Part shown: in pieces, positions 1 to 64,000 of the stretch
How the letters are laid out: each line of letters starts with the position of its first letter
Numbering within the stretch: position 1 is the first letter of the stretch
Assembly (NCBI GenBank): GCA_963710375.1
Contig: CAVPZX010000008.1
Location: 160,001 to 224,000, forward strand
Direction of reading: 5' to 3'
Source of the DNA: Nitrospirota bacterium
Lineage (GTDB): Bacteria > Nitrospirota > Thermodesulfovibrionia > Thermodesulfovibrionales > Dissulfurispiraceae
DNA length: 64,000 nt
The notes under the pieces: model-generated
What the model was told of the DNA's origin: nothing
What the model saw: the letters and a program-made list of their open reading frames with translations, nothing else
Databases searched by the model: none
Position numbers and translations under genes: made by a program

Positions 1-1907
1 GCCGACAAATCGCTCGTATACTGTATGGCCTGCTGGGCACGCCCGTCGTCACCGTTTTGAAGCGATACTTGTTCGAAGTTCAGAGCCCGCAGAATATATT
101 TATCATTGAGATAGTTGTTATTGAAGCTATAGTAATTAGCCAGCACAGTATTGTCGCTTTGAACAGATCCTCCACCGGCCTGTATACTGGCGTTTGTCGT
201 TGTAGCGGTATTAAATCCCAATAGCTGTGCTGCGGTTGTATTCGCATTGCCCCATTCAAAATTAACACCAACACCTGCTGCATTAGTTTGATCGATTTTG
301 AATTTCTCGGAATTCGTATCATACGATACTGAATAAGTATTTCCGGAACCATCGGCTGTAGCAATTTTGTTCAGGTTAGTCTCGATGTCAGCCGCCAATT
401 GGTTCGCTGTATACGTTCCGGGATCGATGGACATTGTTTGAGCCGCATACCCGGTCTCCTGGACAACAATTTGATTATTTGCAATGTTGTCATTAGAGCC
501 GTTATCAATGACTATGCTATCATTGGCAGATGCCTGGGTAATATAATTGTAATTCGTAATATTGGTGCCCAGCGTCATACTGTTGCTGACGCCCGGAGCA
601 TTGTAAGAGAGCATGTTAAGCCCGGTGCCTGAAGGATCTGTCGTTGATGTAACGCTGATATCGATATTCGCCGAACCTCCGGCAGGTTCAGAAGCAATAA
701 CGAGCCTGAAATCAGGGGCTGCACTTGTTCCAACATTTACAACTTGGGCCTTTACACCCGCGTTAGCACTGTTTATGTCATCACGAACGTCCTGAAGAGT
801 TGAATTAGCTGCGATAGCCACAGGGACTGCTGACTTCCCGTTGCCGGACGTAATACTAACAGTACCTCCGTTTGTAGTAAATATGCTGTTAGATGAATTA
901 AATGCCCCGATAGTATTATCACTTTCAATAGTTGCGTGCGCACCGATTGACTGGACACCTGGAGAACTGAAGCCAAGGGCTTCCTCTGTATTCAGCGTTG
1001 TTCCTCCCCAGTTTACAGGTACGATGGCGCCAGTGTTATTAGTGATCTCAATTTTATTAATACTGGAATCATATGAAAAGGTCACCCCTGTTGCAGTAGC
1101 CGGAGCTGCCGCATTAAGTTGGGCGACAAACGAACTTGCGGAGGTATAAGCAACGGCAGCAGAGCCGACGTTAAGGGCGTAGGATGCAGTGCCTATACTG
1201 ATCGAATCTCCAGGATCAATAGTATATATTGGACTGGTCGGAACAGTTGTCTCCAGCGCTGATACAGGGTCGGCATCAAAGATGGTATTCGCCCCGTTGT
1301 TTTTCCAGTTATAAGTCGGTAAAATGGCAGTTGTGGAATCCGCATTGCCATTGACACGCGCAAAGCTGAACAGGCTGCCGGCCGGAACGTTGGCGGTAAC
1401 ATTGACTCCGATACCTATATTGAGATTGACTGAACTGTTGTCCGAAATAAGCTCGCCCGTCTTTGGGTCAATAGGATTCACATTAGAGTTGTCCCCTGCA
1501 AATATGTACTGGCCGTTTACATTTGTATTGGCAATACTGGTCGCTGTGTTGGTCAGTTGTTGTAGTTCATCTGATATAGCTTGCATTGATTGGACGTCAG
1601 TAGTGCCGCTCCCTGCGCTTATCGCAAGTTCGTTGGCCCTTTGCAGCGTATTGTTCAGGGTTGAGAGGGAGGTGTCAAGGGACTCGAGAGGAGCTTTAGC
1701 AACAGTAATAGCGTTTTGATATTCTGTGATATCAGACAATTGGGTCTTGTAACCGACAATCTGAACAAGAGCGGCAGGATCGTCCGAGGGTTGATTGACC
1801 TTGTAACCGCTTGAAATCTGTTCCGTATCAGTGAGCTCAGACTGAAGGTTTTGCTCTACCCCTGTCATAAACTGGTTCTCAAACATTTGGTTAGTTATTA
1901 TTTCCAT
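1..1907 (-). CDS. flgL: Flagellar hook-associated protein 3 (FlgL), large, 3' end runs off the window
   Basis: Not in the ORF track; translated by hand from ATG 1907: MEIITNQMFENQF...EQISSGYKVNQPSDDPAA...SIANTNVNGQYIFAG, the FlgL/flagellin N-terminal signature. GGGGGA RBS upstream; follows flgK. Confidence 0.92.
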   Translation of the reverse strand, partial: MEIITNQMFENQFMTGVEQNLQSELTDTEQISSGYKVNQPSDDPAALVQIVGYKTQLSDITEYQNAITVAKAPLESLDTSLSTLNNTLQRANELAISAGSGTTDVQSMQAISDELQQLTNTATSIANTNVNGQYIFAGDNSNVNPIDPKTGELISDNSSVNLNIGIGVNVTANVPAGSLFSFARVNGNADSTTAILPTYNWKNNGANTIFDADPVSALETTVPTSPIYTIDPGDSISIGTASYALNVGSAAVAYTSASSFVAQLNAAAPATATGVTFSYDSSINKIEITNNTGAIVPVNWGGTTLNTEEALGFSSPGVQSIGAHATIESDNTIGAFNSSNSIFTTNGGTVSITSGNGKSAVPVAIAANSTLQDVRDDINSANAGVKAQVVNVGTSAAPDFRLVIASEPAGGSANIDISVTSTTDPSGTGLNMLSYNAPGVSNSMTLGTNITNYNYITQASANDSIVIDNGSNDNIANNQIVVQETGYAAQTMSIDPGTYTANQLAADIETNLNKIATADGSGNTYSVSYDTNSEKFKIDQTNAAGVGVNFEWGNANTTAAQLLGFNTATTTNASIQAGGGSVQSDNTVLANYYSFNNNYLNDKYILRALNFEQVSLQNGDDGRAQQAIQYTSDLS

Positions 1908-1953
1908 AAACGTCCCCCTATTCGACCGACTTCAATGTGCCGCCTGACTGTTG

Positions 1954-4833
1954 TTATGCATTTGGGTTCACCATCTGTAAAAGCGTTGTCAGCATCTGGT
2001 TAGCAGTGGTTATCAACTGTGCCGCAGCCTCATATGACTTCTGATAAACTATCAGATTGCTGGCCTCTGCATCCATGCTCACACCAGAGACTTGTTGCTG
2101 CTGTTGGCTAAGTTCACTCATAAGGCTAGAGTGATATTGCAGATTTGTGTTTGCGGACGATGCATCTACACCGATGTTCGAAACCATGCTCATATACATA
2201 TCAGTCGGCGTTGAGCCTGCAAACCTGGTTCCGTTAGACTGGTTGAAAATAGTCTGCGCATTAGAATTATCTCCCGGCAGCCCCAGTGTAGCGTTCGTCT
2301 CGACAGATGCAGGGTTATCGCTCACAGCGGAACTTCCCACTGCGGCAGAGGAAACGCTCCCGTTGACAGCGCCGACTTTTGCCGGAATAGTCAAGGAGCC
2401 GCCCGAAACGAAACCGAACTGCTGAGGTTGGGCGGTGCTGGTACCCCAGTTAATTGTCGCGGCAGCACCGCCGGAATTCGAAATAGTGAAATTATTGGTG
2501 GCTGCGTTATAAGCAACAGATAAAGTGGTGAGCGGCTCCGCGGTAGTCAGGGCAGTATTAATCGCTGCAGCAAGAGCTGCTCCTGTATACGGCGATCCAG
2601 CGGTTGAAATTGTTGCAGTCTGGTTGCCTCCCCCATCGTTGAAAACTATTGTATTATTTTGATTAGGGCCGGCTCCGTTAATTGCAAAAGAATTGAGTGA
2701 AGCGTCTTTGCTGAAGCCGAATACCTGATTTGCCGTCGATGCAGAGTTCGACGACCACAGCAAATTTATAGAGTCACTGCCGCTCGGCATCGTGATATTA
2801 AACTGTTTTGTATTCGGGTTAAAAGCAACTTGAAGCGTATCCGATAACGCACTCCCGGTACTATTCTGATACGCCGTTTGAATTGCCGCTGTTAAAGCAG
2901 CGGAAATGTCATCCGATTGTCCGGGATCATTTGTATATGTTCCCGACGGGATCACTGCCGTTATGTCGGGCCCGCCATTCACATTAAATACCACGCTGTT
3001 ATTACTGCTGTTTATGTTCCACGTATCGCTTGATGCAGCTACCTGATTGGGGTCGGCAATAGTTGTCGCAATGTCTTCGGCTGCTTTGGAGTCAAGTTGT
3101 ACGCCAAATGTCTCGCCGTTGGGATTAGTTGTGCTGTTGATCCCTGTGCCGTCTATCTGAACCTGGATACCCTGGAACTCAAGTGTTCTCGATAACCCGG
3201 AAGCATCAGAGGTCAGATTAACATCAGATTGGTTAATAGTAGATGGGTCCGAAGGATTATACGATGTATTCGGAGGAACCGTTGTCCATGTGCCGCCGCC
3301 GTCCGTCGATTCCATAACGCGCCAGTATATACCGGTAGTGCCGTCTTCCTGATAGCCGGCGCCACCGCTATAATTATAATCTATCTTATATTGGGCATTT
3401 GCGACCGTCTGAGCCGGATCAGTAACGCTCACCGATGACATCACAGTGCCGGCAGCTCCGGGAGTGCCGCTGGCAAGCATAGGACTGGTCGCAAGCAAAT
3501 TGAGGCCTGAGCCTGCGGCATCATTCGTCGATACAACCCCTATCTTCACATTCCCCAGGTTCCCAACCGGGTTTGATTGAATGCTGATCCTGTAATCAGG
3601 GCTAGCTGTAGTACCGAGGTTAACAACCGATGCAGTCACTTTGGAACCTGCCTGCTCATTAATGTCCGTAACAGTTTGCTGAAGTGTTGATCCGGCGGCA
3701 ACGTTGACTGTTGCAGGTGACGCATCGTTGTCACCGAGTTTTATCGACAACGTACCTCCATTAGTAGAAAATGTCTCATTCGGCGAAGTAAATAAGCCTG
3801 CAACTGAATCAACAGAAGTATACTTTGCCTGAAATGAAAGAGGCTGGAAGAAATTGGTTCCAGTGGAGCCATCAAGCCCGTATCCCTGTGTTTGATAGTA
3901 ATTGGTGGTATCGGCCAAATTCACTGCAAAGGCATTCAACTGATTTATATAGCCCGGGATCTGGGTATCTCTCAAGTCAATATTAGCCTTGATCTCACCG
4001 CCTGTGATCAAAGATGTAATGTCAGGCTCACCTGGACTGCCCTCTGCAGAATTGGGCACAACGCTGACATAGAAACGCATATTGTTGGAAGAATCAGTGG
4101 CAACGCTCATTTTGTACGATTCGTTACCCTCAACAAGAGGGGCGCCTCCCACCATTACCGAATACATTCCAGAGGCGGGGTCCTGATAGGTTGAGACTTT
4201 TACAATCCCATTCAACTTGTTCACCAGGGCGTCCCGCTGGTCCTGAAGGTCCAGTGAGCCTGGGTTCCCTGCTAGCTCTCCGTTTAAAGTCGCGATCTGT
4301 GAGCTATATGTATTAACCTGAGTTACAAGCGTCTGACTGCTTGCCAGCAATTGGTTGCTCACGCTGTTAAGAGAACCCGCGGCCGTATTCAGGCTGTTAC
4401 TCAGACTCGTAGCATCCGCAATAAGCGTTGTCCGTTGCGCATCGTCTTGCGGATTTTGCGCAATATTCTGCCAATCATCAAAAAAAGTTGTTATGGCAGG
4501 GCTGATGCCGGAGCTGGACGCCTCATTAAAAACATCCTGGACCTGAGTAATAGCTGTATTATAATTAGTCCAGTAGGAAACATTTGAATTTTCAGCATTG
4601 ACCTGGGCATTGACAAATGAATTATAAGACCTGGTTATGTCACTGACCTGCACTCCATTTCCCGTAGAACCTTTCGCGCTTATAATTCCGCTCGGCACGG
4701 TCAACACATTTGCCTGCTCCACAGTATAATCAGGGGTCTGCGAATTGGCAACATTATTTCCAGTGACTTGCAGCTGCTGGTCCGCAGTTTCAAGCCCGGA
4801 CAGTCCAATATTCATCAAAGCTAAAATAGACAC
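1954..4833 (-). CDS. flgK: Flagellar hook-associated protein 1 (FlgK), 959 aa with large insertions
   Basis: N-terminal GLSGL...GNNVAN and C-terminal SGVSMDAEASNLIVYQKSYEAAAQLI motifs; lies between flgN and flgL. Confidence 0.95.
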   Translation of the reverse strand: MSILALMNIGLSGLETADQQLQVTGNNVANSQTPDYTVEQANVLTVPSGIISAKGSTGNGVQVSDITRSYNSFVNAQVNAENSNVSYWTNYNTAITQVQDVFNEASSSGISPAITTFFDDWQNIAQNPQDDAQRTTLIADATSLSNSLNTAAGSLNSVSNQLLASSQTLVTQVNTYSSQIATLNGELAGNPGSLDLQDQRDALVNKLNGIVKVSTYQDPASGMYSVMVGGAPLVEGNESYKMSVATDSSNNMRFYVSVVPNSAEGSPGEPDITSLITGGEIKANIDLRDTQIPGYINQLNAFAVNLADTTNYYQTQGYGLDGSTGTNFFQPLSFQAKYTSVDSVAGLFTSPNETFSTNGGTLSIKLGDNDASPATVNVAAGSTLQQTVTDINEQAGSKVTASVVNLGTTASPDYRISIQSNPVGNLGNVKIGVVSTNDAAGSGLNLLATSPMLASGTPGAAGTVMSSVSVTDPAQTVANAQYKIDYNYSGGAGYQEDGTTGIYWRVMESTDGGGTWTTVPPNTSYNPSDPSTINQSDVNLTSDASGLSRTLEFQGIQVQIDGTGINSTTNPNGETFGVQLDSKAAEDIATTIADPNQVAASSDTWNINSSNNSVVFNVNGGPDITAVIPSGTYTNDPGQSDDISAALTAAIQTAYQNSTGSALSDTLQVAFNPNTKQFNITMPSGSDSINLLWSSNSASTANQVFGFSKDASLNSFAINGAGPNQNNTIVFNDGGGNQTATISTAGSPYTGAALAAAINTALTTAEPLTTLSVAYNAATNNFTISNSGGAAATINWGTSTAQPQQFGFVSGGSLTIPAKVGAVNGSVSSAAVGSSAVSDNPASVETNATLGLPGDNSNAQTIFNQSNGTRFAGSTPTDMYMSMVSNIGVDASSANTNLQYHSSLMSELSQQQQQVSGVSMDAEASNLIVYQKSYEAAAQLITTANQMLTTLLQMVNPNA

Positions 4834-5271
4834 TTAAGCCTCCACAGATACTTTTTGCCGCGCGGTTACGCCGAAGCTGTTAAGAAATTTATATGAAGCT
4901 TTAACATAGTAAAGAGATTTTTCAATTAATTTTCCATTAAATTTATTTAGTTCAGTAATGCTGTGTATAACCGAAGTAAATTTTGATGCTATAGCCGTGA
5001 GCTTATCTCTGTATTCATCAGCCGCAGCTGCCGCAACCTGGGATATTGTCTTGTTCTTAAATCCAAGCCGGTCAAGTATTCTTTCACGAGCTTCATCACA
5101 CATTCTGATATTAGTTGAGATGGCTTCCTTTTCAGCAAGCAATTGCTCCAATGCGTTAGGGTTAAGACTGATGATAACATCTTTCTCCTTTTGTAACAGG
5201 TCTACAAGCTGGGTGCAAAAGAAAAACTCTTTTTCCAGAACATCAATAAGCTCTTCATATAACAGAATCAA
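4834..5271 (-). CDS. flgN: Flagellar export chaperone FlgN
   Basis: 145 aa helical protein ending ELNKFNGKLIEKSL; located between flgM and flgK. Confidence 0.85.
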   Translation of the reverse strand: MILLYEELIDVLEKEFFFCTQLVDLLQKEKDVIISLNPNALEQLLAEKEAISTNIRMCDEARERILDRLGFKNKTISQVAAAAADEYRDKLTAIASKFTSVIHSITELNKFNGKLIEKSLYYVKASYKFLNSFGVTARQKVSVEA

Positions 5272-5551
5272 TTAAAGCCTCCTTCAGCACCTTGCCGGCC
5301 ACAGCTTCTCCTTTGACATTGTAGGTGCCGTTATTAATAGCATTTTTTACTTCATTAACAACATCCGGCCTTATGTCAGGGAGTTTGCTCACTTCTGCCT
5401 GGAGTCTCCCTATTTCCTTTGCCTGGTCAGAAACCAAAACCTTATCCTGAGGAGCAACCCCGCCAGCCTGCTCGCCGGTGCCCTGTCCCTTCGTCCTGTC
5501 AGGTGGCTGAATACCTGAACCGCTAATGTCAACCTTGTCTGTGATAATCAT
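5255..5551 (-). CDS. flgM: Anti-sigma28 factor FlgM
   Basis: DKVLVS...PDIRPDVVNEVKNAINNGTYNVKGEAVA matches the FlgM C-terminal motif. Confidence 0.9.
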   Translation of the reverse strand: MIITDKVDISGSGIQPPDRTKGQGTGEQAGGVAPQDKVLVSDQAKEIGRLQAEVSKLPDIRPDVVNEVKNAINNGTYNVKGEAVAGKVLKEALIDSVI

Positions 5552-5600
5552 TTTCTCTTTACCCCCTCATTTGGTATGTATACATAAGTATACATATACT

Positions 5601-5627
5601 ATATCGGGGAATTGTATAAAATATTAA
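5601..5627 (-). promoter_or_regulatory. Putative sigma28 promoter of flgM-flgN-flgK-flgL
   Basis: Minus strand TTAA-N15-CCCGATAT versus consensus TAAA-N15-GCCGATAA, about 50 nt upstream of flgM. Confidence 0.6.
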
Positions 5628-5983
5628 CCAGCCGTGCCTGGCCTCAATATCACCTTGTTTTTATGAGCTGAATCTCCTTTTTCAGTGTTAATTGTTTTAA
5701 AAGTGCTTTCATTTTTAAGGAAAAAATCTGCCAAACCGATCCCTCTTACAGCCAACGACTTCGAGATTTCCGAAGTTATGACAGGTAAGAAAGTGGAAAC
5801 TGTTCTGTCTTGTCCGAAAGACGTATTTTCCATCATTACCCTTAACAATTCATTCAGGAATTCTGTTTCAACCTGTTTTGCGGCAGTTTTTGCATCATCC
5901 TTCTCACTGCCATGCACATTCTGTGCCCGGGTCTTCCCGAATGCCATTTGCGCTGAGTAAATGTGATGTCCTATCCCGTTCAT
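5624..5983 (-). CDS. flgJ: FlgJ-like rod-binding protein (no muramidase domain)
   Basis: AAKQVETEFLNELLRVM...GIGLAD resembles the Rod-binding domain; follows flgI. Confidence 0.7.
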   Translation of the reverse strand: MNGIGHHIYSAQMAFGKTRAQNVHGSEKDDAKTAAKQVETEFLNELLRVMMENTSFGQDRTVSTFLPVITSEISKSLAVRGIGLADFFLKNESTFKTINTEKGDSAHKNKVILRPGTAG

Positions 5984-6020
5984 GATTTCAATTTCCTTAA
6001 AATTATACGGCTTTGTATAT

Positions 6021-6143
6021 ACGGCTTTGTAAAAAGTCCATAGGCAAGGCGCACAAATACCGAGGAATAAGGCGTACTTTCATGTACGCCGCAGTGAGGA
6101 GGTGTGCAGTGCAACGCAGCATATGGATTTTTTACGAAGCCGT
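6021..6143. mobile_element. MITE-like element, 123 bp, 22-bp imperfect terminal inverted repeats
   Basis: ACGGCTTTGTAAAAAGTCCATA ... TATGGATTTTTTACGAAGCCGT; internal GGCGTAC-tttcat-GTACGCC hairpin; 14-bp tandem duplication TATACGGCTTTGTA at 6004-6031. Confidence 0.7.
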
Positions 6144-6146
6144 CGT

Positions 6147-7250
6147 TCACATTATCACCAGTTCTGCGTTTAGACTTCCCTCAGCCTTGATCGCCTGCAT
6201 TATTGCCACAAGATCTTTCGGAGTAACACCCAGGGTATTCAGGGCCCTTACGAGTTCTCCTATAGTAGAGCCTTTTACCTGAGCTAACGATACCCTTTGC
6301 CCCCCGGCTGTCGGCGCAGCAGCCGCCCCGGCCCCTACAGGTGCCGGAGGAGGAGGCTGATTAATCATTATGGTCAGCGCGCCCTGCGCGAGAGCAACAG
6401 GACTGATAGTCACGTTTTCACCCATAACGACAGTGCCGGTCCGTTCATTGATGATTACCCGGGCAGGCGTGTCGACAGAAACATTAATCATTTCAACGGT
6501 TGCGATCAGATTCACCACTTTATCAGCAAAGCTATCGGGTACAATCAGCGACACCGCCGAAGGTCCATCAGCTTTTGCAAAAAGGCCGCCGAGCCGTTCA
6601 TTAATTTTGCTAGCGACTCTTATGGACGTTGTGAAATCCGGCATGTTAAGCAAAATTTCGAGACTGTTCTTCTTGTTTAGCTGCACAGGGACTTCTCTTT
6701 CAACTATGGCTCCGTTCGGCACTGTTCCTGTATTAGGAGTGTTCTTTATCGCCGTTGTGATGCCGCCCGCGGCGAACCCCCCGATAGATACAGGCCCCTG
6801 CGCTATCGCATAAACATTATCGTCAAGTCCCTTAAGGGGTGTCGTAAAAAGCGTGCCACCCAGCAAACTCTTGCAGTCGCCGATGGAAGAAACCTCAACA
6901 TCGATCTTGGCGCCGGGTTTAAGCATGGTTGGAAGTTTGGCCGTAACAATGACCGCCGCGATGTTTTTAGTTTTTCCTTTTACATCACCAGGGAGTATAT
7001 TAATGCCCATACGTTTAAGCATATTGGCAACGGGCTGGAAATAATATGTCCCGTCCGAATCTCCTGTTCCTTTAAGTCCGGCGACAAGCCCATACCCGAT
7101 AAGTTCATTTTCCCTGGCCCCTGAAAATGTTGCTATATCCTTTATCCTCTCAGCATGGACAACAGCAGGCAGTAAGCAGTACGCAGCAAGCACTAAAAAA
7201 TAAGAAAAAAGAACTTGCCTTATTAAGATTGTACCAGGACCGCACTTCAT
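6147..7250 (-). CDS. flgI: Flagellar P-ring protein FlgI
   Basis: ERIKDIA...RENELIGYGLVAGLKGTGD, VIINERTGTVV and C-terminal GSLNAEL motifs. Confidence 0.97.
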   Translation of the reverse strand: MKCGPGTILIRQVLFSYFLVLAAYCLLPAVVHAERIKDIATFSGARENELIGYGLVAGLKGTGDSDGTYYFQPVANMLKRMGINILPGDVKGKTKNIAAVIVTAKLPTMLKPGAKIDVEVSSIGDCKSLLGGTLFTTPLKGLDDNVYAIAQGPVSIGGFAAGGITTAIKNTPNTGTVPNGAIVEREVPVQLNKKNSLEILLNMPDFTTSIRVASKINERLGGLFAKADGPSAVSLIVPDSFADKVVNLIATVEMINVSVDTPARVIINERTGTVVMGENVTISPVALAQGALTIMINQPPPPAPVGAGAAAAPTAGGQRVSLAQVKGSTIGELVRALNTLGVTPKDLVAIMQAIKAEGSLNAELVIM

Positions 7251-7299
7251 TGTTTATCCTCCATGCTGCCTATTGTTTAGTTCTTACTGCTTACTATTG

Positions 7300-8052
7300 T
7301 CAGAACGGCCATATTTGGTCCAAAGCTTTCACCAGCCAGCCCTGCGATTGCTTATCAGCAAGCACACCGTCGCCAACAAGATATATCTTGGCATCGGCCA
7401 CCTGCGCAGAAGAGATGGTATTGGTCGGCGATATATCTTCCGGCCTGATGATACCCCTTATAACAATAATCTCTTTATCGTTATTTATTATTCTCTCCTT
7501 GCGAGACTCAAGCACCAGGTTCCCATTGGGGAGCACTTCGACCACCTTCGCCGAAATCGTATCGGTAAAAGTTGTTGTGCTTGCCGTATCTCCCTCACCT
7601 GCAAAACCAGAATTTGAGTTTGCCTGAATACCGGACTGGAAGTTCCCTAATCGTTTTGTGAGCTGAGAAATGCCCAGCACGTTAGGGATACTGTTATTAA
7701 GGCTCGAGGTGCTGGTATCGTTAGTCGTCGCCTTTTTGGATGCATTTGTTGTTTCAGTAATAAGAATGGTCACAATATCATTGAGCCTTCTTGCGCGCAA
7801 ATCCTCATAGAGCGATGCCCTGTCGGTCCATAGGGAACCTTCACCTGCATATGATTCCTTTTGTTTTGCCTCCACATATTTGGGAGGCATCGGAGCAGTC
7901 TTAATATCACGAGCTTCCTTTAATCCTGAACAGCCAAAAAAAGCAAAGAGCAAGGGGCATAGAGCAAAGAGTAGAAGCCTTAACCCAATACTCTTTGCGC
8001 CTTTTACACCCTTTGCGCTTTGCTCTATGCGTCTTTGTTCTTTGCTTCTCAT
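7300..8052 (-). CDS. flgH: Flagellar L-ring lipoprotein FlgH
   Basis: Lipobox FFGC; GSLW...DLRARRLNDIVTI; VVEVLPNGNL; RGIIRPEDI; ends WPF. Confidence 0.96.
   Translation of the reverse strand: MRSKEQRRIEQSAKGVKGAKSIGLRLLLFALCPLLFAFFGCSGLKEARDIKTAPMPPKYVEAKQKESYAGEGSLWTDRASLYEDLRARRLNDIVTILITETTNASKKATTNDTSTSSLNNSIPNVLGISQLTKRLGNFQSGIQANSNSGFAGEGDTASTTTFTDTISAKVVEVLPNGNLVLESRKERIINNDKEIIVIRGIIRPEDISPTNTISSAQVADAKIYLVGDGVLADKQSQGWLVKALDQIWPF
7943..8050. repeat. Inverted heptamer array (GCAAAGA/GCATAGA-type) inside the flgH signal-peptide region
   Basis: GCAAAGAGCAAGGGGCATAGAGCAAAGAG...CTTTGCGCTTTGCTCTATGC...CTTTGC. Confidence 0.8.
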
Positions 8053-8802
8053 ATCTTCACCTTCACTGTATCCGCAGAAACAAGTATTCCGCTAATATCC
8101 TTCTTTTGAGCAGTACACGCGACCTGAGCAACGCCGCCTATTACGGCATCATTACGGAGCACTCCTTTAGTAGAGATCAGCACATTTTCTCCTTCAACTA
8201 GCACGGTAACCTCTTTGCCTCTCTTAATACTCAATGTGTTGCTGAAATAATCAGCCTCTCATTATCACTCCCTGGGCAATATTTGACTTGAGGCTCTTTC
8301 CTTCGATCCCGGTCATATCTGTTACAGCCCCCATCGGCAGGCGTGAGCTCTTCTGCTTAACTGTGTAGACGTCATCTCTGGTAATTATTGAGCCGCTTAC
8401 GAGTGGTTTTGCCGTAACAAAAACGTCGGCAAGGACGTCATATGCCGCCTCCACTAAAACCGTACGGACTACTTTCTTGTCGTCACATAGGGCCGCGCGA
8501 AAGATGATTTTATTGCGTCCGTTATATCCATCCGCTGCAATACTGCCAACGGTATAGGTTGCTTTATCATCCAGAGCTTCAAAACCCCTTACAATTCTTA
8601 TTCCAGAGAGCTCAACGTTTTGAGAGACCGATCGGACAAGTTCGGAGAGGACAGCTTTCTTTATTGTGTCCATAAGATGCTCCCTGTCAAAAGCAACAGC
8701 AACACAAGGCGCAAAGAGCAAAGAGCATAGAGCAAAGAGTAACAACCCTAACCCTATGCCCTTTGCCCTTTGCTCTATGCAGGTGTGTTCTTTGCTCTTC
8801 AT
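8049..8802 (-). CDS. flgA: Flagellar basal-body P-ring formation chaperone FlgA (one +1 frameshift near 8255)
   Basis: ORFs 8251-8802 and 8049-8234 join into a SAF-domain FlgA (...GVIMRADYFSNTLSIKRGKEVTV...) if one base of AGGCTGA is removed; lies between flgG and flgH. Confidence 0.85.
8709..8800. repeat. Inverted heptamer array inside the flgA signal-peptide region
   Basis: GCGCAAAGAGCAAAGAGCATAGAGCAAAGAG...CTTTGCCCTTTGCTCTATGC...CTTTGCTC. Confidence 0.8.
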
Positions 8803-8804
8803 AA

Positions 8805-9593
8805 TTACGCCTTCATCGCTGCTGTGGTCTGCAGCATCTGATCTGATGCCTGGACAGCTTTTGAATTCATGTCAAAGGCCCTCTGGGCCGTAATAAGATT
8901 TGCAAGCTCTGTAACAATACTCACGTTAGAGTTCTCAAGAAATCCCTGGCTGATGGCGCCAAACCCCAGAGCATCGGGGGCGCCGGTAATTGGGTCGCCC
9001 GAAGCATCGGTGGCAAGAAACAGATTTTTGCCGATAGACTGCAGTCCGGCGGGGTTGATAAAACGCGCCAAGGTTATAGAGCCTACTAGAGATGGCGCTG
9101 TTGTTCCTGCTACCAGTATATTGACGTCGCCGTTAAAAGCAACTGTTATTGTAGTGGCGTCTGTTGGAATAGTTATTGGAGGTTCGAGAGGGTACCCATC
9201 AGGGTTCACGATGTTGCCGTTTTTATCGAGGCTGAAGGTCCCGGCCTTTGTGTATGCAGTAGTCCCGTCAGGCCGTGAAAGCTGGAAAAATCCGTCCCCC
9301 TCTATAACAAGATCAAGCGGATTTCCTGTATTGATGAAATCTCCCTGACTAAAAAGCTTTTGCACTGCCACCGGCTTTACGCCGAGCCCAACCTGTATTC
9401 CGGAGGGCACCTGCATGCCGGTTTCAGAAGGTGCACCGGGAGACCGCAACTGCTGATAGAACAAGTCCTCGAACTCTGCCCTGCCCGTTTTATACCCTAT
9501 TGTGTTGACATTCGCAATATTGTTGGATATGACATCGACCATCAACTGCTGGGCTTGCATCCCCGATGCCGCAGTAAAAAGCGCTCTGATCAT
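8805..9593 (-). CDS. flgG: Distal rod protein FlgG
   Basis: MIRALFTAASGMQAQQ...NNIANVNTIGYK...EFEDLFYQ; LENSNV...AQRAFDMNSK. Confidence 0.97.
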   Translation of the reverse strand: MIRALFTAASGMQAQQLMVDVISNNIANVNTIGYKTGRAEFEDLFYQQLRSPGAPSETGMQVPSGIQVGLGVKPVAVQKLFSQGDFINTGNPLDLVIEGDGFFQLSRPDGTTAYTKAGTFSLDKNGNIVNPDGYPLEPPITIPTDATTITVAFNGDVNILVAGTTAPSLVGSITLARFINPAGLQSIGKNLFLATDASGDPITGAPDALGFGAISQGFLENSNVSIVTELANLITAQRAFDMNSKAVQASDQMLQTTAAMKA

Positions 9594-9629
9594 AAACCCC
9601 CCTCTTCTTTAGAATTCAGCACACGGCGT

Positions 9630-10358
9630 TTAAACTTTTGCAATTTCAGTGACGGTCTTCTCCGCAAGGGTATCAAAATTAGTGATAACTTTCTGTGCCA
9701 CTTCAAACTCTCTTAATGCACTTATTATGCCAACCATTTCATTAATAGGGTTAACATTGGACATCTCTATAGCCCCTTCCACTATCTGGCCGCCTGACAC
9801 GCCGGACTCCGTACCTGAGAACAGGGAATTACCGAGGTGCTGCACAGACGAGGGATCGAGCTTTACCAGTTTAAGCTTGCCGCTGTTGTTTCCATCTGCA
9901 TAGATAGTGCCGTCACTTGTTACCTGTATTGCGCTGCCTTGAATACGTATCGGCTTGTTTGCTGTATCAAGAACCGGGTCCCCGGAACCGTCTACCAATA
10001 AACCGTCTTTACTGCGGATGAAACTGCCGTTTCTGGTGTAATAAATATTATTCCCGGCGCCCTGCACCGCAAAAAAACCGTCTCCCCTGCATGCAAGGTC
10101 AAGCGGGTTTCCTGTAAGCTGCACAGTGCCGTCAGTTGTGTCTATTGAAGGTTTCCCTAAGTACGCCATGGCTTTTGCATTGGGATAAGCGGCATTCTGC
10201 GTATCCGGTACTCCTTCAAGAAGGGGATACAGACGGGAGGAAAATGATGTCCGTTTATAACCTGCGGTGTTGGAATTTGCCATGTTTTGGGTCACATTAT
10301 CCAATTCCTGGCTTCTCAGCATAGCTCCGGTCATTGCAACATAAATGCCTTTATACAT
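9630..10358 (-). CDS. flgF: Proximal rod protein FlgF
   Basis: MYKGIYVAMTGA...NMANSNTAGYK; TGNPLDLA; YTRNGSF; IEMSNVNPI; immediately upstream of flgG. Confidence 0.92.
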   Translation of the reverse strand: MYKGIYVAMTGAMLRSQELDNVTQNMANSNTAGYKRTSFSSRLYPLLEGVPDTQNAAYPNAKAMAYLGKPSIDTTDGTVQLTGNPLDLACRGDGFFAVQGAGNNIYYTRNGSFIRSKDGLLVDGSGDPVLDTANKPIRIQGSAIQVTSDGTIYADGNNSGKLKLVKLDPSSVQHLGNSLFSGTESGVSGGQIVEGAIEMSNVNPINEMVGIISALREFEVAQKVITNFDTLAEKTVTEIAKV

Positions 10359-10396
10359 TATCAGGCTCCTCTATGCATCATTAATAAACAAAGTAT

Positions 10397-10412
10397 TGCA
10401 ATATCGGTGCCA
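10397..10412 (-). promoter_or_regulatory. Sigma54 promoter of the flgF operon
   Basis: Minus strand TGGCAC-CGATA-TTGCA, a consensus -24/-12 element. Confidence 0.88.
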
Positions 10413-10429
10413 CTGAGAGATAATTAGAG

Positions 10430-10456
10430 TAAAGGGATCATGATTTTAACCGATAA
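10430..10456 (+). promoter_or_regulatory. Sigma28 promoter of the small plus-strand ORF
   Basis: TAAA-N15-ACCGATAA, 10 nt upstream of ATG 10467. Confidence 0.72.
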
Positions 10457-10466
10457 ATAAGGCAAG

Positions 10467-10661
10467 ATGGCTGATGATGAGGGCATAATAGACGTCTACA
10501 GGGTTCGGGAAGTGACAGGTATCGGTCCGCCCCGTGTCTTTCCCATGAGCCGCGTTGCTAAGAGGAAAAAGAGGCCCGTTCAGGAGGAAGCGGAGCCTTT
10601 GGAAGAAACAATAGAGGAAGAGTCTCCCAAATCAGGCGAAGGAATCGATATCGAGGTATAA
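10467..10661 (+). CDS. Small hypothetical protein (64 aa), probably sigma28-dependent
   Basis: Only credible plus-strand ORF in the window; fills an intergenic gap; basic KRKKR patch, acidic tail, ends GEGIDIEV. Confidence 0.65.
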   Translation: MADDEGIIDVYRVREVTGIGPPRVFPMSRVAKRKKRPVQEEAEPLEETIEEESPKSGEGIDIEV

Positions 10662-10687
10662 TTTTCCTATCGCAGGTAAAATTTTCC
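10655..10687. promoter_or_regulatory. Paired candidate activator-binding sites (GG-N9-CC) upstream of the flgF sigma54 promoter
   Basis: GGTATAATTTTCC (10655-10667) and GGTAAAATTTTCC (10675-10687); similar pair upstream of fliK. Confidence 0.45.
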
Positions 10688-10709
10688 CGCTTTTAGGGCT
10701 CACGAACCT

Positions 10710-11552
10710 TTATTCGAGCAAATGCTCTTTTTGAGCGTCGAAATCCCGCTTCAGGTTTTCCTGTATTGAGTTAAACCGTCTCGTTGTCAACCCTAATTGT
10801 TCAAAGCCGATTTTGGAAAATTCTACCGGACCCTGCATCCCTATTCCCATATGAAGACACATTGCATCAGCTACCTGAACTATCTGGCACATCGTCTCGT
10901 AGCCGCTGTCTTCAAAAGGCGGATACTGCTCAGCATGATGATATTCGATTACCGCCTCAAGGTTCCTGGGGAGTTTCCACTTCCTCGCGATAAGCCCCCC
11001 GACATTGCAGTGATTGAATCCCAGTATCGCATCCTCGGCCACAATGGAAGGGATCTTTTCCGCATATACCTTGTCGGTGACCAATTTGTACTGATCAGGC
11101 AGACTATTGTTAATGACGATCTTCCCAACGTCATGTATTAAACCCCCGATAAGCACATCGTCCGGCATCAGCATTTTAGTGTCTGCCGCCAGGAGCGATG
11201 CTGCTATCGACACACCCAGACTATGCTCCCAATGCTGCTGCTCGAAGGGTCCTGATTTCCTGTGAAGATCTTTCAGGGAAGCAGACATTACCAGGGACTT
11301 CACTGAATTAAAACCTATAATAATTATAGCTGTAGAAATCGCATCAACACACTTGCCTCTGCCGTAATATGGCGAATTGGCTATTTTCAAAATACGGGTC
11401 GAAAAGGACTGGTCCTGGGCTATAATGTTTTCAAGCTCATTGATAGATGAATAATCACTACTGACCAATTTCAGGACTTTTGACGCCACGGGAGGAATAC
11501 TCGGGACATCAACAGTCTGCATAATAATTTTTTCCAGGGTATCTTCTCTCAT
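10710..11552 (-). CDS. HDOD domain signalling protein
   Basis: VPSIPPVA...ILKIANSPYYG...HSLGV...GLIHDVGK...ARKWKLP...IEYHH. Confidence 0.9.
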   Translation of the reverse strand: MREDTLEKIIMQTVDVPSIPPVASKVLKLVSSDYSSINELENIIAQDQSFSTRILKIANSPYYGRGKCVDAISTAIIIIGFNSVKSLVMSASLKDLHRKSGPFEQQHWEHSLGVSIAASLLAADTKMLMPDDVLIGGLIHDVGKIVINNSLPDQYKLVTDKVYAEKIPSIVAEDAILGFNHCNVGGLIARKWKLPRNLEAVIEYHHAEQYPPFEDSGYETMCQIVQVADAMCLHMGIGMQGPVEFSKIGFEQLGLTTRRFNSIQENLKRDFDAQKEHLLE

Positions 11553-11622
11553 CGCTGTTCAAACTCCTCTCATATTATGATAACAGAAAAGAGCATTACT
11601 CTTCTGCTCTTGCCTCTTGCCT

Positions 11623-12684
11623 TTAGACAGAGTTAATGATTTCTCCGGCCATATCTTCCAGCGATAGCACTTTATCTGCAATTCCCGCATCGACTACAGC
11701 CTTCGGCATGCCATATACTACACAGGTTTCCTCATCCTGCGCAAATATCCTCCCACCTGTTTTTTTCAGGCTGATCAACCCCTTTAGACCATCATTACCC
11801 ATGCCGGTCAGTATTACTCCCAGCGCCCTGCCCGGGAAACATTCCGCTACAGAACCCATCAGTGCATCTACCGAGGGTCTGTATATAAAATCCTCTTTAT
11901 TGTCGGAAATGCTGACAGCAGTCTCTATCCCCCTCACCCTCTTTACACGCATATGGCCCCAGCCCGGTGCTATAAGGGCAACTCCAGGCTTCAAAGTCTC
12001 CCCCTCCTTTGCCTCCCTGACCTCTATCTGGCTCAACTGATTAAGCCTTTCAGCAAAAGGACCGGTAAAGTTAGGCGGCATATGCTGGGCGATAACAATC
12101 GGAGAAGGAAATTCCTTCGGAAGCCTCGGGATGATCTCCTGTAAAGCCTTCGGACCGCCGGTAGAGGTGCCTATAGCGAGAATCCCAATCCTCCGCTCGC
12201 CGGTGGTCCTGAGCGGCATATGGGTTGGGACCTCAATTGGTTTCGGTGCTGCTGCCCTGCCGGCCGGCCTGACCTGCCTTTTGACAAGACCTTTCCTTGC
12301 TATCTGCTTTATTTTATCGATCAATATCTCCTTGATCTTCACAATATTGATCGAAAGTTCGGACAGGTTTTTAGGTATGAAGTCAACTGCGCCCAGGTCA
12401 AGGGCATCCAGCGTTACCTTTGCACCTTCTGTTGTAATAGAACTTACCATAATTACCGGCAAGGGATTTGTCACCATGATATGTCTCAACGCGGAAATCC
12501 CGTCCATTCGCGGCATTTCAACATCCATGGTGACAATATCAGGCTTGAGACTCCCGATTTTCTCGATCGCCTCAAGTCCGTCTCTGGCAGTGCCGACGAT
12601 TTTGATCTCTGGATCAGAGGAAAGCATAGCGGACAATGCATTCCTCATAAAGGCAGAATCATCAACAATAAGCAGCTTTACCAT
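11623..12684 (-). CDS. cheB: Chemotaxis methylesterase CheB (REC + catalytic domain)
   Basis: REC domain; catalytic motifs GTSTGGP, AQHM and TGMGNDG. Confidence 0.97.
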   Translation of the reverse strand: MVKLLIVDDSAFMRNALSAMLSSDPEIKIVGTARDGLEAIEKIGSLKPDIVTMDVEMPRMDGISALRHIMVTNPLPVIMVSSITTEGAKVTLDALDLGAVDFIPKNLSELSINIVKIKEILIDKIKQIARKGLVKRQVRPAGRAAAPKPIEVPTHMPLRTTGERRIGILAIGTSTGGPKALQEIIPRLPKEFPSPIVIAQHMPPNFTGPFAERLNQLSQIEVREAKEGETLKPGVALIAPGWGHMRVKRVRGIETAVSISDNKEDFIYRPSVDALMGSVAECFPGRALGVILTGMGNDGLKGLISLKKTGGRIFAQDEETCVVYGMPKAVVDAGIADKVLSLEDMAGEIINSV

Positions 12685-12690
12685 GGCGCC

Positions 12691-13884
12691 TCAGAATCCA
12701 AGATCCTTAAGTAGTTCGTTGACATCCTCCTGTGAAACCTTCTCCGGAGCATTAATTTTATCTGATAACCGGAGCTCAGGCTTGACACCAAACGTCGTTA
12801 TAAGTTTTACCAACTCGTCTTCGATATCTCCGACAAGTTTTATCACTTTCTTGATGCTCTGCCCTGTAAGATCCTGGAACGACTGCGTAGTGAGAATTTC
12901 TGTGAGATCATCCTCTAATCCTGCCTTGAATGTCTTCAGATACTTAACCGATTCTTCCGGCTCCTTCAGATTTCGTATATGTGAACCAAGTCCGTCCATA
13001 ATTAATATATATTTCTCGACTATTCCCATCGTCTTGTTCGCGGCAGCTTCCGTCCTCTCAATAACGGCGTTCAACTGGTCAACGGCATTAGGCATCTCGG
13101 TGACTGCCATATCCCTGAGTTTCGGATCAAGTGCTTCTTTAAAGCTTCGTATAGAATCATGGAGTTTTCGCGTTACCTTTCCGACCTCCCGGTAGAGGTC
13201 ATTCTGCCCTTTCTTCAATATGCCCTGGATTGCACTGTCGGCTTTCTCATAGTCCTGGACCGCAATTGCATTCATGAAGCCGACCATTTCATCGAAGAGG
13301 GCGTAACGAGGGTCCGCAGTGTCGATTCCCTGCCGCGTAAGGAAATTAATTGCGTTGCTCACGTCATTGACAAGTCCTTCTTGTCCTGTACCCTCGACCT
13401 GCTTTATCACCTGTAGCTGATCGATCTCATTCTTCACTTCTTCATTCTTCACTTCAAACATCTCATCATCAAACATGCTCATGTCTTCAAGAGGTATCAA
13501 CTTCTTTGTATCCAGCAGGACGATTAACTTTTCGCCTACCTTTGCAACGCCGGATACAATATCTGAAGTGTTAAAGTCACTAGGGGGCTCTATCGCTGAA
13601 TCCTCTATCGTAACAACACCCGTTATGGCATCGATAAGCACTCCGAAGATTATACGGCCGCTCGTTACAACAATTACCTTCTCTCCTAAAGAATCCCCTC
13701 CGAGGCCAACCATTTTTTTCAGGTTTACGATGGGAATGATCCTTCCCCTGAGGTTGGTAACGCCCTCTATATAATGAGGGACTTGCGGCAGCCTTGTCAG
13801 GTGCGGAAGATTAACAATCTCCTGGACTTTGAGAATCGGTATAGTGTATTCATTACCGTTCATGGTAAAACCTATATACTGCAT
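12691..13884 (-). CDS. CheW-CheZ fusion protein
   Basis: N-terminal CheW (IEGVTNLRGRIIPIVNL); C-terminal CheZ (RTEAAANKTM, EILTTQSFQDLTGQSIKKV, VSQEDVNELLKDLGF). Confidence 0.88.
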   Translation of the reverse strand: MQYIGFTMNGNEYTIPILKVQEIVNLPHLTRLPQVPHYIEGVTNLRGRIIPIVNLKKMVGLGGDSLGEKVIVVTSGRIIFGVLIDAITGVVTIEDSAIEPPSDFNTSDIVSGVAKVGEKLIVLLDTKKLIPLEDMSMFDDEMFEVKNEEVKNEIDQLQVIKQVEGTGQEGLVNDVSNAINFLTRQGIDTADPRYALFDEMVGFMNAIAVQDYEKADSAIQGILKKGQNDLYREVGKVTRKLHDSIRSFKEALDPKLRDMAVTEMPNAVDQLNAVIERTEAAANKTMGIVEKYILIMDGLGSHIRNLKEPEESVKYLKTFKAGLEDDLTEILTTQSFQDLTGQSIKKVIKLVGDIEDELVKLITTFGVKPELRLSDKINAPEKVSQEDVNELLKDLGF

Positions 13885-13900
13885 ATTTCCTCCTAGACAT

Positions 13901-13987
13901 CAGGTTAAGGTTGAGGTTAAGGTTGAGATAGACAGCTAAAATTTTTAGAAGCCTTTATTTCTAAACCTTAACCTAACCCTTAACCTG
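13901..13987. repeat. Inverted hexamer array (AGGTTA/AGGTTG)n...(AACCTT)n
   Basis: CAGGTTAAGGTTGAGGTTAAGGTTGAG...CTAAACCTTAACCTAACCCTTAACCTG. Confidence 0.85.
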
Positions 13988-13998
13988 TTTTTATAATG

Positions 13999-15765
13999 CT
14001 ATTTATTTACAAATATATTGCGTGAAAATACTGCAAGATCAAGAATAAGTACAACCCTCCCGTCACCGGTGATTGTGGCGCCCAATATGCCGCATTCTTC
14101 CGATTCTATTCCGTTGATCGTCTTGATCACTATCTCCTCCTGTCCGATCAATTCATCGACTGCGATGCAAAACCGCCTGTCTCCGACGAGCACGACAAGC
14201 ACATAGGTATGGTCCTTTGGCTCATTGTTTCTATTCTGCACCGAGAGGACATCGGACATATCGAACAGCGGGACAACCCTGCCCCTTATAGTCAGGACCT
14301 TCTGCCCGGTTATGTCCTTTATATTGCTTTTTTTAATCCTGAGTGTTTCTTCTATCATGGATTGAGGGACAGCGTAAAACTCTGCGCCCACCCTGACCAT
14401 CATGGCCTGCAATATAGCAAGTGTAAGAGGCAGACTTATTTTGAAGGTGGTCCCGATATCTTTTTTTGAAATAACTTCAACATACCCGTTCAGTTTCCCA
14501 ACGTTAGTTTTAACCACATCCATTCCGACCCCCCGGCCGCTCAATTCGGTCGAAACGTCCTTGGTAGAGAATCCCGGAAGGAAGATCAGGTTTATTGCTG
14601 CATCGTCGGACATCTTCTGCGACTCTTCTTCTGATATAAGCCTTTTTGCCAGCGCTTTTCTCTTAACAGCTTCAATATCAATACCCTTGCCGTCGTCTGA
14701 GACTTCAATCACTATCTGCGTCCCTTTTTGGTAAGCGCTCAGAATTATTCTCCCTTTTTTCGGCTTGCCTTTCAGTTCTCTTTCATCCGCAAACTCGATC
14801 GCATGGTCTATGGAATTCCTGATGATATGTACAAGTGGATCACCGATATTCTCGATAACAGTTTTATCGACCTCAGTATCCTCACCAAACATCTCCAGAT
14901 CTATGTCCTTGCCAAGGGTCCTTGACATATCTCTTACCATTCTGGGGAACTTGCCGAAAACCTTCTGAATGGGCTGCATCCTCATTTTCATCACAGCAAG
15001 TTGAAGATCAGAGGTGACTCTATCCAGAAAACCGGTTGTTTCAAGAAGGCTTTCAACGTATGGATCATCGGAATAATTTACATCGAGCTTGGCTGCAAGG
15101 TTAAGCAGCCTGTTCCTGGCGAGAACTATCTCTCCGGCAAAGTCCATCACTTTATCAATTCTCGACACGTCAACTCTCAGCTGAGATACGACTTCTCTTT
15201 CCTTCGCAATCTGCTGTGCCTGGTCAGCTGTAAACGAAGGGGAAGGTATAGGTTCAGCTTTTTCTTCTGGCTCTGCCTCGGCTTTTTGTTCTGGCTCTGC
15301 CTTTGTCTCTACCTCTGGCTCTGGCTCTGTCTTTGCCTCTACTTTTATCTTTTCTTCCTCCATCCGGGTTGCCGTCTTTGCAGATTCCGAAGCCCTGTCT
15401 AATTCTTTAAGGAGATTTGAAATATCTTCCTCGATGCCGTCTTTCATCTTTATATGGAAAATAAAGAGCCGTAATGCATCGACACTCTTCAGTATGACGT
15501 CCATCAACTCCCTCGAAAGGACAATTTCAGCATCCCGAAGCCGTTTCATGATGCTTTCAGCCCTGTGGGCAACATCAACTATGGGCTGAAAGCCGAGAAA
15601 CCCGGCAGCTCCCTTGAGAGTATGCATGCCGCGAAAGATCTCATTGAGGATGTCTTTATCATAGCCCTTAGCTTCCAGTTCGACAAACATGGGATCGATT
15701 CTTTCAAGCGTTTCCGCGGCTTCGATGACGAATTCGCTTATTATTTCATCCATTTCGTCAGCCAT
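13999..15765 (-). CDS. cheA: Chemotaxis histidine kinase CheA (no P2 domain)
   Basis: Hpt IFRGMHTLKG; LVHIIRNSIDH; DDGKGID; SGRGVGMDVV; C-terminal CheW-like domain. Confidence 0.97.
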   Translation of the reverse strand: MADEMDEIISEFVIEAAETLERIDPMFVELEAKGYDKDILNEIFRGMHTLKGAAGFLGFQPIVDVAHRAESIMKRLRDAEIVLSRELMDVILKSVDALRLFIFHIKMKDGIEEDISNLLKELDRASESAKTATRMEEEKIKVEAKTEPEPEVETKAEPEQKAEAEPEEKAEPIPSPSFTADQAQQIAKEREVVSQLRVDVSRIDKVMDFAGEIVLARNRLLNLAAKLDVNYSDDPYVESLLETTGFLDRVTSDLQLAVMKMRMQPIQKVFGKFPRMVRDMSRTLGKDIDLEMFGEDTEVDKTVIENIGDPLVHIIRNSIDHAIEFADERELKGKPKKGRIILSAYQKGTQIVIEVSDDGKGIDIEAVKRKALAKRLISEEESQKMSDDAAINLIFLPGFSTKDVSTELSGRGVGMDVVKTNVGKLNGYVEVISKKDIGTTFKISLPLTLAILQAMMVRVGAEFYAVPQSMIEETLRIKKSNIKDITGQKVLTIRGRVVPLFDMSDVLSVQNRNNEPKDHTYVLVVLVGDRRFCIAVDELIGQEEIVIKTINGIESEECGILGATITGDGRVVLILDLAVFSRNIFVNK

Positions 15766-15767
15766 GA

Positions 15768-16175
15768 TTATCCTCCTGCTTTCAAAGATTTCTTCTTTTC
15801 CGCAATTTTTTCGAGTTTTTCTCTAAGTATCTCAGCAGTAAATGGCTTAACGACATAGTTGTCGACTCCTGCTTTAATGGCTTCTATCACTTTCTCCTTT
15901 TCCGCCTCTGCCGTGACCATTAGAAAAGGAATGTCCCTCAACGGTTCTGGCTCCTTCCTGACTTTTCTGAGAAGTTCGATACCCTCCATATTCGGCATAT
16001 TCCAGTCGGAAATTATCAGCCCGAAATTGCCGCCTCTCAGCCGATTCAATGCCTGTACCCCATCTTCAGCCTCATCTATATGTTCAAAGCCCAGCTGTTT
16101 CAGAAGATTCCGCACTATTCTTCTCATCGTCGGGAAGTCGTCGACAACAAGCACTTTGAGGCCTAGATTAAACAT
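15768..16175 (-). CDS. cheY: Chemotaxis response regulator CheY
   Basis: [18 protein letters not shown]...DWNMPNM...YVVKPFT; start placed at ATG 16175 after GGAGGTG. Confidence 0.95.
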
Positions 16176-16557
16176 TACCATCACCTCCGCTAAATATCTT
16201 TTTGACAATGCGCTTTATACTGTCACTAATCGCGTCTGCATTAGTAGGTTTGACCAAATAGTCATCAACACCGGCATCAAATGCTTTTTTCTTTTCGTCG
16301 TCATCAGCTTCTGTAGTGACCATAATTATCGGAATATCTTTCAAGACGGTATCTGACCGCAATGTTTTTGTAAGCTCAATGCCGTCCATGTACGGCATGT
16401 TCATATCGGTAACAACAAGGTTTATACTTTCGGTCCCGAGTTTTTCAATTGCATCCAGTCCGTTTTCTGCAGGCACAACCTCGTATCCTTTTCCCTTAAG
16501 GTACAGACTGAGCAGTTTCCTCGTTGTTTTGTCATCATCAACAATCAATAGCTTCAT
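16168..16557 (-). CDS. Second CheY-like single-domain response regulator
   Basis: LIVDDD...[10 protein letters not shown]...MVTTE...YLVKP. Confidence 0.9.
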
Positions 16558-16577
16558 GTTCGAACACCCCCGAAAAT

Positions 16578-16703
16578 CAGGTTAAGGTTGAGGTTTAGGT
16601 CGAGACAAAAAACATGGTAACCAAAATTCCCCCCAGCTCCGTCAATCATATGTTGCACCTCGGCTTTATTATTATTCTTAACCTAAACCTAACCCTTAAC
16701 CTG
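16578..16703. repeat. Inverted hexamer array element
   Basis: CAGGTTAAGGTTGAGGTTTAGGTCGAG...CTTAACCTAAACCTAACCCTTAACCTG. Confidence 0.85.
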
Positions 16704-16706
16704 TTT

Positions 16707-17537
16707 TTACACTTTCTGGTATATAATGACCTTATTTATAACCACCGGTCTGAAGGCCCTCGTCAGATTATGGAGGCTTTCAGATGTGCCGATGATTAGG
16801 TATCCGCCCGGCCTGAGAGCATCATACAAATGCGATACCACCTTCTGCTTGGCCTTATCGTCAAAATAAATAAGGACATTCCTGCAGAAAATTACATCGA
16901 CCCCTCGTATCATCCTGACATCTTTCTCTTCGACCAGATTTACCTTCGAGAATTTTACCATCGATTTGACCGTACTCGATAAACTATATTGCATGTCGGT
17001 GTTTTTAAAGTATTTGTTCAAGTAAGCGCCTGGGACATTCCGTATGGCATATGAACCGTATACGCCTGCACGCGCAGATACCAGGACTGATTCGCTGATG
17101 TCCGAAGCCAGGATATCTTTTTTGAATCCGGCGAGTTCAACTTTTTCGAGAAGGACCATTGAAACGGTATAAGCTTCCTCCCCGGTAGAAGATGCGGCAG
17201 ACCATATTTTTATGTCCCTGCGGCCTGTTTTAGCATTTTCAGCAGTGATCTGGTTTAACAATTCACCTCTGAACACCTCGAATTGCAGCGGCTCACGGAA
17301 GAAAAAAGTCTCATTGGTAGTTATTAAATCAAAAAGCCGCTGAAGTTCGTTGTGATCGGAATTATACCTGAGATTATACAGGTAATCCTCGTAGCCCTTG
17401 AGGTTCAATTCCTGTATTCTTCTTCCGAGTCTGTTCTCAAGAAAATATTTTTTATTGTCCGGAATAAAAATACCGCTTTTCTCATAAATAAAGTCCCTGA
17501 ATTGTTTAAATACCTCATCTGTTATTGAGATCATCAT
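16707..17537 (-). CDS. cheR: Chemotaxis methyltransferase CheR
   Basis: TTNETFFFRE, IWSAASSTGEEAY and IFCRNVLIYFD motifs. Confidence 0.97.
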   Translation of the reverse strand: MMISITDEVFKQFRDFIYEKSGIFIPDNKKYFLENRLGRRIQELNLKGYEDYLYNLRYNSDHNELQRLFDLITTNETFFFREPLQFEVFRGELLNQITAENAKTGRRDIKIWSAASSTGEEAYTVSMVLLEKVELAGFKKDILASDISESVLVSARAGVYGSYAIRNVPGAYLNKYFKNTDMQYSLSSTVKSMVKFSKVNLVEEKDVRMIRGVDVIFCRNVLIYFDDKAKQKVVSHLYDALRPGGYLIIGTSESLHNLTRAFRPVVINKVIIYQKV

Positions 17538-19408
17538 AAAGAGTTGAGCGCCTCCCGGATTTTCTCCCGGACATCTTTATTATCATGTTCTTCATGCGCA
17601 GAAAGCACCTCATACGCTTCCCGTCCGCCCAGTTCAACAATGGCGTCTATGGCAGACATTACAACCGGGATGAACTCATCAAGAAGCAATGGAGCTATCT
17701 TGCTGATTGCCGTTTCTCTCTCGCAGGAGAAAGCAACAGTCTTGATCGTATAAAAACGGACCCAGGAGTCGTCGTCAACCAGTGCATTCAAAAGTTCCGG
17801 GGAGCAGCAACGCGCCTCTCCAAGGCCAACCACTGCGGCCTTCCTTATATCTGCATCACCGTCTACCAAAAATTGAATCAGCCGCGAGTTGCACTGATCG
17901 GTGCCCAAACTGCCCAGGCTGTAAATGGCGGCAATTTTTACTTTCTTATCAGGGTCCTCGGTCAGCCTCAGTAGAATATCTATATCCGATACAGTCTTGG
18001 CAGTGATCTCGCGGATAACTGCACTGTATTGGGTAATGCCGGAAAGGAACCTGCCCGCATCTATCTTGAGGAGCGATTCAACAATTTTCTCAAGCACATC
18101 AAAATACTTTTCCACATACATAAGTTCCGCGAGCGGTTCATATGCTTCTTTTGCCCGTATAGTGCCTAGTGCCTCAATTGCAATTCGTCTCACATGAGCA
18201 TCCACATCGCGCTGCGATGTCTCAAGCAGAGGATTTATAGACTCAGGACCGCCTATTGCGCCAAGCGCAAGGGTAGAAGCCCTCCTCAAATCCCTCCTCG
18301 TGTCATTCAAATACCTGATAAGGACAGGAATAGCGCTGCCGCTTTTCATTTCACCCAGAATCTCTATCGCAACCGACTTCCCCCGGTACCTCATGTCCTG
18401 AAGCTCAAGCAGCCGTATGAGTTCCTTTTCGGAATCAATCGACTTAATGGTAGATTTCAACATCGAAATCTTCTCTTCATTGTCAGGCAATGAGGGGTCA
18501 AGGGATCCCGTAACATCAACCATAAGGCTGACAGCTTCTCTGCAATTAAGCGCTGCTATACCCTTCAGCGCCACCTCTTTGTCTTCCCATTCACCCTCTT
18601 TGAGCATGGTTATCAGGTATTCTGCAATATCGGACATATCGGGGTTAATGCCTATTTTGATGAGACTTTTAATTACCGCGTTTCTTTCATCCTGAGGTGC
18701 ATGCTGCAGATAGGCGACGAGCTTCTCTGCTGCTTTATCTGAGCCCAGCTTGCCAAGAGTATCAATAGCCTCAAGCCGGACAACCTGGGAAGGAAGCGCC
18801 AGCAGCCCGGCTATCTGCTCTACTGTACTATCATCCTTGAGTTCGCCAAGCGATTGCAACACTGAAAAACAGACCCATTCCTCGTCATTCAATGCATTAA
18901 CCAGTTCCGGAATGGCCTGACGATATCCAAGCAGTCCGACTGCCTCTGCCGCAGCAGCCCGTACATTGCTGTTGCTGTCTTTGAGCAGCGGGACGATATA
19001 AGACGGGTCAACGCCATGGCCTATATCGGCCAAAAGGTCAATGGCGAATTTTCTCACATCGTCATCTTTATCTTTAAGCAGCGGGTAAAGAAGCGGTAAC
19101 GATACGCCCCCCAGGCGCGTGAGGATAATAAGAGCAGTGTTGCGAAGATATGAATTTTCCCTTAAGAGCGGCAGCACCATGTAAGCGGTCACCTCTCCTC
19201 CGATGGCTATCAGGGACCTCATTGCAGCATCCTGCACACCAGCACTTTCATCGCTCAGCGCTTTTATCAGTGGAAATAAGGCCCTTTCATCACTTTCAGC
19301 CAACTCCTCGATAGTCCGTTTTCTGACAGAAGGGTCTTGATCTGATAATTTCTTAATCAAATTATTGATATTCTTTGCCACGTAATCAGCCTCCGAATGA
19401 CCCTCCAC
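17534..19408 (-). CDS. HEAT/PBS-lyase repeat protein heading the che operon
   Basis: Many L-x-D-x-D-x-x-V-R-x-x-A-x-x-x-L-G repeats; overlaps the cheR start. Confidence 0.9.
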   Translation of the reverse strand: MEGHSEADYVAKNINNLIKKLSDQDPSVRKRTIEELAESDERALFPLIKALSDESAGVQDAAMRSLIAIGGEVTAYMVLPLLRENSYLRNTALIILTRLGGVSLPLLYPLLKDKDDDVRKFAIDLLADIGHGVDPSYIVPLLKDSNSNVRAAAAEAVGLLGYRQAIPELVNALNDEEWVCFSVLQSLGELKDDSTVEQIAGLLALPSQVVRLEAIDTLGKLGSDKAAEKLVAYLQHAPQDERNAVIKSLIKIGINPDMSDIAEYLITMLKEGEWEDKEVALKGIAALNCREAVSLMVDVTGSLDPSLPDNEEKISMLKSTIKSIDSEKELIRLLELQDMRYRGKSVAIEILGEMKSGSAIPVLIRYLNDTRRDLRRASTLALGAIGGPESINPLLETSQRDVDAHVRRIAIEALGTIRAKEAYEPLAELMYVEKYFDVLEKIVESLLKIDAGRFLSGITQYSAVIREITAKTVSDIDILLRLTEDPDKKVKIAAIYSLGSLGTDQCNSRLIQFLVDGDADIRKAAVVGLGEARCCSPELLNALVDDDSWVRFYTIKTVAFSCERETAISKIAPLLLDEFIPVVMSAIDAIVELGGREAYEVLSAHEEHDNKDVREKIREALNSL

Positions 19409-19671
19409 ATATCAAGGAGAGATGAGGTAATCCTGCAACTTGCTACAGGGTTTGCTTGTTTAAAATCTGTTATAGAATAATATATAAACTATATAAAAGT
19501 ATTCAAGGACTATAATTATACCTAAAAAAAGATATATAAAAAAACAAATGGCATAGGAGACAGCGGCTCATCTTGTTTTTGCCCAAATAGAAATGTCCGT
19601 TTTTTTACGCCGCCGCTTTCCTCAATGTTTTGAGTTGTAACATATCTTATATTCTATTGATGTAATGATAA

Positions 19672-19687
19672 AGCAAGGACTATGCCA
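19672..19687 (-). promoter_or_regulatory. Sigma54 promoter upstream of the HEAT-che operon
   Basis: Minus strand TGGCAT-AGTCC-TTGCT. Confidence 0.7.
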
Positions 19688-19876
19688 GACGAGGCAATCT
19701 ATTATCTTTTTGATTTATTGGGATTTTTGAGGAATCTTATACAGCATGGAGATGGATTAATTCCAATGTTTATAGAAAAAATACATACTTTTAATTAATC
19801 ACCGTTTATCACGGCAGCTCAAGCTCCTAATTCCGGGACGCTCCTTGCTGATCCGCAGCCCCCAATGTTCTCTCCC

Positions 19877-20596
19877 TCATTTGAAGTCCTCCATAACAGA
19901 CCGCAGTTTCAAAAGGGCCTTACCATGCAGCTGACAAACTCTTGATTCGCTTATGTCCAGGACTTTCCCTATTTCTTTCATCGTGAGTTCTTCATAGTAA
20001 TAAAGGGTCATAACAAGCCTCTCCTTTTCCGGCAAACCATCAATGGCAGTGCCAAGAGTGGCTCTCAATTCTTTAAGGTTGAGTTCATCGAGAATGTCCT
20101 TGCCCTCTTTATCCGAAATGCATTCCAGAATGTCCAGGCACTCACCTTCGTTATTCGTAATTCCAAGGTCTTCAAGATTTATCATGCGCATTGTATTTGC
20201 AGTGGACAAAGTCTTGTAGAGCTCCTCAAGAGATATATTCAATTTTTCGGCAACTTCCTCATCACTGGCACTGCGATTAAGCTCCTTCTCCAGTGCTGAA
20301 TATGCACGTCTCGTATCGTCAAGCTTTTTTCTGGCATCCTTGGATACCCACTGCATGGAACGTACTTCATCAATAATGGCGCCCCGTATCCTGAAATCGG
20401 CAAAGGTGCTCAAGCTGGCATTAAACGAGGGGTCATACCGTTCTATTGCCTCCAAAAGTCCTATTATGCCCGCCGACACCAGGTCTTCAATACCTAACTC
20501 GGGGGGAAGATAAAAAGTATACCTGGACGCATAATATTTTACTCTCGGCAGGAATTGCTCGATTATTTGCTCCTTTTCTTTTTCCGATATTGTCAT
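19877..20596 (-). CDS. fliA: RNA polymerase sigma28 FliA
   Basis: DLVSAGIIGL...RIRGAIIDEVR...LYYYEELTMKEIG...SESRVCQLH. Confidence 0.97.
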   Translation of the reverse strand: MTISEKEKEQIIEQFLPRVKYYASRYTFYLPPELGIEDLVSAGIIGLLEAIERYDPSFNASLSTFADFRIRGAIIDEVRSMQWVSKDARKKLDDTRRAYSALEKELNRSASDEEVAEKLNISLEELYKTLSTANTMRMINLEDLGITNNEGECLDILECISDKEGKDILDELNLKELRATLGTAIDGLPEKERLVMTLYYYEELTMKEIGKVLDISESRVCQLHGKALLKLRSVMEDFK

Positions 20597-21402
20597 TCTA
20601 CCCTTAGCGCCTTCTTTAAAAAAAACTGTATGTTGCCTTTGACATCGGAAAGAGGATTTTCAATCAGCCTGTTCCCTATGACGGCGAGCTTCTTAGAAAA
20701 AACACTGTTCGGGTACATTGCAATGTAGCCTTTCTGGGCAATAATAGCATCTTTGACATGCTGTTCATAAGGCAGAAAGCCTATGTATTCCACAGAGAGG
20801 CTCAGGAATTTGTCTGCTACTATTGCCAGCTTTCTGAAAGTATCAAACGCCTCTTTTTCTGACCTGGCCGTGTTGACGAGTATCCTGAAGTTCCTTTCTC
20901 CAAAGTCCCTGGACAATACCTTTATCAAGGCATAAGCGTCTGCCAGCGACGTAGGCTCCGGGGTGACAATAACAATAGTCTCCTGAGCTGCGCTGCAGAA
21001 AAACAGCACGTTGTCCGATATGCCGGCGCCGGTGTCGATCAGGAAGATATCGAATGGCAAATCGAAACGGTCCAGCTCTGAGACAAGTTTCATGCGGTTT
21101 TTATCGGAGAGTTCAGTCAACGCCCTTACACCTGAGCTTGCGGGCATAATCATTATGCCTAACGGACCGTTAACAACAATATCCTTTATCGTCTTCTCCC
21201 CCAGCAGGACATGTTTAAGGTTGAATTTTGGAGCTATGCCGAACAGCACATCAATATTGCTTAATCCAAGGTCGGCATCGAGAATAAGCACTTTTTTGTT
21301 CAAACTCGCATAAAACAGCGCAAGGTTTGCAACAAAGTTGGTCTTGCCCACCCCGCCCTTTCCGCTCGAAACCGCTATTATACGTGGTCCTGAGTTATTC
21401 AT
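20593..21402 (-). CDS. flhG: MinD-like flagellar number regulator FlhG/FleN
   Basis: SGKGGVGKT, DADLGL, DTGAGI and TPEPTS motifs; lies between flhF and fliA. Confidence 0.95.
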   Translation of the reverse strand: MNNSGPRIIAVSSGKGGVGKTNFVANLALFYASLNKKVLILDADLGLSNIDVLFGIAPKFNLKHVLLGEKTIKDIVVNGPLGIMIMPASSGVRALTELSDKNRMKLVSELDRFDLPFDIFLIDTGAGISDNVLFFCSAAQETIVIVTPEPTSLADAYALIKVLSRDFGERNFRILVNTARSEKEAFDTFRKLAIVADKFLSLSVEYIGFLPYEQHVKDAIIAQKGYIAMYPNSVFSKKLAVIGNRLIENPLSDVKGNIQFFLKKALRVE

Positions 21403-22440
21403 TATATTCCTCCAATAATCAGGCCGGCAAGGAACTCCGGGGTGGGGACCCTGATGTCGTCCGGCACACTTGGCCCGGTAGTGATAAATGAAAGCGGCCG
21501 GCTCGTGAGCATGGAAATGTTGTAGAGGTCCCCGTAATGAGTCGCCATATCAAGCTTTGTAAATCCGATCGAGTCGATCATCTCGGTCTTGCAGTTATGC
21601 CATGCCTTGAGAGCAGAAGATACGTTCATAGAGGAATCCATAAGAAAGCATTTTTTAACAGGGAACCCCGAAGGAAAGATATCTTTGATGTCCTCCAAAA
21701 TATTATTGAATTCAGTACCCGGTGTATCTATGAGCATTGGTCCCCTCCCCATTTCCTTATATATTATTTTCGGCAGGTCACTTACCCTCCTAACCACTCT
21801 TAAAGGACATCGCAGTTGTTTGGAGAGCTCTTTCATGTTTGCAATAGAACCTATCCTGTCGGAATCTAGAGAGATAAGATTAACAGGCCTCCTTTTTGAT
21901 GTAAAGAGATGGGCAACTTTAGAAACAGTCGTTGTTTTGCCAACGCCAGGAGGTCCGAGAAATATCATCCCGCTGTCCTCGGCCGGAAGAAGCCCTTGTA
22001 TTTTAAGGTCACCCTTTATACTGTTTTTCAAGCTGTCGAGCGTTTCCTGAGATCTCTCCAGCAAAAGCATGGCGAACTGGGTATCGACTCCCTGCCTAAC
22101 GAGCAGATTAAAAAGCCCTTTCTTGTCCTTTCCTATTCTGAGCGCGGGTACAATCGGACGCAGCGTCTCTTTTAGATAGCAGACCTCCTCCCTCAGCCCC
22201 TTTATCTCTTTCAACAGGTCTCCCATTTCAGAAGTAAGCGCCTTTTCAGGAGGCTTAGACGATGAGTCATCGTTTTCGTCAAGGGCCACGGTAACTTCGA
22301 CCGCCTCTTTGTTAAGCATTCCGAACGGGCCTGTCTTTAGTGATTTGCTCGACAATATTATTGCATCGGAACCGAGCTCCTCTTTTCACTGTCTCTAATG
22401 CTTCTTTAAAACTCCCGCCGACAAATTTCTTGATCCTCAT
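21402..22440 (-). CDS. flhF: SRP-family GTPase FlhF (one +1 frameshift near 22385)
   Basis: ATG 22440 gives MRIKKFVGGSFKEALETVK; removing one A restores EELGSDAIILS and joins ORF 21402-22355 (GPPGVGKTT, DTPG, TKLD). Confidence 0.9.
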
Positions 22441-22552
22441 CGAATTATCCACCTCCTTAAAGCTTTAAGCGTTTAGAGTTCAGCGTTATAATATTCTGCA
22501 ATTTTTTTTGCGTTGAACGCTCAACGCTGTACACACAACTCCGTACGATGTT

Positions 22553-24604
22553 TCATTCTATTTTCAGCGTACCAATCGAATATACCCGCGTATTAGGGGC
22601 AACTTCGCTGTGAGATACAATCATAATGCTGCTCGAAATCCTCTCAGCCAGCTTCTTCAGAAACCTCCTTATCGACGGTGAACAAAGCACGACCGGCTGA
22701 TAGCCCTTACGGACGCCGTCCTCATAATTTCGTTTCAAGTTCTCGGTGATTTTTTCGGATGTTGCAGGATCAAGGGCAAGATAAGAGCCCTGCGGGGTAC
22801 TCTGGACAGCCTCTATTATCTGCCGCTCCACCTTCGGGTCCACCACTATGACCGATAACGAGCCGTCGGTTCCCTGCAATTGTTTTGTAATGCTCCTGGC
22901 GAGCCCTTGCCTGACATACTCGGTAAGCACGTCGGTATCCTTAGTGACCGCCGCATAATCCGATAGCGTCTCGAGTATTGTTTGAAGATTCCTGATGGAA
23001 ATTCTTTCCTTCAAAAGATTTTGCAGAACTTTCTGCACAGCACTTAAGCTCAGCAGGGCAGGGATAAGGTCCTCCACCACTTTAGGCTGGGTCTTGGCCA
23101 GATTGTCAAGCAGCTTCTGAACATCCTGTTTACCTAATAATTCACTTGAGGAATTTTTTAGTATTTCTGTCAGGTGTGTCGTGATGACTGACGGGACATC
23201 GACAACCGTATACCCGGCAACATGTGCTTCCTCCTTCATCTTTTCATCAATCCAAACCGCATTTAGACCAAAAGCCGGGTCTTTTGCCGGAATGCCTGCC
23301 AGCGTTGGAGCTTCGGCACCCGGCGAAATAGCAAGGTATTTATTAAGCATTACCTCTGAGGTAGCAACCTCGACACCTTTTATAAGAACAGAATAAGCAT
23401 ACGGCTTCAACGATAAATTGTCCTTTATATGTACCGGCGGAACAATAAAGCCCATGTCCATAACCATCTGCCTTCTGATCGCCTTTATCCTGTTTAAAAG
23501 CGGCCCCCCTTCCTCAACAATCGGTATGAGCCCATACCCAATGTCCAGCGCGAGAGAATCCAGCGGGAGCAATGATTCAAGGGTCTCCGGCGGTTTAATT
23601 TCCCCTGCGGCAGGGGCGCCCGCTGCCGCTGCACCCTTTTCAGCCAGCTTTTGTCTCATGAAGTATGCCCCTGCTCCGGTTATACTGGCGATCATCAAAA
23701 AAGGTATATGAGGCAGACCCGGTATAATACCGAAAAATCCCAGTATCCCGGCAGCTGTGCCCAGCACCTTGGAGTTCGAAAAAAGCTGTTTGACCACATC
23801 GCCGCCCAGGTTGGCTTCCGATGCGGCCCTTGTGACAATAATACCGGCTGCAGTTGAGGTGACCAGTGCCGGTATCTGGGCTACCAGCCCTTCACCTATG
23901 GTGAGTATGGTGTAAGTCTGCGCGGCCTCTGCCATTGGCATGCCCTTCTGGAGTACCCCGATAAGAAATCCACCGATGATGTTGATTATCATGATAATTA
24001 TGGCAGCAATGGCATCTCCCCTGACAAATTTGCTCGCACCGTCCATAGCTCCGTAGAAATCAGCCTCCCTGCTTATGTCCTGCCTTCTCTTCCGGGCCTG
24101 TTTTTCATCTATTAGTCCGGAGTTCAGGTCTGCATCGATACTCATTTGCTTGCCAGGCATTGCATCGAGGGTAAACCTGGCTGAAACCTCGGCAATCCTG
24201 CCCGCACCCTTTGTAATAACGACAAAATTTATGATTATTAAAATGAGGAAGATGACGAAGCCTACGACAAAGTTACCGCCAACTACAAACTCTCCAAACG
24301 ATTTAATGACCCGTCCGGCAGCCTCCGTACCGGTATCGCCCCTCATGAGAATAAGCCGGGTAGAGGCAATATTCAAGGAGAGTCTGAACAGCGTCGCTAT
24401 CAGCAGAATGGAAGGGAATACGGAAAAATCAAGGGGCCTTTCCGTATAGGCCGAAACAAGCAGTACAACTATGGACAGCGTAATGCTGAACGATAAAAAA
24501 AGGTCGAGCAACATCGGAGGCATGGGAATGATCATCAGTCCGAGGATCAGCACAATGCCTACTGCCAGGATAATGTCGCTCTGTCTTAACAGTTTTTCAA
24601 GCAT
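22553..24604 (-). CDS. flhA: Flagellar export gate protein FlhA
   Basis: RIAEVSARFTLDAMPGKQMSIDADL; FYGAMDGASKFVRGDA. Confidence 0.98.
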   Translation of the reverse strand: MLEKLLRQSDIILAVGIVLILGLMIIPMPPMLLDLFLSFSITLSIVVLLVSAYTERPLDFSVFPSILLIATLFRLSLNIASTRLILMRGDTGTEAAGRVIKSFGEFVVGGNFVVGFVIFLILIIINFVVITKGAGRIAEVSARFTLDAMPGKQMSIDADLNSGLIDEKQARKRRQDISREADFYGAMDGASKFVRGDAIAAIIIMIINIIGGFLIGVLQKGMPMAEAAQTYTILTIGEGLVAQIPALVTSTAAGIIVTRAASEANLGGDVVKQLFSNSKVLGTAAGILGFFGIIPGLPHIPFLMIASITGAGAYFMRQKLAEKGAAAAGAPAAGEIKPPETLESLLPLDSLALDIGYGLIPIVEEGGPLLNRIKAIRRQMVMDMGFIVPPVHIKDNLSLKPYAYSVLIKGVEVATSEVMLNKYLAISPGAEAPTLAGIPAKDPAFGLNAVWIDEKMKEEAHVAGYTVVDVPSVITTHLTEILKNSSSELLGKQDVQKLLDNLAKTQPKVVEDLIPALLSLSAVQKVLQNLLKERISIRNLQTILETLSDYAAVTKDTDVLTEYVRQGLARSITKQLQGTDGSLSVIVVDPKVERQIIEAVQSTPQGSYLALDPATSEKITENLKRNYEDGVRKGYQPVVLCSPSIRRFLKKLAERISSSIMIVSHSEVAPNTRVYSIGTLKIE

Positions 24605-24610
24605 ATTATT

Positions 24611-24709
24611 CAGGCTATAGGCAATAGGCTATAGGCAATAGGAAAAAACCTCAGGAAGTCTCTTTCTTCTGTCTTTCCCCATAGCCTATTGCCCATCGCC
24701 TATCGCCTT
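24611..24709. repeat. Inverted heptamer array (GGCAATA/GGCTATA-type), overlaps the flhB stop codon
   Basis: CAGGCTATAGGCAATAGGCTATAGGCAATAGG...CCATAGCCTATTGCCCATCGCCTATCGCC. Confidence 0.85.
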
Positions 24710-25761
24710 ATCCTTCCTTTCAATTTATAAACGTTTGCAAGTATCACAGCGATCGCCTTGTAAAAAACCTCAGGGATTTCCTGATCAAGCTCGAGTTTAT
24801 ATAAAGCCCTGGTGAGCGGCTTATCTTCAAAGACCGGCACCCCATGCTCTTTTGCTATCTCTTTTATCTTCTCGGCAATCAGATTGGCCCCTTTTGCCAC
24901 TACAGCAGGCGCGCCCATTGTGGCTGAATCGTACTTAAGCGCAACCGCAAAATGGGTAGGGTTGGTAATCACCACATCTGCCTTCGGCACTTCCTGCATC
25001 ATTCTTTTGCGCGCCATTTCTCTCTGGAGGCTCCTTATCCTCGCCTTGACCCTGGGGTCGCCCTCCATCTCCTTATGTTCTTCTTTCACTTCCTGTTTGG
25101 TCATCCTCAGGTCTCGTGAATACTGCCACCGCTGGTACGCATAATCTGCAATGGAGAAAATAGAGAGGACCACGACAGCCGTCAGAATAAGCTTTTTTAC
25201 CTGCACAAAAATAAACTGTGCAATAAGCGAAACACTCATGTCTGGAAGAAGGGGAAGATTCACTAGCTGCTTTTTTATAATCAGATAAAGAATTATGCCG
25301 AGGATGATAACTTTTAATATGCCCTTTGCCCCCTCGAAAACAACTCTGAGGGTGAAAAACCTTTTTATCCCCTCCAGCGGGTTGACTTTATTGAGGTCCA
25401 GGGTCAGCGACTTGGTTGAAATTAAAAAACCGCTTTGCATAAAATGTACAGCCAAAACAGCGATGAGCACCGAAACAAACAGGGGGGCCATCATCATAAG
25501 CGTTTTAATGGAGTCAGTCCTGAATATTTCTACGAATGAGGCGTCCGTAAGCGAAACCTCAAACCCTCTTTGCAGAGCTGATCTTAAATAGGACACCAGC
25601 ATGGTAAACATGAAACCGCCGAAGGAAAGGTACATGAATACCACCCAGAGCGGCATGATGCCGGTGAGATCCTTGCTTTGGGCGATATGACCCTGTTCAC
25701 GTTCCTTTTGACGTCTTCGCCCGGTTGCCTGTTCAGTTTTCTCTTGAAACTCTTCTGCCAT
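24700..25761 (-). CDS. flhB: Flagellar export switch protein FlhB
   Basis: EKTEQAT; MTKQEVKEE; EGDP; NPTH autocleavage motif. Confidence 0.98.
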   Translation of the reverse strand: MAEEFQEKTEQATGRRRQKEREQGHIAQSKDLTGIMPLWVVFMYLSFGGFMFTMLVSYLRSALQRGFEVSLTDASFVEIFRTDSIKTLMMMAPLFVSVLIAVLAVHFMQSGFLISTKSLTLDLNKVNPLEGIKRFFTLRVVFEGAKGILKVIILGIILYLIIKKQLVNLPLLPDMSVSLIAQFIFVQVKKLILTAVVVLSIFSIADYAYQRWQYSRDLRMTKQEVKEEHKEMEGDPRVKARIRSLQREMARKRMMQEVPKADVVITNPTHFAVALKYDSATMGAPAVVAKGANLIAEKIKEIAKEHGVPVFEDKPLTRALYKLELDQEIPEVFYKAIAVILANVYKLKGRIRR

Positions 25762-25764
25762 CCC

Positions 25765-26502
25765 TTACCTCGTGATCACCATAATCGTGTCTTTCATGCT
25801 CATAAATGCTTTTTCAATGACCGCTATAGTCATCGGCATTGACAGAACTATGAATACTAGGCCCAAAACTATCAGCAACGGCATGCTTATGAAAAAAATG
25901 TTCGCCTGCGGAATTGCCTTTGTAAGAAATCCCATTGCAAGGTTTGTCAGCACCTGCACAGCCAGCACTGGGGCCGCTATCTTAAATGCGAGCGGGAAAA
26001 AAAATGCATTCAGCTTTAGGACGGAACTGAACACACTGTTGTAGTTAATACTGGTAATATCAAAGCTGCGCACTACACCCTCGATGAAATAATGATGCAT
26101 GTCGAATAAAAAAAATAACGTCATTGACAGCATTGTATAGAAGAGACTCACCGGACCAAGTTGTTCCTGAAATAGAGGATTGAAAACGGCTGCCACTGTC
26201 AACCCCATCTCCACACTCATCCATTGGGCAGCCATATCAATAGCTCCCAGGATTATCCGTGCGGTTAATCCCATTGCCGTACCCACAAAAAAAGCCTCAA
26301 AAATTGCCCTTTCCGGATTAGCCATATCAACCTTCACTATCGGAAGGAGCATAAGCGTAAGCGCAAGTGCAAGGCCCGCCCTCACCATCACGGGTGTTTG
26401 CTGCGCGCCGATAAAAGGGATAAATGTCAGCATAACAGCCACCCTGATAAATATGGGAATGAATTTATCGGCATAGAGGTTTATTACGTTATATAATTCC
26501 AT
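25765..26502 (-). CDS. fliR: Flagellar export protein FliR
   Basis: Hydrophobic protein with IAAPV...KAIPQANIF; follows fliQ. Confidence 0.93.
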   Translation of the reverse strand: MELYNVINLYADKFIPIFIRVAVMLTFIPFIGAQQTPVMVRAGLALALTLMLLPIVKVDMANPERAIFEAFFVGTAMGLTARIILGAIDMAAQWMSVEMGLTVAAVFNPLFQEQLGPVSLFYTMLSMTLFFLFDMHHYFIEGVVRSFDITSINYNSVFSSVLKLNAFFFPLAFKIAAPVLAVQVLTNLAMGFLTKAIPQANIFFISMPLLIVLGLVFIVLSMPMTIAVIEKAFMSMKDTIMVITR

Positions 26503-26503
26503 T

Positions 26504-26773
26504 TCACCTCACATAAAGCGTTATATTGCCAAAAATACTCCTTGTAAACCCCACCAGCACCTTTACCATCCATGGGAGCGCAATAAGCAGGGTGAGAAAG
26601 ACCGCGATAATCTTCGGAACAAAAGTCAATGTCATCTCCTGCAGCTGCGTAACCGCCTGAAAAAGGCTTATCATCAATCCGACGACAAGGCTCACCAACA
26701 ATATGGGCCCGCCTACCAACAAAATAGTTGTAAATGTCTGCCTCGATATCTGGTTTAACAGCTCAATGGTCAT
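26504..26773 (-). CDS. fliQ: Flagellar export protein FliQ
   Basis: FQAVTQLQEMTLTFVPK; start at MTIELL (ATGA overlap with fliP). Confidence 0.96.
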   Translation of the reverse strand: MTIELLNQISRQTFTTILLVGGPILLVSLVVGLMISLFQAVTQLQEMTLTFVPKIIAVFLTLLIALPWMVKVLVGFTRSIFGNITLYVR

Positions 26774-27576
26774 CTGAACCCTCCGATGAGAGAACCTATC
26801 AGCAGTTGCCACCCATCGACCAGGACAAAAAGCAGCAACTTGAAGGGCAGCGAAACCATAATAGGAGGGAGCATCATCATGCCCATGGAGAGCAGTATGC
26901 TCGCAACAACCATATCAATAACCAGAAATGGGAGAAAAATAAGGAACCCTATTTCAAATGCCCTCTTAAGCTCACCGATAGCAAAGGCTGGGACGACCAC
27001 ACGCAAAGGCAAATCCATAGGTTTCGCAGGGTTCTCCAATTTTGACATCCTGAGGAAAAAAGCGAGCTCTTTCTCTTTTGTCTGTCTAAGCATAAATTCC
27101 TTCAGAGGAACAGAAGCCTTGTTAAGCGCTTCTTCAGCCCCGATCTCTTTCCTGGAATAAGGCTGATACGCATCCGCGTAAATCCTGTCCAGGACCGGTG
27201 ACATGACAAAAAATGTGATAAAAAGAGCGAGCCCTATGAGCACTTGTGTCGGCGGTACTGAAGGAGTTCCAAGAGCCTGCCGGAGAAAAGAGAGCACTAC
27301 AATAATCCGCGTAAATGAGGTGACCATGACAAGAATTGCCGGCAATATGGACAACAATGTAAGAAACAGGAGCAATTCAAACGGCGTCAACATGCCAAAA
27401 AAACCGCCGCTAGCAGCAGGAGGCGCAGGGGCGGCAGAAACACCGGAAGGCAAAAGGCCAAGGACTAAAAAGGCGCAAAGCGCATAGGGCAAAGGGCATA
27501 GAGTAAAAGCCTTAACTCCTTGCGCTTTGCGCTTTGCGCTTTGCTCTATGCTCTTTGCGCCTTTGCCTTTAGCCAT
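26770..27576 (-). CDS. fliP: Flagellar export protein FliP
   Basis: TSFTRIIVVLSFLRQALG; MGMMMLPP; LPFKLLLFVLVDGW. Confidence 0.97.
   Translation of the reverse strand: MAKGKGAKSIEQSAKRKAQGVKAFTLCPLPYALCAFLVLGLLPSGVSAAPAPPAASGGFFGMLTPFELLLFLTLLSILPAILVMVTSFTRIIVVLSFLRQALGTPSVPPTQVLIGLALFITFFVMSPVLDRIYADAYQPYSRKEIGAEEALNKASVPLKEFMLRQTKEKELAFFLRMSKLENPAKPMDLPLRVVVPAFAIGELKRAFEIGFLIFLPFLVIDMVVASILLSMGMMMLPPIMVSLPFKLLLFVLVDGWQLLIGSLIGGFR
27472..27572. repeat. Inverted heptamer array inside the fliP signal-peptide region
   Basis: GGCGCAAAGCGCATAGGGCAAAGGGCATAGAG...TTGCGCTTTGCGCTTTGCGCTTTGCTCTATGC. Confidence 0.8.
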
Positions 27577-27907
27577 TTCCTTTTGCCCTTAACCATCTTT
27601 GTTTCGTTTTCTGTACAATGTTTTCCGTGCTCTGTGATTTAAGCGCTTCTTCCACTCCCTCCCTGTTCAGCTTGCTCAGAAGTGAGATGCCTTGGTCGCC
27701 GATGCCGACAGCCATGTAGTCGTTAAGTATCTTAATTACAGCTATCCCCTTTTTGGGTCCGAATGATTGATAGTGAAGCATCTCTATCATCCCCTTATGC
27801 GGCAGCATCTTTTGCTTCAGAAGCCTGAGCAGCAGATAGACCGCAGCAAGGGTGACCAGTAATGCAGCAAAAACCTTGACCAGCTCTATTCCCAATACAG
27901 CCTCCAT
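27569..27907 (-). CDS. fliO: Flagellar protein FliO/FliZ
   Basis: One N-terminal TM helix, then FGPKKGIAVIKI...ISLL; lies between fliN and fliP. Confidence 0.85.
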   Translation of the reverse strand: MEAVLGIELVKVFAALLVTLAAVYLLLRLLKQKMLPHKGMIEMLHYQSFGPKKGIAVIKILNDYMAVGIGDQGISLLSKLNREGVEEALKSQSTENIVQKTKQRWLRAKGNG

Positions 27908-27953
27908 ACATTGAAGACAGGTAAAGGTAGAGGGATACCTTCTCCTATACCCG

Positions 27954-28283
27954 TCATCTTAACTGTCTCACCCGCTCGGTAGGGCTCACGATGTCCGTTA
28001 ATCTGATGCCAAATTTTTCATTGACCACAACCACCTCGCCCCTGCCAATGAGCTTTTGATTGACATACACCTCCATAGGCTCGCCCGCCAGCTTATCAAG
28101 AGCAATGACCGAGCCCTGGCCGAGTTGCAATAGCTCCTGAATGAGGATTTTTGTGCTCCCGATAACTACCATCAGTTCGAGCGGGACATCAAGGATAAAA
28201 TTTATATCACGCTGAACAGCCTGGGGAGGTTGGACCTCCCCTTTAAACTCTGGGACTTCCGGATTCTTAATATCTTCCGCCAT
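27954..28283 (-). CDS. fliN: C-ring protein FliN
   Basis: ILDVPLEL...LDKLAGEP...GEVVVVNEKFGIR. Confidence 0.97.
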   Translation of the reverse strand: MAEDIKNPEVPEFKGEVQPPQAVQRDINFILDVPLELMVVIGSTKILIQELLQLGQGSVIALDKLAGEPMEVYVNQKLIGRGEVVVVNEKFGIRLTDIVSPTERVRQLR

Positions 28284-28297
28284 TATATTATCTCCCT

Positions 28298-29278
28298 TCA
28301 GATTTTACTGACGTCCTGGACCGCCCTGGTTATTTTTACAGCCCTGTATCCCTTGAACAGGCCAAATTTGGCTTTAAACTTCACAAAGCCCTCAACTGTC
28401 ACTCCAAGGTCATCTTCTACATTGGTATCAAGGACAAGCACGTCATCTTCTTTCAGTGCCAGAACCTCACTTACATTGAGCACAGCACTCCCAAGAACGC
28501 CGGTCATCGTGACAGACGTCTCTTTCAGCCGCTCCTTCAACCGCTCAAGCCATTTAACATCCAGTTCATCCCTGTCTGCGGAAAATGCGCTGTACAACTT
28601 CTCCTTTATCGGCTCTACCGACCCGTAAGGGATACAGAGAAAAGCCTTGCACAGCCTGCCTTCGATCTCAAGGACAAATTCTACTTTAATGACAACATCA
28701 ACCGGGGTAACAATAGTCACAAACTGGGGGTTCATTTCAGAACGTACGTAAACAGGTTTTATTGGATGAACCGGCTTCCATGCATCTTCCATGTCGTCAA
28801 AAAACATTATGACCACTTTATGGATGATTTTCTGTTCAATAGGAGTAAACTCCCTTCCCTCGGGTTTATAGTAGCCTTTCCCCGTACCTCCAAAAAAGTA
28901 TTCGATAAGACTGAATATCATTGAGGCATCAAACACCAGAAGCCCGAAGCCTCTGAGCGGCTCCATTTTAAAAATATTAATGCTCGAAGGAAATGGAACG
29001 CCTCTCATAAAATCATAAAATTTGGTAATTGTGACATTGACGTTAGTGACATCCACCATATGCCTGATCGCAGCAGACAAAGAAAGGCGGAAATTCCGGG
29101 CTAGCCGCTCATTTGCAATATCAAGAGAAGGCATCCTCCCCCTGACGATCTTCTCCTGGCCGGTAAAATCATATGCCTTTACACCGGAAGTGTCCTCAAG
29201 CTTCTCTGTCTCTACCTCTCCTTCAGAGATTCCCTTTAGTAGGGCATCAACTTCATCCTGTGAAAGAATATCTTCCAT
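28298..29278 (-). CDS. fliM: C-ring protein FliM
   Basis: ILSQDEVDALL CheY-binding motif; GREFTPIE; SEMNPQF. Confidence 0.97.
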   Translation of the reverse strand: MEDILSQDEVDALLKGISEGEVETEKLEDTSGVKAYDFTGQEKIVRGRMPSLDIANERLARNFRLSLSAAIRHMVDVTNVNVTITKFYDFMRGVPFPSSINIFKMEPLRGFGLLVFDASMIFSLIEYFFGGTGKGYYKPEGREFTPIEQKIIHKVVIMFFDDMEDAWKPVHPIKPVYVRSEMNPQFVTIVTPVDVVIKVEFVLEIEGRLCKAFLCIPYGSVEPIKEKLYSAFSADRDELDVKWLERLKERLKETSVTMTGVLGSAVLNVSEVLALKEDDVLVLDTNVEDDLGVTVEGFVKFKAKFGLFKGYRAVKITRAVQDVSKI

Positions 29279-29344
29279 CAAACCTCCAAAAAACAGTCCA
29301 AGGTAGAGACAGAGGTAATCAAAACTCTACCTTTACCTGTAGCA

Positions 29345-29842
29345 CTATTGCATTACAAATTCAGTAAGATAAACATTTTTCACCGTATTGTTCCCCAGAA
29401 TCTGGTTTCCCATCATATTTATTTCGTCTTTTAGCTGCAGTTTTCCTTCAGGAGACATGAGCGAATCAGAAGTCTTGCTCGTCAGGAGATTGATAACAGC
29501 ATCCCTGATCTGCGGTGTTTTTCCTTTGGCGCTTTCCAGAATAGCGGGACTTGATAGCTCTAATTGCATTGATACCTTAAGAAACTTTGTGGCGCCCTGG
29601 TCGCCCAGATTAACGACAAAAGGGTCAAGGACAAACATGACACTCTCTTCCTTCTTCGCATCTTCCTTTTCCTTCTTTTGCCCTTTGTCGCCGCCCGATT
29701 TTGAAAGAAAGAAAAATGCGCCGCCCCCGCCGACAAGGACTGCAACGACAACTATAATGATGACAATAAGCCCTTTACCCAATTTCTTTTTCGGTTTTTT
29801 AACTTCTTCATCTAGTAATTTTTCATCCCTGTCCTCATCCAT
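29345..29842 (-). CDS. fliL: Flagellar protein FliL
   Basis: Single TM helix; LDPFVVNL...IRDAVI...NVYLTEFVMQ. Confidence 0.95.
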   Translation of the reverse strand: MDEDRDEKLLDEEVKKPKKKLGKGLIVIIIVVVAVLVGGGGAFFFLSKSGGDKGQKKEKEDAKKEESVMFVLDPFVVNLGDQGATKFLKVSMQLELSSPAILESAKGKTPQIRDAVINLLTSKTSDSLMSPEGKLQLKDEINMMGNQILGNNTVKNVYLTEFVMQ

Positions 29843-29886
29843 AAATAAACCCCCTTAAATTAACGTCAAGCGTCGCGCTTTTATAG

Positions 29887-29902
29887 AGCACAGAGCATGC
29901 CA
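29887..29902 (-). promoter_or_regulatory. Sigma54 promoter of the fliL operon
   Basis: Minus strand TGGCAT-GCTCT-GTGCT. Confidence 0.7.
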
Positions 29903-29943
29903 ATATGTAGCTTATTGAATTTAAAGATATATTAAAGAGTGGG

Positions 29944-29957
29944 GTCAACAAAATGAC
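29944..29957. promoter_or_regulatory. GTCA-N6-TGAC palindrome, candidate FleQ-like binding site
   Basis: GTCAACAAAATGAC; the same motif recurs at 46033 and 47116. Confidence 0.5.
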
Positions 29958-30006
29958 GGTTGGATGGCTATTTAAACCTTCCAACCGTCAAAATATAGAT
30001 AAAATA

Positions 30007-30110
30007 AGGCAATAGGCGATAGGCACGGGGCAATAGGCTATAGATTAATTCTATGACTTGTCTTCTTGTCTTTATTTTTCCTATTGCCTATAGCCCAGTG
30101 CCTATCGCCT
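30007..30110. repeat. Inverted heptamer array (GGCAATA-type) after the flgE stop
   Basis: AGGCAATAGGCGATAGGCACGGGGCAATAGGCTATAG...CCTATTGCCTATAGCCCAGTGCCTATCGCCT. Confidence 0.85.
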
Positions 30111-30120
30111 TTCTTTATTA

Positions 30121-31872
30121 CTACTGTTTTGCGTTCTGTAATGCAGTGAACAGTTCCTGAGCAGTTGAGATAACTTTTGCATCGGCCTGATATGCGCTCT
30201 GAACAGTAATCATATTGACAAATTCGCCTGACAAGTCAACATTACTTTCCTCAAGGGAATCGGAGAAAATACTTCCAAATCCGGCGTTCCCTGCAAGACC
30301 GGGAATCGGTTGCCCTGAAGCAGAGGATTGAGTATACAGGTTGTTTCCATCATTTGTTAGCGCAGTCGGCGCATTAAACCGTGCCAGTTGAATTTGAGCA
30401 ATATTCTTGGTTTGTCCATTAGTAAATGTACCTGTTATGACACCGGTCTGAGAAACGCTGAAACTCGATAGACTGCCGGCTGCGTATCCGTTCTGGTACT
30501 GGTTCGTGACCGAGCTCGGTGAACCATATTGTGTTGTGCCGGTGGTTCCACTGCCGCCCTGGGCAATCGTCTCATTCTCTAACTGGCCGAAATCAAAGGT
30601 AATCTGCTGATTCTGCTGTACGCCGCCGGAGAAATTGAAGCTGTTATATTGGTCAGGCGTAACGCTTTCAAGGTCACCTGCGGTATCGAAATTGAGAACC
30701 CCTGCGGTCGTTATTTGAGATATCGTGGGTTGAGTACTGCCGCTGACGCTGTCGATCGCAGGGACCACGGACCAATACATCCAACTGTTTCCCTGTGCCG
30801 ACGAGGATATTTTCGAGAAATAGACATTAGTCAGATGGGTGTTGCCGTCCGAGTCGTATACAGTCATAGATGTCGAAAAAGCGCCTGCAGGGTTGTTTGG
30901 GTCAAACCCGGCGACCTGAAAATCACTTGACGCTTTATTGCCTGCTGCAATGCTCGTGACGCCTGAAGCTGGAACCTGACCACCAGTGTTAATATTCGAA
31001 AAGCCCAACATGTTCGATGCTGTCGTGTTTGCACTACTCCAATCAAAATTCTCCTGTATGAGATTGGCATTGATATTATTGATCGTAAACTCGTACTGAG
31101 TGGCGCTGGCGCTGGCAGTATAACTAACATTTACTGCTGTAGCCCCGAACGTGGCAATAACAGAAGAATTGGTATTGATCGCAGTCTGTACTGCAGCGGC
31201 AAGCGAAGATGCGCTATATGAACCCGCCGCGATAGTTATTGTAGTAGCTGCCAGTGCGGTTCCGCTTATCACAATTTGATCATTTGTAGGGCCTATAGTA
31301 AAGGGTGTGCCGCCTATCGGATCGTTCAGGGGCGACGATTCGTACAGATTCGCAAAGATTGTCGCCTGTGACGTCGCAGTTGGAGCGCCTACGCCGATCT
31401 GTGATATGTTTATGGAGCCGCTGGCGCCGAACGTGCCGGGTGTTACGCCTGTTTTTGTCGTAATCGGCTGAGTCAGCGCTGCGTTGCCCTGCAGAAAATC
31501 ACCGTTGGGATTCACAAGGTTCCCGTTTTGGTCAACACTGAACTGGCCGGCTCTTGTGTAATATTCGGAGCCGCTGGTGTCCTTGACAATGAAAAATCCG
31601 GCCCCTTGAATAGCCATGTCGAGGGGATTCGAAGTCGTTTGCAGCGTCCCCTGTGAAAAATCTGTTTGTACCGATTGAAGTGAAACGCCATTCCCGGTCT
31701 CGGTCGAAGATGTGGCTCCCAGAGATGTACTCAGGAGATTGGCAAATGTTGTAGAGCCTCCTTTGAAGCCTACCGTATTGCTGTTGGATATATTGTTGCC
31801 GATAACAGACAACTCCTGCGACATTGCATCCAGACCGCTTACCCCGGTATAGAGTGCAGATTCAATTCCCAT
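30121..31872 (-). CDS. flgE: Flagellar hook protein FlgE
   Basis: SALYTGVSGL...GNNISNSNTVGFK; YTRAGQF; VYDSDGNTH; LEESNVDLSGEF; start placed at MGIES. Confidence 0.95.
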   Translation of the reverse strand: MGIESALYTGVSGLDAMSQELSVIGNNISNSNTVGFKGGSTTFANLLSTSLGATSSTETGNGVSLQSVQTDFSQGTLQTTSNPLDMAIQGAGFFIVKDTSGSEYYTRAGQFSVDQNGNLVNPNGDFLQGNAALTQPITTKTGVTPGTFGASGSINISQIGVGAPTATSQATIFANLYESSPLNDPIGGTPFTIGPTNDQIVISGTALAATTITIAAGSYSASSLAAAVQTAINTNSSVIATFGATAVNVSYTASASATQYEFTINNINANLIQENFDWSSANTTASNMLGFSNINTGGQVPASGVTSIAAGNKASSDFQVAGFDPNNPAGAFSTSMTVYDSDGNTHLTNVYFSKISSSAQGNSWMYWSVVPAIDSVSGSTQPTISQITTAGVLNFDTAGDLESVTPDQYNSFNFSGGVQQNQQITFDFGQLENETIAQGGSGTTGTTQYGSPSSVTNQYQNGYAAGSLSSFSVSQTGVITGTFTNGQTKNIAQIQLARFNAPTALTNDGNNLYTQSSASGQPIPGLAGNAGFGSIFSDSLEESNVDLSGEFVNMITVQSAYQADAKVISTAQELFTALQNAKQ

Positions 31873-31969
31873 AATAAACCCCCTTTTTCTTTGCAATCAA
31901 TTTTTTAAGCGTTTATACTTTGTCCCATTTAAGGGAAATCTAATCCAAAAAACGCGTTCACTATAACCC

Positions 31970-32767
31970 TTAGGAGTTTTCGCCGAGCAGAGTGAACATA
32001 TCTGTGAACATTTCGTTTGTTGCCGACAGAACCGTAGAATTCGATTGAAAAGCATTCTGTACAGAAATCAAATTCCCAAACTCATCCGACTGATTTACGT
32101 TGCTTTGCTCAAGGGTACCACTGGCAACAGTGCCGGCGCCACCCGAGGACGGCAACAACAGTTTAGGCGCTCCCGACCCGTCAGTCTGGGAATACTCATT
32201 GTTACCCGCATTAGCAAGCTGGGTCGGCGCATTGAAAACAGCCAGTTGAAGTTGGGCAACTGTTTTCACCTGTCCGCTCGCGTAGGTGGCGTTGAGCTGA
32301 CCGTTCGGTGTCAGCTGGACAGAAATCGGCATAGCGCCGGTTGCATCGGGAGGTATAATTATATTACCTCCAGATCCTTGAACTATCTGTCCGCTGGCGT
32401 TTATAAGGGTTCCGGTCTTGTCAAGAGAGAACTCCCCATCTCTTGTATAGAAGGTATCATTGTTTCGGCTTGGGTCTTTAACTATGAAAAAACCGTTGCC
32501 GTTAATAGCAAAGTCGAGGGGGTTGTTGGTATTTTGCAAAGGGCCTTCAGTGAATTGCGTCTGGATAGCCTGGACATTTACTCCGCTCGGATTCTGCTGG
32601 AGTGAAGGCACGCCGACAGCCGAACTTAACACATTCGAGAACAGTGTCCGTCCGCTCTTGAACCCGGTGGTGCCAAGATTGGCCAGATTGTTGCCGATGA
32701 CGTCAATGGCTGAAGTGTATGCATTGAGCCCGCTGGCGCTTATAACAGTATCAGATAATCCGCTCAT
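31970..32767 (-). CDS. Short hook/rod-family (FlgE/F/G) protein, 265 aa
   Basis: GNNLANLGTTGFK, PLDFAINGNGFF, YTRDGEF and LEQSNV motifs; lies between flgD and flgE. Confidence 0.88.
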   Translation of the reverse strand: MSGLSDTVISASGLNAYTSAIDVIGNNLANLGTTGFKSGRTLFSNVLSSAVGVPSLQQNPSGVNVQAIQTQFTEGPLQNTNNPLDFAINGNGFFIVKDPSRNNDTFYTRDGEFSLDKTGTLINASGQIVQGSGGNIIIPPDATGAMPISVQLTPNGQLNATYASGQVKTVAQLQLAVFNAPTQLANAGNNEYSQTDGSGAPKLLLPSSGGAGTVASGTLEQSNVNQSDEFGNLISVQNAFQSNSTVLSATNEMFTDMFTLLGENS

Positions 32768-32793
32768 TCCAAATCCTCCTTGCCTATTGTTAA

Positions 32794-33267
32794 TTAGCTG
32801 CTCGTCCCCTGGCTGTTGGATAGGGTGACATTAGTAATATTGGAGTAATCAATGGTCGATGTGGTACCGCTCGAAGTGGTAATATCAAGCTGGAGCCCGG
32901 TTGAACTATTGGGGCCTCCGTTGCTAACACCCGTAACCACGCCTGTATTGCCGGTGTTGTCCGTTACCTTGTACCCGATCATGCTGTTCGCAGCAAACTG
33001 TTGTAAATTCTGGTTTACCTGGGTTTCCTGCTGCAGACTGCTGAATTGGGCGAGCTCAGCAACAAAAGCACTGCTGTCCTGGGGATTACTCGGGTTCTGG
33101 TTTTTTAACTGTGCTATCAGCAGGGTCATAAAATCGTTTTCTCCCAATGCTGCCGACGATGAAGATGAACTCGAAGTAGTAGACGAACTCGACGCAGACG
33201 ATGAATTGGTTGTGTTTGAGGTAGCTGCCTGGTTAAGGTAATTTGTTATGTCTGTCGATGATACCAT
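32794..33267 (-). CDS. flgD: Hook capping protein FlgD
   Basis: LGENDFMTLLIAQLKNQNPSNP...LAQFSSL. Confidence 0.94.
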   Translation of the reverse strand: MVSSTDITNYLNQAATSNTTNSSSASSSSTTSSSSSSSAALGENDFMTLLIAQLKNQNPSNPQDSSAFVAELAQFSSLQQETQVNQNLQQFAANSMIGYKVTDNTGNTGVVTGVSNGGPNSSTGLQLDITTSSGTTSTIDYSNITNVTLSNSQGTSS

Positions 33268-33281
33268 AATATCCTCCTTAT

Positions 33282-34796
33282 TTATGCAAAAAAATCGAAG
33301 AAACTTTGTTTTTGTTCTTTTTGCTGTCTTTGCTGTTGCTGATTTGCATCCTGTTGTCTGCCGCCGCCTGTAGATCTGTCGTCTTTCAAATCTGCAAAAA
33401 AATTCCCTGTCTTTACACCGGCGCTTTCTATCGAATTTTTTATCTGGGGCATTGCAACAGAGAAAAGGTCTTTTACCGCAGAGGAGTCAACCTTGAAGTC
33501 GGCAGTTAAAACGCCGTTTTCCACTTTGAGCCTTATTTCGATTGTGCCCATTTCAGGGGGAGAAAGCTTTATAACCAGACTTTTCCCTCCCGATGCAAGC
33601 GTTTTCACAATAGGATCACTCAACTCATTTAATTTATTTACAGGCAAGGTCTCCTGCGCCGGTTGGGAGTCATTGGCAAGCGGAGTCTGCTGCAGTGCTG
33701 CGGGAGAAAAAGCAGCGTTGCTGTCAGCATCTCCGGACGTAGATTTGTTTTGGTTATTCAAGGATAGACTTATTTCCTTGATACCCAAATTGCCGGTCGT
33801 GCCATCCATCAGCGAATTGAAAGTACCTCGCCCAGAGTTCACCATCGTATCGTTTGCTGTAGTCAGCGTTGCAGAGTTCGAATTGTTCAGCGTTGCAGAG
33901 TTCGAATTGTTCAGCGTTGCAATGTTCGCATTGTTCAACGTCGAAGTGTTCGCATTGTTCAACGTCGCAGTGTTTTCAAAGTTCAGCGTTGTAGTGTTTG
34001 CAGTGGTCAGTGAGGCAGTGTTCAGCGCTCTATCGTTGGCAGGGTTCAGCGTTGAAGCGTTTGGAGTATTCAGCACTAAACGTTCAGTATTACCGGTTAA
34101 ACTTTTCTGTGCCGCCACGCTAAACGCTGCAACTTCAAGATTTGCACCGCTCGTTCCGGCATTGTCAAGAGCGTCAATAGGCGCGTTTTGATCTGTAACA
34201 ACTGTATCCTGTGTTAACAGCACGGAATCCATGTCCAATTGTTTGCCCGCTGTCTGCCCTGTGGCCAGCGGCACTTCAGGAGTGTCACTAACAATCTGTC
34301 TTTTTATATCGCCCTTTTGAATTGCATTCCCCAAAGCCGCGATGAGGGCGCCAGCGCCATCATTGCCGCTATCCATCCCAGTTGCAGTAATAGAGGTGGT
34401 ATCAGAGGAAGAAGCATTGCCGGACTGATAAGGAGCAATAAATGTAACAGGCTGAGCAAACGATGTCTGTAGCTGCGCCATCATTTGCTGAAGCACATCG
34501 GTCACGCTGTCCCCGGAAGCTGATTTTTTGTCGGACCCAATGCCTTTACCTTTAGACATTCTTTGTATTAGCTCCATCAGGTTCTCCGACGCAGCTGTTT
34601 TGCCATCGGCGCGGATAATAGATCCGCCCTGAAGATTTCCAAGACTTTTATCATCACCCGAAACTATTGCTTGCAAAAGATCGGTAAAATTTGTTGCCGG
34701 TGAGCCATCCTCGCCAATCCCTTCAGGTACACTGGAAGACGTTATGCCCAAAGAGAGAGTTTTAGCACTTGCCTGCACCATTAAGCTGTCCAACAT
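33282..34796 (-). CDS. fliK: Hook-length control protein FliK
   Basis: Low-complexity N-terminus; C-terminal IKLSPPEMGTIEI (Flg_hook) and Q-rich tail; start placed at MLDSL after GGAGG. Confidence 0.9.
   Translation of the reverse strand: MLDSLMVQASAKTLSLGITSSSVPEGIGEDGSPATNFTDLLQAIVSGDDKSLGNLQGGSIIRADGKTAASENLMELIQRMSKGKGIGSDKKSASGDSVTDVLQQMMAQLQTSFAQPVTFIAPYQSGNASSSDTTSITATGMDSGNDGAGALIAALGNAIQKGDIKRQIVSDTPEVPLATGQTAGKQLDMDSVLLTQDTVVTDQNAPIDALDNAGTSGANLEVAAFSVAAQKSLTGNTERLVLNTPNASTLNPANDRALNTASLTTANTTTLNFENTATLNNANTSTLNNANIATLNNSNSATLNNSNSATLTTANDTMVNSGRGTFNSLMDGTTGNLGIKEISLSLNNQNKSTSGDADSNAAFSPAALQQTPLANDSQPAQETLPVNKLNELSDPIVKTLASGGKSLVIKLSPPEMGTIEIRLKVENGVLTADFKVDSSAVKDLFSVAMPQIKNSIESAGVKTGNFFADLKDDRSTGGGRQQDANQQQQRQQKEQKQSFFDFFA
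33850..34080 (-). repeat. 24-bp (8-aa) degenerate tandem repeat within fliK
   Basis: CAGCGTTGCAGAGTTCGAATTGTT occurs twice exactly, plus degenerate copies (NNANTSTL/NNANIATL/NNSNSATL...). Confidence 0.85.
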
Positions 34797-34830
34797 CCCA
34801 CCTCCTGATGACTTTGATGAGAAGAGGAGA

Positions 34831-34846
34831 AGCAATATGCATGCCA
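34831..34846 (-). promoter_or_regulatory. Sigma54 promoter of fliK-flgD-flgE
   Basis: Minus strand TGGCAT-GCATA-TTGCT. Confidence 0.85.
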
Positions 34847-34878
34847 AACAAAAATCGTCGGGCGTGTGGCATCACGAG

Positions 34879-34960
34879 GAATGTTAAATGTTGAATTTTG
34901 AATAATAAATTATGGACTTTTTCATTAATTCAACATTCAGCATTCAAAATTCAAATTTTT
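34879..34960. repeat. Inverted heptamer array (TTGAAT(T/G)-type)
   Basis: GAATGTTAAATGTTGAATTTTGAAT...ATTCAACATTCAGCATTCAAAATTC. Confidence 0.75.
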
Positions 34961-35048
34961 AAGAATAACGCTGACTCTGTGGTTAATTGCATTATTTGGT
35001 TACAGGAAAAAACTTCCAGGTAGGAAAAAAAAACCCGGCAATTGTATG

Positions 35049-35600
35049 CTACTTATTGCCTTTGGTGATAATTCTTTTGGAAATAGATGCTGCCTTATCG
35101 CTGTCCATCTGGGCAAGGATTCCGCCGGCAACTCTTGGCTTCAACATGCTGATTATAGCCACGGCAGTGTTCTCGTCAAGCTTTTCGAGTCTTTTTGCAG
35201 CTTCTTCAGGAGGCATTGCCTCGTAAATCTTACTTACTTTCAACAGACGCTCTTTAGTGTTTTGGTCTATAGTCTTTTGTGCCTCTTCAATCTCTTTTTT
35301 CAGCTGTTCGTTGTGTTCAACTTCCTTTTGAATATCCGATTTAATGATTGATAGACGCCCCTCTTCGATGGACTCCTGTTGCTTCGGCTGCTGCTGTGTT
35401 TGCTCCTGCGCAAAAGAGAGGTTATAGGCAATAGGCAATAGGCAATAAGACGGGCAATAGGCAATGGGCAATAGGCTATAGATTAAAGAAAACAAAAAAA
35501 TAAAAAATATTCTATGACATGTCTTATTGTCTTTACTTTTCCCGTTGCCTGTCTTATTATTTTTTCCCATAGCCCCTCGCCTATCGCCTGTCTTATTCAT
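35049..35600 (-). CDS. MotE/FlbB-like (MgtE_N-related) flagellar protein with a repeat-derived signal peptide
   Basis: Coiled coil, then KIYEAMPPEEAAKRLEKL...MLKPRVAGGILAQMDSDKAA; follows fliJ; start placed at MNKTG. Confidence 0.85.
   Translation of the reverse strand: MNKTGDRRGAMGKNNKTGNGKSKDNKTCHRIFFIFLFSLIYSLLPIAYCPSYCLLPIAYNLSFAQEQTQQQPKQQESIEEGRLSIIKSDIQKEVEHNEQLKKEIEEAQKTIDQNTKERLLKVSKIYEAMPPEEAAKRLEKLDENTAVAIISMLKPRVAGGILAQMDSDKAASISKRIITKGNK
35424..35592. repeat. Inverted heptamer array (GGCAATA-type) forming the motE 5' end
   Basis: (AGGCAAT)n arm; loop TAGATTAA...TTCTATGACATGTCTTATTGTCTTTA, shared with the 30007-30110 element. Confidence 0.85.
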
Positions 35601-35607
35601 GCAAGTT

Positions 35608-36045
35608 TTATTCTTTCGTTCGACGGGCATGCCGAATTCCCGCATGCTCGTCGGTCCCTATCTGCTCTTTCCTTTTAAATTCCTTGCGGAGCGCACTTTT
35701 TTGCTTCTCGTCGAGTTTCTCAAATGTCTTTTTCTCTTTCGAGGCTTCCTGAAGAGTCTTACGGGCAGTTTCAACCTGTATTTCCTTTAACTCGATCACC
35801 TTTCTCTGGCGCCGTATCCTGGCAAGCATATGTTCAAGATAATAATTCAATCTCTCAATTTCAGCAATGTCGATTACTTCTTTCGATACAGATTCAAATT
35901 TCCTTCCCGCGTGCATGTATTGCTCTTCCAGACCGAGAAGGCGTTTCTCTTCCGTATCAAGTTCTTTAAGGGCAAGTGCAAACTTTTGTTTTGCCTCATC
36001 CTCGCTCCAGCGCTTAAGATTCAACAGACTTTCGATAGCTCCCAT
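35608..36045 (-). CDS. fliJ: Flagellar export chaperone FliJ
   Basis: 145 aa coiled coil; ESLLNLK...KTFEKLDEK...EQIGTDE; follows fliI. Confidence 0.9.
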   Translation of the reverse strand: MGAIESLLNLKRWSEDEAKQKFALALKELDTEEKRLLGLEEQYMHAGRKFESVSKEVIDIAEIERLNYYLEHMLARIRRQRKVIELKEIQVETARKTLQEASKEKKTFEKLDEKQKSALRKEFKRKEQIGTDEHAGIRHARRTKE

Positions 36046-36061
36046 ATTTCCCTGTCAGAAG

Positions 36062-37387
36062 TTATTTCAATAATTCATCGAGTTCTTGAAGGCCTTGCTC
36101 ATACGTTACCTTCTCGTTTATTTCCTGCCTCAGGAAGACCCTGATCTTTTCCATCATGCCTATTGCGTAATCCAACTTTGGATTAGTCCCTTCCTTATAA
36201 GCGCCGATAGTAATAACATCTTCGTATCTCTTATATAACGCCATTATTTCCAGCACTTTCGTCACATTATTGATATGCTTCTGCCCGGAGATATCTTTCA
36301 TGAGCCTGCTTATGCTCTGCAGTATGTCGATAGCCGGATAATGATTATGGTTGGCAAGCTCCCTGGAGAGAACAATATGGCCATCAAGTATTGACCGGGC
36401 TGCATCCGCAATAGGCTCATTCATGTCATCGCCTTCAACAAGTACCGAATAAAGTCCGGTTATCGTGCCATCCTGCTGCCATGTGCCGGCCCGTTCGAGG
36501 AGTTTCGGCAACAGGTTGAAAACCGACGGGGTATACCCTTTAGTCGTAGGCGGTTCACCAGCCGCCAATCCTATCTCTCTCTGTGCCATTGCAAATCGTG
36601 TCAGTGAGTCCATCATGAAAAGAACGTTTTTGCCCATCGACCTGAAGTATTCGGCAATAGCCGTGGCGACAAAAGCACCCCGTATTCTGATAAGCGGAGA
36701 GGCGTCCGAGGTGGCGACCACAAGGACCGACCGCTTTAGTCCCTCCTCTCCTAGGTCCTTCTCTATAAACTCCCTTACCTCTCTGCCGCGCTCACCTATG
36801 AGGGCAATGACATTGACATCGGCTGCCGTATGGCGTGCCATCATGCCGAGGAGCACACTCTTGCCTACCCCGCTGCCTGCCATTATCCCGATCCGCTGTC
36901 CTTTTCCGCAGGTAAGAATAGTGTTTAAAGAACGTATCCCAAGATCAAGAGGTGTGGTGATACGCTGACGGTATAACGGATTGATCGGTTCATTATAGAC
37001 AGGGAACAGTTCACCGGTGAGCGGTTCTTTTCCATCTATCGGGTTGCCGATGCCGTCAACAATTCTGCCCAAAAGTCCGCTGCCCACCCTTATGTAGCGC
37101 TGTCTGCCTTTAGCCACTATCCTGGAGCCAGGACCTATGCCCCTCAATTCACCAAGAGGCATCAGAAGTATCTTATCTTCCTTAAAGCCCACAACTTCAG
37201 CCTCTATAAGCTGTTCTGCCCCATCGACGTTTGATTCTATCTGGCATATATCGCCTATACTGGCCTGAGGACCAAGGCCCTCGATCAAGATACCAATCCC
37301 TCTGCTTACCTTGCCGTATACCTTGACAGGATCGGTCTCCCTGAGAACAGATTTACATCTTTCTATGAGTTGCAGTGCTGATGACAT
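36062..37387 (-). CDS. fliI: Flagellar export ATPase FliI
   Basis: AGSGVGKS, ALIGERGREV, DSLTRFA and GEPPTTKGY motifs. Confidence 0.98.
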   Translation of the reverse strand: MSSALQLIERCKSVLRETDPVKVYGKVSRGIGILIEGLGPQASIGDICQIESNVDGAEQLIEAEVVGFKEDKILLMPLGELRGIGPGSRIVAKGRQRYIRVGSGLLGRIVDGIGNPIDGKEPLTGELFPVYNEPINPLYRQRITTPLDLGIRSLNTILTCGKGQRIGIMAGSGVGKSVLLGMMARHTAADVNVIALIGERGREVREFIEKDLGEEGLKRSVLVVATSDASPLIRIRGAFVATAIAEYFRSMGKNVLFMMDSLTRFAMAQREIGLAAGEPPTTKGYTPSVFNLLPKLLERAGTWQQDGTITGLYSVLVEGDDMNEPIADAARSILDGHIVLSRELANHNHYPAIDILQSISRLMKDISGQKHINNVTKVLEIMALYKRYEDVITIGAYKEGTNPKLDYAIGMMEKIRVFLRQEINEKVTYEQGLQELDELLK

Positions 37388-38013
37388 CTTCGACTTCCTT
37401 TATCTGCTCTTCGAGCCTGGCGTTCGACCTCTCCAACAGGAGTTTCAATGTAGCAGCCTCCCTGAGATATTGCGGCTGATGGCTCAACAGATATGTTTTT
37501 CAGTCCTGATTGTTCCTTGAGCAGGTCGATATACGATATCATAACTTCATAATCAAGCTGGTTCACCTTTATAACAACATTTTCTTCCTTTTCTGCAACC
37601 TTCTGAATGGCGTCCCTGGCAACGGAGACTATCAGGTTTCTATCGAGGTCGATTTCCTTATGAACTATCTTCTTCGCGATTTCGAGCGAGAGCTCAATGA
37701 TATTGGGTAACAGTTCAGCGAGCTTGTTCTCCCTGAATTTATCTAGATATACTATAATTTCTCCGAGTCTTTTGACAGAGGCGTTTACTTCATCCTCTCC
37801 TTCGGCCAAACCTTTAGCGAGACCTTGAGCATGCCCTTCAGCATAACCTCTTTTACGGGCATTGTCCTCAAGGGTTTTTATGCGCTCCTGCAGCGCCTCC
37901 TCACTCCGCGGCTCTTCCAAAGGAACGGCATCCTCAACTACCGGAATGGGTTTTACGGCATCAAACTGCGGAAAGGTATAAATTTGCACAGGCTTTTCCT
38001 GCGGGCTAAACAA
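37353..38013 (-). CDS. fliH: Flagellar export protein FliH (one +1 frameshift near 37423)
   Basis: GYAEGHAQGLAKGLAEG repeats; removing one base at GTCGAAC restores GGCYIETPVGEVDARLEEQ; probable TTG start at 38013. Confidence 0.88.
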
Positions 38014-38986
38014 TAATTTCTTCTCCACCTTTGCCTCCAACTACGATCTTGCCCTCTTCTTCGAGCCTGCGGGCAACCCTTACGACATTCATCTGGGCCT
38101 TTTCAACATCCGAAACCCTTACAGCGCCTTTAGCTTCCATCTCTTCCTTCAGGATCTGAACAGCTCTCTGCGACATATTCTTGAATATTTTTCCCTTGAG
38201 GTCATCAGATGCCATTTTCAAAGCCAACGCAAGGTCATCAGTGGTTATTTCTTTCAGGATCATCTGTATCCCCCTGTCATCAATGACAATAAGGTCGTCA
38301 AATGTGAACATCAGTTTTCTTATTTCATCAGCGAGTATCTGGTCCTTCTCCTCTATATTTTTAAGAATCAGGTCCTCGGAAGCCCTGTCGAGCTGGTTCA
38401 ATATCTCGGCCACGGTTTTGATACCGCCGATCTTACGCCCTCTGGTGTAACTCTGCAGCTGGGACTGGAGCACGTCCTCCAGTTCGCCCAATATAGAAGG
38501 GGATATCTGATCAAGGCTCGCAATTCTCAAAGCAACATCTATTTTTATATGCTCCGGGAGCTTCGACAAAACTTCAGCAGCCTGGCTTGGTTCAAGATAA
38601 GCGATAATTATTGCGATCGTCTGGGGATGCTCCCTCGACAGCAGGTTAGCGATAGCACCTGAATCAAGCCACCTCAGGATATCGAAAGCGCTTGCACCGC
38701 TCTCGATCTTGTCCATCAATTTTTTTGCATGATCTTCGCCAAAGGCCTTTACTAATATTTTTTTAATGTAATCCTCATCTACGACTAGCATGGCGGAGCC
38801 TATTCTTTCGGCAAACTCATCCAAAAGATTTTCAGCCAATTCGGGGGATAGCTTTACGCGCGCCATCATGGGAATGACCCTTGCCAGTTCAAGAGGATCA
38901 AGATGCTTAAAAACTATTGTTGCCGCATCCTCGCCGATAATTGACAGAAATGCGGCAACCTTTTCAACACCGGATAATTTTTTCAT
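38006..38986 (-). CDS. fliG: Rotor protein FliG
   Basis: EHPQTIA, MFTFDDL and NMSQRA motifs. Confidence 0.97.
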   Translation of the reverse strand: MKKLSGVEKVAAFLSIIGEDAATIVFKHLDPLELARVIPMMARVKLSPELAENLLDEFAERIGSAMLVVDEDYIKKILVKAFGEDHAKKLMDKIESGASAFDILRWLDSGAIANLLSREHPQTIAIIIAYLEPSQAAEVLSKLPEHIKIDVALRIASLDQISPSILGELEDVLQSQLQSYTRGRKIGGIKTVAEILNQLDRASEDLILKNIEEKDQILADEIRKLMFTFDDLIVIDDRGIQMILKEITTDDLALALKMASDDLKGKIFKNMSQRAVQILKEEMEAKGAVRVSDVEKAQMNVVRVARRLEEEGKIVVGGKGGEEIIV

Positions 38987-38990
38987 TCAC

Positions 38991-40552
38991 CTATTCCGAA
39001 AGCCATTCCTTCAGAATCGAAGCAGCCCTCCGAGGGTCTTTTTTCACCACTTCCGTCACCTTTGTCTTCATTGCTTCTTTTGAAATAAGACCTGCCTCTT
39101 CTTCCCCAACACCTCCAAGCCCGCCAACACCCCCGGGTCCGCCAACACCAGCAACTCCTACTCCCGGCGGAAGCCCTGTAGGCGGCAGGCCGCGGGCCTC
39201 GGGCATGGTCTTAAGCGTCTCAATAACAGGTTTAATGACAAAGAGAATAATCATCATGATTAAGACAATCGGGACTAAATATTTTAATGCAGACAGAACG
39301 ATTTTCATATAATCCGTTTTTTCGACTTCTTCCGGCACTGTTTCAAAGGGCACATTGTTGACAATCACCTGGTCTCCCCGCTCCTTATTGAATCCTATAG
39401 CGGCCTTTACTATTTCTTCATATTTATTTAATTCAGCTTCACTTCTCGACTGATAGACCTGTTTACCTTTGTCTTTTTTATAGGTACCGTCAATTAGCAC
39501 CGCAACGGAAATGCTTTTAATTTCACCCCGCGGCTGGATAATCTTGCTGACGCTCCTGCTTACCTCGTAGTTTATATTTTCTGACTGCTTCTGTGAGAAA
39601 TTAGGTGATGAAGAAGCAGCCGGTGCCTGCTGGCCCGGCTGGTTTGACAACGCACCCGGAATGCCGCCACTCGCCGCGCCGCCGCTTTTTTCCTGGTTGC
39701 GCTGAACACTCCTCATAGCGATGGTATCAGGATCGAAACTCTCTTCAGTCTTTTCGACCTGCGAATAATCTATCTTTGCAGACGCCCTGACAATGGCCTT
39801 CCCTTTGCCGACGATACCCTCAAGCATGCTTACCAGCTTGGTTTCATAATCCTTATCCACCGATTTCTGGTAATCACGTTGTTTCGCATCTGCCACAACA
39901 TCACCATCGGACGGTTTTGACAGCATGTTCCCCATATTGTCTATTACCGTCACCTGCTCAGGTGTCAATCCCTCAACACTGCTCGAAACCATATGTACAA
40001 TGCCGCCGATCTGTCCCTGACTCAGCACTCTTCCCGGTTTGAGCTTCAAAACAATCGAAGCAGTCGGCTTTTGCTGCCTTTCAGTAAAGATCGTCTGCTC
40101 TGGTATTGCTATATGCACCCTCGCCTGGTCCACCTCGGCAAGCTGCCGGATGGTCCTTGCAAGCTCCCCCTGAAGCGCCCTGACATAATTCAGCCGCTGG
40201 ACAAATTCGGTGACCCCTAACTGGTTCTTGTCAAATATCTCAAAACCGACACCCCCCCCTGCGGGAGCCCCTCAGCAGCCAATTCGAGTCTGAGTTCATA
40301 GACTTTACTGCTCGGAACATAGATGGCATTTCCATCAACCTTGTAAGGGACCTTCATCTCTTTCAATTTGTTGATGACCTGCCCGGCGTCCTCCTGGGTA
40401 AGATTACTGTAAAGGACCTGGTAGTCAACTCGCTCACTCCAGAGCATTATCCCGGCCATAAGCGCTATGGAGATAGCAATAACGGCAATAAGCGATATTT
40501 TCTTTTTAAGAGGCCATGCTTTTATCTGATTTAGAACATCATTCCACGCCAT
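38991..40552 (-). CDS. fliF: MS-ring protein FliF (one -1 frameshift in a G8 run at 40252-40259)
   Basis: Adding one G restores LPQGGGVGFEIFD...RALQGELARTI...ARVHIAIP and joins ORFs 40217-40552 and 38991-40133. Confidence 0.93.
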
Positions 40553-40569
40553 TGTAACTCCTCAAACGC

Positions 40570-40866
40570 TTATATCTGCATGCTCATAATTGTATTATAT
40601 GCATTAAGGAGCTTGTTTCTTACCTGCAGCAATGTCTGCATAGACATATCGGCCTTCTCCATGGCAAGCACAACGGTGTGAATATCCTGGACATTACCTT
40701 TTGAAAAATCCTCAATAGCCTTATCAGCCTTGTTTTGGACATCGGATACATCCTTTAATGCATCTTTGATGGCAGTGTCGAACGATACGCTTCCTTTTTG
40801 ACCTGTTTTTATGGGTTCAGAAACGTTCGGCTGTATGTTTCCAGTGATCTCGTAAATATTACTCAT
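40570..40866 (-). CDS. fliE: Hook-basal body protein FliE
   Basis: DIHTVVLAMEKA...QVRNKLLNAYNTIMSMQI. Confidence 0.96.
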   Translation of the reverse strand: MSNIYEITGNIQPNVSEPIKTGQKGSVSFDTAIKDALKDVSDVQNKADKAIEDFSKGNVQDIHTVVLAMEKADMSMQTLLQVRNKLLNAYNTIMSMQI

Positions 40867-40942
40867 GTGCGCCCCCTTCCTTATGTGTACAGCAAGAAGT
40901 TCAGTGCTTAATGCTTAAGTCCCCTATGCCTACTGCCGTTTA

Positions 40943-41350
40943 TTATATTTGCGTGAGAGCAAGTGTCTTCGTAAACATGTCTTTATACACCGTAATGAGC
41001 GTCAGGTTCGCCTCATAGGCATGAGTAGCGTCTATGAGATTGACCATCTCTTCTATCGTATTGATATTGGGGTAACTGACATAGCCATCTTTATCGGCAT
41101 CCGGGTGGCTCGGGTCATAGACCTTTTTCGGGGGCCTCTCGTCCTCAACAATTTTTGAGATGTTTACACCAACATTACTCTCGTCATAGAGATATGACTC
41201 GAACATAACATCTTTCCTTTTGTATGGACCACCCTCAGGCGACGAAGTAGAGTTAACGTTGGCAATATTTGAGGCAATGGTATTCATTCTTATTTTCTGC
41301 GCTTCAAGGGCAGTTGCACTTACGTTCAAAGGTAAAAACATTTCTTCCAT
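40943..41350 (-). CDS. flgC: Rod protein FlgC
   Basis: SNIANVNS...GGPYKRK...YDPSHPDADKDGYVSYPNIN. Confidence 0.97.
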   Translation of the reverse strand: MEEMFLPLNVSATALEAQKIRMNTIASNIANVNSTSSPEGGPYKRKDVMFESYLYDESNVGVNISKIVEDERPPKKVYDPSHPDADKDGYVSYPNINTIEEMVNLIDATHAYEANLTLITVYKDMFTKTLALTQI

Positions 41351-41363
41351 CAGTGGCCTCCGT

Positions 41364-41702
41364 TTATGGTGCTGATAAGATATTCTTTTTCATACGCTGT
41401 TTCATACCCATCAGTTGCACTGCCGTATCGTATATTAAGTTATTTTCAGCAACCTTTGCCATCTCGATATCAACATTTACGGTGTTGCCGTCCCTATTGG
41501 GCATCGTCGTCGCAGACTCATATATATCAAATCCTTGGTTTCCCTCTGTGCCGGCAGCCTTTTCCATCTCTTTTTGGAACGATATATCTTTTGCCTTATA
41601 CCCCGGGGTATCCGCGTTGGCAATATTTGATGTCAACACCTTATTCCTGAAAGCGGCAACGTCAAGCATATGTTCAAGAATCATGTGTATACTATCCGGC
41701 AT
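41364..41702 (-). CDS. flgB: Rod protein FlgB
   Basis: NIANADTPGYKAKD...DGNTVNVDIEM. Confidence 0.96.
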   Translation of the reverse strand: MPDSIHMILEHMLDVAAFRNKVLTSNIANADTPGYKAKDISFQKEMEKAAGTEGNQGFDIYESATTMPNRDGNTVNVDIEMAKVAENNLIYDTAVQLMGMKQRMKKNILSAP

Positions 41703-41744
41703 ATCGTCCTCCTTAATAACAGATTAATAATCGCAAAAATTATA

Positions 41745-41760
41745 TGCAATTATTGTTCCA
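41745..41760 (-). promoter_or_regulatory. Sigma54 promoter of the flgB operon
   Basis: Minus strand TGGAAC-AATAA-TTGCA. Confidence 0.78.
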
Positions 41761-41772
41761 GAAATTCGATGA

Positions 41773-43071
41773 TTATTCACTGCCCATATACTCCTCTTCG
41801 CGAATAGTATACTCCTTTATCTTATTTCTTACGGTCCTTACTGTCTTCCCAAGTAATTCAGCGGCTTTTGTCCTGTTGCCGCCCGTTTTCCTGAGCGTTT
41901 CAACTATCAGTTCCCGTTCCATGTCCTTAATTGTGCCGGTTTTGCCCTCACCACCAACTGCAGTATTTTTTGACGGCCCATCTGCCGGCGGCATTAATAC
42001 CTCAGCCGGAGATATAACGGCAGTCCTGTAAATAAAATTCTCCAGCTCGCGTGCATTGCCCTCCCAGGCAAGATCGCCAAGGTATGATTTAAGCTCATCG
42101 GACAGTGAAAAGTGTCTGCCCATCTTGGCTGCTAATTTTTTAAGAAAGAACTCGGCCAAAGGTATAATGTCATCCCGACGTTCCCTGAGAGGCAGCAGCT
42201 TCAAAGGAAAAACATTTAACCGGTAGTAAAGGTCCTCCCTGAAATGCCCGTTCTTCACCTCGGCAAGAAGGTCGCAATTAGTCGTAGCAATGACCCGCAC
42301 GTCAACGGGAATCGGCAACCGGCCGCCTATACGGTCTATCTCCCTTTCCTGGATGGCTCTTAACAGCTTCGCCTGGAGCGAATAATCCATTTCACTGATT
42401 TCGTCCAACAGCAGCGTTCCCTGGTTGGCAAGTTCAAACTTACCCATGCGCCGGTCTACAGCGCCGGTAAAAGCGCCTTTTTCGTGGCCAAACAATTCTG
42501 ACTCCAGGAGGTTTTCTGAAATAGCGGCGCAATTAATGGCAACAAATGCCTTATCGGCCCTGAGGCTGTTTTTATGTATAAACCTGGCCACGACCTCCTT
42601 ACCGGTTCCGCTGTCTCCTGACAGCAGCACAGTAATATCGCTCTTCGCTACCTCTTTTGCTACGGACAGCAGGTTCTTCATCTGATTTGACGTGGCTACG
42701 ACGTCGGTGTCCTCCGAAGGGATTATCCGCTCAATGACTCGCCTGAGCGAATCAAAAGAAAAAGGTTTCATGATATAATCAGTTGCGCCGAGTTTCATCG
42801 CGTCAACGGCATTCTCAACAGTGCCAAATCCGGTAATTACAATGACAGGCACAAAAATATTCCGCTTCCGTATTACCTGAAGAAACTCGATTCCGTTCAT
42901 CTTCGGCATCCTCATGTCCGTGATGATAAGCGAGAAATCCCTGATATTGCATGATGCAAGGACATCCACCGGGTTGTGATATACGACGGGATCAAAATCG
43001 CACCGTCTTAACGCTTCGCTGAGCACAAGCGCCATATCGACCTCATCATCAATTATCAAAACCGGTTTCAT
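41773..43071 (-). CDS. Sigma54-dependent response regulator (FleR/FlrC-like)
   Basis: REC + AAA (GDSGTGKE, GAFTGA) + Fis-type HTH. Confidence 0.95.
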   Translation of the reverse strand: MKPVLIIDDEVDMALVLSEALRRCDFDPVVYHNPVDVLASCNIRDFSLIITDMRMPKMNGIEFLQVIRKRNIFVPVIVITGFGTVENAVDAMKLGATDYIMKPFSFDSLRRVIERIIPSEDTDVVATSNQMKNLLSVAKEVAKSDITVLLSGDSGTGKEVVARFIHKNSLRADKAFVAINCAAISENLLESELFGHEKGAFTGAVDRRMGKFELANQGTLLLDEISEMDYSLQAKLLRAIQEREIDRIGGRLPIPVDVRVIATTNCDLLAEVKNGHFREDLYYRLNVFPLKLLPLRERRDDIIPLAEFFLKKLAAKMGRHFSLSDELKSYLGDLAWEGNARELENFIYRTAVISPAEVLMPPADGPSKNTAVGGEGKTGTIKDMERELIVETLRKTGGNRTKAAELLGKTVRTVRNKIKEYTIREEEYMGSE

Positions 43072-43081
43072 ATTATTCCGC

Positions 43082-44227
43082 TCATGTCTTTATTAACTCC
43101 GGCAGGGAAACCTTAAACTCTGTCCCTGCGCCCGGCCTGCTTGTGACCTCTATGCTTCCTTCATGGGCCGCTATTATACCCGAGGTTATCGATAATCCGA
43201 GACCGGTGCCCCTGTCTTTTGTCGAAAAGAATGGTTCAAATATCCTTGACTTTGTCTCATCGTCCATGCCGGGACCATTGTCACGGATCGAGATTTCGAT
43301 TGCAGAAGGTATCACCTCTGAATATCCTATTTCCACTGTAATGTTCCCTCCATCAGGCATTGCCTGTACCGAATTCAATAGGATGTTGATCAGCGCCTGC
43401 CTTAATAACCCTTTGTCTGCATTTACAGGATAATGTCCATGCTCTATAAATTCAAACCGAACATTGCTCCCTGAAAACAATTCCCTGAATTCCCTGCAAA
43501 TCTCATTAACAACATGGTTTAACAAGCACTCTTCGCGGTGCAATTTTATCTCTTTCGAAAATCTGAGCATGTTATCGAGAGTATTGACAAGCGTCTTTAC
43601 TGAGTTGGAGATCCTGTTTGCATAATCCCCCTGTGTCGTGCCTTTCAGGTCATTGGAGATCAGGTTAGCAAACAGCTCGATGCTACCGAGCGGGTTCCTG
43701 ATCTCGTGAGCAATTTTCAGCACAAGCTCGCCCATGGCGCTCAGCCTGGCGTTCCTCTCGTTTTCAGCCTCGAGCTGCCTCAATCTGGTAATATCCTTGA
43801 ATATGAGCACATGGCCAATTTTTTTTTCTCCGGAATCATTCACAGGTGAATTTGATACAAGGGCATAAAAAGGTTTACCTTTTTCAGGCAGAATCCTTAG
43901 CATTCTTGCCCGACGATCTGGCCGTTTTGCACCAGCGTCATCACCGATCTCGGCGCGGAGCGAGCGGCCTCCTATGATTTTATCGGATTTGACCGAAAGC
44001 AGCCGTTCAACGGCACTATTTATCAAACGTATAATTCCCTGCTTGTCAAAAAATACAACACCTACATCAATGCTATCCAAAATACTGTTGAGCAGACGTT
44101 TTTTGTGCTCTACCTCTTCAGTCAGCAGTTCAACCTTGTCCTCAAGCGTTTTATAATAGAGTGTCAGCGTCGCAGAGGCAGAATTAAAGCTTTCGATCGC
44201 TTTGTTAAGCAGTTCTATATCAGCCAT
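43082..44227 (-). CDS. Cytoplasmic PAS histidine kinase (FleS/FlrB-like)
   Basis: PAS-like segment, AHEIRNPL, and N/G1/F/G2 boxes; no TM helix. Confidence 0.93.
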   Translation of the reverse strand: MADIELLNKAIESFNSASATLTLYYKTLEDKVELLTEEVEHKKRLLNSILDSIDVGVVFFDKQGIIRLINSAVERLLSVKSDKIIGGRSLRAEIGDDAGAKRPDRRARMLRILPEKGKPFYALVSNSPVNDSGEKKIGHVLIFKDITRLRQLEAENERNARLSAMGELVLKIAHEIRNPLGSIELFANLISNDLKGTTQGDYANRISNSVKTLVNTLDNMLRFSKEIKLHREECLLNHVVNEICREFRELFSGSNVRFEFIEHGHYPVNADKGLLRQALINILLNSVQAMPDGGNITVEIGYSEVIPSAIEISIRDNGPGMDDETKSRIFEPFFSTKDRGTGLGLSITSGIIAAHEGSIEVTSRPGAGTEFKVSLPELIKT

Positions 44228-44241
44228 AACCCATTCATCCT

Positions 44242-45909
44242 TTACCTTTCAATTAGCAGTCCGGCAGCTTTCCCTACTATGCCGCCGCTCTGCGCAGCCT
44301 TTTTCAAATACTCTTTATTGCCGGTCATTTTGCCGTACTGGTAGTATGCCCACTGGAGATTCTTTTGATCCGAAAGGCCCAAACTCAACGCCCGCTTATA
44401 ATACGCCCGGGATTGGGATGCGTTTCCGCTAAGGTAAAGCAGATCACCGGCCTTCAGTGCAGCAATTGCACCCCCCATGTCAGAGGCGGTCTTATAATAT
44501 TTTAATGCCGTGGTCCTGTCTCCGGTCTCTATATATAGATCGGCAATCTTGCTATCGATCCTGCTGTCTTTTGAATATTTGGTCGCCTTTTCAAGACAGG
44601 TGATAGCCCCTGCCGGATCTCCCTCCCTGCTCAATATATCAGACATGAGAAATGTTGCCTGGGTGAAGTATCTGTTTTCGAGCAAAAGAGGTTCGACAAG
44701 TTTTTTGGCCTCGCTGTATTTCCGGTCATTGAAAAGCACTTCAGCCATTGCAAGAGCAGCATCGCCTCTTTCTACACCATTCAGTGCCCTTCTGAGCAGC
44801 ATGGTGCCTTCTAATTTCTTTCCGCTGTCGATCATGTATCGCGCAGCCGTAACAATAAACGGGCTATCCGAGCTGATCGCAACGGAAAATTTGCTCAGGT
44901 ATGCCAAAGCTTTGGGATTCCTTGCAGCCATAAGCTTCTTGAGATGCTTTTCCATTTCTGCGGACCTGATGACCCTGTCCTTAACCAGGCTCAAATATCT
45001 TAGGGCATTTCCAGTCTCTCCTTTTATATCATAAAGCTTAGCTATGGACATCTTTATGTTGTCAGCCGGATCATAAGGGACAATTTCGAGATACAATGCC
45101 AGAGCCTCATCCACCCTTCCCTTCCCCTCGTACAATCTTGCAAGGATTTTCTGGGCCTTCTGTAGTTCAAGCTTCGATGCAGGGTCTGCGATTATGGACT
45201 TGCAGAGTTTCTCCGTATCGTTGTACATGGACGCATTAAAAAAAATTAATGCCTTTTCCGCCCTCAAGTCCTCTTCTTTTAATGTAGCATTTAAAACTTT
45301 GCTGATTATGTTTACCGCCTCTTTATGTATGCCTTTCTTACTCAAGATGGCAGCCCTTACATAGAGTGCCCGTGGATTATATTCCAGATCTTTCTTGTCT
45401 ACAGCACCAATGATTGTTTCTGCAGCCGCCACGTTATCGCTCCTGAGAGCAACCTCAGCCCTTCCTATATCGCCCAACGGTTTTAAAGGACCACTTACCC
45501 TCTCAAAATAACGCTCAGCCTGATCCATTTTGTGATCATTCATTAAAATATAACCGAGGAGAAGAAATGCGTCGTTCACATAAACCGACTGCGGGTAGGC
45601 CAACAAGAAGCGATCAGCATTCATGTGAGCCATATTATAGCGTTTTAGTTTGTAATCACTTTTGGCCATCCCGAATAATGCACGCTCCGCAACCGGACCC
45701 TTCTTGTTGTTAATAAAGACCTCGCGATAAATCTCATCTGCTGCGCCGTAATTTCTTTGCCTATACAAATTGTCTGCTGATTTCAGCTGGTCTTCATTAG
45801 CACAAACCGGACACGTGCATATAGCAACCAGCACTATCACTACAGACAAAATACATAATGCTTTTTTTAAATCCAACCTTCTGCTCCTCACCTGTTTTCC
45901 ACTCTTCAC
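44242..45909 (-). CDS. Exported TPR-repeat protein
   Basis: N-terminal hydrophobic signal; BamD/TPR-like helical repeats; start uncertain. Confidence 0.8.
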   Translation of the reverse strand: MKSGKQVRSRRLDLKKALCILSVVIVLVAICTCPVCANEDQLKSADNLYRQRNYGAADEIYREVFINNKKGPVAERALFGMAKSDYKLKRYNMAHMNADRFLLAYPQSVYVNDAFLLLGYILMNDHKMDQAERYFERVSGPLKPLGDIGRAEVALRSDNVAAAETIIGAVDKKDLEYNPRALYVRAAILSKKGIHKEAVNIISKVLNATLKEEDLRAEKALIFFNASMYNDTEKLCKSIIADPASKLELQKAQKILARLYEGKGRVDEALALYLEIVPYDPADNIKMSIAKLYDIKGETGNALRYLSLVKDRVIRSAEMEKHLKKLMAARNPKALAYLSKFSVAISSDSPFIVTAARYMIDSGKKLEGTMLLRRALNGVERGDAALAMAEVLFNDRKYSEAKKLVEPLLLENRYFTQATFLMSDILSREGDPAGAITCLEKATKYSKDSRIDSKIADLYIETGDRTTALKYYKTASDMGGAIAALKAGDLLYLSGNASQSRAYYKRALSLGLSDQKNLQWAYYQYGKMTGNKEYLKKAAQSGGIVGKAAGLLIER

Positions 45910-46032
45910 TTTTTAACTTTTCATGCCTTACTCATATAAATGCAGAACAACCCATTCTTTGAATGAAAAAAATATGCCAGCCCCTTGAGGGGCTAATGAC
46001 AATCCTGATTACCTGAGATCAGGCATTATCAA

Positions 46033-46088
46033 GTCAATTATATGACATATTTATTTTCTTTCATTTTCAAAAGTGTTATTTTTATGAC
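46033..46088. promoter_or_regulatory. Two GTCA-N6-TGAC-like sites upstream of the TPR-HK-RR operon
   Basis: GTCAATTATATGAC (46033-46046) and GTTATTTTTATGAC (46075-46088); weak sigma54-like TGGCAT-ATTTT-TTTCA at 45964-45979. Confidence 0.5.
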
Positions 46089-46119
46089 ATCTAATAAAGG
46101 ATTGGCCATGGCCCGTTAT

Positions 46120-47115
46120 TTACAAATCCAACCGCTTCATTTTCTCGATTAATGTTGTGCGATTGATATTAAGATATTTTGCAGCCTGACTCTTAACACC
46201 GTTATGAAGCTCCAGAGCATGAAGAATAAGTCTTTTTTCGTAACCCTCAAGCGCCGCATTAAGGTCAAGACCGCTGACAAAGGGGTTGTTATCATCATCC
46301 TCGATATGAGGCAATTCGGGTATTCGCTTTCCGGTCATCCTTTCAGGCAAATCGGATGGTGTCACAATATCATTGTCTTTCAACACAAGAAGCCGCTCTA
46401 TTGCATTTTCAAGTTCTCTAACATTGCCCGGCCACGAGTAGCCGGCCAAAACCTTCGCAGCTTCGCTAGTAACATTTATCGGGTTTCTTCCAAATTTTTT
46501 AGAGTATTTTTCTATAAAAAAACCACAAAGGAGAGGGATATCATCCACCCGATCCCGCAGAGGAGGAATTTCAATTGGAATAACATTAAGACGATAAAAC
46601 AGGTCTTCCCTGAAACGTCCTTCTTTAACAGCAGCCTCAAGGTTTTGATTGGTCGCGGCGATTATCCTGACGTCAACACTGATGGTCCTGGTGCCGCCTA
46701 CCCGCTCAAAAGAACGTTCCTGAAGCACCCTTAGAAGTTTCACTTGCAGCATCTGCGGCATCTCCCCGACTTCGTCGAGAAGTATTGTTCCCCCGTCGGC
46801 AAGCTCGAATCTTCCGATCCTCGTCGCAATTGCCCCTGTAAATGCGCCCTTCTCATGGCCGAACAATTCAGACTCAAGCAGATCGGTAGGAATGGCCCCG
46901 CAATTTACAGGGATAAACGGCCTGTCAGCCCTGTCGCTGTGAAAGTGGATTGATTTGGCAACAAGTTCCTTGCCGGTGCCGCTCTCTCCTGACATAAGGA
47001 CAGTACTTTGACAACAGGCCACTTTGGCCATCAATTCATAAATACGCTTAACAGCTGGAGAATTACCTATAATCTGGACAGTATTGACAATTTCTAAGGG
47101 CTTGCCATTTCCCAT
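46120..47115 (-). CDS. Sigma54 activator (FleQ/FlrA-like) lacking an N-terminal regulatory domain
   Basis: AAA domain begins about 15 aa after the start (IIGNS...GESGTGKE, GAFTGA, WPGNVRELEN), followed by an HTH; start placed at MGNGK. Confidence 0.9.
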   Translation of the reverse strand: MGNGKPLEIVNTVQIIGNSPAVKRIYELMAKVACCQSTVLMSGESGTGKELVAKSIHFHSDRADRPFIPVNCGAIPTDLLESELFGHEKGAFTGAIATRIGRFELADGGTILLDEVGEMPQMLQVKLLRVLQERSFERVGGTRTISVDVRIIAATNQNLEAAVKEGRFREDLFYRLNVIPIEIPPLRDRVDDIPLLCGFFIEKYSKKFGRNPINVTSEAAKVLAGYSWPGNVRELENAIERLLVLKDNDIVTPSDLPERMTGKRIPELPHIEDDDNNPFVSGLDLNAALEGYEKRLILHALELHNGVKSQAAKYLNINRTTLIEKMKRLDL

Positions 47116-47167
47116 GTCATAAATATGACATAAGAAATAGTAAAAGGTCAATAAGATTGAACAATAC

Positions 47168-47362
47168 TAACCCACATTATTAATAAATTTATACAAGGAG
47201 CAGGCGGGACATGGTGCTGAGCGGACTTTGACAGCCTAAGTGACACCAAGGATGGTGACACAGGCTGTCATAGCCTCGGAGCAAGGCTGGACGCCTCGCG
47301 AGAATGAGTGAAGCACTGTGGCCTGACTGCTCCTTGTATAAATTTATTAATAATGTGGGTTA
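47168..47362. mobile_element. MITE-like element, 36-bp perfect inverted repeats (including TA at each end)
   Basis: TAACCCACATTATTAATAAATTTATACAAGGAGCAG...CTGCTCCTTGTATAAATTTATTAATAATGTGGGTTA; internal TGACAGCCT...AGGCTGTCA hairpin. Confidence 0.8.
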
Positions 47363-49990
47363 TAGCTCATAAATACCCTCTAAGAAATTCTTTGCGTAAC
47401 GCTCAACTTTAGCGTCGTCATGCAATACCGCATCGAGTTGCCTTGTATAAGCAATCAGCCTGCCTAAGTTATCGAGCATCTTCTCCATGTCGTCGCGTAT
47501 TATATTCGCAATCCGCCCGATAATAAGATCTCCCTTTGTTTTCGTATTGAACCCGTATTCTTTTAAAATAATCGCGATCAACTCTATCCTCCTCGATCGT
47601 TTTACCATTTCGGTAGCGCCGCCGGTAAAACGGAAGTAGATGTGGTTGTTCCTCGCAGTTTCACTGCAATAACAATCGATCATGTTAAAGTGATAGCCGA
47701 ACTTGAGGCTCAGATTGAGGTATTCATGCGAAATAACTGCAACGTTGTTGGCCGCATAACTGTCGTTGCCGGAAACGATATCAGGCATTCGCATCATGCT
47801 CGTGAGAAAATCATTCACCCTTAATGATACAGGTCCGGAATGCCATGCCCCGGGATGCATCATACCATGAAGAACAGCCCTGAGAGGAATGGAAACAACT
47901 TGTTCGAAACTAACGCTGTCGCTCCCCGCCCTGCGATTCATAGTGTTGTCCAGACCGCCTCCTATATCCACCACGATAATTCCCGCAGGTATCGGCAGGT
48001 CCAACTTCATGGCCGCTTGTCCCTTTAGTCCGTTCATTGCATTGTCGATAAGCTCCATGACAGATTTCTCATGTATAAACCTAAGGATATCGTGCATGGT
48101 CTTGCACCCTTCAGGACTAAATCTTTCCAGCAGGGGGTCCACGAGGTTGAGAGGAGAAATATATCTCAGCACATATCTCTTTTTGCGGTACTCGTAGATA
48201 TCCTCCATCGCAGCCTGGCCGGAACGCGCGTGTTCAAGCACCTCTCTGAGTATCCCGTCATATACAATCAACATATCCTCATCGTCTACAGTCACAGTAA
48301 TCTCCTGCCCTTGCTTGAGAATCTGCGTTGATGAGCCTGCGTTGACAAACGCAGGCACCTTGAATTCCCTGCATAGAGAAGCCATATGACTTGTAAGCGA
48401 CCCGGTATCGGTAATAATTGCAGAAGCATAGGGCATAACCCGTATGAAATCAGACGAGTCATTCCTGGCTACAAGGACATCCCCCCTGGAAAATTCCTGA
48501 AGCCCGTCTGCATTCTTGAAAATGAAAACCCTGCCGGCGCCCACACCCTTTTGCACAACATTACCCCTGGCTTTCATCAGGATATTTGTCCCGTCATGAG
48601 AAAATGAGAGTTTAGAGCTTTCCTTATCGCCGGCTGCAATCTTCAACGGTCTCGCCTGAAGTATGAATATTTTTCCGTCCCTGTCTATGGCCCATTCAAT
48701 ATCCTGAGGCTGACGGAAGTAATTTTCAATGAGCATCGCCTGTCTTGCAAGCCCCAGCGCCTGTTCTTCCTGCAGTGAACTCTGACCTGTACTTGCCGCA
48801 GAAGCCTGTACCTGAGTCACACCACAGTCTTCGCGGCATACTATCATAGAACGCTTTTCCCCGATCCTTTTAGTTATTATTACAGGCGACGTACCCTTTC
48901 TGATCAAATAAAAATCTGCATCTGTCTGACCTTCAACTACCGAAGTGCCCAGTCCCCATGTCGAATTTATGATCATAGTGTCTGAATCTCCGCCCGGATT
49001 TGTCGAATAGATGACGCCGCTGACGGCTGCATCGACCATAAGCAGACAGCCGACCGCCATTTTTATGCTTCCGATAGCTACCCCAAGTTGCTGATGATAA
49101 GCTGTTGACTTGTCCGAAAACAGACTGGCAACCACCCGCTTGTACGCCTCCTGTACCGCCCTGTTCTCCAACGGTACATTCAGGACAGTATCAAACTGTC
49201 CCGCGAAAGAAAATTCCCTGTCCTCTGCCTGGGCGCTGCTCCGAACAGCGAGAAAGCATTTATCTCCATATTTCTCCCTGAAGGTCGATATGGCTTTGTC
49301 GAGAGCATGTTCAATACCGGAAGGGATATTTCCGTTCATGATCGAAGTATATATTTTGTTCAACGCCTCTTTTGGATAAATATCATTTCCTTCCAGCGCT
49401 GAAATCATTTCATTGATTTTATTATGACGAATAAATTCATCGTATGCGAACACAGTAACAGCAAATGCGTCAGGAATGTCCAGAGCAACGTTATTTTTCA
49501 ATTCAGCAAGATTGGCGTTTTTTCCGCCTACCTCATGCGCCATGCTCCATGTAAGCGCGCTATAAGGCAGCACATATTCCCTTTGATAAAAATAGGAATA
49601 GCGGCCATCCAATGTACTATCATTTCTTTTTGTTTCGATTAAATGGGCGCTGTCCCCGTTTTTATAAACAAGCAGTCTGACTTCTCTATCGATGCGGCCA
49701 AATACATCTTTGAGGCGAGGATATTTATTCTTTGTGAGGACATCGAAGCTTGCCAGAGACTCTGTTAGCGTATCGTACAATCCGGCATAGGCGCTCCTGA
49801 TATAAGAAATATCAAATATATAGTCACCGCCAAGTTTGTCGCCCATATCAGCGATGATCTCAACGGCCTTGTTATGACTTTCAAGCACCTGCCTAAACCG
49901 GGTGAACATTTCCTTAAAGGTCACATGGCCCGCGGTGAATGTGTCCCTGATAATTTTCTTACCTAATGCTATGATCTTATTGAAAGGCAT
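47360..49990 (-). CDS. PEP-synthase/PPDK-like protein (ATP-grasp + phospho-His domain, no full PEP-binding barrel)
   Basis: VGGKNANL, AVRSSA..ED..SFAGQF, WGLG..VVEG, PQDIEWA, LQARPL and GSLTSHMASLCRE motifs. Confidence 0.9.
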   Translation of the reverse strand: MPFNKIIALGKKIIRDTFTAGHVTFKEMFTRFRQVLESHNKAVEIIADMGDKLGGDYIFDISYIRSAYAGLYDTLTESLASFDVLTKNKYPRLKDVFGRIDREVRLLVYKNGDSAHLIETKRNDSTLDGRYSYFYQREYVLPYSALTWSMAHEVGGKNANLAELKNNVALDIPDAFAVTVFAYDEFIRHNKINEMISALEGNDIYPKEALNKIYTSIMNGNIPSGIEHALDKAISTFREKYGDKCFLAVRSSAQAEDREFSFAGQFDTVLNVPLENRAVQEAYKRVVASLFSDKSTAYHQQLGVAIGSIKMAVGCLLMVDAAVSGVIYSTNPGGDSDTMIINSTWGLGTSVVEGQTDADFYLIRKGTSPVIITKRIGEKRSMIVCREDCGVTQVQASAASTGQSSLQEEQALGLARQAMLIENYFRQPQDIEWAIDRDGKIFILQARPLKIAAGDKESSKLSFSHDGTNILMKARGNVVQKGVGAGRVFIFKNADGLQEFSRGDVLVARNDSSDFIRVMPYASAIITDTGSLTSHMASLCREFKVPAFVNAGSSTQILKQGQEITVTVDDEDMLIVYDGILREVLEHARSGQAAMEDIYEYRKKRYVLRYISPLNLVDPLLERFSPEGCKTMHDILRFIHEKSVMELIDNAMNGLKGQAAMKLDLPIPAGIIVVDIGGGLDNTMNRRAGSDSVSFEQVVSIPLRAVLHGMMHPGAWHSGPVSLRVNDFLTSMMRMPDIVSGNDSYAANNVAVISHEYLNLSLKFGYHFNMIDCYCSETARNNHIYFRFTGGATEMVKRSRRIELIAIILKEYGFNTKTKGDLIIGRIANIIRDDMEKMLDNLGRLIAYTRQLDAVLHDDAKVERYAKNFLEGIYEL

Positions 49991-49997
49991 AATTATG

Positions 49998-50076
49998 TTA
50001 ATTATGAATTAAAAATTAGGAATTACGAATGAATGTTTCTTCCATGATCCGCAATTCACAATTCATTATTCACTAT
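49998..50076. repeat. Inverted degenerate heptamer array (AATTA(C/T)G-type)
   Basis: AATTATGAATTAAAAATTAGGAATTACGAAT...ATCCGCAATTCACAATTCATTATT. Confidence 0.6.
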
Positions 50077-50438
50077 TAACTTAGCGCGCGTTGTATGGAT
50101 GCTTTAAGCTCCTTTATTTTGACCGGCTTGGGGAAAAAGTCATGGACATCTCCCCTCAACGCCTCTATCGCGGTATCGAGGTTGGCAAATGCCGTAATCA
50201 TGATTACCTTAACACCGGGGTAAAGCTGTTTTACCGTTCTCAGGATCTCCATGCCGTCTACCCCCTTCATTTTAAGGTCCGTAACCACTACGTCAAACTT
50301 TTGCTCAACCAGGCGCGCAAGCGCGGCCTCGCCGTTTAAAAAAGTCTCGACTGCATAGCCTTCCTGTTCCAGAGACATCTTCGCCATGTCGCCCACAATT
50401 TTTTCATCATCAACAATCATGATCCTGTAGTTGTTCAT
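50076..50438 (-). CDS. Single-domain response regulator
   Basis: IVDDE...TDLKM...MITAF...FPKP. Confidence 0.95.
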   Translation of the reverse strand: MNNYRIMIVDDEKIVGDMAKMSLEQEGYAVETFLNGEAALARLVEQKFDVVVTDLKMKGVDGMEILRTVKQLYPGVKVIMITAFANLDTAIEALRGDVHDFFPKPVKIKELKASIQRALS

Positions 50439-50456
50439 TTAGTCCTCCCTAAAAAA

Positions 50457-50557
50457 GTTAAGGTTAAGGTTAAGGTTGAGGTTAAGGAAGATAAGAACAA
50501 AACGATGATTTTTTTTGTCTTTAACTTTTTCTTAACCTTAACCTCAACCTCAACCTG
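50457..50557. repeat. Inverted hexamer array; supplies the kinase stop codon
   Basis: GTTAAGGTTAAGGTTAAGGTTGAGGTTAAG...CTTAACCTTAACCTCAACCTCAACCTG. Confidence 0.85.
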
Positions 50558-51950
50558 TTTTTTTATAGACCGGCAATTCTACAGTAAAGGTGGTACCGAC
50601 ACCTACCATGCTTTCCACCCTGATATCTCCTTTGTGCTTCTTGATAATTCCGTAGCTGACCGACAGCCCGAGCCCTGTCCCCCCCTCTCCCTTGGTGCTG
50701 AAGAACGGGTCGAATATGTGAGGCAGGAATTCGCGAGGTATTCCCTTTCCTGTATCCATGACCTTGATCTCCACAGAATCCCCGCCGCTCCCAAGCCTGG
50801 TTCCCAAAAAGAGCGTCTTGCCGGCCTCCATTGATTGTACCGCATTGGTGATAAGATTCACCATGACCTGCAGTATCTGGTACTCATCGATTAAGACATC
50901 TGGGAGATCCGGGACGAAGTCCAACTTAGTTTTGATATTGGAGATGTCGAGCATGTTTTGCATAATCTTGAGAGTCTTATGCATTACCGCATTGATGTCG
51001 GTCTCTTTCAGGTGGGCCTCTTTTGGTTTTGAGAAGTCAATCAAGTTTTTTATAATTTCCTTTATCCTCTCTGTCTCCTTCTCGACCTTATCCATGAATT
51101 CAATTCTCTGGTCCTTGTCCAGCTTATCATACATTTCAGCATAGGTCTGCGCCATCATTGAAATGTTATTCAGGGGGTTTGTCAATTCATGTGCCACGCC
51201 GGCAGTGAGTATTCCAAGGGACGCAAGCTTTTTGGACTGGATAAGGTCCTCTTCACGGTTCCTCAGTTCCTCGGACATTGAATTGATAGCTGCCATGACC
51301 GAACCGAATTCATCATCCGGAATTGCGCCCTCGATTCTCTTGAAATTGCCCTTGGATATCGATTTTGCAAGCTTCTCTATCTCCCTCAACGATAGCAGAA
51401 TCTTCTGAGAAATAAAATGGCTCACAAAAACAGCGCATATGAGAATCACCCAGAATGAGTAGAAAAGTATGAGCTTCGAGCGTGATATAATGTCATTTTC
51501 CGCTTTCCTCTCAAGACGGGTGATGGTATCTGAAAATTCACGCAGCATTTTACCTTCCGCACTTAACTTTGAGTTAAGGACGGGATCACTGTGAGAATTA
51601 TGCTTCACTTCATTCACGATATCGGAGTAATGATTCAAATGTGATTTAAGCAATACAAAGTTGTTCTCTCCAACACCACGGATAATGTCCCTGCTTGCGC
51701 TATCCAGCGATTGCTGGGCCTTCTCTATCTTCTCCTGGATATCGGAAAGAAAGTCCTGCTTATGGAAAATGAAATAGTTTTTCTCTGTAAGCCGCATTTC
51801 GAGAAAAGTAGCGTTCAGGTCATCCGCTATCTCAACAAATCTCAGCTTTGTCTGCATTTGATTGAGATTCTGCATTGCAAAAAAACCTATCAGCAATATC
51901 AGCCCGATATTGACTACATTGGAAAGTATAATTTTACTTTCTATCTTCAT
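50550..51950 (-). CDS. Membrane sensor histidine kinase (TM-periplasmic helical-TM-HAMP-HisKA-HATPase)
   Basis: Two TM helices; HAMP (DEFGSVMAAINSM); AHELTNPL; DTGKGI; GTGLGL; ATGA overlap with the upstream gene at 51947-51950. Confidence 0.94.
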   Translation of the reverse strand: MKIESKIILSNVVNIGLILLIGFFAMQNLNQMQTKLRFVEIADDLNATFLEMRLTEKNYFIFHKQDFLSDIQEKIEKAQQSLDSASRDIIRGVGENNFVLLKSHLNHYSDIVNEVKHNSHSDPVLNSKLSAEGKMLREFSDTITRLERKAENDIISRSKLILFYSFWVILICAVFVSHFISQKILLSLREIEKLAKSISKGNFKRIEGAIPDDEFGSVMAAINSMSEELRNREEDLIQSKKLASLGILTAGVAHELTNPLNNISMMAQTYAEMYDKLDKDQRIEFMDKVEKETERIKEIIKNLIDFSKPKEAHLKETDINAVMHKTLKIMQNMLDISNIKTKLDFVPDLPDVLIDEYQILQVMVNLITNAVQSMEAGKTLFLGTRLGSGGDSVEIKVMDTGKGIPREFLPHIFDPFFSTKGEGGTGLGLSVSYGIIKKHKGDIRVESMVGVGTTFTVELPVYKKTG

Positions 51951-53149
51951 CCAGGTACAGGGCACCTGGGGACTTCGGCTTGTTCATTTCTTACCGGCAT
52001 ATACCATAACCATCCGTCTATTGTCATCAATACTCCGGCTATGATCAAAAAACCGTCGATGGCTGTCAGAATACTGAAACCGAAATAGTGTATCAACCCT
52101 AACCCGAACCCCACAAAGGAAACCCCTGTCCTGATAAAAGCGAGCCCTGTCCTCGCCCTTGCATATATGGTGCGGTAGCAAGCAGCAACTGTACGTTGTG
52201 CCGCCAGAACATTTCTTTCACGCGCCAGATGGGTACGCTCCCTGCTGGAAGGCGAAGGATACAAAATGGTGCAGTGGTCCGCAAGAAAATCACCGAGACG
52301 GGCAAGCATAGTCTGTTTGGCAGGCAGGTATGCACCGGCCTGATCAATAAAATGATAGTTCTCAAGAAATTGCACGGTTGCCGCAGTCACTTCTACAAGC
52401 GTCTGCTCTTCGGGAGGCGTCATTCTCGATCTCCTTATTTTCAAATAAGCGAAGAGACCGAAGAGTGCAAGCAAAAACCCGGCTGCCATGACCCCGAATA
52501 AGAAATAAACGCGCGTCAACCTGTAATGGCGAATAAGTATGTCCGACACTGCGATAAGCCGCAACCCCCATCTGAGAAAAGAAAAGCCGGTCCTGGCCAT
52601 TGCCAGGTCGGTCCTGTAACATGCGAGCCGCGTCCTCCATTGGGCCATTGTGTTACGCCAGAAAGCCAGCCCGGTCCTTTCGGTTCCGATGAGATAGCCC
52701 GGCTTTTCATGCAGAAAATCCTGGATGAACCATTGTATATCCTCGCCGAGCGCCACCCAGTATTCATACTTCTCCGCCTTTATAAACGTTTTTACTTCGT
52801 CATGAACAGCAGGATCTGTTGGGTCATTCGCCGCTATGACCACCGTATCACCGTCTATAATAACCGGAAACCACTGATATATCGACAGTCTCTCCCCATC
52901 CAAACCCGTCAGCAGTTCAGGCGGGATCGGCATCCGCTCATCATATTCCAAAAAGGGACAGTGGTAATGATTAGAAAGCGCCTGCAGCAGAATATGTTTA
53001 GGTATGCGATACTCCGAGATAAGGATGCTTTCCACATCGATACCCCTGGCGATAGCTGCGCGTTCAGCATCGCAAATTCTATCCTCGGTCAGTACACCCC
53101 AACCGATCAGATCACTGAATTTCTTGGAAGCAATGTTATCAACGCTCAT
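51947..53149 (-). CDS. MshEN/T2SSE_N-like domain + 2 DUF202-like membrane units
   Basis: N-terminal KKFSDLIGWGVLTED...WFPVIIDGDTVVIAANDP; two R-T-x-x-A heptad ladders ending RTG(F/L)xFxR-TM-TM; start placed at MSVDN. Confidence 0.8.
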   Translation of the reverse strand: MSVDNIASKKFSDLIGWGVLTEDRICDAERAAIARGIDVESILISEYRIPKHILLQALSNHYHCPFLEYDERMPIPPELLTGLDGERLSIYQWFPVIIDGDTVVIAANDPTDPAVHDEVKTFIKAEKYEYWVALGEDIQWFIQDFLHEKPGYLIGTERTGLAFWRNTMAQWRTRLACYRTDLAMARTGFSFLRWGLRLIAVSDILIRHYRLTRVYFLFGVMAAGFLLALFGLFAYLKIRRSRMTPPEEQTLVEVTAATVQFLENYHFIDQAGAYLPAKQTMLARLGDFLADHCTILYPSPSSRERTHLARERNVLAAQRTVAACYRTIYARARTGLAFIRTGVSFVGFGLGLIHYFGFSILTAIDGFLIIAGVLMTIDGWLWYMPVRNEQAEVPRCPVPG

Positions 53150-54845
53150 CACTACTGAACACCACCTTGCCCCATGAACGGGCCGGTACACCGTAATCAG
53201 GTATTATAAGCTCCATTTCTCCATAACAGTACGGGTACTGTTTCCTTATTTTTTCCGCAGGGAAATGCCAGTACATTCCATCGATAAAGAGTGCCAATCC
53301 AACCATTATTAGCGACATATTAAATACGGTCCAGGCTAAATTGCCCGTGCCGAAGTAGACAAGGAGTTCCATGCCTACCGCGGCTATGCCGATTCCGGTC
53401 CTGATAATAGCCAGGCCGGTCCTCGACCGCGCCATTACCGTCCGCAGTCTGGCCATAACGTTTCTTCTATCAGCCAGCATGGTCCTGTCGAGGGCAAGAC
53501 CTGTAGTGGCCCAGATACCGGGGGCGTAAGACGGCCTGACCTGTGGAACGCACTTGTAATCAGAATCGGGCTGCTTCATCGCCGGAGGAAAGACAAAATC
53601 CCATATACTCTGTTTAGCCTGGGTCTTCCTGACTAAATCAAAGCTTATCGAACCGGCACGTCGGCCCGGTAAATACCAATAAAATCCTTCTGCCGCCATT
53701 GCAATGCCTGCCATAATAAGGGCAGCGTCAAAAAAAGTCCATGGCCCGGGGCGGAACTGACGCAATAGTCCAATACCGAATCCGCCACACGCAACACCCG
53801 TTCTGGTAAATGCCAGCCCGGTGCGTGCCCTCGCCATTTTTGTCCGGAAGCCTGCCAGCATTGTCCTTTCTTCGGCAAAGTCAGTTCTGTCACTGGCAAG
53901 GAACCTGCGCCTCATTACCGGAGACAGATTGCTCCATCTGGAACGCAGAGCAGCAGCCTCCTCTATATGATCAGTACGTCTAAATACAGGATTGTCACCG
54001 GGATTCACCACTTCCAGCACCGTGGTCCCCCATGTCGGTTCAGTGCCGTTAAAATCAAATGCTTTTCCCCCTGATTTCCGGGCAGGCAGATACCATAGCA
54101 AGCCGTCAACAGTCATAATGATGCCTGAAATTAATAATGCCGCTTCGAACACAGTCAATAAACCTACACCCAGAATCCTGAAAAGCACTATTGCGATAGC
54201 AATAAAAGCTACGCCTGTGCGGAAAAAGGCGAGTCCGGTCCTGCCCTTTGACAGAGCTGTCCTGATACAAGCCATCAAAGAGCGCCTGTCAGCCAGAAAT
54301 GTTCTCACTTTGGCCAAAGGCGTCCTGCCTGCGGTGGAGGGGAAATGGGGGTTCACATCAAAGTTATGTTCGACAATCCTTACAATATCCGGAGGCAAGG
54401 CAATAATAAAGTTAACCTTTTCAACCCGCAGGGTATCTTTGATATCCTTAACCAGGTCGGAATCGGAAGGGTCATACATAATTACCTCGGCGCGCTTTCC
54501 CCCCACATAAATGGGAAACCAAAGTTGGCGTTTGAGTTTTTCCATGTCAAGACGCATGGTAATAAAATATGAAGACAAGCCGCTCTCATCGTATTCGACA
54601 AAAGGGAAATCGAGATGCATTGTGAACGCCCTTCGGGACGGTATGATAGTCTCATCATATTCGACAAAAGGACAGTGGTAGAATTCCGAAAGGCAGAACA
54701 ATATTTCGTGCTTAGGAATTCCCTTTTCAATCAAACATTCTTCAGGGTATGTGCCAGATGCAACTGATTCACGTATGCACTCATCCAACGCGCTTTCGGT
54801 GATAACGCCTCTTCTTATAAGCCGCTCAAATTTAACGTTCAGCAT
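53139..54845 (-). CDS. MshEN/T2SSE_N-like domain + 3 DUF202-like membrane units
   Basis: Close paralog of 54969-56603; three RTGLAxxRTG-TM-TM units. Confidence 0.82.
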   Translation of the reverse strand: MLNVKFERLIRRGVITESALDECIRESVASGTYPEECLIEKGIPKHEILFCLSEFYHCPFVEYDETIIPSRRAFTMHLDFPFVEYDESGLSSYFITMRLDMEKLKRQLWFPIYVGGKRAEVIMYDPSDSDLVKDIKDTLRVEKVNFIIALPPDIVRIVEHNFDVNPHFPSTAGRTPLAKVRTFLADRRSLMACIRTALSKGRTGLAFFRTGVAFIAIAIVLFRILGVGLLTVFEAALLISGIIMTVDGLLWYLPARKSGGKAFDFNGTEPTWGTTVLEVVNPGDNPVFRRTDHIEEAAALRSRWSNLSPVMRRRFLASDRTDFAEERTMLAGFRTKMARARTGLAFTRTGVACGGFGIGLLRQFRPGPWTFFDAALIMAGIAMAAEGFYWYLPGRRAGSISFDLVRKTQAKQSIWDFVFPPAMKQPDSDYKCVPQVRPSYAPGIWATTGLALDRTMLADRRNVMARLRTVMARSRTGLAIIRTGIGIAAVGMELLVYFGTGNLAWTVFNMSLIMVGLALFIDGMYWHFPAEKIRKQYPYCYGEMELIIPDYGVPARSWGKVVFSSDER

Positions 54846-54968
54846 AGCAATAGTTTTTCAGCTTCCAGACTCGCCGGCCATTTTCATGCCAATGGTTATT
54901 ATAAATGATATAGTTCTCATAATAAAACACTTTCTCTTTCGGATAATGCATCCGTCACATCATGCACC

Positions 54969-56603
54969 CTAGTCATTATCGAACACCAACTTTTTCCATG
55001 AACTTGCCGGTTTCCCGTAATCAGGTATCGGGATTTCCATGTCTCCATAACAGTACGGGTACTGCTTTCTAATTTTCTCGGCCGGAATATGCCAGTAGTA
55101 CCCGTCTGCCATAGATGCCAGCCCGGTCACTATCAGTATTACATTGAATATTGTCCAGGCAATATTGCCTGTGCCGAAGAAAACAAGGAGTTCCGTGCCG
55201 ACCGCAGATATGCCTATTCCTGTTCTGACGAGTGCCAGGCCGGTCCTTGACCGCGCCATGACCGTCCGCAGCCTCGTCATGACGTTCCTCCTGTCAGCGA
55301 GCATAGTCCTTTCGAGGGCAAGTCCCGTAGTAGCCCATATGCCCTTAGAATGAGACTGCCTGACAGGTGGAATACATTGATACTCCGAACCAGGGTGTTT
55401 CAGTGCCGGAGGGAAAAGAAAATCCCATATGTTCTTTCCTGACTCCACCTTGCAGATTGCTTCCAAACTTGCAGCACCTGCATGGCGGCCCGGGACATAC
55501 CAGTAAAACCCCTCGGCTGCCATTGCAAGGCCGACGATAATAAGCGCGGCATCAAAGAAAGTCCATGGCCCGGGGCGGAACTGGCGCAATAGTGCGATAC
55601 CAAATCCGATAAATATAACGCCGGTGCGCGTAAATGCCAGCCCGGTACGCGCCATGGCCATCCAGGTCCGGTAGTATACGTGTATCGTCCTTTCTTCGGC
55701 AAAATCCGTCCTGTCGCTCGCAAGGAACCTGCGCCTCATGACCGGGGACAGGTTGCTCCATCGGGAGCGGAGAGCCGCCGCCCCTTCCACATGGCCGGTA
55801 CGGGTAAAAAGAGGGCTGTCACCGGGATTCGCCACTTCAAGAACAGTAGTTCCCCACGTAGGTTCGGTAGAAGTGCAATCGAACACTGTTTTGCCTGCTT
55901 TCCGGGTGGGCAGATACCATAGCAGGCCGTCAACAGTCATAATGATGCCTGATATTAACAATGGGAGTTCAAACAAGGTCAGAAGCCCTATACCAAAAAT
56001 CCTGAAAAGCGTAACGGCAATGGACAGGAAGGCGATGCCGGTGCGGATGAAGGCCAGTCCTGTTCTGCCTTTTGCCTGGGAGGTCCTGGTGCAAGCCGTC
56101 AAAGAACGTCTGTCAGCCAGATATGTTCTCACTTTGGCCAAAGCCGTCCTGCCGGCTGAGGCCGGGAAATGGGGATTCACATCGAAGTTGTGCTCGATGA
56201 TCCTCACGAGGTCAGACGGCATGGCTGCAACGAAATCGATATCCTGAACCATAAGTGTATCTTTGACGTCTTGAATTACATAAGGGTCGAAAGGACGATA
56301 GGCTATTACCTCGGCGCGCCCTTTACTGACAGCAAGGGGAAACCAGAGATTCCGTTTGAGTTTCTCCATATTGAGACGCCTGGTGAGAAAAAAGGAGGCA
56401 ATGACGCTCTCATCGTATTCGACAAAAGGACAACCGTAGAATTCCGCAAAGGAAAGCAATATCTCGTGCTTCGGAACACCTTTTTCTATCAACCATTCTT
56501 CAGGATATTTGCCCGATGCAAGTGACTCTTTTAGCCCCTCACTCAATTCCCCTTCAGTGAGAATTCCTCTTTTTACCAGTCGCTCGAATTTTTTATCATA
56601 CAT
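54969..56603 (-). CDS. MshEN/T2SSE_N-like domain + 3 DUF202-like membrane units
   Basis: KKFERLVKRGILTEGELSEGLKES...LWFPLAVSKGRAEVIAYRPFD; three RTGLAxxRTG-TM-TM units. Confidence 0.82.
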   Translation of the reverse strand: MYDKKFERLVKRGILTEGELSEGLKESLASGKYPEEWLIEKGVPKHEILLSFAEFYGCPFVEYDESVIASFFLTRRLNMEKLKRNLWFPLAVSKGRAEVIAYRPFDPYVIQDVKDTLMVQDIDFVAAMPSDLVRIIEHNFDVNPHFPASAGRTALAKVRTYLADRRSLTACTRTSQAKGRTGLAFIRTGIAFLSIAVTLFRIFGIGLLTLFELPLLISGIIMTVDGLLWYLPTRKAGKTVFDCTSTEPTWGTTVLEVANPGDSPLFTRTGHVEGAAALRSRWSNLSPVMRRRFLASDRTDFAEERTIHVYYRTWMAMARTGLAFTRTGVIFIGFGIALLRQFRPGPWTFFDAALIIVGLAMAAEGFYWYVPGRHAGAASLEAICKVESGKNIWDFLFPPALKHPGSEYQCIPPVRQSHSKGIWATTGLALERTMLADRRNVMTRLRTVMARSRTGLALVRTGIGISAVGTELLVFFGTGNIAWTIFNVILIVTGLASMADGYYWHIPAEKIRKQYPYCYGDMEIPIPDYGKPASSWKKLVFDND

Positions 56604-56615
56604 ATGGAAATTTAT

Positions 56616-56690
<75 letters not shown>

Positions 56691-56709
56691 AAATCAATGA
56701 GTTAGCGAT

Positions 56710-56718
56710 ATTATAACA
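56710..56718 (-). promoter_or_regulatory. Extended -10 promoter of tRNA-Gly
   Basis: Minus strand TG-T-TATAAT about 20 nt upstream of the tRNA. Confidence 0.6.
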
Positions 56719-56766
56719 CACAAACATCATAAAAATATGCAATCATAACAAGAAACTCATAAGGAA

Positions 56767-56940
56767 AGGATCGGCAGGGGCAGGCTGTTTATCGGAGCAC
56801 TGAAACTACCTTTATTGCCAGCTACAATGCGGTATAGTCTCCATGGTCATACCAATTCTCAGGTGGGGCTCGGCGTTACTCGCCCCTGTTACAGCAGACC
56901 CGTGCATTGCTCCGATAAACAGCCTGCCCCTGCCGATCCT
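56767..56940. mobile_element. MITE-like element copy A (33-bp perfect terminal inverted repeats)
   Basis: AGGATCGGCAGGGGCAGGCTGTTTATCGGAGCA...TGCTCCGATAAACAGCCTGCCCCTGCCGATCCT. Confidence 0.75.
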
Positions 56941-56966
56941 ATAATCTGATTCTATAAAATAAAAAG

Positions 56967-57140
56967 CAGGATAAGGGGAACACTTGTTTTTCGACGCGAT
57001 GCACGGGTCTACTGTAACAGGGGCGAGTAACGCCGAGCCCCACCTGAAAATGGAGTCAAGTATAGCTGCTGTGAAAACATCGGTATTTGCTTACAAAGGT
57101 AGTTTCAGCGCGTCGAAAAACAGGTGCTCCCCTTATCCTG
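56967..57140. mobile_element. MITE-like element copy B, inverted relative to A (32-bp inverted repeats, 2 mismatches)
   Basis: CAGGATAAGGGGAACACTTGTTTTTCGACGCG...CGCGTCGAAAAACAGGTGCTCCCCTTATCCTG; core homologous to the reverse complement of copy A. Confidence 0.75.
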
Positions 57141-57149
57141 ACTTCCTTA

Positions 57150-59300
57150 TTATTCTATTTGCTGTTCGATCAGCTCAGCAGTATGCATAACTTTGATCGC
57201 AGAGCCTTCTTTGTCAAAACCTCCCTTTATCTGCATAACGCAGCCGGGACAATCCATGGCAACAATGGAAGCGGATGTGTCCCTGATGTTTTTGAGCTTC
57301 CGTTGCAGTATGGGGGCGGAAATTTCAGGGAGCTTGAGTGAATAAGTGCCTCCCATGCCGCAGCACATGTCCGACTCAAACATTTCGACCAGGTCAAATC
57401 CTGATTTTTTCAGAAGTTCCCTCGGCTGATCATAGACATGCATTGTTCTCTTCAGATGGCAGGAATCGTGATAAGTGAGCAAAGGGGATGACTTTTCGGG
57501 GAGACTGTTCTTAAAGGTCAAGCGGCCTTCATCAGCCAGATTCTTGACTAAGGTGGAGAAATCCATTGCCAGCGCAGAAACCTCACGTGCCTGGGGCAAC
57601 CAATCGTTTTTGCCAAGACTCTCAAAAGTGTTGATGAATTCGTGTTTCAGTGCCACAGTGCAAGTCGGACAGGCTGAGACAATGTGCTGGACGTCTTCTT
57701 TAAGCAGGGCTTTGATGTTGTCGATTGCATTTTGGCCCGCAACCTCGTATGCTCCGCTATAGCGCGCGGGCGCTCCACAGCAAGTCTGCTCTTCAGGGAA
57801 TACGACCTCTATTCCTGCCTTATTCAATATCTTCACAACTGCACTGCCCATATCCGGATATGCAAAGTCTATGAGGCATCCGGCAAAAAAAGCGACCTTG
57901 ACCTTCTTTTTAGATATTTGGGACTGACCGATTTCTTTAAATTTGTCCCTGAAGGGCACAGGGGCTATGGACGGAAGGCTTCTGCTCTCGGTAAGGTTCG
58001 ACAGAAACATCGGGAGGTGGCGGATAAACCCCCCCTTCGCAAAAGGTTTTTGCGTTAACGAGGCGGTGCGGAGCATCGAATGGAAGAGCCTGCGGTTGTT
58101 CACCACAGAGAAGATAGCCTTCTGGGCGATCGATTGCCCCGCGTCCTTTACGATACGGCGCCTGATTTCGAGTATCAGTTCGGGGATGTCGATCTTTGCC
58201 GGGCAGACCTCCTTGCAATTGCCGCACTGGATGCAGAGGCTCTGAATGTCTTCAGATTGCTTCATTTCATCAAACCATGCAGTGAGTATTGTGCCGATGC
58301 CGCCCGTATAGACCTTGCCGAAGACATGACCGCCAACGAGTCTGAAGACAGGACAGACGTTGAGGCACGAGGCGCAGCGTATGCACTGAAGCGCCTGTCT
58401 GAACTTTGGGTCATTCGCCATCTCTGTCCTGCGGTTGTCCATCAGAATGATATGGAGGTCTTTCAACGACCCATCAGTGTTAGGAGTCCGGCCGGTGATA
58501 ATAGATACATAACTGGTCAGCAACTGGGACGTAGCACTCTTCGGAAGCGCTGTCAGAATGGGGACAATGTCTTTAAAGTCAGCAACAAGTTTTTCGATAC
58601 CGATAATTGCGACATGGATCTTTGGAAGTGTAGTGACAAGCCGTGCATTCCCTTCATTGGTGACAATTACTATGCTGCCGGTCTCGGCCACTGCAATGTT
58701 GGCTCCCGAGATACCCATGTCGGCAGTAAGAAACTTTGTGCGGAGCCTGGCCCGCGCTACCTTGACGAGTTGAGGGATGTCAGTGCTAAGGCGCTCATCG
58801 ACCTCTTTGCTAAAAAGCTCTGCGACCTCCTCTTTGGTCATGTGGATTGCCGGAAGTACCATGTGTGAGGGCCTCTGCCCAGCAAGCTGGATGATCCATT
58901 CCCCAAGGTCGGTCTCATTTACAGAGATACCATGGTCTTCGAGATAAGGGTTCAAATGGATCTCTTCCGACGCCATGGACTTGGATTTGACAACCTTCCT
59001 GACGCCGTTCTTCCTGGCGAGGTTGACTATATATTCCTTAATTTTTTCAGGATCTGTCGTCCTGAAGACCTTAGCTCCTTTCGCCTCGGCATTCCTGGTA
59101 AAAACCTCTGCCAGTAGATCGAGATGAGACGCAGCATACGATTTCAGTTCTGCGATCCTGGCCCTGAGGGCCTCAAAATCTATCCCTTCGTAAGCCTTGG
59201 CACGACTCGTCCTGTAGGCTTCCGAAAACCTGCCGAGCGCGCCCGTCAGGTTCGCATTCTGCAGGGCCGTATTTATGGATTCTCTGAATTCTTTTTTCAT
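57150..59300 (-). CDS. L-lactate dehydrogenase Fe-S subunit, LutB(LldF)-LutA(LldE) fusion
   Basis: KSKSM..EE, ETDLGEWIIQL, TNEGN, CIRCASCLNVCP, CIQCGNCKEVCP and two CCG domains. Confidence 0.92.
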   Translation of the reverse strand: MKKEFRESINTALQNANLTGALGRFSEAYRTSRAKAYEGIDFEALRARIAELKSYAASHLDLLAEVFTRNAEAKGAKVFRTTDPEKIKEYIVNLARKNGVRKVVKSKSMASEEIHLNPYLEDHGISVNETDLGEWIIQLAGQRPSHMVLPAIHMTKEEVAELFSKEVDERLSTDIPQLVKVARARLRTKFLTADMGISGANIAVAETGSIVIVTNEGNARLVTTLPKIHVAIIGIEKLVADFKDIVPILTALPKSATSQLLTSYVSIITGRTPNTDGSLKDLHIILMDNRRTEMANDPKFRQALQCIRCASCLNVCPVFRLVGGHVFGKVYTGGIGTILTAWFDEMKQSEDIQSLCIQCGNCKEVCPAKIDIPELILEIRRRIVKDAGQSIAQKAIFSVVNNRRLFHSMLRTASLTQKPFAKGGFIRHLPMFLSNLTESRSLPSIAPVPFRDKFKEIGQSQISKKKVKVAFFAGCLIDFAYPDMGSAVVKILNKAGIEVVFPEEQTCCGAPARYSGAYEVAGQNAIDNIKALLKEDVQHIVSACPTCTVALKHEFINTFESLGKNDWLPQAREVSALAMDFSTLVKNLADEGRLTFKNSLPEKSSPLLTYHDSCHLKRTMHVYDQPRELLKKSGFDLVEMFESDMCCGMGGTYSLKLPEISAPILQRKLKNIRDTSASIVAMDCPGCVMQIKGGFDKEGSAIKVMHTAELIEQQIE

Positions 59301-59852
59301 TGATTCATCGCTCCAGGCCCATCGACAAATATTATGATAAGTCTTTCCGGGCCATGGACGCCGATGGTAAGCACACGTTCGATGTCAGCCTGTCCGGCTC
59401 GGTCCGGTAATTAACGCCATATAGCCGCTCTCTTTGGGATCAATCTTAGTCAGCAGAGATGGCAGGTCTGCCAGAAGCCTGTCAGTGGCTGCCAGGGCTA
59501 CGTGGATAAGCGGCAGCGAAGATGCCAGCCTCTGATCAACCGCCGTAGAATCCTGCATCAGTGATCCCGTATTTGCTATGGCCCAATCCATCTGGGTAAT
59601 CCCTATTCTGGATTCCGCAGCAGCCTTGCGGCTGAAGTCGAACTTAAGTCCCGGCACTTTCTCAGATAGCTGCTTCCTGTCAAGCCCGTCGAGAAAGCGG
59701 CAATCGGCCCAAACAGCATATGACCCGGGATTGTCGGCAATGCCCTCTTTTTGGAGAAGCTCGATAATAAAATCAAGTGCCTCTGCGTCTGAACGAAAAC
59801 GATGGACTTCCGCATTTACCGCTTCAGCACGCATTTTGAATATATCAAACAC
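59297..59852 (-). CDS. lutC: LutC/LldG LUD-domain protein (+1 frameshift near 59389)
   Basis: Removing one G restores ITGPSRTADIERVLTIGVHGP; corrected stop overlaps the next ATG (ATGA). A possible upstream ATG at 59886 would need a second frameshift. Confidence 0.88.
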
Positions 59853-59904
59853 AGCCCTGGTCCTTCAGCACGATCTTCTTTCCCATTAGTACTTCCTGCT
59901 TCAG

Positions 59905-61684
59905 CTATACCCCTGCTGGATTGCCCATGACTCTGGACATCACTGTAACCAGCAATGCGAGACCCGCAGTCAAACCAAGATATGTCAATCCGTCAGATGG
60001 AAATGCCGGCTTTGCGGCAGCAGCCGCAGTCTGCGGCGACCACAGGAGGAGCCGCGGCCGCCACTTTTACGGCTACAGGCACAATCCATTTGATGACATA
60101 TGCCTGCAGACAAGCCATAAGGCCGATAACGCTGGTTAGGATAATGGAATGTTTTAGGGTAAAGCGGAAGATATCAGATTCGTGCCCCACAAGTCCTACA
60201 GCCGCAGTTGCAACAGAAAGGGACTGAGGAGAAATCATTTTTCCGCAAACGCCTCCGGAAGAGTTTGCTGCCACCGTGACAATCGGGTCGACGCCTATCT
60301 GGGTAGCGGTCACGTACTGCAGCTTCCCAAAGAGTGCATTGGAAGAAGTATCGGAACCGGTCATAAATACGCCGAGCCAGCCTAAGAATGCGGCAAAGAA
60401 CGGGAAGAGTACGCCCGTCATCGCAAAGGCGTTTCCGAGGGTAATCACCATACCCGAGAAATTAAAGATGTAAGCAAATCCGAGGATCGAAGAGATTGTT
60501 AATACAGGCAAGCGAAGCTTCTTCAGCGTGTCTCCGGCAACACTTAACGCCGTCGAGATCGACGCGCCCATTACAGGTATCGAGAATAGTCCGACAAACA
60601 GGATAGCGGTCCCCGTTGCGCTAAGAATGTTGAATATGTATACTGCGGGCATCGGCTTCCCACCCCTGATGACCATATTGTGAAGTCCGGGTATCTGGAA
60701 TTTGGCGAGGCCGTAAAAATCGAGGGCTGCCTTGATGGGCTTGATGCCCCAGGCAGCCACAAAAATAGAAAGGATAAGAAAAGGCGCCCACGCCCTGAAG
60801 ACCTGCCCGCCTGTACATCCGAGTTTCCCTCTGCCGCAGGCTGCCGCTTCATGGTCGAAAGTCCAGCTCTCTTTAGGGTGCCAGAATCTGAGGAAGAATG
60901 TCAGGCAAAGGATCGAGGTGATGGACGCAAGGATATCCGGGAGCAAAGGTCCCAGAAAGTTGGAAGATAAATACTGTACAATCGCGAATGACCCTCCGCT
61001 CACAAAGCAGGCCGGCCAAACTTCCACGCCTTTCTTCCAGCCGGACATAAGCACCACAAGGTAGAGAGGGATAATAACACTGAGGAAAGGCAGGGTCCGG
61101 CCAACCATCTGGCTGAGAGCCATCTGATCAACTCCGGCAACCTGTGCGCCGACTATGATAGGTATTCCGATAGCGCCGAACGCAACCGGGGCGGTATTGG
61201 CTATAAGACATATACCGGCAGCATAAAGCGGATTGAAGCCGAGACCCATCAGCATTGCAGCGGTTATGGCTACCGGCGCACCGAAACCGGCAGCGCCTTC
61301 AAGGAACGCGCCGAAAGAAAAGGCTATAAGAAGGGCTTGCATACGCCGGTCATCCGATATGGCGGCAAGCGATTGCTTGATGATCTCGAACTGCCCCGTC
61401 TTTACAGAAAGGTTATAAATGAAAAGGGCTGTGACAATGATCCATGCGACCGGCCACAAACCGAACAAACAACCATTGAGCGTCGCAAGCACCGCATACT
61501 GTACAGGCATTCCATAGCCGATAATGGCAATGAGCAGGGCTATCCCAACAGCGCTCATTGCCGCCCAATGTCCTGCCATCCTTTTGAACGCCAGCGCCCA
61601 GAAAAGATATATTACGGGAACTGCCGCCATCAGGGCGGAAAGACCGAGATTCCCTAAAGGATCAATCACTGTTTGCCAAGGCAT
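59905..61684 (-). CDS. lutP: L-lactate permease (LctP family), probable +1 frameshift near 60035
   Basis: DRRMQALLIAFSFGAFLEGAAGFG, NTAPVAFGAIG, GSDTSSNALFG and GKMISPQS motifs; a shifted frame gives an extra TM helix (DGLTYLGLTAGLALLVTVM) ending at TAG 59905. Confidence 0.92.
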
Positions 61685-61794
61685 ATTCTTCCTCCTCGTT
61701 TAATACTGGAATTTTAACGATGATTTAGTTTATGGCATTGGGTCAAAGAAGAGAATCGACGTTAGTCTGATTTTATTCATAGGGTTTTGTCCTA

Positions 61795-61905
61795 TAAAAA
61801 AGGCAGGTTAAGGTTAAGGTTAAGGTTAAGAAAAAGAAAAAAGACAAGGATAAAGTCTTAACTTTATTTTCTCAATCTCAACCTTAACCTTAACCTGCCT
61901 TTTTT
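61795..61905. repeat. Inverted hexamer array flanked by A/T runs (terminator-like)
   Basis: AAAAAAGGCAGGTTAAGGTTAAGGTTAAGGTTAAG...CTCAACCTTAACCTTAACCTGCCTTTTTT. Confidence 0.85.
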
Positions 61906-64000
61906 TACCTGCTTTTTTCAGTACACTTGTCCACAAGGTAAACGATCGACTGATAGTCTATGCTGCTGTGACGGGTCAGCCCGATCTCGCAGGTGCGGCT
62001 ATTAGAATATCCCGCAGAGCAATCAGCCGGGATCGATCCTCTCAGTTCAGCAAGGGCAGACGCGTTAAGCTCGGGATGAGAAAAGCCCCTGTCTCCTGCG
62101 AAGCCGCAGCATCCGACAGCGGGAGGAGTAATGACCTTCTCTGCGCATGCCTCGGCAACAGCCCTGAATTTCCCCGCAAGTCCCATCTTCACCGAACTGC
62201 AGGTAACATGAACCGCTACAGTGTCCGGCGCTTTCCTGAACGTCAGCCGGTCCATGAGAAATGTGTGGATGAATTCCACCGGCTCGTAAAGCTTCAGCCC
62301 CGAACTAAAGGCATTCCTCATGCGGTACAAACATGGACTGGTGTCGCATAGCACTGGATATTCGTCCCCGCCGCAGGCCAGAAGCGCTTTTTCGAGTTCA
62401 GCAGACATCCGGTCTGCCTGCTCGAAAAAGCCTTTGCTTTCGAATGGCAGACCGCAGCATAACTTTTCGATCCCTTCAGGGAACAACACGTCGTACCCTG
62501 CCTTTCTCAGGATGGATAGCATAGCCTCGAATACCTTTCTTTGGTCTTTATCATATTTGGAAGGACCCATGGTCCTCACTATGCAGCTCGGGAAATAGAC
62601 AACGGCACGGTCCGAGCCGTTCCTGATATCCCGGAACCGAGGAGCGGAAATCCCCTTCGGCATGTGACGGTTCCAGCGGGAGCTGCTGATTCTCTCCATG
62701 AGTGAAGAACCGAGTACCGAGTGCAAGACCCCTGCAGCCTTTAAACCATATCTGATGCCGGTCAACGCCAGGGGATAGTGGTCAGCGACCCACCGGGCCG
62801 CACGGATGCCGGGCAGACCATGTTTAAGAGAGCGAAGATATTTAGTCAGCCGCCCGGTATCGATTGCTATGGGGCAGGCCGTTGCGCATAAGCCGTCAGT
62901 AGCGCATGTCTGCTCCCCCAGGTAATTGTAGCTGTTTTCGAGAACTCGAAGCAGTCCGCCATTGTTGCCGGCTGCCCTGAGCCGGGAAATCTCCCTTTGC
63001 ACCGCGATGCGCTGTCTCGGCGTCGTGGTAATGTCCTTCGAAGGACACTTGACCTCGCAGTATCCGCATTCTATGCACCTGTCCACGATCTCATGGGTTT
63101 TCGGAAGAGGTTTCAGGTTTTCTATGTGAACAGCCGGATTATCATTTATCATCACACCAGGATTCAGGATGTTGTCTGGATCGAAGGCTTTTTTTGTCCT
63201 TTTCATCAAATCATATGCCTTCCTGCCCCACTCCAGTTCGACAAAAGGCGCCATGTTCCTTCCGGTCCCATGCTCGCCCTTTAAAGAACCGTTATATTTT
63301 TTCACTACTACATTACAAACATCATCCATGAAACTTCGGTACCTTTTCACTTCTTCGGGTAAGTTAAAATCCTGTGTAAACACAAAATGCAGATTTCCAT
63401 CGAGGGCGTGGCCGAAGATGATCCCCTCGCTATAGCCGTGTTTTTTCATCAGCGCCTGTAACTCAACTGTAGCACTCGCAAGCTTTTCGATAGGGAAGGC
63501 AACATCCTCGATTATGACCGTAGTGCCGATTTTCCTGGCAGCGCCCACTGCCGGGAAAAGTCCTCTCCTGACGTCCCAGAGCGTTTCATATTCCTCCTTC
63601 AAATCGGTGAATGAAACCGGCAGGACTGTATGGATGGCCCGCAGGGAATCCATGATCTCGTCTATCTGTCTTCTCAGGGTATCCTGGTCACCTGCCCGTG
63701 TCTCTATGAGCAGGGCAGCGGCCTCCTGGTCGAGCGACTTCAGATATGAAGGCATTCCTTCCCTTTCTTCCACGGAACGTAGAGACTCCCTGTCCATCAA
63801 TTCCACCGCGGAGGAAGGTCCCCCTTTCAGCATGATCGTTGCCTTGCAGGCATTCTCTATGTCAGGGAAGATGATGAGCGAGCTGGCTTTATGCGTATGT
63901 TCGACGACTGTCGCATAAGTAATCTCGGAAATAAAGCCGAGCGTGCCTTCCGAACCGATCATTAAGTGCAGGATTATGTCTATTGGATCGGTGAAGTCCA
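61905..64000 (-). CDS. FAD-linked/Fe-S D-lactate dehydrogenase (Dld-II type), 5' end off the window
   Basis: GSEGTLGFI, GHALDGNLHF, GEHGTG, FDPDNILNPG, CIECGYCEVKCP and CCG domains; upstream of the lactate permease. Confidence 0.88.
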   Translation of the reverse strand, partial: DFTDPIDIILHLMIGSEGTLGFISEITYATVVEHTHKASSLIIFPDIENACKATIMLKGGPSSAVELMDRESLRSVEEREGMPSYLKSLDQEAAALLIETRAGDQDTLRRQIDEIMDSLRAIHTVLPVSFTDLKEEYETLWDVRRGLFPAVGAARKIGTTVIIEDVAFPIEKLASATVELQALMKKHGYSEGIIFGHALDGNLHFVFTQDFNLPEEVKRYRSFMDDVCNVVVKKYNGSLKGEHGTGRNMAPFVELEWGRKAYDLMKRTKKAFDPDNILNPGVMINDNPAVHIENLKPLPKTHEIVDRCIECGYCEVKCPSKDITTTPRQRIAVQREISRLRAAGNNGGLLRVLENSYNYLGEQTCATDGLCATACPIAIDTGRLTKYLRSLKHGLPGIRAARWVADHYPLALTGIRYGLKAAGVLHSVLGSSLMERISSSRWNRHMPKGISAPRFRDIRNGSDRAVVYFPSCIVRTMGPSKYDKDQRKVFEAMLSILRKAGYDVLFPEGIEKLCCGLPFESKGFFEQADRMSAELEKALLACGGDEYPVLCDTSPCLYRMRNAFSSGLKLYEPVEFIHTFLMDRLTFRKAPDTVAVHVTCSSVKMGLAGKFRAVAEACAEKVITPPAVGCCGFAGDRGFSHPELNASALAELRGSIPADCSAGYSNSRTCEIGLTRHSSIDYQSIVYLVDKCTEKSR

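Follow-up and report, generated by a model that had tools for sequence, protein, structure and literature searches.

The palindromic arrays of 7-nt units found in the flagellar region of this Nitrospirota genome probably derive from a likely mobile cassette built around a four-helix-bundle gene, which was lost after the cassette had reached gene junctions, and the pyrimidine arm left behind appears to have replaced the ancestral sequence as the predicted hydrophobic core (h-region) of the downstream signal peptide. The rapid evolution of signal peptides usually leaves no trace of where they came from. Here the source DNA is visible, and plain ancestral leader, filled cassette, truncated cassette and empty hairpin can be aligned at orthologous sites. 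The features of the window, that is, the whole stretch of 64,000 nucleotides that was analysed, are listed in Table 1.

Table 1. Genes with repeat-bearing leaders and heptamer elements in the window
Feature	Positions	Strand	Basis
flgI, flagellar P-ring protein, predicted Sec signal repeat-encoded	6147..7250	-	Pfam PF02119
Complete GCAGTAN heptamer palindrome, flgH-flgI junction	7162..7297	-	period-7 scan, loop alignment, folding
flgH, flagellar L-ring lipoprotein	7300..8052	-	Pfam PF02107
GCAWAGN palindrome at flgH start	7943..8046	-	period-7 scan, RNA folding, back-translation
flgA	8049..8802	-	Pfam PF13144
GCAWAGN palindrome in flgA leader	8711..8780	-	period-7 scan, RNA folding, back-translation
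Untranslated GGCNATR sister element, flhB-flhA junction, overlapping the flhB stop	24613..24707	.	folding z -9.1
fliP	26770..27576	-	Pfam PF00813
fliP leader: GCAWAGN palindrome (27475-27558) nested within GGCNAAR arms	27449..27574	-	
Untranslated GGCNATR sister element between flgE-like gene and fliL	30008..30109	.	
Untranslated TGAATKY sister element between motE-like and fliK-like genes	34878..34953	.	
motE-like ORF	35049..35645	-	MgtE_N match, E 3.7e-7
GGCNATR element of motE-like gene	35420..35588	-	
Sister element at gene junction, GAATTAN and GTGAAWN-like arms	49999..50080	.	

Heptamer palindromes in the leaders of flagellar genes

All five genes with repeats in their leaders (flgH, flgI, flgA, fliP and the motE-like gene) lie on the minus strand, and a Pfam search agreed with the FlgH, FlgA, FliP and FlgI identities named in an earlier, sequence-only reading of this DNA. 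That reading had flgH, flgA and fliP begin inside an inverted heptamer element, which was borne out: all three carry GCAWAGN palindromes, and the peptides quoted for them are correct. In flgH, the arms were detected at 7943-7970 and 8010-8030 (minus strand), and the purine arm encodes the basic n-region and the pyrimidine arm the h-region, followed by the lipobox Cys. Those of flgA, which starts at 8802, lie at 8711-8738 and 8753-8780 (the stop at 8251 comes after a one-base assembly insertion near 8255), and those of fliP at 27475-27502 and 27517-27558, enclosed by weaker outer GGCNAAR arms at 27449-27469 and 27561-27574. What had been taken for a mere remnant in flgI proved to be a complete GCAGTAN element, with an untranslated purine arm upstream (7263-7297), the RBS and ATG (7250) within the loop, and a pyrimidine arm (7162-7196) that forms the predicted h-region of the FlgI signal. 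For the motE-like gene, a second repeat family had been proposed to encode both regions; two GGCNATR pyrimidine arm blocks (35420-35480) do form the predicted h-region, but the basic n-region comes from an A-rich loop rather than from an arm, and the purine arm (35561-35588) supplies the probable ATG (35570). Similarly, the rule of a basic first arm and a hydrophobic second arm holds for GCAWAGN and GGCNAAR only and fails for GCAGTAN and GGCNATR; of the reading frames through the purine arm, 87% are interrupted by a stop in the former of these two families and 66% in the latter.

Arms scoring at least 18 numbered 105 in contig C5 and none in a Markov simulation of that contig. Codon usage was rejected as the origin of the repeats, as the real period-7 score was reached by 0 of 200 back-translations with genome codon usage for each of flgH, flgA, fliP and the motE-like gene, and by 1 of 200 for flgI. 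RNA folding gave z-scores of -3.6 for flgH, -6.6 for flgA, -4.8 for fliP and -2.8 for flgI, and of -1.4 for the motE-like gene when folded without its purine arm. A self-complementarity control was not significant for flgI (156/200), because the purine arm of this element lies outside the coding part. In addition, three contigs from run X4, which belongs to a different study, span the flgI, flgH and flgA elements without substitutions, and an assembly artefact was therefore rejected.

Repeat arms as predicted signal peptides

FlgH, FlgI, FlgA, LolA and TolB need an export signal. In the translations and orthologs inspected by eye, a basic n-region, an uncharged h-region and an AxA or lipobox site precede or mark the start of the mature domain. 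The sequence-only reading depended on in-frame copies not being equally frequent in cytoplasmic proteins, and N-terminal in-frame use is indeed far commoner in exported ones: the pyrimidine arm lies inside the predicted signal of 10 of the 21 exported proteins downstream of an element, a label that was assigned by eye and is partly circular, compared with an open frame through the arm and an upstream ATG or GTG in at most 4 of 100 non-exported cases (Fisher p 2e-6). The secretin gene g934, in which an arm lies near a possible start and the leader is ambiguous, was left out of these counts. Eight of the ten arm-signal genes have Pfam support, one has an MgtE_N match and one has none. The usage is not confined to the flagellum, since the genes for TolB, LolA, an ABC binding protein and carbonic anhydrase are alike, and in-frame copies also occur within proteins read as NadD, KdsB, HypF, RimO and ManC. 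Judged from sequence and conservation, the repeats very probably lie in, and are, the signal peptides of these predicted exported proteins.

If the repeats were untranslated, the real starts would lie downstream and the signal-like peptides would be a by-product of pyrimidine-rich DNA, a reading lent some weight by the approximately 27 of 100 non-exported heads that are open through the arm by chance. However, a start at the next in-frame ATG, which lies within the mature domain in both flgH and flgA, would leave the protein without a signal; the arm is directly followed by the lipobox Cys in FlgH and by cleavage motifs of the AxA type; and the reading frame is kept across orthologs although their arms and lengths differ; we regard untranslated repeats as highly improbable.

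The use of arms as predicted signals depends on the family, hydrophobic families being used in 9 of 11 chances and other families in 1 of 10 (p 0.002). The enrichment before exported genes that the sequence-only reading had proposed to test by a genome-wide scan did not appear, and targeting of exported genes thus found no support overall: a crude signal caller, which misses long Cys-rich leaders, scored 11 of 121 element-headed genes and 267 of 2827 genes. Elements of the hydrophobic families, GGCNATR included, precede exported genes in 11 of 44 cases and other elements in 10 of 77 (p 0.13). Without an overall excess of elements ahead of exported genes, their use as signals is better described as filtering and entrapment than as targeting.

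Element families and the origin of the arrays

A genome-wide scan of G000 grouped 392 arms into approximately 207 elements of nine unit families, 146 of them with both arms; in simple pairs (median approximately 97 nt), the two arms belonged to the same family in 116 of 120 cases. Most elements are untranslated and lie directly behind stop codons, and 83 of 101 tandem-junction elements start within -25 to +30 nt of the upstream gene's stop. Non-repeat loops are common to unrelated loci (20 pairs scoring at least 40, compared with none in shuffles), and the leaders of flgI and of carbonic anhydrase (C5) align over 134 nt comprising arm, RBS, ATG and h-region. The arrays, their stop-proximal positions, their families and the loops common to unrelated loci are established here by direct observation.

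It has to be considered whether the arrays arose in place, slippage expanding chance heptamers in leaders and spacers free of constraint and template switching across the hairpin copying one arm onto the other, with the four-helix-bundle genes merely flanked alike. Such an origin would fit the matching of arms within an element, the distance of only 2-4 of 7 bases between unit families, the nested element in fliP and the scarcity of closely matching loops, as a partner at score 28 exists for 49 of 100 loops and most are without one. Nevertheless, the non-repeat loops and the single RBS-ATG-leader module common to unrelated loci and genes argue against it, as do orthologous sites that are filled, truncated or empty in different genomes and the presence of arms around four-helix-bundle genes far oftener than around random genes, and we consider an origin in place unlikely.

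The cassette origin is indicated by the protein that filled cassettes encode, which belongs to the S23p / 23S_rRNA_IVP family (PF05635, E 3.5e-36). Six genes of G000 score over the TIGR02436 cut-off, and all six lie in repeats (four heptamer, one hexamer and one octamer-like) among protein-coding genes, none of them within a 23S rRNA gene. Matched inverted heptamer arms flank 17 of 40 four-helix-bundle genes in the relatives, compared with 0 of 150 random genes. Cassette termini are complementary and would form a stem, and gene-less copies are predicted to fold as hairpins; the elements of the window itself are without the gene. In G015, flgH is followed by an arm, the four-helix-bundle gene, and then an ATG and right arm that form the predicted FlgI signal, although the purine arm there contains an assembly gap, and G006 holds a second filled cassette (L147). 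One orthologous site contains the complete cassette in G000, the same arms around a truncated gene in G007, an empty hairpin from a different family in G004 and 49 nt in G002. Orthologous sites are hence observed in filled, half-deleted and empty form, and sister species have swapped one family for another. Loss of the cassette within the population was also considered and set aside: the contig joints in which the C5 cassette is skipped were flanked by fewer than 30 letters or had unlisted support, and were not counted because they probably derive from other element copies. The earlier idea of a mobile repeat can thus be extended, as a cassette around a four-helix-bundle (23S-IVS-type) gene, which had been missed, is the likely source of the heptamer arms.

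We propose that a cassette consisting of purine arm, four-helix-bundle gene and pyrimidine arm would land at a gene junction and then lose its gene, and that, ahead of a gene for an exported protein, the pyrimidine arm would come to form the hydrophobic core of that protein's signal peptide. Movement via the four-helix-bundle protein and recombination between similar arms may be involved, which is the weakest step. A 7-base unit read in codons would run through all three frames, and C/T-rich arms would yield charge-free runs of Leu, Phe, Cys, Pro and Ala, so that selection would let hydrophobic, mostly stop-free families through as h-regions; Lys and Arg, and often an ATG, would be provided by A-rich arms or loops. 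The incoming element would overwrite everything between the upstream stop and a point shortly before the cleavage site; the gene would afterwards depend on the element, and the only swap would be for another usable element. More tentatively, the four-helix-bundle gene and its tandem 6-8-mer arms may represent an undescribed class of mobile element, in which an Avd-like-fold protein recognises or spreads its own arm family. Gene-less derivatives would then serve as portable modules of RBS, start and signal, by which the leaders of essential exported proteins are overwritten time after time. If so, such modules could be copied between unrelated genes and would be a standing source of new bacterial export signals.

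Turnover of the repeats among orthologs

Among related genomes, which are kin and not independent samples, arrays were observed in 37 of 41 flagellar leaders within the genus (threshold score 6; the maximum in 297 null windows was 5), and the unit class changed at least 14 times on the tree when two related families were merged for the count. The whole ortholog table has arrays in 57 of 99 leaders, fliP of G032 being left out (58 before) because its array lies in the tail of the upstream gene. Species that are 80-90% identical carry different families, lengths and start positions in the same slot, and repeat DNA is thus repeatedly taking over a predicted working part of a protein; as the families are only 2-4 of 7 bases apart, some swaps may be local conversion. 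Comparison with orthologs lacking the insert, which the sequence-only reading had suggested, revealed plain signals at the same position of the same genes in repeat-free relatives; for example, the orthologs from G002, G007 and G014 in the comparison of flgI and carbonic anhydrase have plain leaders of approximately 22 residues with a similar cleavage region. Most of one arm has been lost in some orthologs, including flgH of G008 and carbonic anhydrase of G003. Arrays and the four-helix-bundle gene do not always occur together: in G004, all five leaders carry arrays and the assembly, which is 81% complete, has no TIGR02436 match, and G010, G020, G023, G031 and G032 have the gene and no array in the flagellar leaders examined.

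These comparisons also bear on the possibility that the elements were selected as regulatory hairpins. The upstream arm would pair with the h-region codons in the mRNA and in this way tie translation, processing by RNase III or the stability of the message to export, and the coding of a signal would be a maintained function, which would be true domestication. Stable hairpins are predicted over the start region, an RNase III gene is present, and the Coxiella IVS is cut by RNase III at the first heptamer, according to passages of PMC4990558. In addition, an exported gene follows 9 of 22 elements of the GGCNAAR, GCAWAGN and GCAGTAN families, compared with 12 of 99 elements of other families, a post hoc grouping. 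However, selected hairpins are hard to reconcile with the different families, lengths and starts in the same slot of such similar species, with repeat-free relatives that keep the same genes with plain leaders, and with the loss of most of one arm in G008 and G003, and we find this explanation unlikely. The family turnover between sister species therefore favours tolerance and entrapment over adaptive domestication, and of the earlier proposal of a Sec signal cassette, the placement in predicted signals stands, while adaptive domestication found no support.

Relation to known repeat systems

The closest known systems include the ORF-bearing rRNA IVSs, in which the same protein family (PF05635, TIGR02436) is encoded inside a terminal stem and tandem GACAGAT heptamers, differing in number between strains, precede the start codon. 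In contrast, the cassettes described here lie between protein genes and not in rRNA, have hundreds of gene-less copies and many arm families, and are read as predicted signal peptides. MITE-like repeats fused into ORFs have been described as Rickettsia RPE and as Yersinia YPAL/RU-2 in YPO1552, and the passages concerned (PMC2229807) report palindromes of 100-150 bp in frame, one of which makes up part of a predicted signal peptide; those repeats have one conserved consensus and gave rise to insertions or single new genes, whereas here tandem heptamers of at least nine families repeatedly replace conserved exported-protein leaders across species. Dispersed tandem heptamers near gene ends, a minority of them inside ORFs, are reported in the passages concerning the intergenic TAACTGA arrays of Beggiatoaceae (PMC4679880) and the GGGAATC arrays of Xanthomonas and Nostoc, with inverted pairs mentioned for Xanthomonas (PMC4692102). 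As far as these passages go, each paper is concerned with a single motif, which is interpreted as regulatory or as a G-quadruplex; the main text of PMC4679880 contains neither 'signal peptide' nor 'four helix', and the passages of PMC4692102 mention neither. The cassette offers a candidate origin for the intergenic heptamer arrays whose source earlier papers did not explain, and a testable role, the mobility of heptamer-armed cassettes, for a widespread protein family described as of unknown function. PARCELs are likewise palindromic DNA repeats that encode parts of membrane-targeted proteins, but each of their units forms a 25-residue domain of a mature surface protein, while the 7-nt arrays here form the predicted targeting signal. 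In the literature covered, consisting of main texts with few subscription papers among them, no general description of the cassette or of repeat-encoded signal turnover was found.

In a REP/RAYT unit, a Y1 transposase (RAYT) is flanked by short palindromes that carry a GTAG or CGTC tag. The elements described here are short, palindromic, multi-copy, mostly intergenic and without a transposase of their own; they have no single consensus or fixed terminal inverted repeats, with nine families, variable arm length and loops common only to subsets, and the ortholog comparison suggests that sequence was replaced at occupied sites, not that an element was inserted cleanly. The Y1 transposase profile PF01797 has a single match in G000, and none of the stronger period-7 loci listed lies beside it. 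Retro-mobility via a resident reverse transcriptase was rejected, as a profile search of G000 found no PF00078 match.

Gene callers that skip such leaders would hide export signals, of which annotators should be aware; a codon-model gene caller missed the repeat leaders of flgH, flgA and the motE-like gene.

Heptamer palindromes in the flagellar leaders

In the window, flgI, flgH, flgA, fliP and a motE-like gene lie on the minus strand in one flagellar cluster; the identities of FlgI, FlgH, FlgA and FliP are backed by Pfam matches, and the protein previously read as MotE matches MgtE_N. Close relatives of FlgI bear Nitrospirota labels, in one case Dissulfurispiraceae. As the sequence-only reading had claimed, flgH, flgA and fliP start inside heptamer palindromes (purine arm, loop, pyrimidine arm) of the GCAWAGN family, with loop letters common to all three, and the motE-like gene carries an element of a second family, GGCNATR. 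The supposed remnant in flgI proved to be a complete GCAGTAN element with its purine arm upstream of the ATG. Folding z-scores ranged from -2.8 to -6.6 in the four windows holding both arms. Codon usage was rejected as the cause of the periodicity, which back-translations with genome usage matched in 0/200 cases for four genes and 1/200 for flgI. The flgI, flgH and flgA elements are spanned without substitutions by contigs of a different study, and the one-base assembly insertion that puts a stop in flgA is absent from contigs of three runs. The fliF gene is also split, possibly by the same type of error (Table). FlgH, FlgI, FlgA, LolA and TolB require signals, and FliP can carry a cleavable one.

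Elements across the genome

Among the long-period repeats in the 3.19-Mb genome of the window (G000), period-7 arrays form the commonest class. Family profiles located 392 arms that make up 207 elements (146 with both arms) of nine families; at score 18, contig C5 of G000 gave 105 real matches versus 0 in a Markov simulation of C5. Arm positions and families were directly observed, and both arms belonged to the same family, the purine arm leading, in 116/120 simple pairs. According to gene calls from our own codon-model script, the complete elements occupy 101 tandem junctions, 23 divergent and 13 convergent sites, and nine are wholly intragenic; in 83 of the 101, the element start falls between -25 and +30 nt of the upstream stop. 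The common loops are likewise observed: 20 loop pairs from unrelated loci scored at least 40, versus 0 in shuffles, which argues that whole elements were copied. In-frame copies also occur within proteins read from Pfam matches as NadD, KdsB, HypF, RimO and ManC, and within several membrane glycosyltransferase-like genes.

Predicted translation of the pyrimidine arm in signals

The takeover of predicted signal peptides by heptamer palindromes is real, genome-wide and recurrent, and is a form of repeat exaptation. Complete elements mark the beginning of 121 genes, 21 of them labelled exported by eye, a labelling whose partial circularity is mitigated by ortholog comparison. The pyrimidine arm lies within the predicted signal in 10/21 exported heads, compared with only 4/100 non-exported heads that combine an open frame with an ATG or GTG upstream (Fisher p 2e-6). 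The ten encode TolB, an ABC binding lipoprotein, LolA, carbonic anhydrase, an unnamed lipoprotein, FlgI, FlgH, FlgA, FliP and the MotE-like protein, and Pfam backs the family names of eight.

Use as a predicted signal tracks arm chemistry. Mean hydropathy of the pyrimidine arms is 1.1-1.7 for GGCNATR, GGCNAAR, GCAWAGN and GCAGTAN, 0.36 for GTGAAWN and -0.2 for TGAATKY, and stops occur in 97% of the frames of GAATTAN arms; hydrophobic-arm families were used as signal in 9/11 chances and the others in 1/10. The proposal that the arms encode a basic and then a hydrophobic stretch held fully for just two families, GCAWAGN and GGCNAAR, with purine arms that encode 34-38% Lys/Arg. Targeting of exported genes is not supported, a crude signal caller marking 11/121 heads versus 267/2827 genes overall. 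A second kind of cleaved leader from repeats is predicted at two pseudopilin-like genes, one with an N_methyl match (Table).

Turnover between species

FlgH was detected in 27/41 genomes, and its region was fetched for 24 of 26 matching relatives. With a period-7 cut-off score of at least 6 (297 mature-coding windows peaked at 5), arrays were found in 57/99 flagellar leaders, one misplaced match having been dropped, and in 37/41 within the genus, a group of uncultured Nitrospirota relatives; the examined leaders of G010, G017, G018, G020, G023, G026, G031, G032 and G033 showed no array. LolA leaders follow the same pattern, with arrays in 9/10 genus members. Family swaps are observed: the repeat unit varies among sister species at the same leader, and at least 14 class changes are needed for five genes on the FlgI+FlgH tree, with GGCNAAR and GCAWAGN merged and labels assigned by hand. 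Leaders share 0.43-0.76 of their DNA letters with the three nearest relatives, mature regions 0.79-0.92.

Comparison with orthologs lacking the insert, as had been suggested, was informative for carbonic anhydrase, which has plain leaders of ~22 residues in G002, G007 and G014, likely the ancestral state. In its place, G000 and G003 have a GCAGTAN module and G001 and G005 one of GGCNATR; the cleavage region is retained. The G000 module aligns with the flgI leader over 134 nt, including arm, RBS and ATG, indicating that a ready-made start-plus-signal unit was copied between unrelated genes. In three leaders from two relatives, G001 flgH (L013), G007 flgA (L011) and G007 motE-like (L012), another palindrome, presumably REP-like, lies in frame atop the heptamer element and encodes VIPA-type peptides.

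Four-helix-bundle cassettes as the likely source

Two small genes of a repeat-rich polysaccharide region resembled four-helix-bundle proteins (TIGR02436, 23S-IVS type). All six G000 genes over the TIGR02436 cut-off lie within repeats, judged by eye to be heptamers in four cases, hexamers in one and octamer-like units in one. The 40 strongest full-length matches of 75 in relatives were fetched; matched inverted heptamer arms flank 17 of these best 40, versus 0/150 random G000 genes, and 15 further genes, counted irrespective of orientation, lie between arrays of period 6 or 8 (L130, L134, L135, L138-L140, L142, L143, L145, L152, L155, L156, L160-L162). The cassette design is therefore not confined to period 7.

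Filled, truncated and empty states are all observed. At the G015 flgH-flgI junction, a stop is followed by a purine arm (with an assembly gap inside), a four-helix-bundle gene, an overlapping ATG and a pyrimidine arm that forms the predicted FlgI h-region; G006 provides a second filled case (L147), and G014 a half-deleted gene (Table). One C5 site holds a whole cassette in G000, the same arms with only the gene start in G007, an empty hairpin of another family in G004 and just 49 nt in G002; the probable motE start context resembles the start of this cassette. The heptamer palindromes are likely derived from such cassettes. The gene-array link across genomes is not one-to-one: five genomes carry the gene without leader arrays, G004 (81% complete) has leader arrays and no TIGR02436 match, and G017, G018, G026 and G033 have neither; no p value is given because the genomes are kin.

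According to the available text, the Coxiella 23S rRNA IVS encodes a member of this protein family, has a terminal stem and shows GACAGAT heptamers ahead of its ORF (PMC4990558), but that element sits in rRNA, unlike the cassettes here, which on location are not IVSs. Excerpts of a review report in-frame repeat fusions, including one predicted signal partly built by a MITE (PMC2229807). Intergenic heptamer arrays are described in Beggiatoaceae (PMC4679880) and in Xanthomonas and Nostoc (PMC4692102), whereas a signal-peptide or cassette reading is absent from the accessible parts of those accounts; PARCELs, as excerpted, have a different repeat unit (PMC2996958). A literature search, with subscription papers mostly outside it, found no general account of the cassette, which may represent a new class of mobile element.

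We propose that a cassette would land behind a stop codon and then lose its gene by deletion. Should the gene that follows encode an exported protein and the arm read as a hydrophobic stretch free of in-frame stops, the element would take over the whole leader as far as the cleavage region. It would then be indispensable until overwritten by another usable element. Family swaps might proceed via recombination between similar arms, a guess that the nested fliP element fits. In G000, no reverse transcriptase was found and the single Y1 transposase match was not linked to the arms; RNase III is encoded.

Table. Coordinates of individual features in the window, on contig C5 of G000 and in fetched loci (L)
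Location	Feature	Details
Window 6072-6144	Separate palindromic repeat downstream of flgI	6102-6144 matched by many unrelated contigs
Window 8255	Assembly insertion in flgA	
Window 40217-40552 and 38991-40133	Split fliF	
Window 51947-56603	Three membrane-protein paralogs in tandem	Hydrophobic segments repeated internally
Window 56616-56690	tRNA-Gly	Follows the membrane proteins
L016:12036-12146	Half-deleted gene between fliL and fliM	First 37 four-helix-bundle codons, short arms
L049:208-1081 (C5 194808-195681)	Two adjacent pseudopilin-like genes	Short basic prepilin leaders from lone GCAAAGG purine arms
C5 211100-218091	Several membrane glycosyltransferase/TPR-like genes	Crowded by in-frame GGACTGA arrays that make up long loops, equivalent positions

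Follow-up and report, generated by a model that had tools for sequence, protein, structure and literature searches.

Do three neighboring genes in a Nitrospirota genome encode a pseudo-pentameric, arginine-lined membrane pore related to that of the VTC complex? The genes, here called A, B and C, lie in a 64,000-nt stretch of contig CAVPZX010000008.1 (the window), and their products carry repeated DUF202 units. DUF202/YidH proteins are spread over bacteria and archaea, and we know of a job for them only in the eukaryotic VTC members. The membrane ring of yeast VTC, a polyphosphate polymerase and translocase, is described as three copies of Vtc1 with one Vtc3 and one Vtc4 (PDB 7ytj, 8i6v). An earlier note on this DNA proposed that a three-unit and a two-unit protein would likewise supply five inner helices.

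Results

Three minus-strand open reading frames with three, three and two units were located where the earlier note had placed them (Table 1), and the three proteins score 46.3, 40.1 and 24.3 bits against the DUF202 profile (PF02656), all above the curated cut-off of 23.4. A comes first and is followed by B after a gap of 123 nt; the start of C overlaps the end of B by 11 nt, and the longest frame of C begins with a GTG at 53191. The description of A and B as near-identical was too strong, as they share 68% identity and the MshEN domain of B contains a 22-residue insertion relative to A. Judged from the sequences, the pair is a local duplication that was retained.

Table 1. Features of the A/B/C locus, in positions of the window.
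Feature	Position	Strand	Remarks
Gene A	54969..56603	-	544 aa; MshEN-fold domain and 3 Arg-ladder DUF202 hairpins
Gene B	53139..54845	-	568 aa; paralog of A; 3 DUF202 units
Gene C	51947..53149	-	400 aa from ATG 53149; MshEN-fold domain and 2 DUF202 units
HAMP histidine kinase	50550..51950	-	ATG overlaps C stop (ATGA)
Receiver-only response regulator	50076..50438	-	120 aa
Dikinase-like enzyme	47360..49990	-	876 aa; PPDK_N, His swivel domain, C-terminal domain without Pfam family
tRNA-Gly(CCC)	56616..56690	-	ends 12 nt ahead of A start; context only
A unit 1 ladder R152-R187	56043..56150	-	6 Arg
A unit 2 ladder R291-R326	55626..55733	-	6 Arg
A unit 3 ladder R432-R460	55224..55310	-	5 Arg; invariant Thr425 occupies first place
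B unit 1 ladder R174-R209	54219..54326	-	6 Arg
B unit 2 ladder R313-R348	53802..53909	-	6 Arg
B unit 3 ladder R454-R482	53400..53486	-	5 Arg
C unit 1 ladder R158-R193	52571..52678	-	6 Arg
C unit 2 ladder R305-R340	52130..52237	-	6 Arg
A Glu471	55191..55193	-	Gly in most relatives; B equivalent Glu493; likely partner of C Arg197
C Arg197	52559..52561	-	Gly in most relatives

All eight units carry Arg runs at i+7 spacing (6/6/5 in A, 6/6/5 in B and 6/6 in C) that lead into TM1, as the earlier note had read from the letters; the two strings it quoted, from RTALAKV to RTGLAFI-RTG and from RTHLARE to RTGLAFI-RTG, are exact for A unit 1 (residues 152–189) and C unit 2 (residues 305–342). Among 20,000 shuffles per protein, at least one run of at least five Arg appeared in only 16, 41 and 17, and genome-wide such runs occur in 7 of 1,875 open frames of at least 250 aa, three of the seven being A, B and C. 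Each ladder Arg is conserved in 97–100% of rows (118 A-type, 120 C-type). The AlphaFold2 model of A contains two TM helices per unit and joins ladder and TM1 into one continuous helix in each (residues 152–203, 287–341 and 422–476). A classical YidH of ~130 aa, encoded elsewhere in the same genome, has three Arg in register, the ladder here being twice that length, in agreement with the earlier reading.

The three-unit and two-unit proteins are inherited together, as had been anticipated. C comes next at 76/76 testable A loci and A precedes C at 73/73 testable C loci. Unit totals among the 61 genomes with matches were exactly five in 54, eight in two and ten in one, with none at two, three or six, so that three-unit homologs do not commonly occur alone; in other groups, five strong units were counted in 5/5 genomes. 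No near-complete carrier was A-only or C-only. A natural five-unit fusion was found neither in 1,515 candidates of 701–2000 aa, which is weak evidence, nor in the top 150 cluster representatives. One candidate of 1003 aa with a six-stretch match (P0288) was rejected as a fusion, as it has repeated MshEN-like stretches and lacks any DUF202 unit. Matches in the ESM Atlas were DUF202 clusters only, with scores below 0.9.

Docking of A with C by ESMFold2 scored 0.67, against 0.00 for the best of three controls, and passed a mark that 116 of 157 solved pairs and 2 of 215 mismatched pairs also pass. Contact agreement between runs was at least 90% and partner pLDDT at least 61, at a complex pLDDT of only 62–67. 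The test is also passed by cousins of a true partner; A2, A+B and C oligomers could thus pass, and the A+C pass may come from a memorized structure of the VTC ring, which has been solved. The predicted ring, in the order A1-A2-A3-C1-C2, closes via both edge helices, with Arg in both interfaces, and forms a tube of ~8 nm. Inter-chain contacts involve A1, A3 and both C helices, and A2 makes none; heptad positions a and e are common to both contact faces, and the faces are set ~110 degrees from each other. A slip of ~six residues at the A3/C1 junction suggests that the arginines may wind as a spiral with a single seam rather than stack as flat rings. Of the proposed stacked Arg rings, the five helices and their inward-facing Arg stand in the model, but flatness may not. 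The count of five inner TM1 helices round one axis is taken solely from the genes and this prediction. By its similarity to A, B is a likely alternative partner of C.

A further hint of contact comes from A Glu471 and C Arg197, which were gained together in 7/7 pairs and are two of just four changes unique to their clade. They likely form a lineage-specific charge pair tying A3 to C1, and count as a single evolutionary event. In a different clade, an Arg was gained in A3 TM1 without visible partner. A second charge pair, A463/C242, was discarded as a clade marker whose residues are distant in the fold. Covariation over 128 paired A/C loci gave an unusable signal (Neff 13.6), and an intra-chain charge scan found nothing local.

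With respect to VTC, the unit Arg at positions −7 and 0 correspond to YidH R15/R22 (hhalign 92.9%), which align to Vtc1 K24/R31 (E 0.8–0.9), residues described as pore-facing in VTC (PMC9911596; bioRxiv 10.1101/2023.01.27.525886). In this register, via YidH, the K24 and R31 positions hold Arg in 97–100% of rows in all five units. The hydrophobic constriction (gate) of VTC is described as M42/L716/L640; at the M42 position, all five units have Gly, Ala or Ser in 95–100% of rows. Neither A nor the unit profile gave a sequence match to VTC chains, and VTC was not among the listed fold-search matches for the whole 544-aa A model, a search in which single helical hairpins score poorly. The VTC polymerase domain (PF09359) was not found in the genome, which is 98.8% complete.

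Fold searches with the A model clearly listed the MshEN domain alone (5htl: Z 14.2, rmsd 3.2, 138 aligned), and its Pfam score is also above cut-off. The tandem c-di-GMP motif RLGxxLLxxG...LxxxLxxQ occurs in 0/118 A rows and 0/120 C rows, and c-di-GMP gating was rejected; a change of MshEN Gly11 is described as abolishing c-di-GMP binding. XpsE, which does not bind c-di-GMP, is likewise reported to lack the motif in its MshEN domain (PMC5013675). The MshEN-fold domains of A, B and C may rather be protein-docking sites.

A histidine kinase follows C at 50/65 loci, and the dikinase lies within 4 kb after C at 42/53 loci and co-occurs with the pair in 39/42 carrier genomes, a match lacking in the other three. 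This enzyme has no PEP-binding barrel, and none of the fold matches to its folded C-terminal domain (pLDDT 77) reached significance (best Foldseek E 0.024, best Z 5.1); the top Foldseek match, yeast exopolyphosphatase, was not accepted (E 0.024, TM 0.19). As to hosts, dsrA is present in 41/42 carriers, an association confounded by kinship; in this genome aprA is present, and dsrA and dsrB were unmatched. Polyphosphate kinases are rare, with ppk1 in 3/42 carriers and ppk2 in 0/42. A TauE-family gene stands upstream at 31/55 loci only, and none lies in this window. We know of only poor maps of sulfur-oxyanion traffic in Dsr-type sulfur respirers. The DVU0148-0150 cluster is presumably TauE-like and carries no weight in the argument. 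It has been reported as syntrophy-induced, DVU0149 being called hypothetical (PMC4265775).

Uncharacterised single-unit DUF202 relatives in Desulfobacterota-type genomes, matched by the unit profile at 99.9%, have 12–29 Arg heptads and would reach up to ~30 nm. At 8/14 of their loci the same dikinase and receiver genes adjoin; the kinase gene is often close as well, with none nearby at 3/14. Some are fused to a C-terminal receiver domain, which would link the barrel to phospho-signaling. The apparent mutual exclusion with the A/C pair (0/22 genomes with both) is no more than chance would give at these frequencies.

Discussion

The reading we prefer, at a probability of roughly 0.57, is that A, or likely B, combines 1:1 with C into a pseudo-pentameric inner-membrane barrel that would serve as a phosphorylation-regulated conduit for anions, the cargo probably being other than polyphosphate. 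Five long helices would aim 29 arginines at the axis, in a lumen lined by Arg (a) and Ala/Ser/Gly (e); about four heptads would form a cytoplasmic stalk and the remainder would span the membrane, with five outer TM2 helices behind. The co-encoded kinase, receiver and dikinase may gate such a barrel. The likeliest cargo would be a small sulfur or phosphorus oxyanion, because the hosts are Dsr-type sulfur respirers with TauE-family genes upstream. Of the VTC-like pore that the earlier note had suggested, the 3+2 architecture, the closed five-helix model and the Vtc1 register thus hold up, but the polyphosphate role does not, given the missing polymerase domain and the scarcity of ppk1 and ppk2.

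A lumen with 29 arginines could bind anions too tightly for conduction, and the same barrel might instead be non-conducting, its anion-binding Arg stalk serving as a structural core or as a sensor and signaling to the kinase, receiver and dikinase. The kinase that so often follows C, here with overlapping stop and start, fits this option, as does the free length of 12–29 heptads in relatives, some with a receiver, which would be as natural for a stalk as for a pore. We nevertheless regard it as doubtful, since all five units keep the lumen residues of the membrane part small, conduction is known for the homologous VTC ring and some single-unit loci have no nearby kinase. A true VTC counterpart, with polyphosphate or some other phosphorylated polyanion produced by the dikinase-like enzyme and fed through the barrel, appears very unlikely: the homology to the VTC pore, the dikinase traveling with the pair without a PEP-binding barrel and the suitability of a 29-Arg track for a polymer speak for it, but the polymerase domain is missing, polyphosphate kinases are nearly absent from carriers, the C-terminal domain of the dikinase has no significant fold match and three carriers lack the dikinase match. 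Least probable is another stoichiometry (an A2 hexamer, a C oligomer or an A2C2 ten-helix ring), with 3+2 as an old duplication kept in one operon. A and C are indeed paralogous (units 33–42% alike to A unit 1) and the candidates searched held no five-unit fusion, but near-complete carriers never have A or C only, the 1:1 model is closed on both sides and the Glu/Arg pair connects A3 with C1.

Whether it acts as an anion channel or as a sensor, an Arg tube coupled in this way to kinase, receiver and orphan dikinase in Dsr-type sulfur respirers would be of a kind not described before; the open-access literature searched contained no description of the family. The family is the clearest genetic sign of a bacterial DUF202 module working as a pentamer and would bear on the origin of the VTC pore; A and C together make a construct of just two genes, open to purification and assay. 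In a bolder version that we consider quite unlikely, the barrel would be the bacterial equivalent of the VTC pore: five non-identical helices from the two chains would make a continuous 29-Arg spiral with one seam, along which a polyanion made or phosphorylated by the dikinase would cross the inner membrane under two-component control. If true, sulfur-respiring bacteria would have a new machine for polyanion export that can do without any known polyphosphate kinase, and single-unit relatives would extend the same tube to ~30 nm.

Compared to known systems, the MshEN-fold domain shares the fold of the MshEN/GSPII N-terminal domain of the ATPases PilB, MshE and XpsE, whereas no ATPase domain follows it in A, B and C. 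The single-unit relatives have one unit per chain and no MshEN domain, unlike A and C, and would therefore need self-assembly. Bacterial YidH (PF02656) shares motif and TM1 register with the A/B/C units, but has a single unit in ~130 aa, three Arg and no soluble domain, in contrast to 400–568 aa and two or three units with 5–6 Arg each; it is described as a d-alanine export candidate without effect in the uptake assay reported, its function not being established there (PMC10299036). The A/B/C system is not a VTC, because its units have two TM helices where those of VTC have three, and because it has no polymerase and, with small residues at the M42 gate, no hydrophobic gate. VTC further differs in being built from five chains rather than two with 3+2 tandem units, in having about two basic residues per helix instead of 5–6 Arg, in its TTM polymerase and SPX domains, neither of which occurs in A, B or C, and in making polyphosphate, whereas the A/C hosts mostly lack polyphosphate kinases. 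What the VTC ring has, and what is likewise predicted for A+C, is a DUF202 module with five inner TM1 helices and seven-spaced basic residues at the K24/R31 positions.

Arginine ladders and soluble domain of A, B and C

In each of the three adjacent genes A, B and C, an N-terminal MshEN domain and DUF202 units match above the Pfam cut-off. B and C overlap by 11 nt, and the C stop codon overlaps the start of a HAMP histidine kinase, which is followed by a receiver-only regulator and then a dikinase-like enzyme. The earlier note described A and B as near-identical, which is overstated at 68% identity. Its other observation, Arg at nearly every seventh residue (heptad position a) running into TM1, holds: we found runs of 6/6/5 in both A and B and of 6/6 in C, and even one run of five occurred in just 16, 41 and 17 of 20,000 shuffled A, B and C proteins, respectively. 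Among the closest 118 of 961 A-type and 120 of 1,182 C-type matches, the ladder Arg are 97–100% conserved at every position, and heptad positions b, d and e are occupied by Thr/Asn, Leu/Met and Ala/Ser, respectively. In an AlphaFold2 model of A (pLDDT 83), ladder and TM1 of each unit form a single helix of 52–55 residues, followed by one return helix. The classical YidH of the window's genome has three Arg in ladder register and might in principle serve as an additional subunit; its gene stands after PAP2-like and glycosyltransferase-like genes (by look of sequence).

The N-terminal domain adopts the MshEN fold (Z 14.2, rmsd 3.2, 138 aligned), but the RLG motif, whose Gly is required for binding in MshEN domains according to an excerpt of the source (PMC5013675), is absent from every aligned row. 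The insertion in B repeats the motif PFVEYDE, and relatives of 568–569 aa suggest that it is common to the B clade. Upstream of A, TauE/Usp genes occupy the place of tRNA-Gly(CCC) in many relatives; the lactate-utilisation cluster beyond it comprises a LUD/CCG Fe-S protein (Pfam) and then genes that look LutC-like, lactate-permease-like and FAD oxidase-like.

Features and loci of the A/B/C system and its relatives (L-numbers, fetched loci)
Feature	Location	Strand	Remark
Gene A	window 54969-56603	minus	544 aa
Gene B	window 53139-54845	minus	568 aa
Insertion in MshEN domain of B	B residues about 57-90	minus	22 residues
Gene C	window 51947-53149	minus	400 aa
Dikinase C-terminal domain	window 47360-48253		
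tRNA-Gly(CCC)	window 56616-56690	minus	ends 12 nt ahead of A start codon
Lactate-utilisation cluster	window 57150-63962	minus	upstream of A
Classical YidH/DUF202 gene	L159:5978-6370 (G000, the window's genome, C3 93977-94369)		130 aa
TIGR02186-like gene, TauE+Usp genes, second dikinase (window's genome)	L207:6963-7889, L208:8583-10447, L209:7582-10761		scattered over other contigs/loci
Single-unit relatives inspected	L190:7726-8778, L203:2394-3347, L202:7928-8860		one receiver fusion, two with 29 heptads
Cytidylate-kinase-like gene before single-unit gene	L191-L196, L199, L201		268-278 aa

Co-inheritance and gene neighbourhood

The proposed partnership of 3-unit and 2-unit proteins is supported by their co-occurrence. 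Of 78 A-profile genome loci (fetched from the best 80 of 233 matches), 76 are followed directly by a codirectional C-type gene (cut by a contig end in one case, split over two frames in another), and the remaining two stop at a contig edge. Likewise, an A-type gene precedes C in 73 of 80 metagenome loci (the best 80 of 220 C-profile matches); in the other seven the contig begins within 150 nt. Within the window's phylum, the unit profile matched 61 of 401 whole genomes, with exactly five units in 54, eight in two (the window's genome and a congener), ten in one (two pairs) and one or four in four (three 63–81% complete, the fourth a weak match); none of the 61 had two, three or six units, these genomes being kin and their counts not independent. 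Five genomes from other groups each hold five strong units. The relatives bear Nitrospirota names (Thermodesulfovibrionales, Dissulfurispiraceae), alongside some Desulfobacterota-type genomes. Two A-type genes occur in just 3 of the 78 loci; in a quick tree A and B copies form separate clades, which would make them one duplication retained in several species.

The kinase gene comes after C at 50 of 65 loci and the dikinase gene at 42 of 53, and TauE stands ahead of A in 31 of 55, usually alongside a TIGR02186-like protein and Usp genes. In the window's genome, about 5 kb separate the TIGR02186-like gene from ppx-like and ppk1 genes. The dikinase has an ATP-binding and a His domain; its C-terminal domain, 300 residues long, folds well (pLDDT 77) but into no recognised fold, contains invariant His, Asp and Arg residues and gave neither a Pfam family nor a significant structural match.

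A profile search also revealed one-unit proteins with long ladders (hhalign to the unit, 99.9%). In a Desulfobacterota-type phylum the unit matched in 22 of 401 genomes, of which 5 carry the pair, 13 single-unit genes (14 genes), one a cut gene and three weak matches. The 14 genes encode 12–29 Arg heptads; dikinase and receiver genes adjoin eight, with TauE and a TIGR02186-like gene also near six, and one relative with 12 heptads is fused to a receiver. This makes the pair one form of a wider module, which is likely under phospho-control. Both 29-heptad relatives consist of near-perfect RTELANK-type repeats, and the gene ahead of 8 of the 14 encodes a cytidylate-kinase-like protein that contains a weak BON domain (Pfam checked for three).

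Predicted A+C assembly

With A 140-520 and C 144-392 as input, ESMFold2 scored the complex at 0.67 vs. 0.00 for the best control. Among reference pairs, 116 of 157 solved ones and 2 of 215 mismatched ones reached the mark, a calibration that is approximate for this run because our own alignments were supplied. At least 90% of contacts agreed between runs at a partner pLDDT of at least 61, which is modest; the model may also remember the VTC ring, and cousins of true partners pass too. Contacts to C are made by A1 and A3, the inner helices of the first and third units of A, and none by A2, while both C1 and C2 are involved. The interface faces (a/b/e/f on A1 and C1, g/a/d/e on A3 and C2) imply the closed ring order A1-A2-A3-C1-C2 and lie about 110 degrees apart vs. 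the 108 of a pentagon (rough measure). Both faces include the Arg at a and the small residue at e; asked whether the Arg face outward, the model thus answers inward. A five-helix, Arg-lined A+C heterodimer is likely.

In this model, the C2/A1 junction is in sequence register (+1 residue) and the A3/C1 junction is shifted by about six residues (contact ranges and top pairs R446-R172, R453-R179 and R460-R186), so that, with parallel helices, the other three junctions must supply +5. The 29 Arg would then form a spiral, and the first heptad of A3 would overhang where the invariant Thr425 replaces Arg. Among 134 pairs, A Gly471 to Glu occurs together with C Gly197 to Arg in seven of seven, and one further pair has Lys197 in C alone. 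Glu471 and Arg197 are two of only four changes unique to their clade, and both occupy lumen e positions, about 8 Å apart in an ideal pentamer in the slipped register vs. 13 Å in sequence register. This pair, although one evolutionary event, gives the seam independent support from sequence, and the presence of Glu in both A and B supports pairing of each with C. In a different clade, which contains Thermodesulfovibrio (L023, L024, L107, L114), residue A463 of TM1 is an unexplained Arg and C has changed at many sites that are invariant elsewhere, possibly reflecting relaxed or altered function.

Function and comparison with VTC

The favoured functional reading is anion conduction; taken as a whole, the statement that a five-helix, Arg-lined A+C barrel conducts an anion has a probability of about 0.57. 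The main rival, in which the same barrel is a non-conducting sensor stalk, appears rather unlikely. In listings of open-access papers, we found none describing the A/C pair family.

No polymerase domain was found in A, B, C or the window's genome (98.8% complete), and of 42 pair-carrying genomes picked for completeness, 41 have dsrA, 39 the dikinase domain, 3 ppk1 and none ppk2. This makes polyphosphate improbable as the cargo unless it is a product of the dikinase. The window's genome has aprA but no match for dsrA and dsrB, a loss or an assembly gap, whereas dsrA is present in the congener and all 40 remaining carriers examined.

According to excerpts of the published work, VTC assembles as a 3:1:1 pentamer, each subunit having three TM helices, and five TM1 helices line its pore, in which Vtc1 K24 and R31 form basic rings and M42 the gate (PMC9911596; bioRxiv 10.1101/2023.01.27.525886), and DUF202 is the listing given for diatom Vtc proteins (excerpt of PMC7283521). 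The unit aligns to YidH at 92.9%, and Vtc1 chains are the best PDB matches of YidH (E 0.8–0.9); through both alignments, unit Arg −7 and 0 fall on K24 and R31. Of the VTC-like pentameric pore proposed earlier, the predicted five-helix ring and these basic residues are supported; a polyphosphate role is not. A+C is built like the VTC pore without being a VTC member. On the cytoplasmic side its ladder is longer by three heptads, and it has one further Arg deeper in; the M42 gate position is Gly/Ala/Ser in 95–100% of A/C-type rows, and TM1 is followed by one return helix per unit (AlphaFold2), in contrast to the three TM helices reported for each VTC subunit.
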